This document shows positions 1 through 64,000 of a DNA stretch of 64,000 nucleotides, one piece after another. The number at the start of each line of letters is the position of its first letter. Position 1 is the first letter of the stretch. Location: contig OZ037842.1 of NCBI GenBank assembly GCA_964035575.1, positions 1,302,001 to 1,366,000 on the forward strand, read 5' to 3'. A program made the position numbers and the translations under genes. The notes beneath the pieces are model-generated. The model was given only the letters and a program-made list of their open reading frames with translations, had not been told where the DNA came from and made no database searches. This DNA is from Rhynchopus sp. YZ270_cl-10 (taxonomy: Eukaryota).

Positions 1-42
1 AAAGTGGTTTTCTCGGGGAAAATTTTTTTTCAACCCCTACAG

Positions 43-396
43 ACTGTACTGTACTGTACTGTACTGTACTGTACTGTACTGTACTGTACTGTACTGTACT
101 GTACTGTACTGTACTGTACTGTACTGTACTGTACTGTACTGTACTGTACTGTACTGTACTGTACTGTACTGTACTGTACTGTACTGTACTGTACTGTACT
201 GTACTGTACTGTACTGTACTGTACTGTACTGTACTGTACTGTACTGTACTGTACTGTACTGTACTGTACTGTACTGTACTGTACTGTACTGTACTGTACT
301 GTACTGTACTGTACTGTACTGTACTGTACTGTACTGTACTGTACTGTACTGTACTGTACTGTACTGTACTGTACTGTACTGTACTGTACTGTACTG
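43..396. repeat. (GTACT)n microsatellite, about 70 perfect copies
   Basis: Direct reading; grades into the 9-mer GTGTATACT at about 397-419. Confidence 0.98.
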
Positions 397-419
397 TGTG
401 TACTGTGTATACTGTGTAT

Positions 420-1107
420 CATACAATGCAACGAGGCCGGGTACGCCTGAAAATACTCATATCTGGAAAACATATCTGAGGCGTACTCGGGATTAGTTAC
501 GTTTAAGTACGCCTCAGGCACGCCTGAGTATATATCAACGCATACTTGCGTTCCAGGCGCCTGGTGTGTATTTATTCCCCGCAAAAAGGGCCTCTGATCC
601 ATTTCCGGAGCGATCTGAAAAAAGTCCGGGGTCGGACAATTTTTTTAGCAAAAAGTGCGTGACTTTAAGTTTGTACCAAAAATCAGGGGAAAGTATACCC
701 GGTTTCATATTTCTGCTGATATATAAAAATTATGCACAGGTCATCACGTTTCTAAGTCATGCCATGTATTTCCCCCGCCCCCTGAAATGTGCTGAAATCA
801 ACTTTCGGTGTCCTGCTGAGAAAATTGCGGGTCGCAAGATATTTTTAGTGGAAAAATATCATGGTTACCAGAGGCACATTTTTCATCGTGCGACCCCGCA
901 TTTGAAAGATTTTGCTACCTCTGAATCGAAACCCACAAAATTTGGGGGGAAATACTTTTTTGTTCATGACAAAAATGCTGGTAAGAAATATACTCAGGCG
1001 TGCCTGAGGCGTACTTAAACGTAACTAATCCCGAGTACGCCTCAGGCACGCCTGAGTATTTATTTTCAGGCCTTGGCGAGACCGACTCGGCCTCGTTGCA
1101 TTGTATG
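420..1107. mobile_element. 688-bp non-autonomous TIR element (CAT..ATG ends) inserted in the GTGTATACT array
   Basis: TIR CATACAATGCAACGAGGCCG (420-439) / CGGCCTCGTTGCATTGTATG (1088-1107); second inverted block 476-533 vs 988-1045; GTGTAT on both flanks (414-419, 1108-1113). Confidence 0.85.
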
Positions 1108-1575
1108 GTGTATACTGTGTATACTGTGTATACTGTGTATACTGTGTATACTGTGTATACTGTGTATACTGTGTATACTGTGTATACTGTGTATACTGTG
1201 TATACTGTGTATACTGTGTATACTGTGTATACTGTGTATACTGTGTATACTGTGTATACTGTGTATACTGTGTATACTGTGTATACTGTGTATACTGTGT
1301 ATACTGTGTATACTGTGTATACTGTGTATACTGTGTATACTGTGTATACTGTGTATACTGTGTATACTGTGTATACTGTGTATACTGTGTATACTGTGTA
1401 TACTGTGTATACTGTGTATACTGTGTATACTGTGTATACTGTGTATACTGTGTATACTGTGTATACTGTGTATACTGTGTATACTGTGTATACTGTGTAT
1501 ACTGTGTATACTGTGTATACTGTGTATACTGTGTATACTGTGTATACTGTGTATACTGTGTATACTGTGTATACT
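1108..1575. repeat. (GTGTATACT)n microsatellite, about 52 copies
   Basis: Direct reading. Confidence 0.98.
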
Positions 1576-1602
1576 CACAATTATCGCATTAATCAATTAT
1601 CG

Positions 1603-1868
1603 CAGTGTGTACAGTGTGTACAGTGTGTACAGTGTGTACAGTGTGTACAGTGTGTACAGTGTGTACAGTGTGTACAGTGTGTACAGTGTGTACAGTGTGT
1701 ACAGTGTGTACAGTGTGTACAGTGTGTACAGTGTGTACAGTGTGTACAGTGTGTACAGTGTGTACAGTGTGTACAGTGTGTACAGTGTGTACAGTGTGTA
1801 CAGTGTGTACAGTGTGTACAGTGTGTACAGTGTGTACAGTGTGTACAGTGTACAGTGTATTGTACAGT
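1603..1868. repeat. (GTGTACAGT)n microsatellite, about 28 copies
   Basis: Direct reading; the ACTGT core is inverted relative to the preceding arrays. Confidence 0.97.
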
Positions 1869-1882
1869 GAATTTTTTCTAGA

Positions 1883-2077
1883 GGTCAACAACTTGGCCAT
1901 TTCTGCAAAATGACCCCACCACTTCCTGGGATTGGCTCAAAAATGCAAATGCCAGCGTTTTCCTTCACATTCCCGCAAACCCGGAAAAAAAAAATAAAAC
2001 AGGGTACCCCCCAGCCTGGTGCATACCACGGGAGACATACGGGCGAACCACGGGGAATTTGGACCGGTGCCACACCA
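1883..2077. mobile_element. Probable right end of a TG..CA DNA element (left end outside the window) that would enclose the microsatellites
   Basis: GCCACACCA at 2069-2077 equals the right terminus of element 12271-13480; about 1883-1960 matches the internal repeat unit of element 38241-39204 (ACTTGGCCATTTC..AAA-TGACCCCACCAC). Confidence 0.5.
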
Positions 2078-2087
2078 TTGTTTTTTT

Positions 2088-2118
<31 letters not shown>

Positions 2119-2342
2119 TTTTGATTTTTTTTTGTTTTTTTATTGTTTTTTTTTTGAAAAGTAAAAAGTATGTTTGAAAGTGTAACACACGTCTTCGTAG
2201 AAGACGGCGTTCCGCACATGTTTTGTCTTCGCAACCGTCAGTTGCGCTGGTCGTGGTGCCGCAGGTACGTCCTGGGCTTGCTTTTTGTTCGTGGTTTTTT
2301 TTTCTCTTTTCTTTATTGTTTCAAGTTTTGGCCGGCGTCTCC

Positions 2343-5300
2343 TCAGCAGGTGTTGCTCCGCACGAGTTCAGGCAGGCTGGCCTCTGTCAGTTTTGCCGCG
2401 CTGATGTACTTCAGGCACAACTGGGGTTGCTCTAGCAGTAAGAACTTGAGCGACTTGTTTGGCAGTAGGTCTGTCCTTAGTGCCTTGGTGGCTGAACACA
2501 CTTTGAACATATGTTTCAGTGTCGCCTTTGCTTTTGCCGTGCAGTTGTTGCAGCGTGCCACGTCGTTGCTGCCCATGTAGTCGAACAGCGCAGGGTGGCG
2601 CTCTGTCCGCAGCAGTCTCATCTGCACTGCTCCCCGCCGCGTGAGCTCCGGTGTGCTCAGCTTGGGTCGCGCCACTCCCTTCGGGGTGTCCGCCGTGATC
2701 GTGCTGTAGAGTTCGCTCGCCGGTTGGGGTGTGTAGCTGGAGCAGACTGCGCGTATCGCCGCTTTGCACGCGAGGAGCGTGAGTGGTTCCTCTTGTAGGC
2801 GGCCTTTTTGTGATGCCCGTTCTGCTTGGTACGTGGCCGTACCTAACTTGGCTTCGTGGTCCGCTTCCTCATTTCCACTCACCCCCACATGTGACGGGAT
2901 GTACTGCATGATCACCCGCACCTTGGTTGTAGCCCGGTGTAGTGCCGACCACACGTCGCAGAGAAGTCCCGTAGCCTTCACCGGACCTGTCTCCAACGCA
3001 CGTAGTGCTGACTGGCTGTCTGTGAGGATTACCACCGTGTTGTGTTTGTGGTCTGTGCGGTGCAGTTCCTCCACCATCGGAAGTGCCTCTCTGATGGCCA
3101 CCAGCTCGGCGGTGTACGATATGCTCATCCGCCCTGCTCCGACGTTGGCTGTCGCTATTTCTTTGTCGCTGTCTCCCGGGTAGACCACAATGCCTGCACC
3201 CCCGTGGCCTCGTCCACCTTCCACCGACCCGTCTGTATAGACGTGAAGGTCCGCTGGTGGCAGCTCTGCGATGGTCTGCTCTGTCAAGCTTCTCGCCTCT
3301 GCGTCCGTCTGCGTGCCCTTCTTGAAGCCAGCCACGTAGGGCCGGATGTCGACCTTGGGGAGGACCTCCTTCCAGCGCCAGGGTGCCACCGGGTAGTGTG
3401 TCTGGGACATCGCTGGTTGGTCGTGGCGGTACATCTTCGTCTGTTCCACTGTGTCCTTCGCCGACCGTAACCAAGTCAGTTTCGTATCGCTTGAATGCAT
3501 TGCACACTCTGCTGGGGTCTCCAGTTGTCGACGTGCACGTTTGTACAGGGCTGCTGCATCGTATTCGACGTGCTCTCGTATCTTCCTCAGGTGAGCTTCC
3601 CAGAGTAGGTCCTCTGCTTTGGTGTAGTAGTTACACCCGGTGATGACCCTCGCCCCCCTTCGGTGGAGTACTTCCAGAGTTTCAAGGCCTGCCTCATTTA
3701 GCGCTGGTCCCCACACCGCCAGTGCATACGTTATGGTCGGGAGCACGTACGTCATGTACACCTGTCTCAGCATGTGGGCATCGCACCCCCAGTCCCGTCC
3801 AGCCATGAGCTGGATCAGAGAAAGTTTTTTGAGGAACTTTGTCTTCACCGCCGCTAGTTGTGGTTGCATCGTCAGCGCGTCATCCAGTTCCACCCCCAGG
3901 TAACGGACCGTCTGCGCACGGTTCACCACTGCTCCGTCTGCGTACTTCACTTCGCACTTAGCTTTTCTGATGTCGGCACGATCGCCCTTCTCGGTCACTG
4001 GCATCACGAAGGTTTTCCTGCGGGATATCGTGAATCCAAGTTTGGGGAGGTGTTCCTCTAGCAGTGTAAGGACCTTCTGTATCGCCGCTGTTGCTTCCTC
4101 CAGTGTGCGCTCCGTACACATGATGGCCAGGTCGTCAGCGAAGATGCAGAAGTGGGCCGTCGTTCCTTCCAGGATCTCTGCCACCTCCGTCATCACCAGA
4201 TTGAACAGCAGTGGTGAGAGCACTGTGCCCTGGGGAACACCCTCCCGCATCACGTATTCCTCGCTCCGTGTTCCTTCCACCGTTGTCCTTGCCGTTCTGT
4301 GCTTCAGGTAATCCGTGAGCCACCTGATGTATCGCTCTGGTACCTGGTGTTGGTGGAGCCTTTCCGGAATTTTCCCCCGTTTAACCTTGTCGTAGGCCTT
4401 GTCGAGGTCCAGCGTCAGAATGATGGGGACTTCTTTCTTCGCTGCGGAGTCCTTAGCCAGCTGCGTGATGTAGGCCAAGTTGTCCACGGCGGAACGGAAG
4501 CGTCTGAATCCTGTCTGTTTGGGATGTAGGTTCTGTGTGGCCTCGTTTGGGTCTTCCATCAGCTGGAGCAGTCTGTTCGCTAGCACGTGTTCCATCACCT
4601 TACTCACGGTACTCGTCAGGGCTATCGGCCGGTAGGATTCGAGGTCTTCCTCTGGCTTCCCTTGTTTGTGGATAGGGAAAAGTATGGCCTTCTTCCATTC
4701 TTTGGGTAGTTGCCCCTGCTTCCACGAGAGGTTCATCACATGTAGAAGCCCTTTTTTTGCGGCGGGTCCGAGGTGCATCAACATCTCGTTGTGTATCCCA
4801 TCCGCTCCAGGTGACTTTCCTGCTTCTAGGACGTTCAGTGCGGCGTCCAGCTCCTCCAGTGTCAGGGGTGCTTCAGCTCCTTGGGATCCTGCCGTAGTTT
4901 GCTGCTCCGCATCCGGTAGGCCTGTGCCGTCACTCACGCTGCAGTAGTGCTCCCCCAGTGCGTCCGCCTTCTCCTTGTTGGTGGAGAGCTGTTGTTTTTC
5001 CTGTTGTCCCTCTTTTTTCACTTTTATGGGGTACGACTGCGCCTTGTCCGCCCGTCCGTCCAACTCGCGCAGCAGCCTGAAGGCCCCGGAGGTTGCTACT
5101 GCCTTGGTGCACTTGTCCTCCCACACCTCTCTCTTCGCCTTCCGTATCGCATTGGCCGTCTGCCGCCGGAGTTCCGTGAGTGCGTCCCCGTCGGCCACGG
5201 TCAGGGTCTCCTCCTTCTGCTGTCTGCGGAGTTCTCTGTCTCGTTGCTTCTGGGCCTTCTTCACCGCACCGTTGCACCAGCGTCGCTTCTTCTTCCTTGC

Positions 5301-6434
5301 CTTGCCTCTGGGTATGTGCCTCCTCGCGATGTTCTTCACCATCCCTGCCCACTTGGCTGCTGCGGTGCTGATCGAGCCCCACTTCATTGCGTCTGGCGAA
5401 CTGCGCTCCATCTCCTTGGTGAAGCCTGCCCAGTTCGCCTTCTTCCAGTTCCACAGCTCTTTTTTGAGTTTCACCTCAGGATGTGTTGGAGGTGTTTGGG
5501 CGTTCGCTTGCACTTCAAACTCTATCGGCAGGTGGTCGGAGTTGAGCGTTTCCCGTGTTTGCCATATGGGGTCGGCCCAGTCTCTGTCTGCGAAGACCAC
5601 ATCTGGTGACGTTTTGGTACCGCGCTGGATCCGCGTTGCTTCCTTCTTGTTCCAGCATCGCATGTTGTTCCCCAACGCCCAGTCGTGTAGGTCAGTTCCC
5701 GTTTGGTTGGGGATTTTCGCCTGACTCCACGCCTGGTGATGTGCGTTGATGTCCCCTGCGATCACGCAGCCCTCTCCCGTTGGCAGATCCTGCGTTGCGA
5801 AGTCATCCTCTCTCTGGTCCCCCTTCTGTAGACCCACCCCGCTCGGCCGGTACACATTCGTGAAGAGCACGCCCTCCACAATCACATCCAGCCTCTCTGT
5901 GGTCTCCCACGCTTCGAAGGGTTGTTCTGTCGCACGCAAGTTCTTCTTCACCAGTGTCGCAATCCCTCCCCCATGCGTCTCGCTGGTGTCTTTTTTTCGA
6001 GCTACCGTTCGCACCCGCAGGAAAGTCCTGTACCCGTCAAAGTTCAGCTTGCCCGTTTGCGCCGCCATGAGTTCTTGGAGGTGTACTACATCGTACTTCT
6101 CCTTCTCCAGGACCTGCTTCAGCTCCCCTTTCTTCGGGCCCGTCAGCCCCCCCGCATTCCAACTCATGCAGCGAAGGGTTCTTGGTTTTGGTCCTTGCTC
6201 TGGTTCTGGCTCTGGTCCTGGCTCAGGCTCGATGCCGTCCTCTAGCAGTTGGTTGCTCTTGATGGTGGAGGAGGTCTTGTCGAGTGTGGGGTCGGTGTTC
6301 GGTCGACCTGAGTGGTGTTGATGAGTCATCCTTGGGTGTGCGTGGGTCTTCCACTTGTACGGAAGCAAAAAAGGCAGTAGCAGCAGCAGCACACTATCCA
6401 GCATTAACCACACCAACAGCAACACCAGACACAA
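2343..6434 (-). CDS. Retrotransposon ORF2: AP endonuclease, reverse transcriptase, RNase H, C-terminal Cys/His motif
   Basis: APE motifs SWNAGGL, LQE, GDINAHH, DVVF, SDHLPI; RT motifs KSPGADG, YRPIAL, LDLDKAYD, GVPQGTVLSPLLF, FADD, YLGV; RNase H motifs YTDGS, AELVAI, TDSQSAL, SHVGVSGNEEAD; CNNC..H..C. True start uncertain. Confidence 0.96.
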   Translation of the reverse strand: MCLVLLLVWLMLDSVLLLLLPFLLPYKWKTHAHPRMTHQHHSGRPNTDPTLDKTSSTIKSNQLLEDGIEPEPGPEPEPEQGPKPRTLRCMSWNAGGLTGPKKGELKQVLEKEKYDVVHLQELMAAQTGKLNFDGYRTFLRVRTVARKKDTSETHGGGIATLVKKNLRATEQPFEAWETTERLDVIVEGVLFTNVYRPSGVGLQKGDQREDDFATQDLPTGEGCVIAGDINAHHQAWSQAKIPNQTGTDLHDWALGNNMRCWNKKEATRIQRGTKTSPDVVFADRDWADPIWQTRETLNSDHLPIEFEVQANAQTPPTHPEVKLKKELWNWKKANWAGFTKEMERSSPDAMKWGSISTAAAKWAGMVKNIARRHIPRGKARKKKRRWCNGAVKKAQKQRDRELRRQQKEETLTVADGDALTELRRQTANAIRKAKREVWEDKCTKAVATSGAFRLLRELDGRADKAQSYPIKVKKEGQQEKQQLSTNKEKADALGEHYCSVSDGTGLPDAEQQTTAGSQGAEAPLTLEELDAALNVLEAGKSPGADGIHNEMLMHLGPAAKKGLLHVMNLSWKQGQLPKEWKKAILFPIHKQGKPEEDLESYRPIALTSTVSKVMEHVLANRLLQLMEDPNEATQNLHPKQTGFRRFRSAVDNLAYITQLAKDSAAKKEVPIILTLDLDKAYDKVKRGKIPERLHQHQVPERYIRWLTDYLKHRTARTTVEGTRSEEYVMREGVPQGTVLSPLLFNLVMTEVAEILEGTTAHFCIFADDLAIMCTERTLEEATAAIQKVLTLLEEHLPKLGFTISRRKTFVMPVTEKGDRADIRKAKCEVKYADGAVVNRAQTVRYLGVELDDALTMQPQLAAVKTKFLKKLSLIQLMAGRDWGCDAHMLRQVYMTYVLPTITYALAVWGPALNEAGLETLEVLHRRGARVITGCNYYTKAEDLLWEAHLRKIREHVEYDAAALYKRARRQLETPAECAMHSSDTKLTWLRSAKDTVEQTKMYRHDQPAMSQTHYPVAPWRWKEVLPKVDIRPYVAGFKKGTQTDAEARSLTEQTIAELPPADLHVYTDGSVEGGRGHGGAGIVVYPGDSDKEIATANVGAGRMSISYTAELVAIREALPMVEELHRTDHKHNTVVILTDSQSALRALETGPVKATGLLCDVWSALHRATTKVRVIMQYIPSHVGVSGNEEADHEAKLGTATYQAERASQKGRLQEEPLTLLACKAAIRAVCSSYTPQPASELYSTITADTPKGVARPKLSTPELTRRGAVQMRLLRTERHPALFDYMGSNDVARCNNCTAKAKATLKHMFKVCSATKALRTDLLPNKSLKFLLLEQPQLCLKYISAAKLTEASLPELVRSNTC

Positions 6435-6437
6435 CAG

Positions 6438-8495
6438 TCAGTACCGCATGCTGCGGCGCTTCTCTTTCTCTTTCCTTGGCGAGGGGGAGGGCGTCGTCGC
6501 TAAGATCCGTCGTGTGTTCTTGGGGGTGGCACGGTCACGTTCGTCCCGCTCCGCTCTCTTCCCCCTGTTCAGCTGCTTGGGTGGCGTCAAGCCCATGCGG
6601 AGGCGGCGTTCTTCTGCGTGGAGGACGTCCCTCGCACGTTTCAGCTGGCGTTCCTCCTCCTGGCGCACCAGTGCTGCCGCTGTCGCGAGATCCATCTCCT
6701 CCTCTCGCTCTGTTTCCCGCTTTTTTTTTTTAAAAGCCTCGTAAGAGGCTTCGGCCTCTTGCAGCACTGTCTCCGTCGCCAGCCGTTTCGCTTCTGCTGA
6801 GGCGAATGCGTTCCTCCTCTTCTCCTCGGCCAACTCCTCCTGGCGTGTCTTCTTCAGGATTTCGTTATACTCCTGCCACTGTGCTTCTTCGCGTGCCTTC
6901 GCTTCTGCCCTCTCCGCCTCTGCAGTGTCGAATTCACGGCGGCGGTCCGTCTCTTCCTGCCGCCTCTGTGCCTGCAGCCGTTCTTCTGCTTCTTCTCTCT
7001 GTTCGCGTTGCTGTTGTTGTTGCCTCTGCTGTTGTTGCTGCCGCTGCTGCTGTTGTTGCTGCTGTTGCTTCCGCTCCTGTGTTTGCGTGGGTTCCTTCTT
7101 CGCCTTCGTCTCCTTCTTCGGCGGTGCCGTCACCTTCACCTCCTCATCGATTTGCATCTCGCCTTCTCCTTCTTCTTCTTCTTCTTCCGGTTCGGTGCGT
7201 CGCTGTTGTAGCTTTAGGTCGCGCATCTCCGTCATCAGCTGGTCCAGCTGGCTCGCCATGTGTTGCAGCGTCTGCTGCATCTCGTCCTTCTCTGCCCGCA
7301 GTGCATCTTCTCTCTCCTTCGCCTCCAGGAGTTCCCGACGCATCTTCTCCACCTCGGCGTCCTGTGCGGGGTCTGCCACGTAGGGCTTGGGCACGTAGTC
7401 CTGCTGTGCCGCCCTTCCTTCCTCTTTTCCTTTTCCTTTTTTATTTGCGGCGTCAAACAGCCACCCTTCTTTGGTACGGTCGTACCGACGGAAGGTCAGC
7501 ACGTCCTCCCCCACCACTACCGGCTTCAGCGTCCCCGGCGGTGCGCCCCGGACGAGAAGCACCCTGTGCGTGCCGTGCTTGCCGGTCCTCACCAACTCCG
7601 GCTCCCACGCGTGCTGCTCGCTCAGGATTGCCCGCACTCCGTTCTTCGACAGCGAGAGAGGCAGCCCGTCCACCACCCACATCTCTGCCCAGAGGTTCGT
7701 CTTCCCCTGCTCGCCCAACACCTTGCTGGCCTGCTCCTGTGTGGTGCCTTCCGGAACCGCGACGCCGAGTCCGCCCCGCGACAGCAGCACCACTCGCCCG
7801 CTCAGCTCGGTGGCCTGGTTCCGCGCCGTCTCCAGGTTCACTGTGCTCGGTAGCGGCGTCACCCGGTCGCCACCCCGTCCCGACCCGTTGGTGAAGAACG
7901 GCCTGGCGAAGAAGCCGTCATCGCCGCTTCCTGCCAGCACGTCCTTCACCTGCGCGCCGTCTACTCCAATCTTAAAAGCCGCCGTCTTTGCGGCTGGCTT
8001 CCCCTTCTTCGCCTTCAGCTCCACGGCGGTCTGCACCTCGCCTCCGTGTGCCTTCACCCATGCACATGCTGCGGCACGGGTCACGCTGTTGCGGCTTTCC
8101 ACCACAACGTATTTGGTTTGGGGCAATGCCCCCTGGTGCTGCTTTGCATCCGCCGTCTTGTGCACCGCCTGTACGGTGCTGACTGAGCACAGGAACCGGC
8201 GCTCCGTCCTCATCTCCTCCCCCCGCACCGTCACGAGGGAGATCAGTGGGGCCGCCAACCCCTGTGGTTTGTCGGCCGGGGCTACGAGTACCCCTGCCGT
8301 GTGCGCGTGCTGCGGCTTCTGCAGCGCTTCCTGCACTTCCTTACGGCTGCACCACAGGATGCCTCCGTTTTTCTTAAAATCAGCCAAGTTGGCTGCGAGT
8401 CGGCTGTCTGGAAAGTCCTCAGCCCGGGGTCTCCACATCGCCCCTGCCACCTCTTCGTCAGCCTTCTTCATCGTCTGCTGTCCAGAGGACCCCAT
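6438..8495 (-). CDS. Retrotransposon ORF1 (globular N-terminal half; coiled-coil, poly-Q, charged C-terminal half)
   Basis: 685-aa ATG-initiated ORF starting 80 nt downstream of the SL and lying directly upstream of ORF2. Confidence 0.85.
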   Translation of the reverse strand: MGSSGQQTMKKADEEVAGAMWRPRAEDFPDSRLAANLADFKKNGGILWCSRKEVQEALQKPQHAHTAGVLVAPADKPQGLAAPLISLVTVRGEEMRTERRFLCSVSTVQAVHKTADAKQHQGALPQTKYVVVESRNSVTRAAACAWVKAHGGEVQTAVELKAKKGKPAAKTAAFKIGVDGAQVKDVLAGSGDDGFFARPFFTNGSGRGGDRVTPLPSTVNLETARNQATELSGRVVLLSRGGLGVAVPEGTTQEQASKVLGEQGKTNLWAEMWVVDGLPLSLSKNGVRAILSEQHAWEPELVRTGKHGTHRVLLVRGAPPGTLKPVVVGEDVLTFRRYDRTKEGWLFDAANKKGKGKEEGRAAQQDYVPKPYVADPAQDAEVEKMRRELLEAKEREDALRAEKDEMQQTLQHMASQLDQLMTEMRDLKLQQRRTEPEEEEEEGEGEMQIDEEVKVTAPPKKETKAKKEPTQTQERKQQQQQQQQRQQQQQRQQQQQREQREEAEERLQAQRRQEETDRRREFDTAEAERAEAKAREEAQWQEYNEILKKTRQEELAEEKRRNAFASAEAKRLATETVLQEAEASYEAFKKKKRETEREEEMDLATAAALVRQEEERQLKRARDVLHAEERRLRMGLTPPKQLNRGKRAERDERDRATPKNTRRILATTPSPSPRKEKEKRRSMRY

Positions 8496-8575
8496 CGTGG
8501 AGGGGGGTGGCTTATTTGGGGGGAGGGGGGGAGCAGTTGGGATGTGCTCAGGGTTAATTCTTGATTCACTGTGTC

Positions 8576-8614
8576 CAATGAAGTACAGAAACTGTAGCTT
8601 TAGAAATCGTTAGG
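8576..8614 (-). other. Genomic copy of a 39-nt spliced-leader exon
   Basis: Minus strand reads CCTAACGATTTCTAAAGCTACAGTTTCTGTACTTCATTG, containing the euglenozoan SL core ACAGTTTCTGTACT..ATTG. It is followed by GACACAG, not by a GT donor, so it is not an SL RNA gene. Confidence 0.92.
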
Positions 8615-8654
8615 CTTTGTTTTGTGTCGTCGTGCATTATCATATTCTAGTCTA

Positions 8655-8865
8655 ATAAAAACTGGTATCTGAGTTTAAGCCAGTCTGGTAAAGAAAGAAA
8701 CGAAATCAGAAAAATAATTTTTCGTTGATCGCGGATTTTTGTGGAGTGTAGGGACAAAATCAATTTTTTTTTCTGTGAATAAGTTGTCTCGTGTTTACCT
8801 CGCTCTCACGAAAAATTCGGGCTCACTCAAATACGTTTTCATTTCCTCCCCTTCACCTTTGCAAA
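8655..8865. repeat. Dispersed repeat of about 210 bp (inverted copy at about 58580-58800)
   Basis: AAAGAAAGAAACGAAATCAGAAAA..GTGTAGGGACAAAATCAA..TTTTCATTTCCTCCCCT matches the reverse complement of 58580-58800. Confidence 0.85.
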
Positions 8866-8880
8866 TCACAATAGTGTGCC

Positions 8881-9020
8881 TTGAACTGAAATATGCGGGT
8901 GCGCTGCACTGACCGCTGTCAGTTCCTGCATGGAGACCACTTAGACTTCTCTCTTTTCTGCAATGAGAGAGGTCGTCACCTTCGACTTTGACTGTTCAAA
9001 AAACAAAGCGTCTACCCCCA
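8881..9020. repeat. Dispersed repeat of about 140 bp (direct copy at about 18106-18250)
   Basis: TTGAACTGAAAT..CAGTTCCTGCATGG..TAGACTTCTCT..TCACCTTCGA..AAAAACAAAGCGT is shared. Confidence 0.8.
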
Positions 9021-9238
9021 CTTCTTTTACATAACTAAGGAATATCCTAACATTCTCCAACCACCCCCGCTCCTTTATCACGCATACCTATTCTCTCCAG
9101 GCCTCCGATTGTGAGGCAATCTATGCTTTACTCACACGAAAGCTTCCGTTTTATTTATATCACTCTCTTCTCAATATTTTGCACCTCTTGCACACTTGTC
9201 ACATCTGCACAGAGCTCTCAGAAGCAACACATAAAACA

Positions 9239-11812
9239 ATGTCGCGTGCATGTCTGACGGTGCTGCTGTGCGTGGGCGTGGACGTAACCACTGCGTTCCT
9301 GCCAGCGACACCTGCACCGTCGACCACAGATGCGCCACCAACACTTGTACCAGGTCTGGATACTATGTGTGAAGAACGCACTGACCTGAACGAAACTGCT
9401 GGGAACGTGACTTACGCGCACAGCAAGAATACTACGGTTCACTGTTGGCATATTGAGTGCAGCAACTCTGTTGTGATCACGTTCTCACACTTCGAATTGC
9501 CGTATCCCAATTTCCAGATTGCATCCTTAGACCTGTACAGCTCCAGCAATGGCGTGGATTACACTCAAGAGCGCTTCTTTACCCACAATGAAGGTCCTGG
9601 ATCAGATCCTATTGTGCTGAACGGGTTAACATATGTGCAGTTGTTCCCGTTCCCTTCTGCTAATGTTTCTTTCAGTTACGTGTGTGTGGATGCGACACGA
9701 GTACCAACCACAGATGCGCCACCAACCACAGACCCGCCACCAACGCCCGTACCAGGTATCGAGTACACGTGTGATCTGGTCATTGACCTGAACGAAACTG
9801 CTGGGAAGGTGACTTATCCGACCCCCCTTCCTTTCGTTAGCATTTACTGTTGACACATTGCGTGTGACAAGTCTGTTGTGATCACGTTCTCGCACCTCGT
9901 TTTAAAAGGAGACTTGTTCCTGTACAGCTCCGGCAATGGCGTGGATTATACTCTTGCGGACTCCTTTAACTACAAGGACATGAGTCCTGGATCAGTGCCT
10001 ATTGCGCTGAACGGGTCTGCATATGTGCAGTTCTTCCCAGGCGGTGAGTTTTCTTTCGATTACGTGTGTGTGGATGCGACACCGGCACCAACCACAGATG
10101 CGCCCCCAACGCTTGTACCAGGTGTGGATCGCATCTGCCAGGAGTACACTGTATTGAACGATGCTGGACACGTGGATTATGTGCAGAACACGGACCCCGC
10201 AGTGTGTTGGCACATTGCGTGCGACAAGGAGGTAGTGATCACGTTCACATGGTTGACCCTTTATGGAAATACGGTGTTGGACCTGTACAGCTCCAGCAAT
10301 GACACCTACACTCTTGAGAAACATATGACGACCTCTACTCCTACGCCAGAACGCGGTGTTGGTCTGAACGGTTCAGCCTTTCTGCAGTTTGTGAACGGGA
10401 AGGACTCTTCCCTTTCTTTCGACTACGTGTGTATGGACCCGACACCAGTACCAGCCACAGCTGCGCCACCAACGCTTGTACCAGGTGTGGGGGTCTGCCA
10501 GTGGTACGCTGACCTGAACGAAACTGCTGGGAACGTGACTGCCGTGACTTCCGTGAGTGGAACGTGGATTCAGTGTTGGCATATTGGGTGCAACACCCAT
10601 TCATTTGTTGAGATCACGTTCACATCCTTAAAATTTGACCCCCCAACCTTTCTTATGTCATCCTTGGACCTGTACAGCTCCGGCAATGGCGTGGATTATA
10701 CTTTTGCGGACTCCTTTAACTACTATTCCATGAGTCCTGGATCAGTGCCTATTGTGCTGAACGGGTCTGCATATGTGCAGTTGGCGCCACAGGTAGAGGA
10801 TAACTATAATATTTCTTTCGACTACGTGTGTACGAGTGGAACTCCACAGCCAACGACTGAGTCACCACCAACACTTGCACCAGGTGTCGTCGTCACTAAC
10901 TTGAACGAAACTGCTGGGAAGGTGGACTTTGTCAGCAGCATGGACATCAGCGTGGAGTGCTGGTACATTGAGTGCAACAATTCTGTCATGATCACGTTCA
11001 CGACTCTTTCATTGGAAAACTGGGCGTACTTGGAGCTCTTCAGTTCAGAGTCTGAGAACGGCACCATACACTACACCCCTGAGAGGATTATATCGCATTC
11101 GGACAGCACGGGTAGTGGTTTTGTGCTGAACGGTCCGGCCTTGGTGCAATTCATACAGAATTATGGTCTTGGTGAGAATGATGCTTCGAAGGTCGGGTTC
11201 AACTACATGTGTATTGGGAGTCCACAGCCGGCCACAGAGGCGCCACCAACACTTGTACCAGGTGTGGAGTACGTGTGTCAAAACCACACTGACCTGAACG
11301 ATACTTCCGGGAAGGTGTCCTACATGAACCATGAGGCAAACAACACGGCGTGCTGGCACATTGAATGTGACAAGTCTGTTGCGATCACCTTCTCGTACAT
11401 GCAGGTCTACGCACAGTCGTTCTTGTACCTGTACAGTTCAGGGAGCACCTCAGGGAGTGCCACACACTACACCCTGGAGAAGGTGCTGTTCTCGCCCGCT
11501 GCTTCTACGGGTGTTGAATATCTGCTGGATGGTTCGGCCTTGATGCAGTTCAGAAGCGACACTCATGCGGGGAGGACGGAACTTGATTTCGAGTACGTGT
11601 GTCAGAGTGCAGACAAGGACGACGGTGGGCACTCCACGTGGCCGTACGTTGTTTTCCCTGTGGTGGGTGTGCTCTCCCTTGCTCTTGGCGTGGTCGCACT
11701 GCTGAAGTCAGGTGTCTTCAAGGCAAAGGTGTCGAAGTCTTCTCTCAAGGACGGCGTCAACAATAACGAGGGTGCCTCAGTGATCATGCTTGAGGAGTCA
11801 CCCGTGATGTAG
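9239..11812 (+). pseudogene. Type I membrane protein with six CUB-like domains and P/T-rich linkers, interrupted by one in-frame TGA (9851-9853)
   Basis: Signal peptide; six units C..LNETAG.V..CWHI.C..V.ITF..L.LYSS..LNG..VQF..F.YVC; TM segment WPYVVFPVVGVLSLALGVVALL. The two track ORFs share one frame and the stop replaces the W of CWHI. Pseudogene versus readthrough is unresolved. Confidence 0.8.
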
Positions 11813-11910
11813 GAAAGCCATTTCTCAAACGGAGCTGGGTGTGTGGTTCCCTATGTTTTCTGTTTTATGTTCATTTTTTTTTTTTTTTACGCACACTACT
11901 TTGTGAGCGG

Positions 11911-12046
11911 AAAGTGTCACGTCGTTCACTCACCCAACCGTGCTCCGCAACACCACCACCCAACAGGTGATTTTTAGTGTGTGTGGAAGCGTCTACGCAT
12001 CAAACAACTACAAGAAGGGGGGTGAGGGAACGACACGTGACACTTT
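11911..12046. repeat. Small inverted repeat downstream of the CUB gene
   Basis: AAAGTGTCACGTCGTTCACTCACCC vs GGGTGAGGGAACGACACGTGACACTTT. Confidence 0.6.
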
Positions 12047-12270
12047 TTTTATATACCCTATACATAGCGCTCCAATTAGACTCTAACTAGATAATTAGAG
12101 TCGGCAGTTCGAGTATAATTAGAGTCTTTAAAACTCTAACTGAACTCTAATACTCTAACTGGACTCTAATTAGAGTCTAATTAGAGTCCTATAAGAGGGT
12201 CAATAAAGAGGGGCACATCAATCAATGCTATAGCCATCAACCCAGGGGGCATAGCTAGTGCAAGAAATTC

Positions 12271-13480
12271 TGGTGTGGCTGAAGGGGGGTGCTATTTTCT
12301 GCTATTTTCTGCTACTTTCTGCTATTTTCTGCTATTTTCTGCTATTTTGGGGGTCTGGATTTTTTTTATTTTTTGGCCGTGGTTTGGGCTTTTGCTAAAG
12401 GGAGGGGAAATGAGGGACTCCTGACCCCAGCCAGTCCCCAAAACACCTACCAAAGATGCAGGACAACGTTTTTTTCGAGCAAAAACGCGTAAAAAATAAG
12501 AGCAATTTTAGCAAAAAAAAAAAAATGTATCTTGTCCCGATATAGACCAGGTGCTGTACTGTGTACTGTGTACTGTGTACTGTGTACTGTGTACTGTGTA
12601 CTGTGTACTGTGTACTGTGTACTGTGTACTGTGTACTGTGTACTGTGTACTGTGTACTGTGTACTGTGTACTGTGTACTGTGTACTGTGTACTGTGTACT
12701 GTGTACTGTGTACTGTGTACTGTGTACTGTGTACTGTGTACTGTGTACTGTGTACTGTGTACTGTGTACTGTGTACTGTGTACTGTGTACTGTGTACTGT
12801 GTACTGTGTACTGTGTACTGTGTACTGTGTACTGTGTACTGTGTACTGTGTACTGTGTACTGTGTACTGTGTACTGTGTACTGTGTACTGTGTACTGTGT
12901 ACTGTGTACTGTGTACTGTGTACTGTGTACTGTGTACTGTGTACTGTGTACTGTGTACTGTGTACTGTGTACTGTGTACTGTGTACTGTGTACTGTGTAC
13001 TGTGTACTGTGTACTGTGTACTGTGTACTGTGTACTGTGTACTGTGTACTGTGTACTGTGTACTGTGTACTGTGTACTGTGTACTGTGTACTGTGTACTG
13101 TGTACTGTGTACTGTGTACTGTGTACTGTGTACTGTGTACTGTGTACTGTGTACTGTGTACTGTGTACTGTGTACTGTGTACTGTGTACTGTGTACTGTG
13201 TACTGTGTACTGTGTACTGTGTACTGTGTACTGTGTACTGTGTACTGTGTACTGTGTACTGTGTACTGTGTACTGTGTACTGTGTACCTTATGATCCGTT
13301 TGTGGAGTGGGAGGGGGTTTCCGGGTTTGCGGGCTGGCCAAGTTTTCTTCCCTCGTCCATCATGAGCCACACCACCACCCAGCCACCAAACCCAAAAAAA
13401 TCCCCCCTAAAGTGCTATTTTCTGCTATTTTCTGCGATTTTCTGCTATTTTCTGCTATTTTGGGGTCGTCAGCCACACCA
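12271..13480. mobile_element. Nested TG..CA element with 12-bp TIR, 5-bp TSD and a central microsatellite
   Basis: TGGTGTGGCTGA..TCAGCCACACCA; AATTC duplicated (12266-12270, 13481-13485); empty site CAAGAAATTCGA in the 18.5-kb copy; (GCTATTTTCT)n at both ends in direct orientation. Confidence 0.92.
12554..13287. repeat. (GTGTACT)n microsatellite, about 104 copies
   Basis: Direct reading. Confidence 0.98.
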
Positions 13481-14190
13481 AATTCGACTTTGTAATCCAG
13501 AAAGTCTGTTCTCTGCTTGCAGAGAACCAGACACAAGAAAATATTGTTTGTTCCCAGAACACCAGTGCACAATTCACACTCCTTGTGGATGGTCTTGTTG
13601 CCTTTTTAGCACAGGAATTTTGGCCCAGGGGCATGCACTTGAAGCATGGCTATTAGTCAGTTGACTCCCCAGTAGTGTGTATGGGGCAGTGTTGTTTTGT
13701 TATGAATTCTCTTTGGTATTGTCGATCGCGGGTAGTTGTTCAACGCGAGGCTTGGATCTCTCCTGGGTTCATAAGTAGTATTTCTTCGGCTGAAATGAAC
13801 GTATGCTCGCTATAGATTTCCCGTCAACACAGCCTTTGATACTGGGATTACCCCTTCGACCCCTTAGTGGTAGTTAAATTCGATTGATATTTACATTCCT
13901 ACAGATGAAAGAACAAGACACCACTTCTGTACCCGCGCATCAACATTTGTAGAAAACTTTGCACCCGAAACACCTTTCAATAATGCCCGCCAAAAGGCGC
14001 CCCTTGTTGCTGGGAGTTTCTCATGTTTGATACCTGCACAGCAGGCATTCCTCTGAGTCCAACGCTGCTTGGCCTGTCTGCGGCGTTGCACCGAAGGTGC
14101 ACATAGAGTTTTTGCATCGCATTCCCTAATGTATGGGGCACTCACACTTGAGGGCCTGTGCCACTGCGCGGGTCTGAGTACCTGGGTACC

Positions 14191-14376
14191 CATAGCTGAG
14201 AATAAGCCGGGTCCCGAGTCCCGGTACTGGGTACTAGGTACAGTAGGACTAGGACTAGGCCCCCACCCTCCCGCGACCGGGTCCCCGACCCGCTTTCAGG
14301 CGGACCACAGCGCCTTCACATATTGTGTCCCAGTCCGGCTGAGAACTCGGTTCCCCAAGTCTTATTTTCAGCTATG
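14191..14376. mobile_element. 186-bp mini TIR element (CATAG..CTATG, 8-bp TSD; P/hAT-type); second copy at 19236-19424
   Basis: TIR CATAGCTGAGAATAAG / CTTATTYTCAGCTATG; TSD TGGGTACC (14183-14190, 14377-14384). Confidence 0.8.
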
Positions 14377-14671
14377 TGGGTACCTGGGCACCTGGGTCCT
14401 ACAGAGGAACCTTAGGGGAACCGGTTCCTTACGGCGTTTGCACCTACAAGAAGCCTGTTGTTTTACTCTAATTAGACTATAATTAGAGTGTAGTTAGAGT
14501 CTAATTATGCTCTAACTGCACTCTAATTATAGTCTAATTGAAGAAAAGCGACTCTAATTATACTCTAACTGGACTCTAACTGACTTGGCCCAAAATCCCA
14601 GACTCTAATTATACCCTAATACTCTAATTAGAGCGCTATGTATAATACCCCCATCTTTTTTTAGCACATAT

Positions 14672-14777
14672 CAGATGTAACCCACGAAACGGATGTAGGA
14701 CTGCATGGTTGGTCCACCCCGGTACAGCCGGTCATGTACCAAGGTACACTGTCACGAGCGGGCTGTTGTATTTCAAG
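14672..14777 (+). repeat. Multi-hairpin dispersed repeat of about 100 nt (copies 39798-39898, 47126-47214, 60385-60481; partial at about 17953 and 49310)
   Basis: Shared AGATGTAAACCACGAAA..GGAC..GTCC..CCGGTACAGCCGG..TACCAAGGTAC..ACGAGAGGGCT..TGTATTTCAA, always on +. Confidence 0.8.
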
Positions 14778-15074
14778 TTGACTTTTGCTTCTTTTTTAAA
14801 GAAAGTCGAACAGTTGTCAGTTCTACTCCGGCTGACTAGGTCGGATTACCACCTGCAAACATCTTAAAGATTCTTTTAGGTGTCAGTACTAAAAATATTG
14901 GCAGCGCTTTGGCTTACCCGACTTTGTGCGCACAAGCAAAATCCCGATTTTTTCTCTCTCTGTTTCTCTTGTTTCACGACAGATGACCTTGTATTGGTTT
15001 CGTGGAGGAGGCTGGCATACGAGGGACTCTCATTTGCCAGGAGAAGGCGGAGGGGTTTTTTTTTTTATTCCCCT

Positions 15075-15424
15075 GGGAAATAAAGTATACGAAGGATTTG
15101 GCACTTTTAGCGGGATTTTATTTAATGATAATTTCACGCTAAATTTTGGTACATGTAGGTAGTAGGGCTGGAGGGACCGTCCAGCCTTTTTTAGCCTCCC
15201 TCCAGCCTCCTCAATCCCGCCAGCCCCTCAGCGGGCCTATCTAGGGGTCCGCGGGACCCGGTAGCGCTGGCGGGAGGGTAATGAGAGCTTTTTTTTTTTT
15301 TTTTTCACGCTCTTTTTTTTTTTCTTTCCCTGAGAGCTTCCTGTGAGGACACATACTCGTTAGTTATTGCACAATAAATAAGTCACGCTAAAAGTGCCAA
15401 ATCCTTTCGTATACTTTATTTCCC
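15075..15424. mobile_element. MITE-like inverted-repeat element of about 350 bp
   Basis: GGGAAATAAAGTATACGAAGGATTTGGCACTTTTAGCG vs CGCTAAAAGTGCCAAATCCTTTCGTATACTTTATTTCCC; no clear TSD. Confidence 0.7.
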
Positions 15425-15440
15425 GTGAAATAAAATTACG

Positions 15441-15606
15441 TATTCACCTCCTTTTAGCGGATTATTTTGCGATACTTCACTTATTTTTTTCCCAGGCTCG
15501 TGCACTCAATTTGCCTCGCTTCGCTCGGCAAATTAAGTAGCCCTCGCCTGGGAAAAAAATGCGTGAAGTTATCGCAAAATAAAACCCCGCTAAAAGGAGG
15601 TGAATA
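15441..15606. repeat. 166-bp imperfect palindrome centred on GCCTCGCTTCGCTCGGC
   Basis: TATTCACCTCCTTTTAGCGG..TTTTTTCCCAGGC..AATTTGCC | GGCAAATT..GCCTGGGAAAAAA..CCGCTAAAAGGAGGTGAATA. Confidence 0.85.
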
Positions 15607-15664
15607 AATAGTTATTTTTTTTTTTTTTTTTTTTCACTGTAACCTACCAGGGTTTTTTTATTTT

Positions 15665-17897
15665 GAGAAAAGTTCGATTTCGGCCTCGAAAATTACCGTG
15701 ACACCGATTTGTCACGGAATTTTGTCACGGAATTTTTTTGAAAGATTCGATTTCGTGACAAAAAAAAATCGATTTCGTGACAAACCAATTTTTTCATTGA
15801 CACACAAAATTCGATTTCGTGACAAACCGATTTTTTCATTGACAAAAAAAAATTCGATTTCGTGACAAATCCAAAAATTCAGTGACAAAAAAATGTCAAT
15901 GAAAAAATGGATTTTGTCAAGGAAACCGAACTTTTTGTCACGGAAAAAGTCGTGACAGAAATGGATTTTGTCAAGGAAACCAAACTTTTTGTCACGGAAA
16001 AAGTCGTGACAGGGCACTGGGTACTGGGTACACTGGATACAAGGATAAAAGTCGTGAAAGAGCAACCACAGCTCCACATGACAAACACAAAAGTGTCCAG
16101 TCACGTGGGGCATGCATGCACTGAGGAGATAATGATCCAACAATTTACAAGAAAGATTACTTAACCTACTGCTGGAAATTGCCAGGTCGTAGTAACACAC
16201 AAAGTGTGCCTCCGTTCGGGAAGACCGGATATTCTAGAGACCAAAAAGGCCTCAAGAATATCTTCCGGTAGTCAAGGTATAACCGAATGAACGGCCCAAG
16301 ACCCCCGTGGAGAAGTTAAATGTGTAATGCTATCAGGTAGAAACTGCGAACACTGTCTTACCCTCCTCAATGCATGGTGGAAGATGTCTTTACAACAAAT
16401 ATCCTGTACCCAGGTACCAGGTTCCCAGACCCACGTAGTACCACGTCGCAGTACTACGCAAAATTTACCACCAGACCCTGTCTTCGTGCACCTTAAGTAC
16501 AACGCCGCAGACAGGCCAAACATGCGTTGGACTCAGAGGAATGCCTGCTGTGCAGTGTATCAAACATGAGAACCAACTCCCAGCAACAAGGGGCGCCTTT
16601 TGGCGGGCGTTGTTGAGGGTGTTTGGGGTGCAAAGTTTTCCACAATTTTGATGCGCGGGTACAGAAGTGTTATCTTGTTCTTTCATCTCTAGGAAATGTA
16701 AATGTCAATCGCGTTTAACTACCACTAGGGCTTGTTCAGTGAACCCACAAGGGGTCGAAGGGGGTTGGTTATCCCGTATCTATCAAAGGTTGTGTCGACC
16801 AGGCTAAACCACTATGTTACGCTGTACGTTGTTAAATCCGAAGAAATAACACTTTAGCAGCCGCAGGAAGTTTGCTAAAAAGAGTGCCTCACGCTACACA
16901 AACCACCACCCGCGATTGACTTAGATGTTATAACAAAGAGAATTCAGAACAAAACAACACCCTGCCCCATACACACTAAATTGTCATGCTTCGAGAGCAT
17001 GCCTGGGCCAAAATTACTATGACGAAAAGGCAACAAGACCACCCACAAGGAGTGTGAATTGTGCACTGGTTTTCTGGGGGAACAAACAATATTTTCTTGT
17101 GTCTAGTCCTCCGGAAGCAGAGGACAGACTTTCCGGAAGGTTTCCAAAGTCGAATTTCTTGCACTAGCTATGCTCCCTGGTTAATGGCTATAGCAGTGAC
17201 TGACAAAGTGTTCCCACCCCCCTTTCCACCACCATAATAACCGAACTCTGCTTATCAAACCACAATCTGAATCTGCTTCCGTCGCATGCGCTGGTGGATT
17301 CGATCTGTTTTGGTGTGTGTAATGGAATGTATGGGTGAGGGTTGGGGTATTAGGTATAGAAACTTGCGCACCCATTAATTTTTTACCGAATGAAAATGAA
17401 ATCTGCAATGAGTGTCTGCTGCATATCATTTAGTGGGGCTGGCCTCTGGCCAGAGGCGTGCAAGCCTGACCGTGTTCGCGATATACTAAGTCTTGCATAA
17501 TCATAAAGTTATCATACCTTGTGTCTTCAGTCTCTGCCCTTAGGTTTCTAGACAGCTCAAGAATGGCCTCTTTTGTGTTTGTCAAGTGGCTGTCTGGTCA
17601 CTTTTCAGTGACTGGCGGGTTGGCTGTCACGACTTTTTCCTTGACAAAATCCATTTTTTTCAATGACATTTTTTTGTCAATGAAAAAATGGATTTGTCAC
17701 GAAATCGAATTTTTTTTTGTCAATGAAAAAAGTCATTTGTCACTAAATTGAATTTTGTGTGTCAATGAAAAAATCGGCTTGTCACGAAATCGAACTTTTT
17801 TTGTCACGAAATCGAATCTTTCAAAAAAATTCCGTGACAAAGTACCGTGACAAATCGGTGTCACGGGTATTTTCGAGGCCGAAATCGAACTTTTCTC
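15665..17897. mobile_element. Foldback-type Mutator-like element with internally repetitive TIRs of about 270-350 bp
   Basis: GAGAAAAGTTCGATTTCGGCCTCGAAAA..TTTTCGAGGCCGAAATCGAACTTTTCTC; 9-bp TSD TTTTATTTT (15656-15664, 17898-17906); TCGATTTCGTGACAAA subrepeats. Confidence 0.88.
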
Positions 17898-18343
17898 TTT
17901 TATTTTTATTTTCTGTCTCTGGTTGTTTAGTTGTGCTTTGTTTTGTTTTCTTAGGTACACTGTCCCGCGAGGGCTTTGTATTGCAACGTTCTTTTTCCCT
18001 TTGCATCTCTGCTTTCCCTACGAGCTCTGATACGGTATCCTCAAAGTGCATGTGTTTTTTTGTCATGCGTATGCATCTTGTGTTAGTCTTCAAAAAGTGT
18101 TTATTGAACTGAAATTGCGGGATGGTAGCACTACCCGCTGGCAGTTCCTGCATGGCCACATAGACTTCTCTTTATTTGCAATAAGGGGAGGTGTTTTTTT
18201 TTTTTTTTTTGTTCACCTTCGATTTATTCAAAAACAAAGCGTGCCCCCCATTCCCCCTATTTTTCCTCGCACGGTGGACTGCTCAATGCAAAAGTACTGT
18301 TCAATGACCAAATAACCGACCTTTCCATTTCACTCAAGCTATA

Positions 18344-19690
18344 TACATAGCGCTCTAATTAGACTCCAACTAGATAATTAGAGTCGGCAGTTAGAGTATA
18401 ATTAGAGTCTTTAAAACTCTAACTGAACTCTAATACTCTAACTGGACTCTAATTAGACTCTAATTAGAGTCTTATAATAGGGTCAATAAGAGGGGCACAT
18501 CAACCAATGCTATAGCCATAAACCCAGGGAGCATAGCCAGTGCAAGAAATTCGATTTTGTAATCCAGAACGTCTGTTTTCTGCTTGCAGAGGACTAGATA
18601 CAAGAAAATATTGTTTGTTCCCCCAGAAAACCAGTGCACAATTCACACTGGTCTTGTTGCCTTTTTAGCACAGGAATTTTGGCCCAGGGCATGATCACTT
18701 GAAGCATGGCACTTTAGTGTGCATGGGGTAGGGTGTTGTTTGTTATGAATTCTCTTTGTTATAACATCTAAGTCAATCGCGGGTGGTGGTTTAGCGCGAG
18801 GCTTGGATCTCTCCTGGGTTCATAAGTAGTTATTTCTGCGGATGAAATGAACGTATACTCATAGATTTCCCGTCGACACAACCTTTGATACTGGGATTAT
18901 CCCCTTCGACCCCTTAGTGGTAGTTAAACTCGATTGACATTTACATTCCTAGAGATGAAAGAACAAGACAACACTTCTGTACCCGCGCATCAAAATTGTG
19001 GAAAACTTTGCACCCCAAACATCCTCAATAACGCCCGCCAAAAGGCGCCCCTTGTTACTGGGAGTTGGTTCTCATGTTTGTTACCTGCACAGCAGGAATT
19101 CCTCTGAGTCCAACGCTGTTTGGCCTGTCTGCGGCATTGCACCCGAAGGTGCACGAAGAGTTTTTGCGGTGTCGCATTCCCTCATGTGTGGGTCACTCAC
19201 ACTTGAGGGCATGTGCCACTGCGGGTCCGGGTACCCATAGCTGAGAATAAGCCGGGTCCCGAGTCCCGGGTACTAGGTACAGTAGGACTTGGACTAGGCC
19301 CCCACCCTCCCGCGACCGGGTCCCCGACCCGCTTTCAGGCGGACCCAGCGCCTTCACATAGTTGTGTCCCAGTCCGGCTGAGAATAACCGGGTCCCGGGT
19401 CCCCAAGTCTTATTCTCAGCTATGTGGGCACCTGGACACCTGGGTCCTACAGAGGAACCTTAGGGGAACCAGTTCCTTAAGGCGTTTGCACCTACAAGAA
19501 GCCTGTTGTTTTACTCTAATTAGACTATAATTAGAGTGTAGTTAGAGTCTAATTATGCTCTAACTGCGCTCTAATTATAGTCTAATTGAAGAAAAGCGAC
19601 TCTAATTATACTCTAACTGGACTCTAACTGACTTGACCCAAAATCCCAGACTCTAATTATACCCTAACACTCTAATTGGAGCGCTATGTA
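18344..19690. mobile_element. TA-flanked MITE, copy 2
   Basis: Same TIRs and body as 12061-14642, without the 12271 insertion. Confidence 0.9.
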
Positions 19691-19903
19691 TAAAGCTAGG
19701 TTTTTTTTATTTTGTCTCTCCACGGAGAACCTGAAGGTTATAGTACATTTTGTTATGGTTGACCAAACAAACCGGCCTCAATCAAAGTTTGTGGTCATGC
19801 GTCCATACCCCCACCTTACTCCAGCTCACTTCTTTTAAGATACTAACATTCTCCTGCACAGAGGTGGGTGGTCGAAGTAAACACAACACAACATCACCGA
19901 ACG

Positions 19904-21312
19904 ATGACTATGAAGAACCGCTTTGTGAAGGCAGAGCGCGAGCAGACCACCACCTCACGGAGCAGTGTGTACTACGATGACGATGGGGACGACGACCTGA
20001 CGGAGCACCTCCTACCACGCAACGATTCGGCAGAGTCGACCGGGCAGTACCACCCGACTGCACAAACAGAGTCGTACTATGCATCGCTCTCCACAAAAGC
20101 ATCGCGCTTCTTTTCTGGCCTCTTCTTTGCTATCTCCGGAGTCATCCCTTTTCTTGACTTCCGTGACGTCACCAACGAACAGATCAACCGACTCTTCCCC
20201 TTCCGCGACTACGTACAAAGATCCTTCACACCGGAAGACCCGGACCACCTCAAAAAGCTTCTCCTCCTCTGGACCCGCTACAATGAGTCGCTAAGAACCA
20301 ATGTCGTTCTGATCGACGCTGAGGTGAACGCGACCTCGGGGGACCCGGTTAAATCGAACCAGAGCGCTGCGGAACAGCAGTACATTTCGAAGAAGTGGTC
20401 GCGGGTGGGCTTTCAAGGGTCGGACCCGAATACGGATTTCAGGGGGGGTGGTGTGTTTTCGTTGATCAATTTGCTGCGTTTCAGTGAATGTGAGCCTGAG
20501 GTGTTTCGGAGGCTGTTGAGGGAGTCGGAAGCGACAGCGGATATTCCGCTGGGGGAAGGGCGGTATGCCATGCCGGTTGCAATATCAGGGATCAACGTGT
20601 GCATGATGCTTCTCCACATGCTGCAGCTGACATCAGCAAAGACATGCTTCTCGACAACACAGAAGACGACCGCGACCACACGAATCGCACGCCGGCACCT
20701 AACCTGCTTCCTCCTCGACGCAGCCTCACAAAGCGAAAGCGAAGAAGAGCTCATTGCAAGCCTCGAAGACGCCTTTGGACGCGTCTTCTGCTACACCTTC
20801 AAACTTCTCGACAAAATGTGGCAGGCATCCCCAGGAAACATCATGGAGTTCAACTCTGTCCTCCTGCAGGTATGCACTTTAAAAGGTAGATTGAGAGCGG
20901 TAAAAATTGTTCAAGAAAAAAAAAATATTTTCTAAAATCATGTCGGCAGGTGGTGGTGGATAGCTTGATGCGGACCCCTTTGAAGGTTCTTTTCTTCTGT
21001 CACCTCATGAAATGAGGGAGGAAATAGAAACAACGCACTTTGAGGTTCTAGAACCGCGCTGCAGAGCCACACCTCACCAAACAGGTCGAGGTGTGTGCGT
21101 TTCACCACAACCTCTCCCATGGGTTTTATCGTGTGATGAGTGTTAAGTTTCTATTTCTAAAAGTTGCTCTTAAGGGTTCAGGACGAACGACGTCTATACC
21201 TTACATAATTGTCAACACAACAAAAAATAACATAATCACACAGTGCAAAAATGAATTGGAGGAAAAGCTTCGCGTAGCAGAGTCGCTGGATGAACTGTGC
21301 GACAGTCTGTAA
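19904..21312 (+). CDS. ELMO/CED-12 domain protein (ELMOD-like); exons 19904-20869, 21244-21312
   Basis: WSRVGFQGSDPNTDFRGGGVFSLINL and MEFN motifs; phase-0 GTATG..CAG intron restores the C-terminus. Confidence 0.88.
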
Positions 21313-22259
21313 GGACATGAAACGGGAAACCAGGTCCAAACAGGATGCATCGTGCGCTGTCTAGATCATAAAAACAAATATAAAAACAAACTAAAACTGT
21401 GACAAAATATTTTTTTCGAGAAAACAGAGAAGAAAAAAAGCTACTCATAACGAAGACTCATAATGTGGTGGTCAGCACCAGCGTTTTTTATTTTTTTATT
21501 TTTTTGAGGGGGTGACTAAGCAGTGAGGTTTAGACCATCTTACATTTTTTCTTTTTCCATTGTTGCTTTTAGTTCCTCCTCTGAGGGATTGCCTTTTGGG
21601 GCACAACCCTGTCTTTTGACATGGTGATTTTTTTTACAGAAGAGAAGAAAAAAAAACGAAAACGGGGCCGTAATGTTTTATTTCTTTATTGCGACCATAT
21701 TTCGATGATTTATGAACGGGGAGAGGGTTTTTTTTTTTTTCACTAGCTCTCAGTAGCGTCTCACTGGCTCTCACAGCCTGTTATGTCGGAGAGATCATAT
21801 ATTACCCCACCCTTCAAGGTGTTGATGTGAACATTTTACATAGTAACATCCTGTGAGGCCTAGTTCGTTTGCGAAGCTTTTTGTATTTTTTTTGTGGGAG
21901 TTCTCATTTACTGGCTCCTTTTGTCATATTTTTTATTTTTGTTTTCTGGCCTGCTTTTTCCCCCTCCCCTATTTAGGTGACTAAGCACAAGAGATTAGCT
22001 TCATCTTACCAGGTTTAGGTCTATGAGCACGATATGCACATTCATCTTTTCAACTTTTTCTTCCTCTTTGACGTAGGTTCCCTACCCCTTCCACCCTACG
22101 CTCACTTTCTATTGTAAGCAGTGGGGTCGGGAGAAGGGAGCAACGTGCTTTTCAATGGGGTATTAAAGGCGTGCGCGAGAAGCACATTTTTTTTTTCCAA
22201 GTTTTCTTGTTTATTAAAGTGACTGAGCATCTGAGGCTCAGGTTCGTTGTTACATTTTT

Positions 22260-23217
22260 GGGAAAACCTTTATTCGGCTCACAAAAAGTAATTTTTCCAT
22301 CATTCGGCTCACAAAATAAAATTTTTCCATCATTCTATCAAAGTTACTATAATTTTTCCTTCATTCGGCTCACAAAAGTTAATTTTTCCACCATTCTATC
22401 AATATTTTGCCAATTTTTCCATCATTCTATCAAAGTTTTTTTTTTCACTTTTTCGAAGAAATTTTTGCCGCTGGAAAAAAAAAATTGGGTGGTTTTTTGA
22501 GGAAAAATGGGGTCATTTTTTTTGCATTTTTCGAAAAATTTATAGTTCTAGGGTCACAAATTACACACTGTTTGCTAAACATGCAAAGACAAGTGGTCAC
22601 TGGTGCCGAGTTTAACAGCTTGGATGACCTAAAGGAGACGGTAACGTGGCAGTCCTTCATCCTCCACATTTTTCCTTCCGCGTCTCGAACCGCACAGGCA
22701 CCCGAATGACCCTTGTGTGCCGGTTCCTTATGTGCATGGAGGGTGTGTGCGGTGCAAGACGGTGATGGTTGTCGCATCACCCAGCACGAGCGCACCTGCA
22801 CCTCTGACGATCACCCTGTTGCCAACACAGGAATCGTCGGCGCCGTCGCCTCCCGGACCTGCGATAACGTGAGAAGTGTATCAAACTATGGTGCACATAG
22901 TGTGATTGCTGACATGCGTGACCTTCGCCGCAATAAGTCACCTACGAATTTTCCCTCCCACAACCTATAAAAACGGGCAAAAAATCCTACCCAAAAATTT
23001 TTTCCAGCGGAAATATTTCCTCGAAAAAGTGAAAAAAAAAACTTTGATAGAATGATGGAAAAATTGGCAAAATATTGATAGAATGGTGGAAAAATTAACT
23101 TTTGTGAGCCGAATGAAGGAAAAATTATAGTAACTTTGATAGAATGATGGAAAAATTTTATTTTGTGAGCCGAATGATGGAAAAATTACTTTTTGTGAGC
23201 CGAATAAAGGTTTTCCC
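22260..23217. mobile_element. Non-autonomous Mutator-like element, TIRs of about 230 bp, with a transposase N-terminal remnant
   Basis: GGGAAAACCTTTATTCGGCTCAC..GTGAGCCGAATAAAGGTTTTCCC; perfect 9-bp TSD TACATTTTT (22251-22259, 23218-23226); internal GAEFNSLDDLKE and CAWRVCA peptides. Confidence 0.92.
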
Positions 23218-24108
23218 TACATTTTTTGTTGTTATTCCCCATTCCCATTCAGCATGACACCTACCCTAGCTTGTGTGTCGTGTTGGGCTGCAAAACAAAA
23301 AAGTAACAACGTAAAAAAGTAGAGCACATCCTTGGGTTTCTACACTAATGCAACCAAGTTTTCAAAACAATAATTTGAAATTCATTAGCCTTCGGGTGAC
23401 CCTTGTGTACAGAATCCGTCCTCGGACAGGGTGATTGTCGAAGCTAAAAAAAAAGAAGAAAAAAAACGCACACAACTTTGGGATCGGCATTGAGGTAACA
23501 GAACCAAATGGTAGGCGATTGTCGACCCAAAAAAAAAACCCCCACCCAAAGAGGCCTATTTCTAAAATAGGCCTACAAACCTGTTCAGTCGAGAAACCCA
23601 CCCCACACCCTCCCCTACACACGTTGACTACCAACAGCCTGTAGAGCACACCCCTCTCCCCTACCCAGCTTTTCAAGTATTTAAAACAAAACCCAACTCT
23701 TTTTTTTTTCCACGTGAAAATACACCCCCGTTCTTCCCATTTCACTTAACCGCAAAATATTTTGCGGGTCCTCGCCTTTACACACCTTCCCGAACAAAAA
23801 GCTTCAACTCCTGTGCAAAGCTTTTGGGATCTAGAACCCACCCGCACCCGGGCTGGCTACGACCGTCGTTCAATTTTTACGCACCCGCGCTACACCATGC
23901 TCATGCTCGAACACTATGTTATGCGTGCCAAAATTAGTAACACCTGCTGGGAATGACGTCATCCCCCCTTTCTCCTCTCTCTCTTGCTCTCTCCCATATT
24001 TTTTCCAGACGCATTTTGGTTCTTTACACAACTTCCTCCCCCCTTTTTTGTGTTTTTTGATCTTTCCCCAAATTTTCTTGAAAAAACCTTTTCCGTATCA
24101 GTTGCACA

Positions 24109-25317
24109 ATGGAGATCTTTGTGGACCTTTATGGTGAGACCTGCTGCATTCCTATTGAAGCCGCAGACACCTTGCATGACGCTAAGGTCAAAGCCTGTTC
24201 ACACTTTTCCTTATCAACAGAAGGAGCACGCAAGCTTACTCTTGGACACTACGGAAACACACTGGACAAAGATGCACCACTACACGAGCTTTTGGAGCAC
24301 CAGGCGACGTTGACTGCAGTGCATCGGGGGTACCCTGAGCGGGTTGTCAAGAGGACATCTGATGCATTTGGACAACACGATGGTATAGCACGCAGCACGG
24401 ACCTGCTCTCTGCAAGCATTTCCCCTGCATCGTCCACTATTGTCGCCTCTTTTAAGTCCTGCAGGGCGGTGATCTTGGATGGGGACGAACGGCAGGAGAT
24501 CTCTTCCCTTGCGGGGTGGGTCCGGATTGTGCGCATCACGCAATGTGGAAGGTATGTGGTGACAGCGGCGGCAGGGGACTGTGGGATGCTTCGAGTGTGG
24601 AATGTGGACGGCAGGGAGGTGGCAAGGTTTCTTGCACAGAAGCATGAGGTGAATGACTTCTGTTTGTCTCCGGTGGTGGTGTCTGCGGATGGAACAGAGG
24701 GGTTTCGCGTTGTCAGCGCATCCTCGGAGGAGGGTTGTGTTGCTATGTGGCAGGTTTTCCCTTCAACGGATGTTCACAAACCGGCAGTACTGCTTCACAC
24801 AGAACATCTTCGTAGCCAGCCTCCCGTTCTCTCTGGGTTTACTGCAACGTCGACGGTGCTTGCAGTGTCGCCAGGGTTCTCGACGTTGGTTGTATCGGAG
24901 ACGCTGTCACAGAAGGTTTCGGTCTTCAATGTGGGGTCGGAGATGCGTCTGTCGTCATACCTCTCAGGGCATACGGATGAGGTGTCGTGCATGGCGTTCT
25001 CACAGGATGGTGCCGTGCTTCTCTCTGGAGGGTTAGACAAACTCATTGGTGTATGGGATATGAGTGCAGAGGGAACGTTGTGCAAAGGAATGATGTCTGG
25101 GCACAACGACGCAGTGTCGGGTCTGGCTGTCTCGGAGTGCGGGGAATTTGGCTTCTCGGGGTGTCTTGACGGAACGGTGGGGGTATGGTGTATGAGGGAG
25201 TGTGCAAGCCTCTGTCTCGTCAAAGAGCACTCTGCCCGTATAGTTCAAATCCTGGCGCTCCCTTCGGAGCGTTTCATCTCGTTAGATTGTGCTGGGAATA
25301 TGATCGAGTGGGGGTGA
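24109..25317 (+). CDS. Ubiquitin-like N-terminal domain + WD40 repeat protein
   Basis: GHTDEVSCMAFSQDGAVLLSGGLDKLIGVWD and further WD repeats; the N-terminal 70 aa follow a ubiquitin-fold pattern. Confidence 0.85.
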   Translation: MEIFVDLYGETCCIPIEAADTLHDAKVKACSHFSLSTEGARKLTLGHYGNTLDKDAPLHELLEHQATLTAVHRGYPERVVKRTSDAFGQHDGIARSTDLLSASISPASSTIVASFKSCRAVILDGDERQEISSLAGWVRIVRITQCGRYVVTAAAGDCGMLRVWNVDGREVARFLAQKHEVNDFCLSPVVVSADGTEGFRVVSASSEEGCVAMWQVFPSTDVHKPAVLLHTEHLRSQPPVLSGFTATSTVLAVSPGFSTLVVSETLSQKVSVFNVGSEMRLSSYLSGHTDEVSCMAFSQDGAVLLSGGLDKLIGVWDMSAEGTLCKGMMSGHNDAVSGLAVSECGEFGFSGCLDGTVGVWCMRECASLCLVKEHSARIVQILALPSERFISLDCAGNMIEWG

Positions 25318-25984
25318 AATGAAGTGGAAGCCTGTCTGCAGAGTTGCACCGTATTTTCAAAATTAGGTGTCGTTCGCTTCTTTTACAAGAAGATTGGGAC
25401 GAAAGTAATTTAAAAAAAAGGTGGGCAAAATTGTAGACCCTATGTTACTCACGAAGGTGGGTGGCATAGGTGATTTGTCTAGTGTGAAAAGCTCTTGTTA
25501 TAATATATTATCTTAATGTGGGCAATGTTGTGTTGCCAACTCTATACCTTTCCTCTCAAAGTGCTAGAGATATGCCGAAGCACAAAATAGAAAAAACAGT
25601 TAACTTAACTCTAGTTTTGTCGGTCCAATTAGAGTCTAATGGCCTATTAGGGTTTTATTAGAGTTTCGAAAACTTAACAGTAACTTAACAGTAATAACAA
25701 GAGTGCATCATCCCCTGTTCCCATATTTATCTACGGACCACTTTGTGGGTTTGCGGGTTCACGTCCCACGGCTGGCCAGGGAAGAGATATTCTAGTGGGC
25801 CCCACCCTTTGCATGAGATCGACTGAGATGCGTTTTAGCACGGTTCAACTATTTATCCCTCCCCCCATCTCCCGATCACTATGACACATAAAAACCTTTT
25901 TGTCAGCCTACACAATCCTCCCACCCCATTCGCTTTACACATTTTCTCCTTCCCCTTCCCCCTTCCCGCTTTTCTCCAACAAAA

Positions 25985-26998
25985 ATGCTTCGAGGCTTGT
26001 CTCCCACATCTTCTGTTTATGTAAATGACGAAAGCTCTTTACGATGTGAAGTCCTCCGGGATGTGTCTGAAGGGGACATTAAAGGGTTGGCAAGAAACCG
26101 GGTGATGCTCTGGCAGGATTCTATTGACCAGGATGAGAGTGACAACCCACACACCTTCGAACGGGGTGAGAACGTACAAGGGGACTGGACCTCGCATCTG
26201 TCACTCACCGTTTACATTGTCGGTCAAATTATCGGTTTATGGGTAATATTTACGCGAGAAAACTACCTATCTGTGGCACTCTTCCCCGCAGTACACCATC
26301 CCACACCCCATGTATACTCAGCACCCCATCCGGAACATGCTGCAAGATTGTATATTACACTATCATTTCTTGCCTTAGTCATAATAACAGATTTGTTGTA
26401 TATAAATCTTGTTTATTCCGATCCTGGTTTTGTAGATTGGGAGCAGGTTGAAAAAACGGAGGGCGAATATAAACCGAGGAATACCGATCCGGATATTTAT
26501 TGTGAATATTGTGATGGATCGCGTCCGATGCGGTCGAGACATTGTCATTACTGTAAACGATGCGTTTGTAAGTATGACCACCACTGCTTTTGGATTTATA
26601 ATTGTGTGGGCGCGGGGAACCAGAGGAGGTTTGTGGTGTTGCTGTTTTTGCTGTTTGCGTGCGCAGTGTGGGGGAACCATGCGGTGTGGTGCAGCTACAC
26701 TAGCACAACAGATCCGCAAGCGATAAAGGTGGATGCAGTGCAGGAGAGCAAAAACATCCTCCCTATGGTTGCACACTTCCTCGGAATCCCCTCAATGGTC
26801 TTTATCTTCGTTGTCGCGCTCTGCCAAGTCGCCATTGTAATGACCAACATAACCTCCTACGAATTCAGCAAGCGTGAACGTATCCACTACCTGAAAACCC
26901 TTTCCCCCAACGACCCCTCACCCTTCCACGAAGGAGTCATGACAAACCTGACCACCTTCATAAGTGGAAACGATATTCACAAATATAGCGAAGTTTAG
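25985..26998 (+). CDS. DHHC palmitoyltransferase
   Basis: CEYC..RPMRSRHCHYCKRCVCKYDHHCFWIYNCVG, four hydrophobic segments, TSYE (TTxE-like) and PF..G...NL motifs. Confidence 0.96.
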   Translation: MLRGLSPTSSVYVNDESSLRCEVLRDVSEGDIKGLARNRVMLWQDSIDQDESDNPHTFERGENVQGDWTSHLSLTVYIVGQIIGLWVIFTRENYLSVALFPAVHHPTPHVYSAPHPEHAARLYITLSFLALVIITDLLYINLVYSDPGFVDWEQVEKTEGEYKPRNTDPDIYCEYCDGSRPMRSRHCHYCKRCVCKYDHHCFWIYNCVGAGNQRRFVVLLFLLFACAVWGNHAVWCSYTSTTDPQAIKVDAVQESKNILPMVAHFLGIPSMVFIFVVALCQVAIVMTNITSYEFSKRERIHYLKTLSPNDPSPFHEGVMTNLTTFISGNDIHKYSEV

Positions 26999-27241
26999 TC
27001 TTTTTGGGGGGGGAGAATTAGATAGATTGGCGATACCAATTTTTTTCAATTTTTTTTGGGGGGGTAAAAAAGGGTCTTTGGGCGATGGGGGAGGTCTTTT
27101 TTATATTATGTTCCAGCATGGACCATGCAATAAGCTGAAATTGATACAAATAAAAGCATCAATTCATACTTTATTCTCCCCTTTTTTTCTTCCTCTCCCC
27201 TTCCCCTCCTTCAATTTCCTCAGAAAAATAATACACACGCC

Positions 27242-28483
27242 ATGCCTGCCAAAGCAAAGAGTGGAGGTGGACAGAAAAAGAAGGCGTATGGATCGAAAAA
27301 GAATGTACGTGGAACTATGAAGCGCAGAATCACTGCGGATAAGGGGAAGAAGAAGGACTTTGTGCGGGCAAGCTCGAAGAAGCTGACACCCTGGGAGAAG
27401 GGAGGGGCACGCATCAAGAAGAACAACGACGCGCTCCCTACCGACCCAGCTTTGCTGAAGAAGTATGAAGACAAAATCCCTAAGAGCATGAGACGATTCA
27501 TGCAGTGGATGAACTCTGATGCAAAACGTGAGATGGACGAGCGGGACGCAGCTGCAGCTGGCAAGCCTGCCCCCACCACCTCTACCTCTGTTCTCATTGA
27601 CGACGCCGACGAAAAAGCTGAACAAAAGAAGAAACAAAAGAAGCTGCGACGCTCCAAGCACCTCCCCCCTGTTGCCTCCACTCCCACCCCCACCCCCACC
27701 CCTACCCCCACCGAAGTGGTCACCAAAAAACCCGACCGCATCAACCACGCACGCTCCCTCATGGACCTTGTCGCCGAGGCAAACACTTCCTCTGAGGTGT
27801 TGGTCCCCGATGGGATTGTCTCTTCCGCAGGCAACAACGTGCCGCATAGTACCTACAGTAGAGGGTCCTTCACGACAATGCAGCGGAAGAGAAAGGCAAC
27901 GTCGAGCGGGAAGGCAAATAAAAAGAGAAAAACAGTGGAGGACGATGATATGGAGGATATGGAGATATTGACGGACGATGAGGCGCAGATTAACCTTGCT
28001 GAGGACAATGCGCCGGTGGTAGATTCGCATGACGTTACAAAACCTTTGGATGACCACCAAGAAAAGGTAAACGCAACCGGAATCCACGATTGGTCTCAGC
28101 TCAACGCAAACAAACCCCGATTTGGGGAGCAAGCCCAAGCACCTCCCACCCTCGCAGCGCCAAAGGAGAAGCGTTCCCTCATGCCCGACCACATCAAGCG
28201 CAAATCCCTTCAAGAAATGATGACCCGACTCGCCGAAGGGGGTCCCGCCGAAGTTCACGACAAGGTTATCAAAGAGGCAGGTTCACGTCGTTCAGAAGGC
28301 GAAGACAACTTCCTTGCCATGCAACAAGCTGCAAGAGACCAATACGCTGCCTTCAAGAAAAGGGACTATCAAAAAAAGCAGGCAGAGCTCAAAGCTGCGC
28401 AGGCAAAACCAAAGACACGCTCCGCAAAAAGAAAGGCAAACGCGACCGACCATTCTCGCGAAGTGCGTGATTTTGCGGGGTAG
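27242..28483 (+). CDS. Lysine-rich protein, CCDC137-like
   Basis: 413-aa ORF; IPKSMRRFM and RFGEQAQAPPTL resemble CCDC137-family motifs (from memory). Confidence 0.65.
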   Translation: MPAKAKSGGGQKKKAYGSKKNVRGTMKRRITADKGKKKDFVRASSKKLTPWEKGGARIKKNNDALPTDPALLKKYEDKIPKSMRRFMQWMNSDAKREMDERDAAAAGKPAPTTSTSVLIDDADEKAEQKKKQKKLRRSKHLPPVASTPTPTPTPTPTEVVTKKPDRINHARSLMDLVAEANTSSEVLVPDGIVSSAGNNVPHSTYSRGSFTTMQRKRKATSSGKANKKRKTVEDDDMEDMEILTDDEAQINLAEDNAPVVDSHDVTKPLDDHQEKVNATGIHDWSQLNANKPRFGEQAQAPPTLAAPKEKRSLMPDHIKRKSLQEMMTRLAEGGPAEVHDKVIKEAGSRRSEGEDNFLAMQQAARDQYAAFKKRDYQKKQAELKAAQAKPKTRSAKRKANATDHSREVRDFAG

Positions 28484-28816
28484 AAGAGAGCAGGGAGATG
28501 GGAGAATGGAGAATGGAGCATGGATTATCTTCATGCAACCTGAATTGGATGGGGGGGGATTAGGGATGGAATATCAATTGGTATTAGAAAATCAGGCGGG
28601 GGGGTTGGGAGGGTGGGAGGGGTGGGAGGGTGGGGGGGTCAAAGCATCAAAGTCAGTTGGAGGTAAAGAAAATATTCCTTTTTTGTATTTTGTTGTTGTT
28701 TTCTTTTGAACCAAACACATTATCAACGCAGGAGACACAAAGCAAAGAGTTCTGAATAAGAATTGCTAAAAGTAAGAACAGAATAAAACACATCTAAGTA
28801 GACTTATCTTTCCGAG

Positions 28817-30351
28817 ATGACAGTTGGAACAGTTGTGGACGATGAGGTATGCTGGCCCTTCACCCCTCGCGCGAAGTTCTGTTGTGCTCATGTCCTCATT
28901 AAGTATCACTCCTTCGGGTTGCGGTCTTTGCGAAGGCGTGTGTATCTCAAATAATTCGCTTCATCTTTCAAAAAAACATCTCAACCTTCTTGGGTGACTG
29001 AACATGGCGTAGCAATAACACAAAACGACTGATGAATAAACCAAAGAATAATGTAATCAGACTAAACATGGCGTACCAACATTTCTCTTTTTTTTTGTAA
29101 TTCTATTAGAATCTAAGACCCTACCCACCCCCTTCTGCACAGGAGAGCGTTTACCGCCTCATCCCCGTAGAGGAATCCACAGTCGTGAAGAAGGCGATGT
29201 ACCGTTCCAAGCACAACCACCACGTATGCACACACTAACCCACCCCACGGTCTCAAAATTGACCCTGTTTAGGTGACTAGCCAAGGCTTAGTAGGGGTCG
29301 TCGTACACTTTCTTAAAGGTTCCTAAGTGTAGGTTCATCTGTTTATTTTGTATCAAAACACCTTCGAAAAGGGGTTCACTTCAAACACCCTCCAGGCACC
29401 GCCAAGCTACTCGACCTTCGGCACCACCGGGACAAGCAAACGTGTTGGCAACCCGAGTGGAGGTGACCAAGACTTTGACAGCGGCGGCGGCAAGCACAAG
29501 GCAAAGAAGGCGTTCTCCTCGATAGGCCACAGCGTTGGTGTTGGGGTCACGCCGTCGGGGTTTTTGAAGAAGACAAACCCCTCCCTTCCTGACCCTGCAA
29601 AGTTTTCGCGCAGCGACAATGCGAAGAGGCCGTCTGTTCCGAAATGCACTGACAAGCCTGTCCTGGGTCTGACCACCGACAAAAACTTTGTAGTCTCCAA
29701 CGCAGTAGACACCATCCTCGCACCACCAAAGAACGCAACCCACGAGCAAAAGAACATGACCAGCAAACGCGGCTACGGCAGTGCCCCGAACTACCTGAAG
29801 AAGATCAAAGAGGAGCTGAGCAAAGAGAAGACCATTCAGTCGCAGGCGCAAGAAGCCTCGTCCGCCCCCAAGGACCCACACCTCCGCCTTCTCACAGGGG
29901 AAGAGCGAAAAGCGCTTCTCGCTTCGCTCAAGGCAAAGTGGCACCAGCTGAACCAAAGCTACCAGTCCCTCACCTTCTCCATGGATACTGTGACAAAAGT
30001 AGGTCGCAAGGAGACCCAAGAAACGGAGCTTGACCGTCTTGAGAAAGCCATGAACAAGCTCAGCAGCAAGTATGTGTTTTTTTTAAAGTGTCTTAAGAGC
30101 ACCTTGCAGTGTGTTAGGGTTGTCAAATGAGCGGAGCCCTTGGGTTTTCTTGGGGCGTGTGGGGTGCACGGTTCGCAGGGTTTGTCTGTCCCGCACCTCT
30201 TTCCTTCTTCTTTTATTGTAAAAAAAAAATTGTACCATTTTTGATAACTTCTTACAGACGATGCGTGTTCGTGTATGATGATATATCTGTTGGCTTCGAC
30301 GCCCTCGGCATTGTCGGCTGTGAACCCAGACTTGCAGGGACTTTAAAATAA
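28817..30351 (+). CDS. ENKUR: Enkurin (flagellar); exons 28817-28846, 29143-29223, 29396-30069, 30258-30351
   Basis: ESVYRLIP..YRSKH, KNFVVSNAVDTI, YG.APNYLKKIK, LKAKWHQLNQSYQSL; three GTATG..CAG introns keep frame. Confidence 0.88.
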
Positions 30352-30964
30352 GATGGGAAAATAAAAAGGGAAATTAACAGTTACAAAAAAACCCACCTTT
30401 TTTTTGGTAGCTTTTCTAAGCAAAACCAATGTGGGAGATCACACGACCTTTTTTTTTTCATTTTCCTCTTTCTATTACCAGTGAGTAAAATATACACAAG
30501 CGTTTCGTGGTGAGGAAGCTTGGTTCCACCCACCCCATACCACCCATCCCTTTCTACACTTCTTCGAGGTGGCGAGGGTCTACGCTTTTACACTCTTTTT
30601 TTCTCTTTTTCTCTTCCATTTTTTTGACCCGGTCTCCCTCTTTCCTTTTCTCTTTATGTTTGTGGTCGGGGACGCTTTACTACACAAAAAAAAAAAGGGG
30701 GTGTGCTCAGTTTTTAATTATTTGAGTCTGCGGATGATGCACTGAAAGCTCATAGTTTGGATAGTCGGTTTTTTCGTGATGGCGTAATGTCATAGCGTTG
30801 GCTGTGGGTCAAACATCTTACATCAAGACCACTCTATCAACGATGGTAATGGCACCCTGTGAACTGGAAGGTGTGTCTGTATACGCTGCTAGCTGGACGG
30901 GAGTAAAACCTCCTTGGGGCTACACAACAGAACAGAGCTTCCCTTAGAAGCAACACAGTACACA

Positions 30965-31438
30965 ATGTTGCGTGCCTATGTGGCGATGCTGTGCTTCGTG
31001 TGTGTGAATGCGACACCAACAGGCCTGAAATACCCTTGCAATGGTTGCACAGAACTGAATACTACTACTGGGAACGTGACTTACGCGAATGTCACGGTTT
31101 CCACTCAGGGCGCAGTGTGTTGGCACATTGCGTGCGACAAGGAGGTTGTGGTGACGTTTACCTCCTGGAATATGGACGACACGAATTTGCTCCTTTACGA
31201 ATCGCTCGGGTATGATGACTACTACCATTTGTACGCAACGTTGTACTATTGGGCTGATTTTCCAAAAGGTCCTTATGTGCTGAAGGGTTCGGCGTTTTTG
31301 CAGTTGTATGAACAGTACTCCACGAGACGCTACTCAAGCTTTGCACTCAGCTATGTGTGTCAGAGTGCACCACCACCAACACCGCCTACCACTGATGCTC
31401 TTGCTGTCAAACCAGAACACAAAATCAACCAAACATAG
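30965..31438 (+). CDS. Secreted single-CUB-domain protein, paralog of 9239-11812
   Basis: Signal peptide; LNTTTGNVTY..AVCWHIACDKEVVVTF; shares the 5' leader CAGAGCT..AGAAGCAACACA with the 6xCUB gene; no TM segment. Confidence 0.8.
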   Translation: MLRAYVAMLCFVCVNATPTGLKYPCNGCTELNTTTGNVTYANVTVSTQGAVCWHIACDKEVVVTFTSWNMDDTNLLLYESLGYDDYYHLYATLYYWADFPKGPYVLKGSAFLQLYEQYSTRRYSSFALSYVCQSAPPPTPPTTDALAVKPEHKINQT

Positions 31439-31833
31439 CTGGACACACGCATTTTTGCACACTACGTAAACGTTTTCAAAACTTATGAAGTAAGTAGCTA
31501 ACCACACGTTAGTTATTGCTTGGGCGGTGAGCTACGAAGCCCGGGAGAAAAACAAGCATTTTTATGCTGTTACTTTTACTATTTTCAACCCCTAGGACCT
31601 AAGGTGGCCTTTTTTGGGTTTTCAAAAAGCGTCTCTCCTATGAGAAAGTGATTCCAGTCGGAAGAACGATAAAACGAAAAGGAATGCCTCTCCCCTTTTT
31701 TGGGGGTGGGAAAACATATAGCCAAAGCAATACAGAGGTCACCAACCATTTTTTAACGTTGTTCATTAAGCCCCTCCTGTTTAATCCTTTGCCACCATCA
31801 GACACAACCCATACACAAAAAAGCGCCTTCTAA

Positions 31834-33015
<1,182 letters not shown>

Positions 33016-35974
33016 TATTTTCTCTTTTTTTTTGGGGGGCTTTTTTAGCTGTACGGTACAGTTTTTATGTTCAGTGGAAAAAAAGGGTTCTAGCCCAGGG
33101 GGGAATTGTGAGAACCTTTTGTCTTTTTGGAGCATCTTACCAGATTTTAGTGTTCGATAAAACCCACAGAGCATGCTTTGAGACCTAGGAGGTGTTTTTA
33201 TTTTTGATTTTTTTTTTTGCACTATCAACTTTTTAAGGTGACGTAAACGCAGTGAGTAATAAAAGAATGGATCAATCATTTCTGTACGTAGCTTTTCGGG
33301 CGACTTTTTGCGTACAGACCCTCGATTGGACGCATTTTTTAACAAAGGTGGTTATATGTGTGTTTGAAAACAACTGTGGGTTATCCCTTGGATTTGGGAT
33401 ATTGCCCATAGTGTGTGTGGGACTAGGTTGTATTATACGTGATCGGCTCCGACTGAATACCGTATTATACGGTATCATACGGTGGGGGCCGAATACCGTA
33501 TTCTTAATTTTTCGAATTATTCGAATTTTACAAACCTAGTGTGGGGTGGGTACGTTCGCCGCGCATCTTCAAACCTAGCCTGCGGTATTAGTTCGTCTGC
33601 TAAAAAAGGAAACCAGTTTTGACAGGTTGTGTTGACACTAAAAAAACTATGCCCAATTTTTTCTTTTCTTTTAAATCTGACCCGAGAGAACGAATGCCAG
33701 AAACGGTTTCAAAAAAAAACAGGTGGGGGGCGTTAAGGTGACAAATCCATGAGGGCGCAGGTTCATCTTACAAACTATTTTTTTTTTGTACGAACCGGCC
33801 AACCTGGTATCATGATTGACCAAGGTGGTGAATAGGGCTGACCCGCGCTAAATCGGAATGCTAACCAATGTGGGTCGGATCCCAACATTGGTAGTAGGTC
33901 CCATATGGGGATTGCATCGTTGTGTTTATTTTACAAGGTGACTAAGAGAGGCTTAGGTTCATCTTATAATGTTTTTTCAACCCTTTTCAAAAGGCGACTA
34001 AGCAGCGAGTCCTCGGTCTGATAAACACGATATTTTTCTTTATTGAAACGTAAAACACCCTGCGTAATGTGGAAATAATTATACTGAAATATTTAGATCG
34101 GTTTGGTTGCTCCGATTTTTTTGGGGGCCAATTTGGTACTGAACGGTAACATTTTCCAACCATGGTATTTTTTTCTCTTCAGATGTGTGTGTACGAGAGA
34201 CACGTTCATCTTTCAAGTTTTCTTTTTTGGGGGGAGGTGTCCGATGTTGTGGTGCGTGCTGTCAGGTGTCCATTGGGGTATCTGCCACGTTCATCAAATC
34301 ATACCACCTTTCCCCCACCCCTTCAGTTGCACAAAGGAGCTTTGCCGACCCTTTGTTTAGCTAAGGTGGCTAGGCTCGCCAGGCTTAGGTTCATATTGAC
34401 ATTACCCCCCCATTTTGCAGTATCTGCAAAATATTGAATGTGCTTGTTCGTTAATGGGGTGTTTGCGCACAAAAAAGTAAAAAAAGTAAAAAAAAATGAA
34501 GACTGTCTGAATGATGGTTCACACTAACAGATTATCAAAAAAACGCTTCTGAGTGTTCCGTATGTTTTTTTTAAAGGTCTTCACTTTAGAGGGGGGGTTT
34601 GGGTGGGAGGGGGGGAAAATCCAAAGGAAAACTAATCATCGCACACCGCCAGCAGTTTATAGGAGTGCAACCCCCTAATGCGCAAAAATACTTTTTTGTT
34701 TAAGAAGTTGACAACGTGTAGAGGTTCAATCAAACCACCTGTGTGAACTCCACGCTGTTCGTTAGTTCCTAGCCCTTTTTTGGGTACAATTTGAGTGCAA
34801 AACCCACCTCTTTTAAAAGAGATTGTCGATGCTTGTCTTTGTGTTGCACTATCAAAAGGCAGACTGCTGAGGGATACGTATCCGCTCGAGACCCGAAGTC
34901 TGTTGTCACTTCAACGCTCTTCATGGTTTCATTCAGTGTGCCGCTGTTTTGTAGCTCCGTTTATTGATCAGCACTAAGTCATAATTCGAGAATATGCATT
35001 TTTTTCTCACCATTTTCCAACTTTGTCTCTCAAAATAGGGCAGCACTGTGGGGGGTGGCAAAGTCATCTTCGTATAAACTCGGGGGTGCGATGCGTTACA
35101 AAAGGAAGTCATCTGGCTTTCGAAACAAAAGAAAGGCTATTTAAAGCTAAGAGTGAACCGGGGGAGGGATGGAAGGAAAAACATGACAAAAAAAATGCAA
35201 AAAAAAAAAAACAAATAAGATACATAGTACAAAAGGCTTCGGGCCAACATTGACCCTAGTTACCTCCCCAAGGGGTGCTTCGGCCATTTGTCGACACTAA
35301 ACAAAAAGGCTGACAGAAAACCCACAGGGGAATTGCTGATTCAAATATAAAAAAAAAGGCCCCCTTCCCCAAGGACATCACCATTTATAATTTCCCCCTG
35401 ATTTGCTATACTTTTTTCACCCTTTTTTTTGCTGATAAATTAAGTGGGAATTCCAACGGAGATAAAGTCTTTAAAAAAGAAAGCGGATTTTGTTTTTTTT
35501 TTCACTCCCTCCCCCCATTCACATTTTGCATTTAACAGATTGGGGGGAGTATGTTTATTGAAAGCCCTGATGTGAAGGTAGTTCTCGCAGGGGTAGTACT
35601 GCTTGCTTGTGCGCAGGCGTCTGGCAGATGTATACGCGGAAAAGACACGACAGCACGATTTCAGGAAAACTTTGTCCCCGTGGAGCAGCTCTCTCGGCAT
35701 GACGCAGCAGCAGCAGCACTCAACGACGCTTTTCTTGGCGCTGTTCTCGACCACTCACTTGTCCCAGGGTGAGCCTTTCGACCCCCACACCCCACCATTT
35801 ACACCCTCCCTCTAACCCATATAACCTAAAAGAAAAGACATCATTTCCCTCTCAATAATCCCCTTATTTACCGAAGTGGAAGCGGGGGTGATCTGGCCAC
35901 TCGAGAGGGTTTTGCATTTCAAGTTTCCCTCCCAACCCCAGCCCCTCGTATCCCCCCCATTTTTTTACAGACGT

Positions 35975-36007
<33 letters not shown>

Positions 36008-36017
36008 TTTTCTGAAT

Positions 36018-37634
36018 ATGGTAAGAAATGGGTTTAAAGAGTTGCATGCGTTTATGGATAAATACGGTATAGCTGGGTATTCAGATGTATTCTATGATCG
36101 AGGGGTGACGGCTGATAATTTCCACAATTTGACTGAGAAGGAGTTGCTGGCTATGCGGTTGACGAACACATCGTTGTTAAGGAAGATTTTGCAGATTTCT
36201 GGGAAAAAAGAGAATTTGAAGTATCGAAAGATGCGGAATATGGCGAGCAGGCAGAAGAATGGTGCGGCTGCGAAGCGAAGCCGCGTACGCAAAGACGATC
36301 TTCATTCAACACATAACACTGCCACATCCGCCACCACAGCGGACCTCACCACATCCCTCTCACCACGAGACAACCTCTCCCCTACTAATGCCCCAACATC
36401 ACCGATGATACACCATCCGCAGACCCACCACCAGCCCACTGCAAACCAATGCGTAAGAAATGCGACCGTCTACATCCCACCTAGCCCCGCAAAACAACAA
36501 AAAATGATGGATAAATTCAAAACCGCTCGCGGAGCAGCATCTGCTGAAAAAAAGGACTGTTGTGATGTTCCCCATTCGCATGGGCATCAGTCGAGCAACT
36601 GTAGGGTCTGCTCGGAACTAAATATAACACAACAAGGCGTCGACGACCGCGAGCAGGCCAAACGCAAAGACGACTTCAAATTCCCCGCCTCGTCTCTCCA
36701 GGACCCGTCGTACCCGAACCCTACCTACAACTTTGCGCTGCAGTTTCGGTTGTTGCAGATTTCAATTAATGCGTCCGTTTTTCAACAAAACACCTGGCTA
36801 GAAGAGACCAGCGAGCGAGAGTACGTCATCAACGACATTCACGAATACATTAAAAATGTGAAACAAGCAGGACGAGAGATCATCATTGGCGAAGAAACCG
36901 ATGCGAGGAAGGAGATCGACAGCGACGAACGGTTTTCGTTTAAGTCGATGCTGAAGGAGACACTGGACATTTCATCGGGGATAGCACTGACTGCGCTGGA
37001 CCAATCCCATCGGGAGCTTCTGAAGGAGCAGCGAAAATGCCTCTTCCACGTCGAGAACTACGAACGCGACTGCGTCGCTGCTGAAGAGGAGGCCGATATG
37101 AACGGCCTCGTCGAGATCTCCGCACACCTCTTCCATATGTCCTCCAAGGAACAAAAGGAGCGAATGAAGGAAGTAGAAAACCTCGACTACCGCTCCCGCT
37201 GCCCAATGTGCTGCAAAAAGAAGTGCACCTTCTTTCAAAAGCCCTGGAAGCTTTGGTCAACAAAACACCAGGTAGGGAAGGACGGTGAAGAGCCCATCCG
37301 AGCACACCGATGCTCCAGTGCAAATCTGCAGTCTCTTACCGGGGGGTGCCATGGTGTTAGCTCGGTGGCGGATTACGAAAAAATGTATGATTTTAACCAA
37401 AAAATGAAGCGCCTGCAGACGTCCTCCCAGCCCTCACGGAGTATAAAGAAGAACAAAAAGGACAAAAAATCGATGCCAGACATGCTCCGCAGCAAAGTCA
37501 CCAACAGTGACGACATCTCCAATGCATCTGGTGCATTCCGTGCAACAGATGCAACCTCCCCAGCCTTCAATGCAAACAACAGAATACCTCAAAGTCCTGC
37601 CTACCGTCCGCAGCCACCCCCTCAGATAGTCTGA
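36018..37634 (+). CDS. Hypothetical protein with N-terminal SAM domain and Cys clusters
   Basis: FMDKYGIAGYSDVFYDRGVTADNFHNLTEKELLAMRL..RKIL fits a SAM pattern; CPMCCKKKC near the C-terminus. Confidence 0.72.
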   Translation: MVRNGFKELHAFMDKYGIAGYSDVFYDRGVTADNFHNLTEKELLAMRLTNTSLLRKILQISGKKENLKYRKMRNMASRQKNGAAAKRSRVRKDDLHSTHNTATSATTADLTTSLSPRDNLSPTNAPTSPMIHHPQTHHQPTANQCVRNATVYIPPSPAKQQKMMDKFKTARGAASAEKKDCCDVPHSHGHQSSNCRVCSELNITQQGVDDREQAKRKDDFKFPASSLQDPSYPNPTYNFALQFRLLQISINASVFQQNTWLEETSEREYVINDIHEYIKNVKQAGREIIIGEETDARKEIDSDERFSFKSMLKETLDISSGIALTALDQSHRELLKEQRKCLFHVENYERDCVAAEEEADMNGLVEISAHLFHMSSKEQKERMKEVENLDYRSRCPMCCKKKCTFFQKPWKLWSTKHQVGKDGEEPIRAHRCSSANLQSLTGGCHGVSSVADYEKMYDFNQKMKRLQTSSQPSRSIKKNKKDKKSMPDMLRSKVTNSDDISNASGAFRATDATSPAFNANNRIPQSPAYRPQPPPQIV

Positions 37635-38240
37635 CAATGGTCTGAGAAGGATTGCACAAAAAAGATGTATTGCAAATGAAGTGTCCGGGTTGTGTGAGGT
37701 AGTGGTGAGGAGTGGTTGCATGTTCCACGAGAGCTCTGTTCGTATTATGAATGTCGGAGCAGCTTGTGTATCGAATTATTCGAGTTAGGGAAAGAAGGCG
37801 TGTGATAATTTTTCTCCTTTTTCTCTCCCCCATAAGAAGTTCCGTTCCGTTTATTTGAGTCTAGAAAAGGGGGGGAAAAAACTCCCTTTTTTTTTTTTTG
37901 TACAATCGTTGTAAAAACGAGGTGTTCAAGCTGGGCGTTTGGGGAAGGGGGGGATGACAAGAAACGTGTTGCGGGTTTAACAACTTGGCAACAGTGTTTT
38001 TTTTTTTTTCCCTCACCCCTCATCCGTCTTTCTGTTGGAGTGGAGTCTTGTCCTTTGCAATTTACCCTCTCCCTTTTTAGGTTGTTTTTTATGTTTTGAG
38101 TCCAAAAAATATGTAAAGATCGCGCAACTAATTGTTGTTCTAAAGTGTTCTAAAAAAAAATACGAAACAACACAACGTGTGGGATCAAATGCATTTTTAT
38201 CTTGGTGACTAAGCATGGGAGGCTTTGAGAGGCTTAGGTT

Positions 38241-39204
38241 CGGGGTGGCATCAAAACAAAAAACGCGGACAATGTCCGCGTTTTTGGGGGGGGAGGGGGG
38301 GGGTCTGAAATTCCAGAAAACGCGGACATTTTGGGGTTTTTTTTTCCTGGAAATTTTTTTTCTTTGCCGGGGTTGTACACGATTTTGACCAAAATTTATA
38401 AAAACTCGTCCATTTCGGCAAATTGACCCCACCACAGAACCGGCGGATTCAGGAAATGCAAATGCCGGTGTTTTCGGGCAAAATAAAAAATACAAGATGC
38501 CCGCGTTTTTTTTTTGCAAAATGTACACGCATGGGGGGCCCTAAAACCCCTGCTACCACGTGTTTCTACAGGCAAACACTTGGACCCATTGACCTTACAC
38601 GACGGGTTTTGACCAAAATCAAGAACTTGCCCATTTTGGCAAATTGACCCCACCACAGAAAGGACGGATTCCGGAAATGCAAATGCCGGTGTTTTTGCGC
38701 ATTTTCATGGTTTCAGCATCAGAGAGAGAAAATCTGCGTTGTGGGATTTACCTTGGCCCCTTTACCTTACACTCATTTTGACCAAAACCAAGAACTTGGC
38801 CATTTCGGCAAATTGACCCCACCACAGCGCGGACAGATTCCGGAAATGCCAATTGCGGCATGTTTTGGGGCTGAAAAATTTTCACCAGAAAATTTTTTTC
38901 AGCAGCATTTTTTGGCCGAAAATGGGCCCCACGTATTAGTGACCGGGCTCATATTTTCAAAAATTTAAGTGGTCAAAAAATTGTCCAATTTTCGAGATTG
39001 ACCCCACCACTTTCTGGACGGATTCCGGAAATGCCAAAAAACTGTGTTTTGGGTCACGAATTTGCACCCCGTCACCCAAAAACCAGCAAAAAATAGGGGG
39101 AAAAAAAACCAAAAATGTCCGCGTTTTGGGGGGGGGGAGGGGGGGGTCTGAAATTCCCCAAAAACGCGGACATTGTCCGCGTTTTTTGTTTTGATGCCAC
39201 CCCA
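38241..39204. mobile_element. TIR element of about 960 bp with four internal tandem units of about 200 bp
   Basis: GGGGTGGCATCAAAACAAAAAACGCGGACAATGTCCGCGTTTTTGG at 38242 and its reverse complement ending at 39203; units carry AATTGACCCCACCAC..GGATTCCGGAAATGC. TSD ambiguous. Confidence 0.88.
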
Positions 39205-39280
39205 TTCATCTCCCAAACTTTTCTTTGGTCGTCAGTGCCTGCGTCCCAGAGGCGTTTGCACGATCAACTTCTCTTTCTTG

Positions 39281-39321
<41 letters not shown>

Positions 39322-39965
39322 GTGTTTTTCTAACGAAATACTGCTCCCCTATGGCACAGCCCACCCCTTGCAATGATATGTTAGTGCTGCTGGTCGGGAT
39401 TCCTCCCCTTCCGGGCTGTATTTTTTGTATTCAGCTACCAATACCTTTCCAGCCACACTGTACACATTGCTGTTTTGCCTTCCCTCACCTACATAATAGA
39501 TTTATGTTATAAACAAAAAGAAAATTTTGGTGTTTTTTTCCCCCCTGATTTTTATCTAACATCACTCCCGAGCTTTATGCGATGTTGCTATAAAACGCAT
39601 TTTATTGCCTCCCCAAAAACCCCACGAGAGAAAGGGATACCGCCGTTGGGCAGAAATACCCCATTGCCTACAAGACGGGAGGGAGGAAGGGGAAGGGGGG
39701 TTATGGTATTTCCATACCCTTCTTCTCCTTTCCCCCCCCCCCCTCCTCGGCGGTCTGTACTCTGTGGGAGATTTTTTTCCTTACATTTTTTTTTTTTAGA
39801 TGTAAACCACGAAATGGAGGACTGCATGGTTAGGGTCCTCCCCCAGTACAGCCGGTCATACCAAAGGTACACTGTTCACGAGAGGGCTTTGTATTTCATA
39901 TCATTTTTTTTTTTTGTCAAATTACCCCCTTCATTCCCCCCCCATCAGACACACAACCCCCCACA

Positions 39966-42900
39966 ATGAACGTCGGCTTCCACGGAGGGAAGGGGTACGG
40001 GGGGCACAGCCACAACAACTACAACAACAACCCCCACAACAGCCACCACCACCACCACCACAACAACAACAACAACAACAACCCGCACTACCAAAATAAC
40101 TTCCGGAAAGGGGACGGCAAGGGGAAGGGAGATGGGAAGGGGCTGAAGGGTGAGAAGGGCGCCTTCGGCAAGGGGAAGGGGAAGAAGGGTGAGAAGGGTG
40201 ACGGGAAGGGTGACGGGAAGGGAGACGGGAAGGGGAAGGGTGGTAAGAACGACGGCGGGAAGCCCTTCGATGGGAAGGGCAAAGATGGCAAGCCATCTGT
40301 CCCCCGCGAGGTTCTGGAGAACGACCGCATTCACCGCTTTGGAACACCTCTTACCATCGCCTCTGCCGCAGAGCGTTTGAAGGGGAGCTTGGTCAACCTC
40401 CATCCTGAGTTCACCTCTTCCACCCCACAGTGGTTCAACACCACATACACGGATCGCACACCTCTGCCGTTCCATACCTCGCCGGTTCAGTTCAATGTCC
40501 CCCACCTTGATAAGAAGAACAACGCACACAAAAAGACGCGCCACAACACACCCTCCAAGGACGACAAACCTGCCCCCGTGGAGGAGAAGGAAACGGTTGC
40601 ACCATTTATCTTTGCAGGCGATGTGGACAGCTGTTTCGACGCGACCTCTCCTGACAACGTCCGTGTTAACGTTCTTCTCTACGATGTGTCCCCCCCGGAC
40701 CACCGGAGCTACCAGAAGCATTTCAACCACAGAGTCTCGCTTCTCTACCTGAAGCATGCTCTCCGTGAGGAACGCACCCCATACGGCATCAACTTCGACA
40801 AATCTGCAGGTGATAAGTGTTACGAAGACACCGCACGCAGAGCGCTGACCACCCTCGGTCTCGCCCACCTCCCCGCCTTCGACCTGAAAGACTTCTCCAC
40901 TGCAGACTACGGCGCCCAAGGAAAGGTGGTGACATACCTGGTACAGTGGAAGCCTAACCAGAAGATCGAAGAAGGAGGGGACTCTTGGAACGAACAGCGT
41001 GTCGTTGACGCTCCTAAGGTGATGATGGTCAAACCGGACGGACCCTCTGCGGGAGAAAAGCGTAAGAGAGATGAGGACGAAGGTGAGGGAGAGGGTGAGG
41101 AGGGTGAGGATGAGGGTGACGCTGAGGCAGCAGACGGCGAGGCAAAGAAGGACTACACCACGCTCTATGTGCCTTACTACCACAGTCTCAACGGCCTGCT
41201 TGAGTACAGGTTCATGAACAGGCCAGAGTCCTTCAACTTTGCGTTGACAATCCAGCAGCTTCATGAGTCGCTTCGCAACTCTGTTGCTCAAATCTTGGTC
41301 GAGAAGCTGCGTGCTCGGGTCGCAGAGTTGGGTGAGGTATGCTTTATGAATATTTCACTCGAAACGGGATTTTGTGCAATTTGTCAAAACAACACCAAAT
41401 ATACACGACAACACTCTCAGGAAGCATCGCACAACAGCAAGTATAACAAAGAGAGAATGGACCACACAAGCGAGAAGAAGGAGGCGCAGGTATGGTGGTT
41501 TTTGTTTTGTTTTTTTTTTTCTATCTGATACACAGACAGGATGTGTTGGTATTTGTTTGGATTGGTAGCAATTATTGCACGGAATACTTTACGTATACAC
41601 GGCAGCCATCAAGACCAAGACTCTTTAGGTTACTCTTCCTCCTGGTGATCAGACATTACATCCAGTAAGGACAGAGAAAGGAATAAGAAAAAAGAAAAAA
41701 AAAACTTTTGTATTTTGTGTATTCCCGAAACAAAAAACTGAAGTAGAAGGTACCAAATGTTCACACGAACATCGGTTTCACGATATTCACCCACCATTTA
41801 AAGGGAAATCACTGAAGATGTCCACCCTTTTGAATACAACTGTATGATTCTTAGGACTGAAACAGGGTTAATATCAGAAACCAATCTACTGAAGTTTCAA
41901 CTTGTGCACGAAGCATTTTACTTTTCTTTTCTACGTTTTGCAAAACACACAACATAAAAAGAAAGATGGGACCATTTTTGTTGATCCCTCACCATATACT
42001 ATCAATTTATTGATTGCATATGATGAAAATACTTTTTATTTACAAGTGCCTCCAGACGTGCTGTGAAAAACTGAGCCTCGCTTAGAGTATGTTGCGGAAT
42101 GGTCTCTAGTACATTAGCCCTAAAAAGCTAAACACATAGTGCAAACTAGTTTATATTTATAGATATATTCTACTGCTGCACTATGCTTTGTTTACTCATA
42201 ATTACAAAGGAGTTAACAGAAAGTCGAAGCACACAATACAGCTGTCCTGTGAACTTCGCACTACACCCCACCCCCTCCCTACCTCTTTGAAACAGTCAAA
42301 AAAGAAATCAAAATTAAAAAAAAAAAAAAAAAAAACAGCAGAAAAAGAGACCAAAAAAAAAAATGATATAATAACAAGGGAGAGCAAGTAGGTTATTTAA
42401 AGTAGGTTGACGACACCGAAACCCCAATAAAAAAAATGTGTCCGTTTATGGTGTCAACGTTAAAGACTACCAGAAGCAGCTCAGTGCATTCTGAAAAAAA
42501 TAAGCGAGCGATTCTAGGCTATATATGTTCATGAAGCCAATGAATCTAGATAAAGGTCCTATTTCAAAGAATTCCCACAAACAAACACCACTTTTATTTT
42601 TACTTTTTTTCAACAAACCAAATAAAAAGAAAAAAAAACTCTTTTTCACCACTGGAAGGGACTAGACCTCGTACTTGACCCTTTCAGTGAGACGTCAGAC
42701 CAATGTATTACATTGCCACACCCTGGGTAAGCTGTGCAGTCTGTAGGCCTACTACAAAAACCGCAAAACTTTGGAAAAAAAAAAGAACGAAGATAATAGG
42801 TATATCGCAGTAGTAATTTGGTCGTGGTTTACCAATGGTAATGTCCACGACGCAGTTTATATGGTTGTACTCAACGCGTACTATGTCACTAGTGATGAGT

Positions 42901-45900
42901 ATTTTTCTCGCAGGAGCGATTTGGTCTTGGTGGGCATCTTAGCTTTCCCATTTTTAAAGGGACAATAGCCTTGAGACTAAGACTCCAGGACACATATTAA
43001 ATTGTTTGCAATGCACGTTTTGCTATCTCTTTGTACTACTCTAGTCTTTGTGTAGGTGTTTCAATACAATGGACAATGGATGATTAAACTGGTTTTAATC
43101 ATTGCTTGGACGGCGAACTACTAAGTCCAGAAAATTCAGTATGTTTTTCACTTTTCTATTTTTTACTTTTATTTTATTTCTCTTTCTTGTGTGTTTGCTG
43201 AGGTTTTCTATCTGATACACAGACAGGATGTGTTGGTATTTGTTTGGATTGGTAGCAATTATTGCACGGAATACTTTACGTATACACGGCAGCCATCAAG
43301 ACCAAGACTCTTTAGGTTACTCTTCCTCCTGGTGATCAGACATTACATCCAGTAAGGACAGAGAAAGGAATAAGAAAAAAGAAAAAAAAAACTTTTGTAT
43401 TTTGTGTATTCCCGAAACAAAAAACTGAAGTAGAAGGTACCAAATGTTCACACGAACATCGGTTTCACGATATTCACCCACCATTTAAAGGGAAATCACT
43501 GAAGATGTCCACCCTTTTGAATACAACTGTATGATTCTTAGGACTGAAACAGGGTTAATATCAGAAACCAATCTACTGAAGTTTCAACTTGTGCACGAAG
43601 CATTTTACTTTTCTTTTCTACGTTTTGCAAAACACACAACATAAAAAGAAAGATGGGACCATTTTTGTTGATCCCTCACCATATACTATCAATTTATTGA
43701 TTGCATATGATGAAAATATTTTTTTGTGTTCCCGCAAGCAGGGCGTTCGCTATCGCCATCGTTTTTTCCTGATCGTGGCGAAATGCCAAAAAACCCGAAA
43801 TTTTTGCTTTTTTACTAGTGCTTAAAATAGGTCAAAAAAAATTTTCCGCCGGAGAGAAGCTAGTTCGTGGGGGGTGAATCCCTGGTACTGAGTGGTCAAA
43901 AAAAATTTGCGATTTGCGCGTGATCCCTTCCCCAGCACAAGTGCTATTACAGCTGCACTTTCCTGACTAAAACCAGCAAAACGATGGAGAATTTCATCAA
44001 TCCCCCCTCACTGAGGGTCTCTTTGTGTTGTTTAATCAAACAGATGTACAAGAGAGAGGCATCCGTCATATGAGACTTCATCCTTATTTTGATTATTTTC
44101 AATAAACTAAAACGTCTCTCTGCCGTTGAAGGTAGAGTTGACACGAGTAGTGACACCTTCTATAACAGGGGCTTCACCAGACTGCAGGATTGAGGAGCGG
44201 GAGTGCTGGGGAAACTTCCTCTCACGGCAGGCGGGTTTGCGGAACAGTGGACACCCCTCTGCGACCCCCCCTCCGGGGGGTCGACAGGGTGGTGGGGAGA
44301 AATCTCTCTCTCTTTATTTTTTTTTCTCCCCTTTTTTTATTTATTTATTTATTTATTTATTTATACAGGGTTTCGCCCCGGTGGGGCGAAGCCCTGGGGC
44401 GAAATAAAATGTCATTTTTTCAGGAAAAATTTTTTTTAACGAAAAAAAATATTTTTCGCCCCGGGGCGAACGCCCTGCCCGCAAGATACAACAGAGAAAG
44501 GCATATCTATCTTGACACTTTCCTTCAATACTAGCGGGGTTCAAAATATTGGTGGAAATGTGCAATGCACATTTTTTTTAGTTGTCTTTTTTTAGACAGC
44601 ACCCATATTTTGAGTAGTTGTTCATCTGACCATGTATCCAATAAACAGGCGGAGGCTCAGAAAAAGTGGGATGAGGAGACCAAAGAGGAGACCGACACTG
44701 CGCGTGCCGAGATCATGAAAGAGAAGAATGCTGCCTTCGAGGCTGAGTGGAAGGTAAAGTGGGATGCAGTGCTCGCAGCACGCCCCGCAGAGGTGAAGCC
44801 GGAGCGCGTCCTCGACAAGAAGCTTGCGATGTACATCTCCTACCTCTCCCAGCCAATCCAGGTATGGAAACCACAGGTCGCAATCTCGCCATTTTTAACC
44901 AATGCCTGCGTCCGCCGATGAACGGTGAGGCGTTTGCACTTTCGACTTCTCTTTTTAATATTTTGTTCTGTTTTTGAACTTTTGTATTTTGTATTTTGTA
45001 TTTTGTGTATTCCCTAAACCAAAAAACTGAAGTAAAAGGTACCAAATGTTCACACGAATATCGGTTTCACATTCACCCATATCAAGGGAAATCACTGAAG
45101 ATGTCCACCCTTTTGAATACAACTGTATGATTCTTAGGACTGTAATGTCACAATGTTGAACCCTTCCCACACAGATCCCCAAAACCGAAATCGGTGAAAT
45201 CAGCGTTGCCAGAGCTATTCAGTCCACAGGCGCCTTCTCGCGGGAGTATGTATTTTTTTTAAAGGTGACTGATCACGAGAGGCTTTAGGTTCATCTTGTA
45301 AAACTTTTCATATTTTTGCACTAACGTACAGTCACAAGAGGGTTTTGTTTGAAAGGCGACTAGCAGAGGAGAGGCTTAGATTCATCTAAATAGACCATTC
45401 TTTGTTTGTTGCACTCATTTGCCCTGCTTGTACCAATAAAAACTAAACCACAAAACCCACAGCGAAATTGAGTACCTCCTCAGCTCGATGGACAGAACCG
45501 GAGGCACCCTGAGCTACGGCAAGTTGTATGTCACCGCATCCCACATCCTCCTCCTTCCTCCCCCTATCCCTTCACCCTTTTTTAGTCAGTACCTCCGTCC
45601 CCCAGAGGTGTTTGCGCTATCAACCTCACTTTTTTTATTCAAAAGCAGTACCTACCAGTACCCTTTTTAGACTTACCCCCAAAGCTTATCGTTATCCCTC
45701 TCCTAATTCGGATCAATATAAACACGAGGAATAAATTGATCCCTGATATCACCTTTTGAGAATAGTGTCCAACTTCCCCTTTATTATGTTATGTACACAG
45801 TTCAACTTCTTTATCAATCATTTTTTTTCTCTCAAAGGTTGCAGGTGCTCCCCGAGAACAAGCTTCCTGAGGAGGAGTGGGTTGTGCGCAAGGTTCTGCC

Positions 45901-46447
45901 TAAGACGGTAGCACAGACGGGCCCTGCTCATGTGGCAGAGAAGAAGGATGCTGTTCAGGAGCCTGAACCCGAGGCTGAAATGGCAGTGGAGGCCGAGCCT
46001 GCGCATGAGGCAGAGGATGTGCCTGCAGAGATGGAAATGGAGGAGGAGAAGCCCAAGGAGGCTGAGGCTGAGGCGGAGGCAGAGGAGGACGCAAACGAGG
46101 AGGAGGAGGAGGTGTCTGAGTTCGCAACCATGTCCCACAAGGAGCTCCAGGCGGAGTGCAAGAAGAGAGGTATGCCTTATTATCCATAAAATCGTTAGAA
46201 TTGCAATATGCAATATGATCATAAAGACTAAGGACCTAGGTTGGAATCGTAGGTTTACTGGGAAGGAGTAATTCGGAGGCGGTTTTTGTCAAAGAGAATC
46301 TGGGTCTCATAGATGGTCCTCATGAGATAAGAGGTGCAAAAAGATATGAATCGACATTTTTATCCATTAATTATCCAAAATAATACAGGCATCCCAGCAA
46401 AGGGCACCACCGCCGCACTCCGCCAGCGTCTTGAGGATGCTGAGTAA
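39966..46447 (+). CDS. CCAR1/DBC1-like nuclear protein with C-terminal SAP domain; exons 39966-41336, 41421-41489, 44649-44861, 45175-45245, 45463-45525, 45838-46169, 46389-46447
   Basis: Six GTATG..AG introns join in frame; SAP motif MSHKELQAECKKRGIPAKGTTAALRQRL; LHPEF..W..PVQF, SLNGLLEY..F and a degenerate EF-hand-like region recall the CCAR1 family. Confidence 0.72.
41517..42031. repeat. 515-bp direct repeat, copy A (intronic)
   Basis: Appears identical to 43204-43718 (constant offset 1687). Confidence 0.95.
43204..43718. repeat. 515-bp direct repeat, copy B (intronic); diverged partial third copy at about 44977-45142
   Basis: See copy A. Confidence 0.95.
43739..44477. mobile_element. 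Non-autonomous hAT element (739 bp)
   Basis: TIR CAGGGCGTTCGC..GCGAACGCCCTG; perfect 8-bp TSD CCCGCAAG (43731-43738, 44478-44485). Confidence 0.9.
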
Positions 46448-47297
46448 GCCTTTCGTGCCATTTTTCTGATCAAAAAAAAAAGGGGGGGTGGGGAAGGGAG
46501 ATGCGGTGAAGGCAAATAAAAGCAAAAAAAAGGAAAGGAAAAAAAAGGAGATAAAACAGAAGAGGGGAATGTGAGGATGGGGTTTGGTGTAGCACATTTT
46601 TTTAAAAAATAAACGCCAAAAGAAGGTTGGTAAACCTTCTGCACAGCGAATAACAATTTTTTTTTATTCCCCCCCCTCCCTCGCTCCCCCCGGGATGGGA
46701 TACCCCCCATTTTTTTTTCGATATTTTTCTTCTTTTAGGCCCCCCTCAGAGTGGATATTTTGTGGGAAAATAACTTAAGAACGTGTAACAAGGCACAAAA
46801 AAGGTTCCTCTCATCCCTTCCAAGATGAGTGTTGTCTCTCGAGACATATTCACCCCCTCTTTTTGAGCAGGTTCAACCTTTCAACTAAGAGATCTCGTAT
46901 CGAAAAAATAAAGAAAAAGATCCTTTCGCGTTTTTTGGATTGTTCAATTCTTTTCAATCCGGTAAATTCGAGCCATAGGAATTTAATTTGCTTTTGGTTG
47001 GAGTGGGTGAACTGCAGTCCTCTACCAACCTTACCCACCCCCAAAACCACTCCTTGTTAAACAGCAACGACCGTTTTTTTTTTATATATTTTTTATAAAA
47101 AAAGTGCACACAAATTCTTTTTTATCAGATGTAAACCACGAAAAATAGATGATTTTGGGTCCCGGTACAGCTGGTACAGTACTAAAGGTACTGTTGAGAG
47201 CTTTGCATTTCAACTTTTTATTCCTCAAACAACAATACCCCAATCCACTATAAAGTACACCAAATAGGGACACACAAATAATCGAACCCCCATTAAA

Positions 47298-48957
47298 ATG
47301 AGCGAGGAGGCTGAGATGGAAATAGAGGCTCTAGAAGCCATCTACGGAGATGAGCTGCAGGTGTTGGAGGCTGGCAAGCGGATATCAGTGCAGGTTGTGG
47401 ATCCAAACGATGACGACCTTGACACAGCAAGTATGCATTTTTTTTCAATTTAATTCTGACAGTACCTTCAATGTGAAAGAGGCCCCCTCAGCTCCAGGTG
47501 GTGGTGCGGCACGTGAAGAACTGCCTGCGGGTGTAGCCCGGTTTTGGCGTCGGTTTTACCCTGAGCAAGGGTCGTCACAGCCTCGGTGCAGAATTTCGTT
47601 TCGCAGAGGACGGCGCACGCGATGTTCTCCTTGCGGTCGCATCACCGCTTCACCCTTCGCGACGTTTGACCACGTCTGTCCACATCCCGTTCTTGCAGCG
47701 CGCTGTACCTTTGTGCTGTTTGCTGCCAAGGTAGTAGGATAACTGAGGGGCTTTTGTCCTCACCCCTCCGATGCGCAAGATCGTTTTCAGTCGACACATT
47801 TTTTTTTTCACTTCCACTTCTTTCAACGCTGATAGGTACTTCATCTGTACCGTTTGCCCTCTCATTTGGGAGCTGTGTATATGGTACCAATTGTGTGTCA
47901 CGGTTGACTGTAGGAGACGGTGGTGAATTAGATTTCAAAGTTTCTTTTGTTTATGAAGTCAGATTCATTTTCTTTTTTTTCCCGCTTTCAAAAAACACGC
48001 AAATACAGTGCGAATTGAAATGAAAATGGAGTTTACAGAGAACTACCCAGAGGAGGTGCCTATCATCTCTGTGCGAGGCATGAAGCAGTTGACCCGTGCA
48101 CAGGTGGACCCTCTTCACCACCTTCTGAAGGAGAAGGGCGAGGAGCTTCTTGGGCAGCAGATGGTCTACGAGCTGGCGACGTACCTGCAGGAGTGGATGG
48201 CGAATGGTGCGGAGGACCCGAACAAGAAGGAGGGCGGGTTTGAAGGGCAGAAGATGGTCATCGAGAACAACGTTAAGCACGGCACACCAGTTAGCAGGGA
48301 AAATTTTGCGTCGTGGCTGGAGGGTATGTTCCTTTTTCACCCCTTTTTTACACTTTTTTTTGGTCACAACTTACAACGATTCATCACCCAATCCATTCAT
48401 CTGGCGAGGTGCACATTCATCTACACACCCCACCACAGTCTACGAAGCTGACCGTGCAAAAACACTCCGTGTTAAACTCATCAAAGTCGACGATAAGGGT
48501 GAGGTCAAGCTGTCGGGACGCCAAATATTTGATAAAGCAATCAACACTGTTGACTGGGACCTGTTCAAGGGTATGTCTTTTTCCTCTCTTTTTTCTGATA
48601 TCAAAAAGATCGGGTCTTTTGTTTGTGCGCTCAAAGCCGGGGGACTAAAATTGCAACGTAAGAAAACTTGCCCGTTTTTTTTTCTTCAAAAAAAGGTCTC
48701 ATCTATTCTTCTATCACCTACCTTTTAATTAAGGTGATTAAGCACGAGAGGCTTAGGTTCATCTTATAAACTTTTCTTTAATTCCCCCAGTTAAGCCCTT
48801 CCCTACCAATCCTTATTCAACCCCATTAAAACCCCATTTTTTGCAAACACCCATTTTGCTTTCAGATGGAGAGGTGGCTGATGAAGATATCCCTGATTTT
48901 GGTGATGACGACGACGACGATGTCGATGTCGACGACGAAGAAACCGAGGAGAGCTGA
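47298..48957 (+). CDS. RWDD1: RWD domain protein RWDD1/Gir2 (DFRP2); exons 47298-47430, 48009-48323, 48439-48570, 48866-48957
   Basis: EIEALEAIY, YPEEVP, LGQQMVYEL, GTPVSRENF..W, KLSGRQIF, acidic tail; introns keep frame. Confidence 0.88.
48733..48776 (+). other. Type example of the recurrent sense-strand stem-loop motif GGTGA-CTAAGC-ACGAGAG-GCTTAG-GT-TCATCT
   Basis: About 30 variants across introns and intergenic regions (see findings). Confidence 0.75.
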
Positions 48958-49515
48958 ACGTGTCGTGGGGTGTGGGTTGGGAGGGGGGCGGGGCAGGCGG
49001 GGGGGAGGGTGGATGGGCGTTTATATTTTTAGAGTCGTTAAGCCACCCACCAGATCAACGAACATCACTGTGGGAACGGGAGGTTTTTTTGGTGACTAAG
49101 CACAAATCTTAGGTTCATCTTATAAACCTTTCTTTTTTTTTTTTTACCCGTTTTGAAAATGCATAGTGCAAACCAGAGGGAAAGCATATTTGTCGGTAGT
49201 AACAAAATGCCATATAATGGACCAAAAAAAAAGGAACCACCACCCCCAATTTTTTTCCCAACCGGGCCCTACATCACACATGATTCATCCCTGATGTTCG
49301 CATGATGGTCAAGCCCCGGTACAGCCGGTCATACCAAGGTACACTGTCCACGAGAGGGCTGTTGTATTTCAAGCCAACCTTTTTTAAAACCAAGGGTAGT
49401 CATGAAAACAGGGAACGCCTCGGAGAGGGGGTATGCATCTCATGACCACATCACTCTTACAGCCACTTCCTCCTCCTCCTCCCTTTTCACACCCCCGCAC
49501 TTTCATTTCAGCACA

Positions 49516-49869
49516 ATGAGCGATCCTATCGACCCTGTTGAGCTTGGAGCCAAGCTTGTGACACTGCGTAATGCTAAGAAGCCACGGGAGGCTTGTGACC
49601 TGTTAATCACGGATGAGACTGTCATGGTGTGTCCAACGATGTTCAGCAGCGAAACACTGAAAGGGAAGGAGGCAATCCTGAAGAGGTGGAAGAAGGAGGA
49701 CCTCGACAACCATAAGATTGCCAAGGAGACCGTCTTTAAGCTTGTCAAGCCCCTCGTTGTCACTCGCGAAATCACTGCCGAGGTCATGTTCATGCACTTC
49801 AGATTCAAACAAACCCTCACCTTCAGAGCTGACGGCAAGATCGCAAAGAGTGTTGTCGAGAAGATCTGA
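49516..49869 (+). CDS. Small NTF2/SnoaL-like fold protein
   Basis: 117 aa with LKGKEAI..W and TFRADGKI patterns typical of SnoaL-like domains. Confidence 0.65.
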   Translation: MSDPIDPVELGAKLVTLRNAKKPREACDLLITDETVMVCPTMFSSETLKGKEAILKRWKKEDLDNHKIAKETVFKLVKPLVVTREITAEVMFMHFRFKQTLTFRADGKIAKSVVEKI

Positions 49870-51734
49870 TTCTGTTTTGAAGCTATTTAGAAGCAGGGTT
49901 GAAAAACAAAAACAAAAAAAAAAGGGGTGTCTTTTTCAAACGCCCTGTGATGCATCTTTCTTCTAGTTTTTTCCCCCCTCCCAGAATTTTCAGAAGAAGA
50001 GGGCTTAGATTTAAGAACCTTATACGCAGGGCAAGACTGCATGCTGAAAATCAAAAGTTTTTTTTTGGGGGGGTCCACAACTAAAAACCAGGAACAATTT
50101 TGTTCTTCCAACTCTAATCTGTGCACAACGAAGACTGGGGCGGGGGGTGGGGTGGACAGGTTGTGCTTCTGAAAGATTTTTTTCTTCTTTCTTTTTCGCA
50201 CGATTTGACCTCCCCCCCCCCACCTTTTCTTAGTGCATTCCCCTCTAGGTTTGCTTTTTTCAAAAGACGACTAAATGCTTAAGGCATCGTACCAACCTTT
50301 CTTTTTTATGATATGTGCACGAGAGGCACATTCATCTTTTCGCATTTTTTATTTTACTTTTTTACAGCAAATCGAGAGGGGGCTTTCCCTCTTTTCTCTA
50401 TCTGTGTGTTTGCATCCGTTTAGTCCAGGACAAAAAAATATAGAACATAGCTCTCTGGGTTTTTAGCATTTTTTTCTTTTTTTTCCCCCCCTCATTTCCT
50501 CCCAAATATAGAGTTACATCCAACAGTCCATGGGAGCCTGAAATTATTCAGGGTTGAATCTTAATATTCCTTCTCATGAATCTTGGATGGGTGTGTACGT
50601 GGCAAGAACACAATGACCATGTGTCCCGGGTAACATTGATAAATAATATGCTTTTTCCACCTTATTTTGGCCTGATAGCAACTTCCGTCAAAACAACGCC
50701 CAACACCGCCAAAAATTAGGTGATTTTGTATCATGCTCGAGCATGTTACCGTTTAGCATATGATGTATCAAGGAAAATAATATGATACCCAGGTTCACGT
50801 GGTCACGTGTGTGGGGAGGGGGAGGGGGTGGTAGCTTCGTTCGCCCACAGCAGACGAGAGCCTTTGAATCTTTCCGATATGTGTGTGCGCGTTTGAGGCA
50901 CATTCATCTGTTCATCTGTTTTCTTTTTGTAAACTGTGAGCGTTGTTTCTTATTCGTTTTTTCTTTCTCTTCTCTCGTTGGCTGGGTTAGGAAGGTGGCA
51001 AAAAGTAAAAATAAAACAACACAATGATTTGTGTAAAAAATGGAGCATGTGGCAGCACAAACCACACCCCTTCAGGCCTAATTACTGTCTCAACCCCCGT
51101 TCATCTGACCGATGAGTAGAAGCGGGTGGAGGGCATGTCAAATGTAGGTCACGAAATGGACAGCATAGTTGCCACCCCTTGTTCTGATCACGCACGTAGT
51201 AGCAAAAAAATCTGCGAAAGCGGATATATTCTGCTGCTTTAACGTGATATTTCCACGCTTTCAAACAAAATAAATAAACTGAACAGAGTGACCTGTATTT
51301 AAAAACCAACCACAGGATTGTTTTGGTTTTCAGTGCGTCTTAGTTCGCTCATTGCTCAGAAAGAACCCCTTTGGTGGGAGTTCCGTTCCCTTCCTTTTTT
51401 CCCACACTGGAAACTACGTACGTGAAAGACTTAGCATCATCTTACCAACTTTTCTCTGATGACTAAGCACGAGGCTTAGGTTCATCCTTACCAAAAAAAA
51501 CACTCTTTTCTTTTCTGGACAAAAAAAAAAAGCAAAACAAAATAGACCCTAGGTTCCCCAAGCGGGTCCTTAGGCGATTGTCGAAAAAATAACTCTCTCA
51601 AACCCCCCATTTATTACAAAAAACCTCCCCACCCTCCCCCCTCCCCCCTCCCCACACATTCCAACAGAAAATGTAACACACTCTCATCTCTCTCTCTCTC
51701 TCTTTTTTGAGGTCCCTTTTTTTTCCTTTTCAAG

Positions 51735-54700
51735 ATGGAGTCTGAAGATACAGTGACAACGCGGGCGAGCAAGTTAGAGGCACGTGACTTAGGTGTGATG
51801 ATGCTTGCGATGATGTCACAGACGATCTCCACACCGTCAGGTCCTATGCTAGCGATGCACTTCTTGAAGCAGACCTTTGCGGAGAAGGGGGTGTTTGTGA
51901 GAGAGATGATGACTACTGCAATAGATGAAACTTCTTTTGTCGAGCTTGCGACCGAAATGAATTCACGGACCCGAGAGTCGAAGCAGCGAGAGGAGGCGTG
52001 CCTCCTCCGCGAAGACGTGCAGCACAGCAAACAAAGCGGGATCCGCTCCCCAAGCTCGCTTCTCAACTCTGCCATCAGACGGCAGTCAAAAAATAAGGCA
52101 ACATCGAGCGCGATAGACGAATTCAGTAATACAGCGGACCCGGCGATGCTGCAAAAGGGGTTTTCACATTTATTCCGATCCGTAGATCATGGCAACCGTG
52201 GTTTCATCTCTTGGGACCAACTGAGTATGTCGCTCATAAGCTGTGGTGCGCAAGGCTGGCTTGGAGAGGTCCACGCACCGTACGTTCCCTTCTATTTGGA
52301 GAATATGTACTGTCTCGCGCACCTCTCCTGTCTGCACTCCACTACAAACATCTCCCTAGCCATCAAGGAGGCACGCAAGCCGCAAGCAGACATGAACCTC
52401 AGAGGCAGAAGCAGACTCAAGCAAATCGCCAGCGGTGTCGTCTTTAACAATAACTTCCAAAAATCGATCGCAACGTCCCGCACACAACCAAAACAGCCCT
52501 CCTCTATGTCCGCCGACGACGAGCCCGTTGACGAAACCAAGATCGACACCGGCCTGGTACTCTCCCTCTGCAAAACCCACGCAGATTTTATTTCTCAGAA
52601 AAATGGGTTTAAACCTACTGTCAAATTTCAAACCCCGAGCACCGATGTGACAGGCCATTTGACATGCGTTTGCTATTTAGAACGGTTTAAGTCGGTTGCT
52701 ATTGGGTCTACCGACTGCCGCGTTCGATTTTATGAGTCTGAAACCGGACGACGTGTTATGTCCGAATCGAAGGTGGTTTTGACCTCCCCACCTACGTGCC
52801 TGGCGAGCACTAAGAACCTTCTTGTGGTCGGCTGCAGAGATGGCATGATCCGTTCTGCAGAAGGCCGTACCGGGTGCATCGCCGCTAACTGCGACTTTGT
52901 TTTAAAAGGCGCCCGCTATTTTGAAGACCGACCCACCACCACCACCTCCCCACGGGGCAACGCGACGGACCACACCCAGGTCACACAGCTCATCTCTGCG
53001 CGCGACATTGGCGTCTTCGCGGCTTTCTTCTCAGGTGTAATCCTATTGATCGACCCAGACACACTCTCCTGTCTGAAGCGCTTCGAAAAGCACAGCAACG
53101 GAGTCACCACCTTAGCATTTTGCAGAGAATACAAACTTCTGGTAAGCGCCGGGTTTGGGTGGGAGGTGCTCCTGTGGATGGTCTCTTGGTCGCGTGGTAA
53201 GCCTTTTAAGTTGGTCGATCGGAGTTCACCTCATGTGTCTACGGTGGTGGGGGTTGCTGTGGTGCCGGGAAATTGCTGGGTGGTTTCTGCAGACAAACGT
53301 GGTCTTGTAAAGGTGTGGGATGGGCGTACCTTACGCTGTCTCCAAAGCCTTGATATTGCGCGCGATGAAACCGCGCGGATTACTTCAAAAAAATTCACCA
53401 TCTCCTCTCTCTGTGTCGTCAAGCCCAAAGAAGGTACCTGGCAGATCGCTGTAGGAGGTGACCGTAGACTCTGGCTCCTTACACACAAAGAGCTTGCATT
53501 CCGCCGTGGTACCGATACATCACCTATCGTTAATGTCACGTACTCAGAGTTTTCGTCGCTCTTCTTTACCGCATCGTTGGAATCTGTTAAGACGTGGGAT
53601 TCCTCTTCAGGGGCGCTTCTCACCTCGAAAAGCACTGTGGTGAACAGTCATGTGTGTGAAACGGCGACGGTGTCTGCGTACGCGGTTGAGAAGATAGGCC
53701 GGCGTTACATTGTGGGGTATGTGAGCGGGTGTGTCGGGGTGTTCAACGCAACGTCTGGCGATCTGATCACTTTGGAGGATATGGGAAGCGAAGTGGTCGC
53801 AATTGAGTGCACCGATCAGCATATTGTTGTGGCAAGCCTCCACCAAATTGCTTTGCTCTGTGAGGGAACCGGTGCAGGGGTTGCAGGGTCGGATTTAACA
53901 GGAAACTCAGCCTGGACATTGAATATTGCGTTCAAAGCGAAGAAGGTGAGCGCACCGATAATAAACCGGACTGCCTCGATATCACCTCTTTCTGATGGAG
54001 GGGGCTGTTCGATGCAGACCATTCGCAATCATTTCAAAGCTATCAAAACGTTTAAGTCGCATAACACAGAGCTTATTTGCTATGTTTCTTCGCACGAACC
54101 GATTCAGATCTACCACTTCCCGACGTCACATTGTCATACCAGGTGGGGGCATTTTCAAAGCATCGATTCGCCCAGCTCTTTAGGTGAACCCACTACCGTT
54201 GCGTTGTGCGGTTTCACGCAGATCTTCCGGCAGCAGGAGGTCATAGCTGGGGTGGTGCAGACAGTACCAAACCGCGCATTGGTCATTGCAGTGGGGTATT
54301 CTGAAGGCGAACTGCTCATATGGTTGGTGTGCACGCTACCGGGTATCACCAATACTCTGTCAAAGACGCGAATTAAAGCGAGCGCCGACAAGGTGGTAGT
54401 ACCCTCGGCTATGGAGTACGATGCGCAGTCCTTTGGGCTCGTTCTCGGAGGCGATGCGGGGGAGCTTTGCGTATACAATGTGTGCCGTGTGGCACGACCC
54501 AAGCCGGTCTGGCAACGCCAAGCGCACGACGCAGTGGTTCTCTCTATTGTCATCGTCCACCGTACTGTTGTCACCTCTGGAGCGGACCATGCGGTGCGTA
54601 TATGGTCTCTCGCAGAAGGCGCTTTCATCGTAAAGCTCGAACCCAAAGCGAAAGGAAACATCCGCATCAACCTCCACGGGGAAGACACAACGCAGTCCCT

Positions 54701-56408
54701 CATGTCAAAGCTGAAGTCGCTTAACAAAGCAGACCGGCAGGACACCAATCTCTACGACGTCATCAAACAGTCTGCGGAACAGAGGAAACAACGTTCCGGT
54801 CGGAAGCTTGCAATAGACACTGAGGTGCCTGGAGAAGACGGCGAAGAGGACACACCGGAAGAAGGTAACGCCACACTCCAGCCGGGACGTCATGCAAGCA
54901 TCCTCCCACCCCACCAACGACAGCGCAGCATCATGCGCATTGGTGGTGCTGGAGAGAAGGGGGCACCCATACCGGACAGCCCCCGCAAGAACGTTACCAT
55001 CATGGGAAGTGATCCGCACCAGAGTCTGCCTATAGGTGGCATGCGTAGGGGTACCAAGACGTTGTCGCCGAAGTCGTTGTTGCAGCGCAGGCCTTCTACG
55101 GCGCAGACTGCAGGCGCGCCACACGAAGGCTTCTATCACAAACAGACCTACCTCAGTGGGGCCAGCACCTCGTATTCAGGCCTCAGTGCCTTTCAGCTTC
55201 CCGTCCAATTAACCTCGTTCGACCTCGTAAGGTTCTTTCTGTTGCTTGCAAATCGGAACACCAAAGAGCGTCCCCGGTTTCCTGTGAAAGCAGGTTTTGT
55301 CTTTGCTAGCTCGCCAAAGGCGGGAAAGGAGGTGACCTGTGCGTCGCCAAAGGCAGTGAAGGTGGGTTGTCGTGAGGTATATGTGTTGAAATTGAGTATT
55401 ATCGATATTATCGCGAATTATGTGAAACCGCATTTTGTGCAGAGCAAGAAGAAGAATATGCGGCCACATCGGGTGTCTTCGTTTGATATATTGGCGTTGC
55501 TGCACCGACGGCGCAAAACGTTGAACGGGCTGCAACAACAGGAGCGGAACCTACAGTCTACAATGCTCACAGCACAAAGCAGCCAGGTCACCAAAGGGGT
55601 ACACAAAGTACGTCTCGACCCATCTATGCGCTCCGCACGCAAGGAGGCCACAAACATCTCCATCTCGGGCCTCCTCTTCGACAGCAACCACACCACAGAC
55701 CCTTACCCAGAGGAGGACGCAGGCGAGGTGCTCCCCATGCCCTTGGCAGACCTCCTCACCTCCACAGCAACTGTCGTTTCGATTGCGGCATGTGTTCCGG
55801 CGTTGTTGGTGTGCAACTCTTATCTGGGTAAGACGTGGGTAGCTAGCGGAGGTCCTGCGCAGATCAGAGCATCTAGCGCCACGTCGTGTGTGGTAGGGAG
55901 GTCTGCGCCAATGAAGTTGCAGGCCAGCCCACAGAGTGCTGTTGCTTCTGCTGCGTTGTTGCGTAAGGCTGCAGCAAGGGCGACGTTGCTGTTCCCGAAG
56001 AAGCTTAGTGCTGCAGTGCGTGTGCCGCATTGTACAGTGGTGGCGACATCACCACGGCATGCACAACCCAAGCCCACCCACAGCGTCTTCGGCGGAACCA
56101 ACGAAGACCTCCTCGCTCTGCAGCAAGATGTGTACAACGCTGCCAACCCTTTGCACGACTTCTTCCCAGACTCATTCTACGGGAACAGCGAGCCAAAAGT
56201 GCAAGCGACAGAAGACATGGTAGAAAAGGAAATTCCGGTCTACGTTCAAAGCTCGATGCTCCCGTCGCGTGCGAAGATGTTGCAGAAAAGGAGGTTCAAT
56301 ACGGAGAGCGTGAAGAAACGGAAGCTGTCGCATTCAGAGCTGATGGAGCAGGCGTTGATGAGTTCGAAGCCTGCAGGGGCTGCGTTGCCGAGGTGTTTCA
56401 CTCGGTGA
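51735..56408 (+). CDS. Large EF-hand + WD40 repeat protein (WDR49/EFCAB8-like architecture)
   Basis: LFRSVDHGNRGFISWDQL EF-hand; many WD repeats (VVSADKRGLVKVWD, VTSGADHAVRIWS); low-complexity tail. Confidence 0.82.
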   Translation: MESEDTVTTRASKLEARDLGVMMLAMMSQTISTPSGPMLAMHFLKQTFAEKGVFVREMMTTAIDETSFVELATEMNSRTRESKQREEACLLREDVQHSKQSGIRSPSSLLNSAIRRQSKNKATSSAIDEFSNTADPAMLQKGFSHLFRSVDHGNRGFISWDQLSMSLISCGAQGWLGEVHAPYVPFYLENMYCLAHLSCLHSTTNISLAIKEARKPQADMNLRGRSRLKQIASGVVFNNNFQKSIATSRTQPKQPSSMSADDEPVDETKIDTGLVLSLCKTHADFISQKNGFKPTVKFQTPSTDVTGHLTCVCYLERFKSVAIGSTDCRVRFYESETGRRVMSESKVVLTSPPTCLASTKNLLVVGCRDGMIRSAEGRTGCIAANCDFVLKGARYFEDRPTTTTSPRGNATDHTQVTQLISARDIGVFAAFFSGVILLIDPDTLSCLKRFEKHSNGVTTLAFCREYKLLVSAGFGWEVLLWMVSWSRGKPFKLVDRSSPHVSTVVGVAVVPGNCWVVSADKRGLVKVWDGRTLRCLQSLDIARDETARITSKKFTISSLCVVKPKEGTWQIAVGGDRRLWLLTHKELAFRRGTDTSPIVNVTYSEFSSLFFTASLESVKTWDSSSGALLTSKSTVVNSHVCETATVSAYAVEKIGRRYIVGYVSGCVGVFNATSGDLITLEDMGSEVVAIECTDQHIVVASLHQIALLCEGTGAGVAGSDLTGNSAWTLNIAFKAKKVSAPIINRTASISPLSDGGGCSMQTIRNHFKAIKTFKSHNTELICYVSSHEPIQIYHFPTSHCHTRWGHFQSIDSPSSLGEPTTVALCGFTQIFRQQEVIAGVVQTVPNRALVIAVGYSEGELLIWLVCTLPGITNTLSKTRIKASADKVVVPSAMEYDAQSFGLVLGGDAGELCVYNVCRVARPKPVWQRQAHDAVVLSIVIVHRTVVTSGADHAVRIWSLAEGAFIVKLEPKAKGNIRINLHGEDTTQSLMSKLKSLNKADRQDTNLYDVIKQSAEQRKQRSGRKLAIDTEVPGEDGEEDTPEEGNATLQPGRHASILPPHQRQRSIMRIGGAGEKGAPIPDSPRKNVTIMGSDPHQSLPIGGMRRGTKTLSPKSLLQRRPSTAQTAGAPHEGFYHKQTYLSGASTSYSGLSAFQLPVQLTSFDLVRFFLLLANRNTKERPRFPVKAGFVFASSPKAGKEVTCASPKAVKVGCREVYVLKLSIIDIIANYVKPHFVQSKKKNMRPHRVSSFDILALLHRRRKTLNGLQQQERNLQSTMLTAQSSQVTKGVHKVRLDPSMRSARKEATNISISGLLFDSNHTTDPYPEEDAGEVLPMPLADLLTSTATVVSIAACVPALLVCNSYLGKTWVASGGPAQIRASSATSCVVGRSAPMKLQASPQSAVASAALLRKAAARATLLFPKKLSAAVRVPHCTVVATSPRHAQPKPTHSVFGGTNEDLLALQQDVYNAANPLHDFFPDSFYGNSEPKVQATEDMVEKEIPVYVQSSMLPSRAKMLQKRRFNTESVKKRKLSHSELMEQALMSSKPAGAALPRCFTR

Positions 56409-56854
56409 TGCTGTTTGGGGCTTGCGAATAGAGTGAACAGGAGCGTGCTGCATGGTTGTACCCTCTTCTGCCTGCGTGGCTAACAGAGGAATGCGTACAG
56501 CTTGAGGGCCTGTTGTGTTATTGACTAAGGTGACCAAGCATGAGAGGCATCATCAACGGCATTGAGCTAAAAGATGTGGGCTTTGTTTCCAGTCATTTTT
56601 TGTGTTTTTAAGTTCTCTTTTTAACCTGTTCGCCATGGCAATTGCCCCTTTCTTCTACCCTGTTCATACCCTCTCAGAGGTGCTTTCGCACGCTAGAGGG
56701 GGTTTGTGCTACTAAACAGCTGACGTTTTAAAAACAAAAACGATAGCAACACCTTTGACCTTCATCTTGTTGCCTCAACTCCCATCTCCCAATCAATATG
56801 ACGTCAACAGAATTCAACCTTTATTTAACCTCGCAAACACCAAAGACAATGACG

Positions 56855-57616
56855 ATGTCGAAGCTCGCCCTTCTGCTCCTGCTTGGCGTGTCGGTGACCG
56901 CAAAGGACATCAGCCACTACGGCGGGTACTACAGAGTGGAGTGCCAGAGCGTGCGCATCCTGGCAAACGTGCAGATCACAGAGTCGGTTCCGAACCAGAG
57001 CTTCATCACCCGGCCGCTGTTTGAGCTGCCGATTGACATCCCATGCCAGCCTGCAGACATCCTGACGTATGTGCCCGACATTGTGGCAGTGGTGGAGGAC
57101 TGCAGGGCTGCCTTCCCGTTCAACGAGGAGGAGTGCGACGCATTGGGCGTCAACATGCTTACGGCTGCGGCGAACGTGATGACATTCGTGAACGCGAAGT
57201 TCAGCGGTATTGTGAGCCTGGACGTTGCTGCCGCAGGAAACTCGTACGGCATGCACGACTCGGACCTGTCGGTGACGTGGGACGCCGACTCCAGCACGTC
57301 TGACTTCGCTGTGCACGTGTCTGAGGGCAAAAGCTTCTGGGGATGGGTTCCCGTGAAAGAGGGGAAGTTCCTGAAGGTGTCTGGCGTGCCGCTTCCGCTT
57401 GTGGAGGGTGACATTTCATGCGCTGCAACTGCGATGGTGGTTGCTGCCGGTGAGGTGCGTACAGGGGACATGGACCTGAAACTGTCTGCCGACCTCTCTG
57501 TGCTGTGCAACGGTCTTTCCCACACCGACGCTGCGACTAACAAGACCACAAGCCTGGTCAGGGCTGGTGTCACAATGACAGTTGTCACCTCTGGTGTCAA
57601 GGTGCCTGTGTACTAA
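56855..57616 (+). CDS. Secreted hypothetical protein
   Basis: Signal peptide MSKLALLLLLGVSVTA; GC3-rich codons; no family recognised. Confidence 0.75.
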   Translation: MSKLALLLLLGVSVTAKDISHYGGYYRVECQSVRILANVQITESVPNQSFITRPLFELPIDIPCQPADILTYVPDIVAVVEDCRAAFPFNEEECDALGVNMLTAAANVMTFVNAKFSGIVSLDVAAAGNSYGMHDSDLSVTWDADSSTSDFAVHVSEGKSFWGWVPVKEGKFLKVSGVPLPLVEGDISCAATAMVVAAGEVRTGDMDLKLSADLSVLCNGLSHTDAATNKTTSLVRAGVTMTVVTSGVKVPVY

Positions 57617-58579
57617 AGTAAGATACCGTGAACCGTGATATATAACTATTCCTCTCCTCCCTTCCACTTCCACTTCCTTTTTCCTCTCGCTCCACACCCT
57701 TTTTGTTGTTTCATGTGTTGTGTCCTGAAGGACACAGCAGCGTGAGAACTTAGCTCTTTTTTTTTAACCATAACAACATTACCACTCTCAGACTCTACAC
57801 TGCTCTGGCACTGCAGGCATGTTGCACATGAAAACGCAGCGTGTCTGAGTTGCTCTTGCTGTGTTTTGTGGTGGAAATGCTGGACACACGATACCATCAA
57901 GAATCGTGTGTTTCCCAGACACAGATATCACTGCACCAGGTGTTTTTGTCAAGGAAGCATCTTCTGCAGATATTCCTCCCTCCATTTTTGTACAGATGAA
58001 CGTGCCGTGATGCACAGGTCATCTTTCAATCTTTTCTTTTTACCATCTTGCTGGATGCGATTCTTGCACCAGCCTTACTGATCCATGTTTTGCGAATACT
58101 GTATTTCAGTAGTTTTTCGCTGAGCAATTTTATATTGTGTCGGTATGCGCCATGTGTGGCTCGTCCATCTTTGCCAAGCATTAACTTTTTAGATATGTGC
58201 CTACGAGGCACGTTCATCTTTCAAGTTTTCTTCTTTTTACCCAACGTTACGCACGCCCACGTGAAAGAGTCTTGTACCCTTGCATGAAACACATTGGTGA
58301 TACCCTGTGTTAGAAGGGTTTCGGTTCTTTTGCACGGCTGCATCTCTTTTGTTGTGCCGCGAAAGCATGTTCCGACCAATTGTGGCATTGTTTGAACAAC
58401 TGTTGTTGGTGGTGTGCCCATAGAGGTGCTGTGCTACCTTCACCTGCATGTTTACATTCATTTGCTGCAGCTCGTATCTCATCTGCTGCCGAGAAATGCA
58501 TTGTGCTGTGGCGCAGTGTGGGATACATCAGAGCAGGGCGCTGATTGGTTTGTGGTTCTTTTTTTTTTGTGACAACTGC

Positions 58580-58800
58580 CTTGCAAAGGTTGTAGGGGAG
58601 GAAATGAAAACATATCTGAGTTGTGCCCGAATTTTTTTGGTGTGAGCGATGTAAACACGACACAACTTATCCACAGAAAAGTTTTTGATTTTGTCCCTAC
58701 ACACTCCACAAAAATCCGGTGCGATCAACGAAAAATTCTTTTTCTGATTTCGTTTCTTTCTTTATCAGACTAGCTTAAACTCAGATAACAGTTTTTATTT
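58580..58800. repeat. Inverted copy of the 8655-8865 repeat
   Basis: See 8655-8865. Confidence 0.85.
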
Positions 58801-59320
58801 TGTGACAGCGAACTGTGCACGAACCTAGTGTCCAGTACCACGTGTTGCGCGTTTGCTTCCATGCAGGTCTCCTTTGCTCCCACATGTTCCCCGAAGTCTT
58901 CGCTTTCGGGAGAAGTTGTACTGGCAATGTACTGTCTCTTGCTTGCCCTGTGATGCAAGAGCGGTTTGTTGTCAGCCCTTCTGTTTTGTTGGCACTTTCA
59001 ACTACATTTTATTTTCTTTTACCCGACCCCTGCTCCCTTTTTTTTTGCATGCGACCCCACAAAACCCTTGGTGAAACATCAACACGCCACCTCTCTCCAC
59101 ATCTTTGTGTGGAAAAGAAACCAGCCGTGGCGAAGACAAGATACCTCCCCCTTTTTTGCCTCATTCATGACACAAACGGGATCACCAACGAACACGGGTT
59201 TATTCATTAGTTTCAGCTTCGCAAAAATCATCAAAAACCCATCGACACAAAATAACACAGACCCCACCCTTATTTCTTTCCCCCCTACCCCTCACTCTCC
59301 ACTTATTCCTGACAGAAAAC

Positions 59321-60645
59321 ATGGGAAATACACAAAGTGGGAGAATATCCCACGATAATGTACAAATCAGCCAGACTTTATGGAGCAAGGCGTGCGAGGT
59401 AACACCGACACAAGAGCAGGCACATATCAAGGACATTCTTGGGAATGATGTGGTTGATGAAAACGAGGCCTTGTTTGAGGAGCTTGCGACGCTGCTTGAT
59501 ATTTTGGAGGGTTACAGCGAAGCAACGTGCATCATATCACGTAAACGCGATGAAGCACGACGCAAACTAGTCGGACAACAGAAACTGCAACTCGAGGACC
59601 AAATCCGCGGCATGCTTGAGAAGGTGAACAGCTTCAACGGCCTCACCTCTGCTTCCTCTCGTGTTGCGGCTTCACTCACCTCCTCCTTACATTCGCACGC
59701 TACCTCCAATTCCTCTGGGTCACTGAACACCACAATATCGTCTCAATCTCACATTCTTCGGGACCTATCTGAATACCGTCCATTTCTTTCTGCAAAGAGC
59801 ATTGAGGCGATGGCACAGCTTGACACTGTTGCTGATGAAATGCGTGGCATGTTGGCAGAAGAGACGTTTCGGTTGACAGCGGATATCGAATGGGTGCGCG
59901 CAGAGATCAACCAGGAGATGGACAGAAGGCACCGTGTCGTGCACCGTGAGGACTCATCTGTGACGGATTTGATGTCGTTGAAGCAGGAGCTCGAGGTAAC
60001 TGGTGATCGTGACCATTGGTCGAACCGCCTTCGTCGTGCAGACTCCTCACGCAGACGCACCCTCGATGATGCCGACTCATTTGATCCTTTGCAGCTTAAG
60101 GCGGTCGGTTCGGGAGGGCTAGCAGGTGTCTTTGCTGCAGCAGCTGCACGTGGCATGGTGTCGCCGTCCAGTAAGGACGGTGACGGTAGGTTCAATGCGG
60201 AAGCAGGAGATGGTGATGGTGGCAGTGGCAGTGGGAGCGGCAGCGGTCCTATCCCAGAAGAGCAGCGCGCAGAGGCCGCACGCGACTGGCTAGCATTGAC
60301 TACAGCATTAGGGGATGAAGGAGACGACGAAACAGGGGTCGCGATATGTGTATGTCATATGATATGTCCCCTTTTTTTCGGGATCAGATGTTAAACCACG
60401 AAATGGATGTAGGACTAAGAAGCGTGATTGGGGTCCACCCAGGTGCACCGGTCATGCACCAAGGTGGCTTTGTATTTCAAGTCAAAAATTTTTTTTTTTG
60501 AAATGTGTGTAGGAAAGCACATCCAACAACTTTCTTTTCATTTTCATTTTCTGCACCACAGCTTCTAGAACAGCAACCACGAAAACGAGGTCAGACCCCA
60601 AACGACCGCTTTGATCTCGGACTTGACAGCGATCTCAGCGAATAA
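59321..60645 (+). CDS. CCDC24-like coiled-coil protein; exons 59321-60349, 60562-60645
   Basis: LW..V...E...IK.ILG..VVD and LDTVADEMRGMLAEE..L..DI patterns recall CCDC24; MGNTQS possible myristoylation site; phase-0 intron. Confidence 0.65.
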
Positions 60646-61178
60646 CCCATTTGAACGAAGCAACAAAATAAAAACAACTACCTTTGTAACCGGTGTCCTA
60701 AGAAAACCCGTCTTTTATTGAGATTGAGATTTGTTGAGATGTGCCCCGTGTCTCGGGGTTGCAGTTTATAAATCATGAGAAAAATGGGGGGTTTTTTGAC
60801 GTAGTTTGCTTATGATGCTGTGAATACAGAGAAAGAGCCCACGCCTGGCTTTTCTTGTGTGTGCATGAGGCACATTCACTTTACAAGGTTTCTTTTCTTT
60901 TCTAGCCTCCAAACGCACGGGAGGAACTGTGGTGAGATACCACGCACCCCCCCACGCCCCGCCCTGTTTCTCCCACCCCCCCCCCAGCACCCATTCGGAA
61001 AATCTGTTTTGCATCCCCTCTCCCTCCTACTTTCTGTTCCCCATATTTTTCTCCCCAACATAGTGTTTTTACAAGCACATGTAAAGAAAAATGTACCTTT
61101 AAAAAACTGAAAATTTTTATCGTTTTTCTTTGAATCGTGTGATCGGCCCCTACCTACTCTATCCACCCCTCGAAAGGA

Positions 61179-62285
61179 ATGGAAATAAACGGAATTCTGC
61201 AGCAGTCCGGGAAACAATGTGTCGTTGGCGTAGCGGTGGATGACACGATAGGGCAGGTCAAGCAGAAGCTCTGCGAACAGCTCATTGGTTTGCATGGGAG
61301 CAGCACCCTGCAGTCGCGTATGGGGCTATGCCTGCAGGGAAGCGACAGTGTGCTGGATGAGTCTGAATTCGTCTCCGATGTGGACCTAGAGTGCGGTGGC
61401 GACGTAGAGGTGGTGACCATCGCACCGCAGATCTGCCCCACCCGCTATGTGTCGGACACTCAGGTCACCCGAATCTGTCTTTCAACGTGCGGGGCGTTTT
61501 GTGTTATTGCAGAGATGAAAGGTATTCTCACCGTTTGGAGCACCGAAACTGGTCAAAAAATCCGCGAAATCAGCAACGACACTGACGCGACGTATGGCAT
61601 TGCGGTGTCTGCCGGTGCATCGCGTGTGGTCTCCGGAAACTTCAACGCAACGATCTGCGTCTGGGACGTTGAGACGGCAGATATCGAACACATCCTGACT
61701 GGCCACGACCTCACCGTCTTGAGTCTTGCTGTGTCGCACTGTGGCGACCGCCTGGTATCAACCTCTCTCGACAAATCGATACGCACCTGGCGTCTCTCTG
61801 ACGGCACAGCACTGGGCCTCATGGAAGACTCAGACAGCTACGCCACCTGCGTCACACTGTGCGACACGCTTGTCGTCAGCGGTACCTACGACAGCACGGT
61901 GCGGGTGTGGTGTTTTGACACTCTCAAATGCCTTCGGGTCCTTGTCGGCCACACTGCGCCAGTCAAGGATGTGGCAGTGACCGACTGCCAACGCTACGCA
62001 GTGTCCGTCAGCTCTGATAAAACTACTCGGGTCTGGTCGCTTCATACAGGTGAACAGCAGCACACCTTCAGCACAACGTTCATCCCAAGGGCGGTGTGTG
62101 TTGGCGGCGGAAAAGCTGCGGTAATAAGCGGCGACAGCATCATTGTGTGGGACGTAGAGTCCGGGGAACGGCACGACACTGTGGTAGAAGGGGCTCGTGG
62201 CCAATGTCTGCAGCTCTCAATATGCGGGAAGTGGACGTTCCGTGCGCGAGGGTTTGTCACTTTGGTTGCCCCTTTGCAACATTAG
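61179..62285 (+). CDS. Ubiquitin-like N-terminal domain + WD40 repeat protein
   Basis: SGKQCVVGVAVDDTIGQVKQKL ubiquitin-like pattern; GH..WD repeats. Confidence 0.87.
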   Translation: MEINGILQQSGKQCVVGVAVDDTIGQVKQKLCEQLIGLHGSSTLQSRMGLCLQGSDSVLDESEFVSDVDLECGGDVEVVTIAPQICPTRYVSDTQVTRICLSTCGAFCVIAEMKGILTVWSTETGQKIREISNDTDATYGIAVSAGASRVVSGNFNATICVWDVETADIEHILTGHDLTVLSLAVSHCGDRLVSTSLDKSIRTWRLSDGTALGLMEDSDSYATCVTLCDTLVVSGTYDSTVRVWCFDTLKCLRVLVGHTAPVKDVAVTDCQRYAVSVSSDKTTRVWSLHTGEQQHTFSTTFIPRAVCVGGGKAAVISGDSIIVWDVESGERHDTVVEGARGQCLQLSICGKWTFRARGFVTLVAPLQH

Positions 62286-63128
62286 CGCCAGTCATTGGTA
62301 TTGTTGTACAGGTGAAACCACGCCCAACTTCCTGAATGTTGTAATAGAATTTGGTGGCGTTCGTGCAAGTCTTGTGGGATCACTGTGTAATGAAGCGATT
62401 TGTTCGATAGAGGTGGTAATAATGTTTCAAAAAGTAAATAAGGTAGGGTCCAGAGCGTGCACGTTTCTGTGTTTGTCTGTATAATCCGGTGGTTTTTTGT
62501 CAAAAAACAATACAAAAAGTGTGCCATATATTTCAGTTTTGGGGTGTTTCGGACATTCCCTTAGAGGGTGTTGTGTTTCCCTTTCCCTTTCCCTTTCCGT
62601 TCAATTTTTGATTCAGGACAGCGTTTTCCTGATTGTTTCATTATAATTGTGTCTAGGGACAGATTCGTCAGATTCGTCGTTCCAATTTTCTGAATATTTT
62701 GCTTTCGCCTTTCAAACATTTTTGTTTTCAAAGTCAAGTTCCCTCGACTTTTTTTCCCCTTTGATGTCTGCGTCCCAGAGTCGTTTGCATCAGCTTCACT
62801 TAAGACAAAGGCTTAGCCACAGTAGACAAGGGTAAGCCTCTGCAAAAAGCACCACCCTTTTCAAGGTGATACAAAACACGAGGTTCTTACAAACTTTTCA
62901 TTCACAACGCCTGCACCCCAGGGGCGTTTTGCACTTGGACAACCTCATTTTCGTTTCCCACAGCAGTGAGGGAAAATATAACTTCAAACACGACAACCCA
63001 TATACATGATTTATAATACCTTCTCCTTTCCATGCACCACGACCCTCCTCCACCTGCCTCTCTCTACACCCATATATGCATACATCTTCAGTGGCACCCC
63101 CACCCCCACCCAACACCCGCCCCCTTTA

Positions 63129-64000
63129 ATGGGTGCTCATCATGTATCTCTGTTGGACACAGATGCGAAGTCGGAGGTCGGAAGTAGTCTGTTTCTTCAC
63201 GACGGCTTGCATGACCGAAGTCGCATCCCCTCTGTGCGCAGTGTGAAGTCCTTGGGCGGGCTGTTGCTGGAGGACGAGGCGCCAGACCATGCAAGCCAAC
63301 GCCATGTGGGGGTCAGTCTGTTCACCACCATTGTGGGGACTGGTGTGTTGGGGATGCCGCGTGCCGTACAGGAGGCAGGGGTGGGGGGCTTTGCACTCGC
63401 AATGCTTGGGGTGTGTCTGTTCACGATGTTCGGGTCGTACCTGACGTACCGTGCTCTCGAGGTCCTGCGGCACCAGGACGTCGACGACGTGGCGGATGTA
63501 GGCCGCTCCACACTGGGCAGGGTGGGGTACTACATTGCGCTCTTTGTGTGCCTGTTCGATACCTGGGGTGCGACTATTGGGAATATCCGTGCTGTAGCCG
63601 ACGTGCTGCACGTAGTGTTTTTCCCGAACACAAGCTACCGCGTATTGGTGCCAGGTATCGTTGTCCTCGTCTTCCCGTTGACTCTGCGGGAAAAGTTTTC
63701 TGACTTCCGCATCGTCTCCATTGTTGCGATGTGCGCGATGCTCTGTTTTGTGCTCGTCGTAACCATCCAAGGACGTCCAGTTGTGCTGGCAGAGTCTCTC
63801 GCGCAAGGTCAGGGTGTCCTGCAACCCTGGCCAAATGTCATGTCCGCCACAGCCGTGCTCTTCTTCGCCTTCGACTTCCAGGTGAACCTCTTCCCCCTCT
63901 ACCGTGAGGTCAGCTGTGGTGAGCGGCGCTCCAAAGTGGCAACCCTCATGCCTCCCACAGCCTGGGCAATGTTTGCTGCCGTGGTGGTGTACGCGCTTGT
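63129..64000 (+). CDS. Amino-acid transporter (AAAP/SLC38 family), runs off the window
   Basis: Open frame from ATG 63129: LFTTIVGTGVLGMPRAVQEAG..FAFDFQVNLFPLYREV with multiple TM segments; absent from the ORF track because there is no stop. Confidence 0.88.
   Translation, partial: MGAHHVSLLDTDAKSEVGSSLFLHDGLHDRSRIPSVRSVKSLGGLLLEDEAPDHASQRHVGVSLFTTIVGTGVLGMPRAVQEAGVGGFALAMLGVCLFTMFGSYLTYRALEVLRHQDVDDVADVGRSTLGRVGYYIALFVCLFDTWGATIGNIRAVADVLHVVFFPNTSYRVLVPGIVVLVFPLTLREKFSDFRIVSIVAMCAMLCFVLVVTIQGRPVVLAESLAQGQGVLQPWPNVMSATAVLFFAFDFQVNLFPLYREVSCGERRSKVATLMPPTAWAMFAAVVVYAL

Follow-up and report, generated by a model that had tools for sequence, protein, structure and literature searches.

When a LINE carries a spliced leader (SL) at its 5′ end, does the leader define where the element begins, or does it record how a single copy was made? 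The question is raised by an element on the minus strand of the window, by which is meant the whole 64-kb stretch of DNA analysed here. The earlier note had described an APE-type LINE headed by a complete SL and had suggested that trans-splicing may set its 5′ end. The answer considered probable is narrower: an intact, young LINE copy was retroposed from RNA that had been trans-spliced at the element's own AG, and reverse transcription stalled at a cap-4-like methylated 5′ end. The SL-tagged retrocopy of an autonomous LINE is real, and it is less radical than the former proposal.

The junction is as had been described. Minus-strand positions 8615-8569 do carry the quoted letters, which occur nowhere else in the window; 80 nt lie between the SL end (8576) and the ORF1 ATG (8495), and the SL is seen directly to join the element at its exon end, with no GT after it. 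The supposedly complete 39-nt SL, however, is a relic of nt 5-40 of a 40-nt host-type SL exon, placed at 8576..8611 (minus strand) with no intron following. These limits are read directly from the letters; the relic measures 36 nt, or 35 should its first base, an A facing nt 5, match by chance. Its counterpart is an SL gene from the metagenome (L088), with a 40-nt exon that starts with AACC and then a GT intron close to the SL intron seen in the run contigs. Positions 5-40 of this exon agree exactly with the window (36/36), and the run contigs likewise identify the relic as host-type SL. One of the first four positions matches, nt 1-4 being replaced by four other letters (8612..8615, minus strand).

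The SL contigs of the sequencing runs align over 8611-8576 only, record 27 of run X5 with 0 differences. Beyond 8611 the loose-end consensus in X1 is AACC on the element's strand (12 contigs, agreement 0.84), and at the other side X1 (21 contigs) and X5 have a loose end made of the SL intron, which starts with GT. A host SL variant bearing the window's first letters is ruled out by these SL contigs and by L088, both of which read AACC. The G at 8615 had been interpreted as a copied cap; this idea fails because the G faces SL nt 1 and not the cap position. The letters at 8612..8615 are likely to be misread modified bases or untemplated additions. With as many as 3 mismatches allowed, the window has one SL-like site against 0.21 expected, the second-best ungapped score elsewhere in it is 21/36, and the chance of a 36-mer match in the window is about 3e-17. 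The AGs inside the relic and the CAG 7 nt downstream, put forward as possible acceptors for a further cycle, are preceded by 30 nt with 43-57% pyrimidine.

The element behind this leader is an intact LINE with two ORFs. Its 5′ UTR (8496..8575, minus strand) is 80 nt long, C-rich and almost unstructured (MFE −4.6 kcal/mol), and it starts right after the native AG of another copy. No ribozyme family was detected in the 5′ end region at E up to 10, and an Rfam search of the whole window gave nothing at gathering score. ORF1 (6438..8495, minus strand) encodes 685 aa with predicted RRM-like domains at aa about 122-205 and 268-341, C-terminal to which lies a long charged region rich in Q, E and R. 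An RRM domain is expected in a LINE ORF1. The protein has 31 relatives and no Pfam match, and word-index and ESM Atlas searches with it gave no usable result. A model built from 31 sequences reached a mean pLDDT of 79.9 (33.6 for the single-sequence fold), and its comparison with RRM domains gave a best Foldseek E of 1e-4 and a best Z of 8.8 (rmsd 2.1, 71 aligned residues); on this structural model ORF1 is predicted to be RRM-type.

The ORF1 stop is a TGA followed by CTG (6435..6440, minus strand), which we take to be a possible read-through context. ORF2 lies in the same frame and may be made by read-through of this stop. After the TGA-CTG comes a hydrophobic run and then a degenerate 2A-like peptide (ORF2 aa 58-64, at 6213..6233 on the minus strand) with E in place of the consensus N; canonical NPGP 2A forms occur in ORF2 relatives. 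The uninterrupted ORF2 (2343..6404, minus strand) encodes 1353 aa with APE, reverse transcriptase (RT), RNase H and a C-terminal CCHC-like motif. Its catalytic motifs are intact, and the APE domains at its N-terminus bear out the assignment to the APE type. The 90% cluster of ORF2 has 30 members, and among the 15 listed, 7 have the full length of 1353 aa, are 99.1-100% identical and lie on contigs of 0.5-1.6 Mb. These near-identical full-length copies, seen directly, mean that the family is young; judged from its sequences, it is also active and the window element intact. Named relatives of ORF2 are few, two of them from Diplonema papillatum at 28-32% identity. In an RT tree of 29 rows, built without named ingi or L1Tc, ORF2 groups with P0002 and P0003 (100/98), and no ORF2 relative was found as a DNA locus in viral_contigs or genome_contigs. 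The element ends in an A-rich tail whose A-runs are broken by C (2078..2156, minus strand). A candidate 7-bp target-site duplication (8617..8623, partner 2078-2084, minus strand) is weak because it overlaps this tail.

How other copies of the family begin can be judged from contigs of four sequencing runs (X1, X2, X3 and X5, out of 24 listed), which belong to three studies. In such contigs depth does not equal copy number and rare variants are dropped, and the runs carry no record of being RNA or DNA. In X1, X3 and X5, that is, in three of the four runs and all three studies, the contig with the element's 5′ end leaves the window at 8576, exactly at the SL junction. The letters beyond this point do not align to the SL and number 38 (X1, record 3), 13 (X3, record 18) and 14 (X5, record 25). 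In X5 a form without SL is seen directly: upstream of 8576 record 25 has a run of seven C and then, at a distance of three bases from each other, two AG; the latter of these falls exactly at the junction. The letters beyond the junction were read in X5 alone. The C-tract with AG appears, from its letters, to be a host-style acceptor; several host genes of the window have C-rich tracts upstream of a CAG (by eye, 11 genes). The parent form with an AG acceptor at the junction, the mark of an SL-tagged retrocopy, is thus present in one run. In X2 an SL-joined element contig is seen directly, 4 nt longer at the junction and with a depth of 140 of 2326, whereas the upstream CAG of X5 would give 3 nt. 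That RNA was trans-spliced before it was reverse-transcribed, as had been supposed, is the most likely origin of this copy, since the junction at the exon end coincides with the native AG of another copy.

The stronger claim, that the SL is the 5′ end of the family, has weakened: this copy does carry the leader, whereas non-SL 5′ contigs are found in X1, X3 and X5. In its full form this explanation holds that the SL is the standard 5′ end, with all or most full-length copies SL-headed and re-spliced at each cycle. We regard it as rather unlikely, even if the window copy is both SL-headed and intact. It draws on X2 as well, where, next to the SL-joined contig, a depth of about 2185 (of 2326 at 8574) is assigned to neither the SL nor the non-SL form. 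The 38 unaligned letters of X1 could also end in an SL tail, as they could be 14 native letters plus the end of a leader joined at an upstream acceptor. A further contig of X1, with a joint from 8611 to 8575, contains an SL end, a G, a short A-run and then an SL with the AACC start, at a depth of 796. This SL stacked on a full SL may be counted in favour of repeated splicing, but the contig is not tied to the LINE. Since contigs drop rare variants, SL-headed sister copies are possible in X1, X3 and X5, and the missing SL-joined contigs of these runs, being contig absence, prove nothing alone. Against standard SL heading, the whole depth at 8574 in X3 and X5 (2.3 and 3.08) equals one non-SL contig, and X5 looks like DNA because its exon and exon-intron SL contigs have nearly equal depth (84.2 and 79). 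Record 3 of X1 by itself accounts for that run's entire depth over 8536-8557. Finally, the element bears no stacked or older SL relic in the window, its 5′ UTR included. On the best reading, the acceptor belongs to the element itself, and its 5′ end need not be the SL.

The place where the relic begins bears on how the copy was made. A scan of metagenomes for the SL returned at least 123 stretches in 121 loci. In the sorting of 129 matches to the 39-nt diplonemid-type SL, among the matches listed, 82 lie at a contig end and are uninformative, seven are full SL genes, four are full SLs without GT (virus-like), 14 are of kinetoplastid type or diverged and were set aside (including L047), 17 are stacked directly on another SL and five have other flanks. 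Among these same matches, every truncated diplonemid-type SL with upstream letters (22/22) starts at nt 6 (18) or nt 7 (4), whereas the SL-gene matches are full length in 7/7. The stacked ones are transcript-like contigs with the second SL starting at nt 6 or 7 (L006, L008, L011, L016, L028, L032, L034, L039, L042, L043, L057, L060, L078, L082, L097, L103 and L121). As their names point to one series, they may be a single library or assembly artefact rather than real re-splicing; even so, they would show the stop point of RT. Two of the other five truncated copies have only 2-3 upstream letters. L070 and L091 are clean nt-6 relics with long unrelated flanks, and L094, which also starts at nt 6, is ambiguous, with a GT at its end; all three have the same assembly prefix as L009, where full-length SL genes lie. 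In X2 another SL stops at nt 6, with an unrelated pyrimidine-rich flank. L070 also holds a 735-aa open frame (48-2332) with zinc-finger-like motifs; it has no Pfam match and no homologue, and for this reason it was not counted as a retroelement.

Reverse transcriptase stops at cap 4. In the parts of the reports available, trypanosome cap 4 spans SL nt 1-4 (PMC4783070, PMC13393146), and these nucleotides, when modified, are left unprotected by a complementary probe (PMC2879531). From the truncation at nt 5-7 we infer a cap-4-like block to reverse transcription, and the prediction follows that diplonemids have a cap-4-like structure.

A one-off template switch could give a similar product, either by a jump of the enzyme to an SL-bearing molecule such as a free SL exon or by landing of the element behind an existing SL relic. 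The jump onto a free exon would likewise put the junction at the exon end, the 17 SL-on-SL contigs indicate that such joins do arise somewhere, and a single SL-headed genomic copy is known here. The switch would nevertheless have had to join exactly on the native AG, which happens by chance in about 1 of 16 cases, and to lose the upstream C-tract just as splicing does; moreover, an independent SL-joined form exists in X2. Such an event is considered unlikely.

Retroposition of trans-spliced RNA would proceed in a few steps. Element RNA, probably produced by read-through of host polycistronic transcription, would bear, some 80 nt ahead of ORF1, the C-tract with its AG. The spliceosome would swap the part upstream of this acceptor for the capped SL, and the RNA should thereby become translatable. 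ORF1p and ORF2p would then copy the SL-capped RNA in cis; with 4-5 nt left before the cap, RT would halt and, a few non-matching letters later, join. Since unspliced RNA would yield copies that retain the acceptor, two 5′ forms would coexist, the SL-headed one probably in the minority. Bolder, and on balance doubtful, is the possibility that diplonemid LINEs dropped the promoter-ribozyme for a built-in acceptor, that routine retroposition of SL-capped RNA gave rise to an SL-headed sub-lineage, and that the loss of nt 1-4/5 is a cap-4-like fossil and a tag of euglenozoan retrocopies.

The junction could also be an assembly artefact or a chimera of genomic DNA and cDNA. The exact window junction (relic at 8576 to 8575) is found in none of the contigs listed for the four runs, none of those listed bridges the relic and the flank, and positions 8624-8645 have zero depth in 4/4 runs, which as contig absence proves nothing alone. 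Against this stands the window itself, a continuous, N-free 64 kb with ordinary genes, in which the element has its tail, flanks and candidate target-site duplication. In addition, a high-copy 36-nt repeat is unbridgeable by contigs, and a young insertion may be missing in other strains. An artefact is judged very unlikely.

The SL could also be of target origin. NeSL-1 of nematodes inserts into SL genes and has a restriction-like endonuclease. SLACS, CZAR and CRE insert into SL genes by means of such an endonuclease (PMC12278014, as far as its accessible text goes). The window element resembles all of these in being a non-LTR element that abuts SL sequence; it differs in having an APE and in sitting outside any SL gene. 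Under SL-gene targeting, the exon and one G would be a target duplication, and it is true that the SL intron, too, begins with G, the base that directly follows the exon here. A comparable arrangement exists in another organism, at L062 (18-6044), where an A-run and an SL tail precede a 1847-aa RT frame in what looks like a tandem CRE/SLACS junction. In the window, in contrast, there is an APE and no restriction-like endonuclease, the same G occurs in non-SL copies, the upstream side has neither an SL promoter nor nt 1-4, and the tail is followed by neither an SL remainder nor an intron. The SL promoter upstream and the SL intron downstream, which had been named as signs of targeting, are both absent, and targeting is excluded for this copy; as an explanation it is scarcely credible.

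The trypanosomatid elements ingi and L1Tc share with the window LINE the APE, RT and RNase H, the A-rich tail, a 2A-like peptide before the APE (degenerate in the window LINE) and a euglenozoan host. The window element differs from them in its separate RRM-type ORF1, its 5′ AG acceptor and its SL-headed copy. As far as the accessible text of the reports goes, ingi and L1Tc start at the 77-nt Pr77 promoter/ribozyme, their RNAs are unspliced, and 0 of 19 RIME/ingi cDNAs carried an SL (PMC12278014, PMC1874656). Their unspliced RNA intermediate sets the window LINE apart from them, as here an SL-headed copy and, in X2, an SL-joined contig are found. Neither Pr77 nor an HDV-like ribozyme is present in this copy, whose native end upstream of the AG is absent.

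The closest parallel is offered by the "recycled mRNAs" of dinoflagellates, in which, in the portions available, a genomic SL relic marks the retrotranscription of trans-spliced RNA (PMC3229502, PMC5585692, PMC12014239). Here, too, a genomic 5′ SL relic is joined at the exon end without an intron. The difference lies in the copied RNA, which is that of an autonomous LINE itself, in a euglenozoan. Moreover, the truncation at nt 5 does not coincide with an AG, whereas the transcript relics of dinoflagellates, as described in the parts seen, lose their 5′ part when a further splicing event uses an internal AG. SL-tagged retrocopies as such are known from those accounts. In the literature covered, which leaves out most subscription papers, no SL-headed LINE was found in a euglenozoan. 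Seven supplement files of PMC10161547 contain no SL term, and the SL RNA and repeat sections of its Additional file 1, seemingly outside these, may bear on the matter. A tblastn search with ORF2 hit only L072 among 125 SL-pattern loci, among the matches listed. The 1547-aa product of this locus (694-6184) has APE, RT and RNase H; some 820 nt beyond its stop, a relic of kinetoplastid-type SL heads another frame. Since the SL follows the RT frame instead of preceding it, L072 was rejected as a second SL-headed APE LINE, and no other was present among these loci in the matches listed.

It has been held, in the accessible part of PMC1874656, that trypanosome LINEs avoid trans-splicing because their 5′ end would be cut off. 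A young, intact euglenozoan LINE copy made from trans-spliced RNA indicates that this route can give a complete coding copy. Two matters become testable in genomes: the frequency of mRNA retroposition in euglenozoans, for which SL relics could serve as tags the way they do in dinoflagellates, and the presence of a cap-4-like structure in diplonemids, from relics starting at nt 5-7.

The window is eukaryotic DNA, and its host is probably a diplonemid, judged by the SL type, the Diplonema relatives of ORF2 and the gene arrangement. The SL row labelled "Euglenozoa 14" is one that we take to be Diplonema. The host SL type is similar to this row of PMC3795323 in the part available. In Diplonema papillatum, unidirectional gene clusters and SL trans-splicing have been described (PMC10161547, accessible sections). 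In the window the host genes lie on the plus strand from 9239 onward, and the LINE, on the minus strand, stands directly ahead of the cluster with simple tandem repeats adjoining it. Next to the element, outside it, is a dispersed repeat of about 210 nt (8654..8864, minus strand) with an 88% copy at 58581-58799. It contains a strong pyrimidine tract (83% pyrimidine) with an AG near 8685; the strongest acceptor in the neighbourhood of the SL-headed copy lies there. Its depth is very high, with many different flanks in X1-X3, and it is absent from X5.

Other features of the window were also recorded. Tandem arrays at 60-400, 1110-1560 and 1600-1850, with 5- and 9-nt units, lie near the 3′ end of the LINE and overlap in part an inverted repeat (420-536 and 985-1107). 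The frames at 9239-11812 and 30965-31438 encode membrane-anchored proteins of one family, in which cysteine-containing modules are repeated within the chain, and the two that were scanned have no Pfam match. Several inverted or dispersed repeats, up to 1.2 kb at 88%, occupy 12048-19693 and 22260-23217, among them a 221-nt inverted pair at 98.6%; they are possibly non-autonomous DNA transposons.

A separate observation concerns SL copies in giant-virus-like DNA, which emerged from the SL scan of viral_contigs. One 238-kb contig has 9 SL copies together with VLTF3, Bro-N and NUDIX genes; one further copy lies on a GVMAG contig, one of kinetoplastid type on a third contig, and others at L061, L065, L113 and L122. 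In these virus-like loci (L126-L135 of IMGVR_UViG_3300046534_001516, L129, L131 and the four just named) a full SL, of diplonemid type in all but one, stands before genes. No copy has a GT after it, and AAAA(A/T)TGA lies 18-19 nt ahead of the SL start in 14 of 15. This motif is the mimivirus-type early promoter according to PMC5871332, the accessible part of which does not mention an encoded SL, and titles and abstract openings in the literature searched held nothing on an SL encoded by giant viruses. Viruses of diplonemids had no experimental verification according to the part available of PMC8061765. Judging by their letters and position, the giant-virus SLs are likely to be SL mimicry, and their diplonemid type points to giant viruses with diplonemid hosts.

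What the first reader, a model, noticed from the sequence alone, without database searches (positions are those of the whole stretch)
21511..62950. Covarying sense-strand stem-loop in most introns and intergenic regions
Seen: about 30 variants, on + wherever unambiguous, of lower stem / upper stem / loop ending in GAG / 2-nt 3' bulge / TTCAAS, TAAAC or TCGAC / U-tract. Stems differ but pairing is kept: CTAAGC-GCTTAG (38204, 51461; TTAAGC at 48733), CTGAGC-GCTCAG (22219, compensatory), CTAGGC-GCTTAG (34365, G.U), CTAAGC-GTTTAG (21511), ATGTGC-GCACAT (50310), ATGTGC-GCACGT (58192), GTGTGT-ACACGT (34182), GCGTC-GGCGT (32675, 39241, 44908). Some loops contain an inserted hairpin (44908, about 35875). 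Intronic copies occur in enkurin (29272), Rab6 (32675), CCAR1-like (44908, 45264, 45355, 45594), RWDD1 (about 48405, 48733) and CCDC24-like (60385). None was noticed in coding exons. Inference: strand bias, G.U pairs and covariation indicate an RNA-level element, possibly a lineage-specific structured signal for cis- and trans-splicing (the following TCAAC/TAAAC plus U-tract resembles a branch point) rather than a MITE.
Basis: partly seen in the sequence, partly recalled or inferred. Interest (0 to 1): 0.78.

Follow-up and report, generated by a model that had tools for sequence, protein, structure and literature searches.

The report
Tiny sense-strand hairpin retroposons
The introns and gene spacers of a marine protist carry dozens of copies of a tiny hairpin repeat, all facing the direction of transcription and often flanked by short duplications, which likely makes it a minimal jumping element copied through RNA rather than a splicing signal.

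Summary
The element is real. In this diplonemid window, 31 copies above noise (45-115 nt, five sequence families) lie on the + strand, which is the gene strand; none is antisense and none is in coding DNA. It behaves as a mobile repeat, not a splicing signal. One subfamily has hundreds of different flanks with sharp ends in read contigs. Nine of 28 copies have 7-13-nt direct repeats abutting their ends (2 expected). Copy number follows region length. Eight of 16 introns and 5 of 15 spacers have no detected copy. The supposed branch point lies 66-226 nt from the acceptor, usually with AGs between. Later insertions split two copies. Covariation within family A is at shuffle level; stems differ mainly between families. 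Best reading: promoter-less, U-tailed SINE-like retroposons made only of a LINE-type 3' hairpin and tail, likely copied by the genome's intact LINEs, one of whose 3' tails looks similar (weak evidence). The complete sense bias (P about 1e-7 given T-tract supply) is unexplained and seen in one gene cluster only. New variant of a known kind; interest 0.45.

The parts
48731..48776 (+). Family A type copy in RWD-gene intron 3: lower stem AAGGTGA/TCATCTT, upper stem, loop ending GAG, 2-nt 3' bulge, tail ending TTTTC; 7-nt direct repeat on both sides
   Evidence: 57.4 bits; z -2.68; ends match loose ends
21506..21551 (+). Family A copy, intergenic
21971..22017 (+). Family A copy, followed by a decayed family B copy at about 22028-22058
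22213..22259 (+). Family A copy with one compensatory pair; a TIR element has inserted in its tail
29270..29345 (+). Family A copy in enkurin intron 2, split by a roughly 40-nt insertion between upper and lower 3' stems
   Evidence: (E 0.75)
32663..32714 (+). Family C copy in intron 2 of the Rab-type GTPase gene; 7-nt direct repeat
33732..33779 (+). Family A copy, upper stem decayed
33932..33975 (+). Family A copy, followed head-to-tail by a decayed A copy at about 33991-34030
34177..34222 (+). Family B copy
34360..34408 (+). Family A copy
35864..35930 (+). Family E copy (D-like 3' end, inner hairpin)
38202..39222 (+). Family A copy split by a 962-bp TIR element (38242-39203); lower stem and tail lie at 39204-39222
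39229..39272 (+). Family C copy directly after the split A copy
39793..39907 (+). Family D long copy; 13-nt T-rich direct repeat
44896..44950 (+). Family C copy with inner hairpin, intronic; 7-nt direct repeat
   Evidence: 5' end matches loose ends
45259..45307 (+). Family A copy, intronic, 17 nt after the donor
45350..45399 (+). Family A copy, same intron; 8-nt direct repeat
45583..45628 (+). Family C copy, intronic; 7-nt direct repeat
47122..47221 (+). Family D copy, intergenic; 7-nt direct repeat
48405..48425 (+). 3' half of a family B copy in RWD-gene intron 2
   Evidence: no model hit
49086..49131 (+). Family A copy
49284..49380 (+). Family D copy lacking the 5' end
50305..50348 (+). Family B copy after a decayed copy at 50261-50300; 7-nt direct repeat
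50875..50920 (+). Family B copy
51135..51213 (+). Decayed family D copy, not in the training set
   Evidence: (E 0.047)
51453..51495 (+). Family A copy; same site also present in the related organism's contig
   Evidence: record 6
56524..56609 (+). Decayed family A copy
   Evidence: E 0.61
57990..58035 (+). Family B-like copy
58187..58230 (+). Family B copy
60381..60488 (+). Family D copy in the CCDC24-gene intron
60849..60892 (+). Family B copy
62643..62690 (+). Decayed copy, not in the training set
   Evidence: 24.5 bits
62758..62798 (+). Family C copy
62860..62949 (+). Decayed A copy followed by a family C copy (62906-62944)
14668..14784 (+).
17924..17994 (+).
2077..8864 (-). Intact two-ORF LINE (APE endonuclease, RT, RNase H) with poly(A); candidate mobiliser. 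Its 3' tail (about 2165-2225) is a hairpin followed by a similar tail and U-tract

Best explanation
These are copies of a small interspersed repeat superfamily, 45-115 nt long, that likely spreads as non-autonomous retroposons copied by LINE reverse transcriptase. Shown: sharp ends, high copy number, several families sharing one architecture (pyrimidine run and AG at the 5' foot, bulged hairpin, CAA/AAAC tail, U-rich end), T-starting direct repeats at many copies, decay, nested insertions, and sense-only orientation in this cluster. Inferred: sense copies are transcribed passively inside polycistronic pre-mRNA (no promoter of their own); a LINE RT would recognise the hairpin as it recognises its own 3' tail, prime on the U-tract against an A-run at a nicked target strand, and copy to the hairpin foot, leaving a T-starting duplication. 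Selection on structure would act on the master copies during spread, which gives stems that differ between families but decay within them. The sense-only orientation is not explained by T-tract supply and likely reflects insertion coupled to transcription or replication, or loss of antisense copies; this step is untested.
For: Contigs of three DNA-like runs break off at the same ends: 132-186 different left flanks at 48731 and 242-343 right flanks at 48779, and 103-125 left flanks at 44903, all T-rich. Head-to-tail A-A, A-B, A-D and C-A joints occur elsewhere in the genome. Anchored direct repeats of >=7 nt: 9 of 28 copies against 2.07 in permutations (0 of 50,000 reached 9) and 3.3% of 1,908 T-rich control sites (P 1.8e-7); 7 of the 9 start with T, as for T-tailed SINEs (PMC6007223). 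Count per spacer follows length (Spearman 0.82, n=15). 27 of 50 departures from family consensus break a pair. Two D copies lack the 5' end but keep the 3' end. An intact LINE is in the window; its protein cluster has 30 members and related LINE clusters share contig lengths with it. Its tail folds (z -2.70) and matches the family C tail at 10 of 12 bases just after the stem. L1Tc shows about tenfold sense bias in T. cruzi polycistrons (PMC5814959).
Against: 19 of 28 copies lack a >=7-nt anchored repeat and 8 have none of 3 nt or more; I set most element ends by hand after seeing the flanks. No empty site was seen: copy 51461 is also present in the related organism's contig. The LINE-tail link is weak: model R1 does not score it, it ranks only in the top 2.6% of 734 control windows, and the 12-base pattern was written after seeing both. 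The LINE ends in poly(A), the elements do not. No Pol III head and no mechanism for a precise 5' end is shown. Family D folds no better than shuffles (z 0.23, 1.10, -0.08). A bias of 29 of 29 is stronger than the trypanosomatid precedents.
Confidence: 0.62

Rival explanations
1. A host-encoded structured signal for cis- and trans-splicing: the hairpin positions a branch point (TCAAC/TAAAC) ahead of a pyrimidine tract.
For: Sense-only and non-coding only. A pyrimidine run plus AG sits at the foot and is paired in the lower stem. TCAAC/CTAAA-like words occur near real acceptors, and diplonemid branch points are poorly defined (PMC12621601). Three D/E copies are the last copy before a likely trans-acceptor (sequence).
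Against: No detected copy in 8 of 16 introns and 5 of 15 spacers. Tail-to-acceptor distance 66-226 nt with 2-11 AGs between in 6 of 7 intronic copies. The only scored copy in enkurin intron 2 is split. No within-family covariation. Direct repeats at the ends.
Confidence: 0.08
2. A retroposon by origin that the host has since co-opted in part, as with Leishmania SIDERs: sense copies supply pyrimidine tracts, mask a cryptic AG or bind a protein, so antisense copies are purged.
For: Complete strand bias beyond target supply (P about 1e-7); high density; SIDER precedent of sense enrichment in 3' UTRs (PMC2689281); the element occurs in many contigs of the probably-RNA run X1.
Against: Resident copies decay: G.U against A.C single departures 15:10, P 0.21. 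No fixed position. No functional data.
Confidence: 0.12
3. A mini element moved as single-stranded DNA by an HUH enzyme (Helitron2/Helentron-, Replitron- or IS605/REP-like), inserting into the exposed sense strand.
For: HUH elements insert in fixed orientation at their targets, carry hairpins, and HLE2 insert in TT (PMC10288648; PMC11417382). The TCAA after the hairpin recalls the IS608 right-end cleavage site (recalled, no call). Helitron ORFs exist in D. papillatum (PMC10161547).
Against: Direct repeats are enriched, whereas Helitrons make none. No 5' TC or 3' CTRR ends and no 11-17-nt TIR pair. The foot AG is not inside the duplications, unlike Replitron-1's RG target. DNA folding is weak and nearly strand-neutral. 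No HUH gene seen in the window's ORFs scanned (18 proteins).
Confidence: 0.1
4. A MITE or non-TIR Mutator-like DNA transposon whose short TIR is the lower stem.
For: 7-8-nt direct repeats and true TIR elements with a 9-bp duplication in the same window.
Against: The right-hand repeat starts 9-20 nt after the stem, so the stem is not terminal; the two ends are not inverted repeats of each other; such elements would not be expected to be strand-specific.
Confidence: 0.06

Closest known systems
T-tailed SINEs with a LINE-type 3' hairpin (plant Au-like SINEs, Sauria SINE, AFROSINE; PMC6007223, abstract and passages)
   Same: 3'-terminal hairpin with compensatory changes between families, T-rich tail, duplications that start with T.
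   Different: No tRNA-, 5S- or 7SL-derived head; 45-115 nt in all; the T-stretch ten bases upstream of the duplication was not evident by eye; sense-only orientation.
Stringent LINE/SINE pairs sharing a 3' stem-loop (PMC3747384, passages)
   Same: Variable stem sequence with conserved loop or flank bases; a LINE in the window ends in a similar hairpin and tail.
   Different: Sequence sharing with the one LINE available is marginal; the LINE has poly(A).
Trypanosomatid SIDER, RIME and NARTc retroposons (PMC2689281, PMC5814959, passages)
   Same: Euglenozoan, non-coding, sense-enriched within polycistronic clusters, partner LINE has APE-RT-RNase H.
   Different: Those carry a 77-79-nt 5' promoter/ribozyme signature and are several times longer; sense bias there is 4- to 10-fold and reverses in spacers; here copies also fill introns.
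Entamoeba EhSINE1 (PMC2996970, passages)
   Same: Protist SINE with T-rich flanks on both sides and duplications that shorten with age.
   Different: 450-680 bp with internal repeats.
Euglenid and hemistasiid non-canonical structured introns (PMC12621601, parts 1-2 of 8 and passages)
   Same: RNA structure in euglenozoan introns, possible transposon origin.
   Different: There pairing joins the intron ends; here the hairpin is internal to ordinary GT-AG introns and also intergenic.

Membership tests
SINE (non-autonomous non-LTR retroposon) | Interspersed, high copy number, defined ends | tested here: met
   Hundreds of different flanks at fixed ends; 31 copies in 64 kb.
SINE (non-autonomous non-LTR retroposon) | Target-site duplications of variable length | tested here: met
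   9 of 28 with 7-13 nt against 2.07 expected and 3.3% of control sites; T-rich, hand-set ends.
SINE (non-autonomous non-LTR retroposon) | Pol III promoter head derived from tRNA, 5S or 7SL | tested here: not met
   No tRNA gene, no Rfam match on any copy; families A-C are only about 45 nt.
SINE (non-autonomous non-LTR retroposon) | Simple-sequence 3' tail | tested here: met
   U-rich TTTTC/TTCTC end, T-run consensus behind 48779; not poly(A).
SINE (non-autonomous non-LTR retroposon) | 3' end shared with a partner LINE | tested here: inconclusive
   Only one LINE tail available: 10 of 12 match, top 2.6% of control windows, no model hit.
SINE (non-autonomous non-LTR retroposon) | Empty sites or observed retrotransposition | not testable with these tools
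   No genome held; one site checked in a relative is filled.
MITE | Terminal inverted repeats abutting the duplication on both sides | tested here: not met
   The tail extends beyond the stem before the right-hand repeat.
Helitron-like elements (HLE1/HLE2) | No target duplication; TC...CTRR ends or 11-17-nt TIRs plus separate 3' hairpin | tested here: not met
   Direct repeats enriched; ends do not fit; criteria from PMC11417382.
Spliceosomal branch point / acceptor signal | Present in essentially every intron at a short distance from the first downstream AG | tested here: not met
   6-8 of 16 introns; 66-226 nt; intervening AGs in 6 of 7.
Spliceosomal branch point / acceptor signal | Lariat branching at the motif | not testable with these tools
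   No raw RNA reads were listed.
Conserved structured RNA family | Covariation above a shuffled null | tested here: not met
   Family A, 12 copies: 256/500 shuffles reach the score. Between-family covariation could not be scored because families align in different registers.
SIDER/RIME/NARTc | 77-79-nt 5' signature shared with the partner LINE | tested here: not met
   The window self-comparison links the LINE 5' end only to 58581-58799, not to the hairpin copies.

The most novel reading that the evidence does not exclude
A superfamily of promoter-less retroposons reduced to a 45-nt LINE-type hairpin and U-tail that live entirely off polycistronic transcription: released from introns and spacers, copied by resident LINEs, and inserted only in the sense direction genome-wide, so densely that they now shape the pyrimidine tracts and masked AGs that the host spliceosome reads.
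Probability: 0.22. Interest if true: 0.7.

Novelty: new variant of a known kind. Interest (0 to 1): 0.45.

Why it matters
If right, this is an unusually small retroposon with no promoter, showing that polycistronic transcription can replace the Pol III head of a SINE. Its strict orientation would give a direct handle on how insertion is coupled to transcription or replication in Euglenozoa. In practice it warns that sense-biased, structured intron motifs in diplonemid genomes can be repeats rather than splicing signals, and copies this short are easily missed by repeat annotation. I found no description of it in eight literature searches; the main supplement of the D. papillatum genome paper, which covers repeats, could not be read.

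Tried and rejected
No genome is held for this window, so all genome-wide claims rest on read contigs. No RNA holder on record was listed; X1 is only guessed to be RNA, though one contig skips intron 46170-46388. Rfam: no hit on any copy, so hammerhead, snoRNA, Y-RNA-like and IRE ideas (recalled resemblances) have no support. A loose structure-only descriptor was unspecific: 21 hits on +, 7 on -, 3-12 in 15 shuffles, and it missed most copies. Pattern scans found nothing in metagenome contigs or prokaryote genomes; two viral-contig hits lack the 5' arm and are chance. LINE relatives from metagenomes were only 22-30% identical and served only as a negative control. One search had wrong offsets for four copies and was replaced, which counts 19 ungapped copies of families A-C and leaves out gapped or decayed copies and families D/E. 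Pair counts on the mixed B+C alignment were dropped because the registers differ. Read depth over the element (87,000-194,000 per bin against about 100 single-copy) was not turned into a copy number because overlapping contigs inflate it. Transcript mapping for 19.9-39.3 kb was not obtained, so spliced-leader sites, UTR ends and empty sites in the relative remain open there. Earlier-findings look-ups returned nothing. The bioRxiv preprint 10.64898/2026.10.18.760011 (abstract and outline only) and PMC11613528 (passages) did not bear on the element.
Full report
Context. The window comes from a diplonemid: its enkurin is 53% identical to Diplonema papillatum DIPPA_21809 and lies on a 2.27-Mb contig. 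From 9.2 kb on, the host genes lie on the + strand with GTATG...AG introns, in line with co-transcribed clusters in D. papillatum (PMC10161547, passages) and the GTATG donor of Diplonemidae (PMC12621601, parts 1-2). Spliced models of the Rab-type GTPase and RWD genes give clean reading frames, and a contig of run X1 skips intron 46170-46388. The other intron models rest on donor and acceptor motifs and partial homology.

Observation. The quoted copies are there. They fall into families: A (GGTGACTAAGC...GCTTAGGTTCATCT), B (GATRTGTGC...GCACRTTCATCT), C (TGCCTGCGTC...GGCGTTTGCAC), the long D (AGATGTAAACCACGAAA...GGCTTTGTATTTCAA) and one E copy. All share a pyrimidine run and AG at the 5' foot, a lower stem, a 2-nt 3' bulge (a 2x2 loop in C), an upper stem, a loop ending in GAG, a CAA/AAAC/CGAC tail and a U-rich end. 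Model R1 gave 33 of 35 hits on + and model R2 13 of 15; the four minus hits score 7-11 bits, under the 18.1-bit background seen for R1 in 345 kb of unrelated DNA. Of 31 copies above noise, none is in coding DNA. T-runs make up only 56-58% of T-plus-A runs on + outside the elements, so 29 of 29 sense copies in the 19.9-64 kb cluster has P about 1e-7 from target supply alone. This is one cluster; whether orientation flips with gene direction is untested.

Not a general splicing signal. Six of 16 introns hold an intact copy, two a broken one, eight none; nine of 15 spacers hold an intact copy, one a decayed one, five none; counts follow spacer length (Spearman 0.82, P 2e-4). Intronic tails lie 66-226 nt before the acceptor with 2-11 AGs between in 6 of 7 cases. 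Copy 29272, the only scored copy in its intron, is split by a roughly 40-nt insertion; copy 38204 is split by a 962-bp TIR element; a third TIR element sits in the tail of copy 22219. In family A, 81.7% of cells pair but covariation equals the shuffled value. Over 19 ungapped A-C copies, 161 of 188 cells pair; of 50 departures from family consensus 23 keep the pair (6 by double change) and 27 break it; G.U against A.C is 15:10. The fold is therefore mostly inherited from family founders, and the striking stem differences are between families.

A mobile repeat. Contigs from three DNA-like runs match the 48731-48779 copy and break off at the same ends with 132-186 left and 242-343 right flanks; family C has 103-125 left flanks ending in a T-run plus CAG; head-to-tail joints between families occur elsewhere in the genome. 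Direct repeats of 7-13 nt abut the left end and reappear just after the tail in 9 of 28 copies, against 2.07 in permutations and 3.3% of T-rich control sites; an unanchored test agrees (P 0.004; control). Nineteen copies lack such a repeat, as expected for old copies but also a limit on the evidence, and I set most ends by hand. Seven of the nine repeats start with T, the pattern reported for T-tailed SINEs, where the first base of the duplication matches the tail (PMC6007223, abstract and passages). The stem is not terminal, so this is not a MITE, and duplications argue against Helitron-like elements (PMC11417382, passages); Replitron-1 makes duplications that include its RG target (PMC10288648, passages), which is not seen here.

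Likely mechanism. The window holds an intact LINE with APE endonuclease, RT and RNase H; its cluster has 30 members and three related LINE clusters share contig lengths with it or each other, so RT is likely available. Its 3' end is a hairpin (z -2.70) followed by a tail matching family C at 10 of 12 bases, the only three matches to that pattern in the window (0.20 expected), then a U-tract and poly(A). This link is weak: post hoc, top 2.6% of 734 windows, no model hit. 3' stem-loops with variable stems are typical of stringent LINE/SINE pairs (PMC3747384, passages). I infer that sense copies are carried in polycistronic pre-mRNA, recognised by the hairpin, primed at the U-tract and copied to the foot. 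The sense strand folds better as RNA (19 of 26, mean 1.9 kcal/mol) than the antisense, with little difference as DNA, which fits an RNA intermediate; family D does not fold better than shuffles. Sense bias has precedent: about fourfold for SIDERs (PMC2689281, passages) and tenfold for L1Tc (PMC5814959, passages). The complete bias here, and how the precise 5' end arises, remain unexplained.

Comparison and verdict. It works like a T-tailed SINE but fails the Pol III-head test, so I do not file it as a classical SINE; it also lacks the 5' signature of SIDER/RIME/NARTc. Flanks resemble those of Entamoeba EhSINE1 (PMC2996970, passages). That it is shorter than described SINEs is from recall. Eight searches found no description; the unreadable main supplement of PMC10161547 may list related repeats. 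Verdict: real, new variant of a known kind. Retroposon 0.62, co-opted retroposon 0.12, HUH element 0.10, host splicing signal 0.08, MITE-like 0.06. Interest 0.45.

Noticed in passing
window 2077-8864 (-): Intact two-ORF LINE with APE endonuclease, RT and RNase H and a poly(A) tail; several full-length near-identical members and related families exist.
   Followed up: partly
window 58581-58799 (+) and 8654-8864 (-): The first 220 nt of the LINE recur alone in sense orientation between genes (88% identical), fold into a long hairpin and sit under high read depth; possibly a RIME/SIDER-like 5'-signature repeat.
   Followed up: partly
window 22260-23217: TIR element with 221-bp inverted ends and a 9-bp duplication, Mutator-like by that length.
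   Followed up: partly
window 38242-39203 and 15665-17897: Further TIR elements (48-bp and about 260-bp inverted ends); the first has internal repeats also found at 1885-1962.
   Followed up: no
window 41517-42037 and 43204-43724: 521-bp direct duplication (99.8%) inside a 3.16-kb intron, with a fragment again at 44994-45145 under very high depth.
   Followed up: no
window 12059-14645, 16481-17203, 18342-19693: A 1.2-kb repeat with palindromic ends present in both orientations, showing that other repeats here are not strand-fixed.
   Followed up: no
window 29292-29332, 31592, 46230, 51545: Short TAGG...CCTA palindromic sequences, one of which splits a hairpin copy; perhaps another tiny mobile family.
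   Followed up: no
window 44-400, 1083-1860, 12550-13290: Long tandem arrays of GTACT-like units flanking the LINE-rich region.
   Followed up: no
window 9239-11812 and 30965-31438 (+): Repeat-domain, probably surface protein gene interrupted by one stop near 9851, with a short paralogue; no Pfam hit.
   Followed up: no
window 30235-30250, 32305-32320, 45428-45440: A TTGTACCA word recurs near the 3' end of three introns; remnant of the repeat tail or a separate splicing motif.
   Followed up: no
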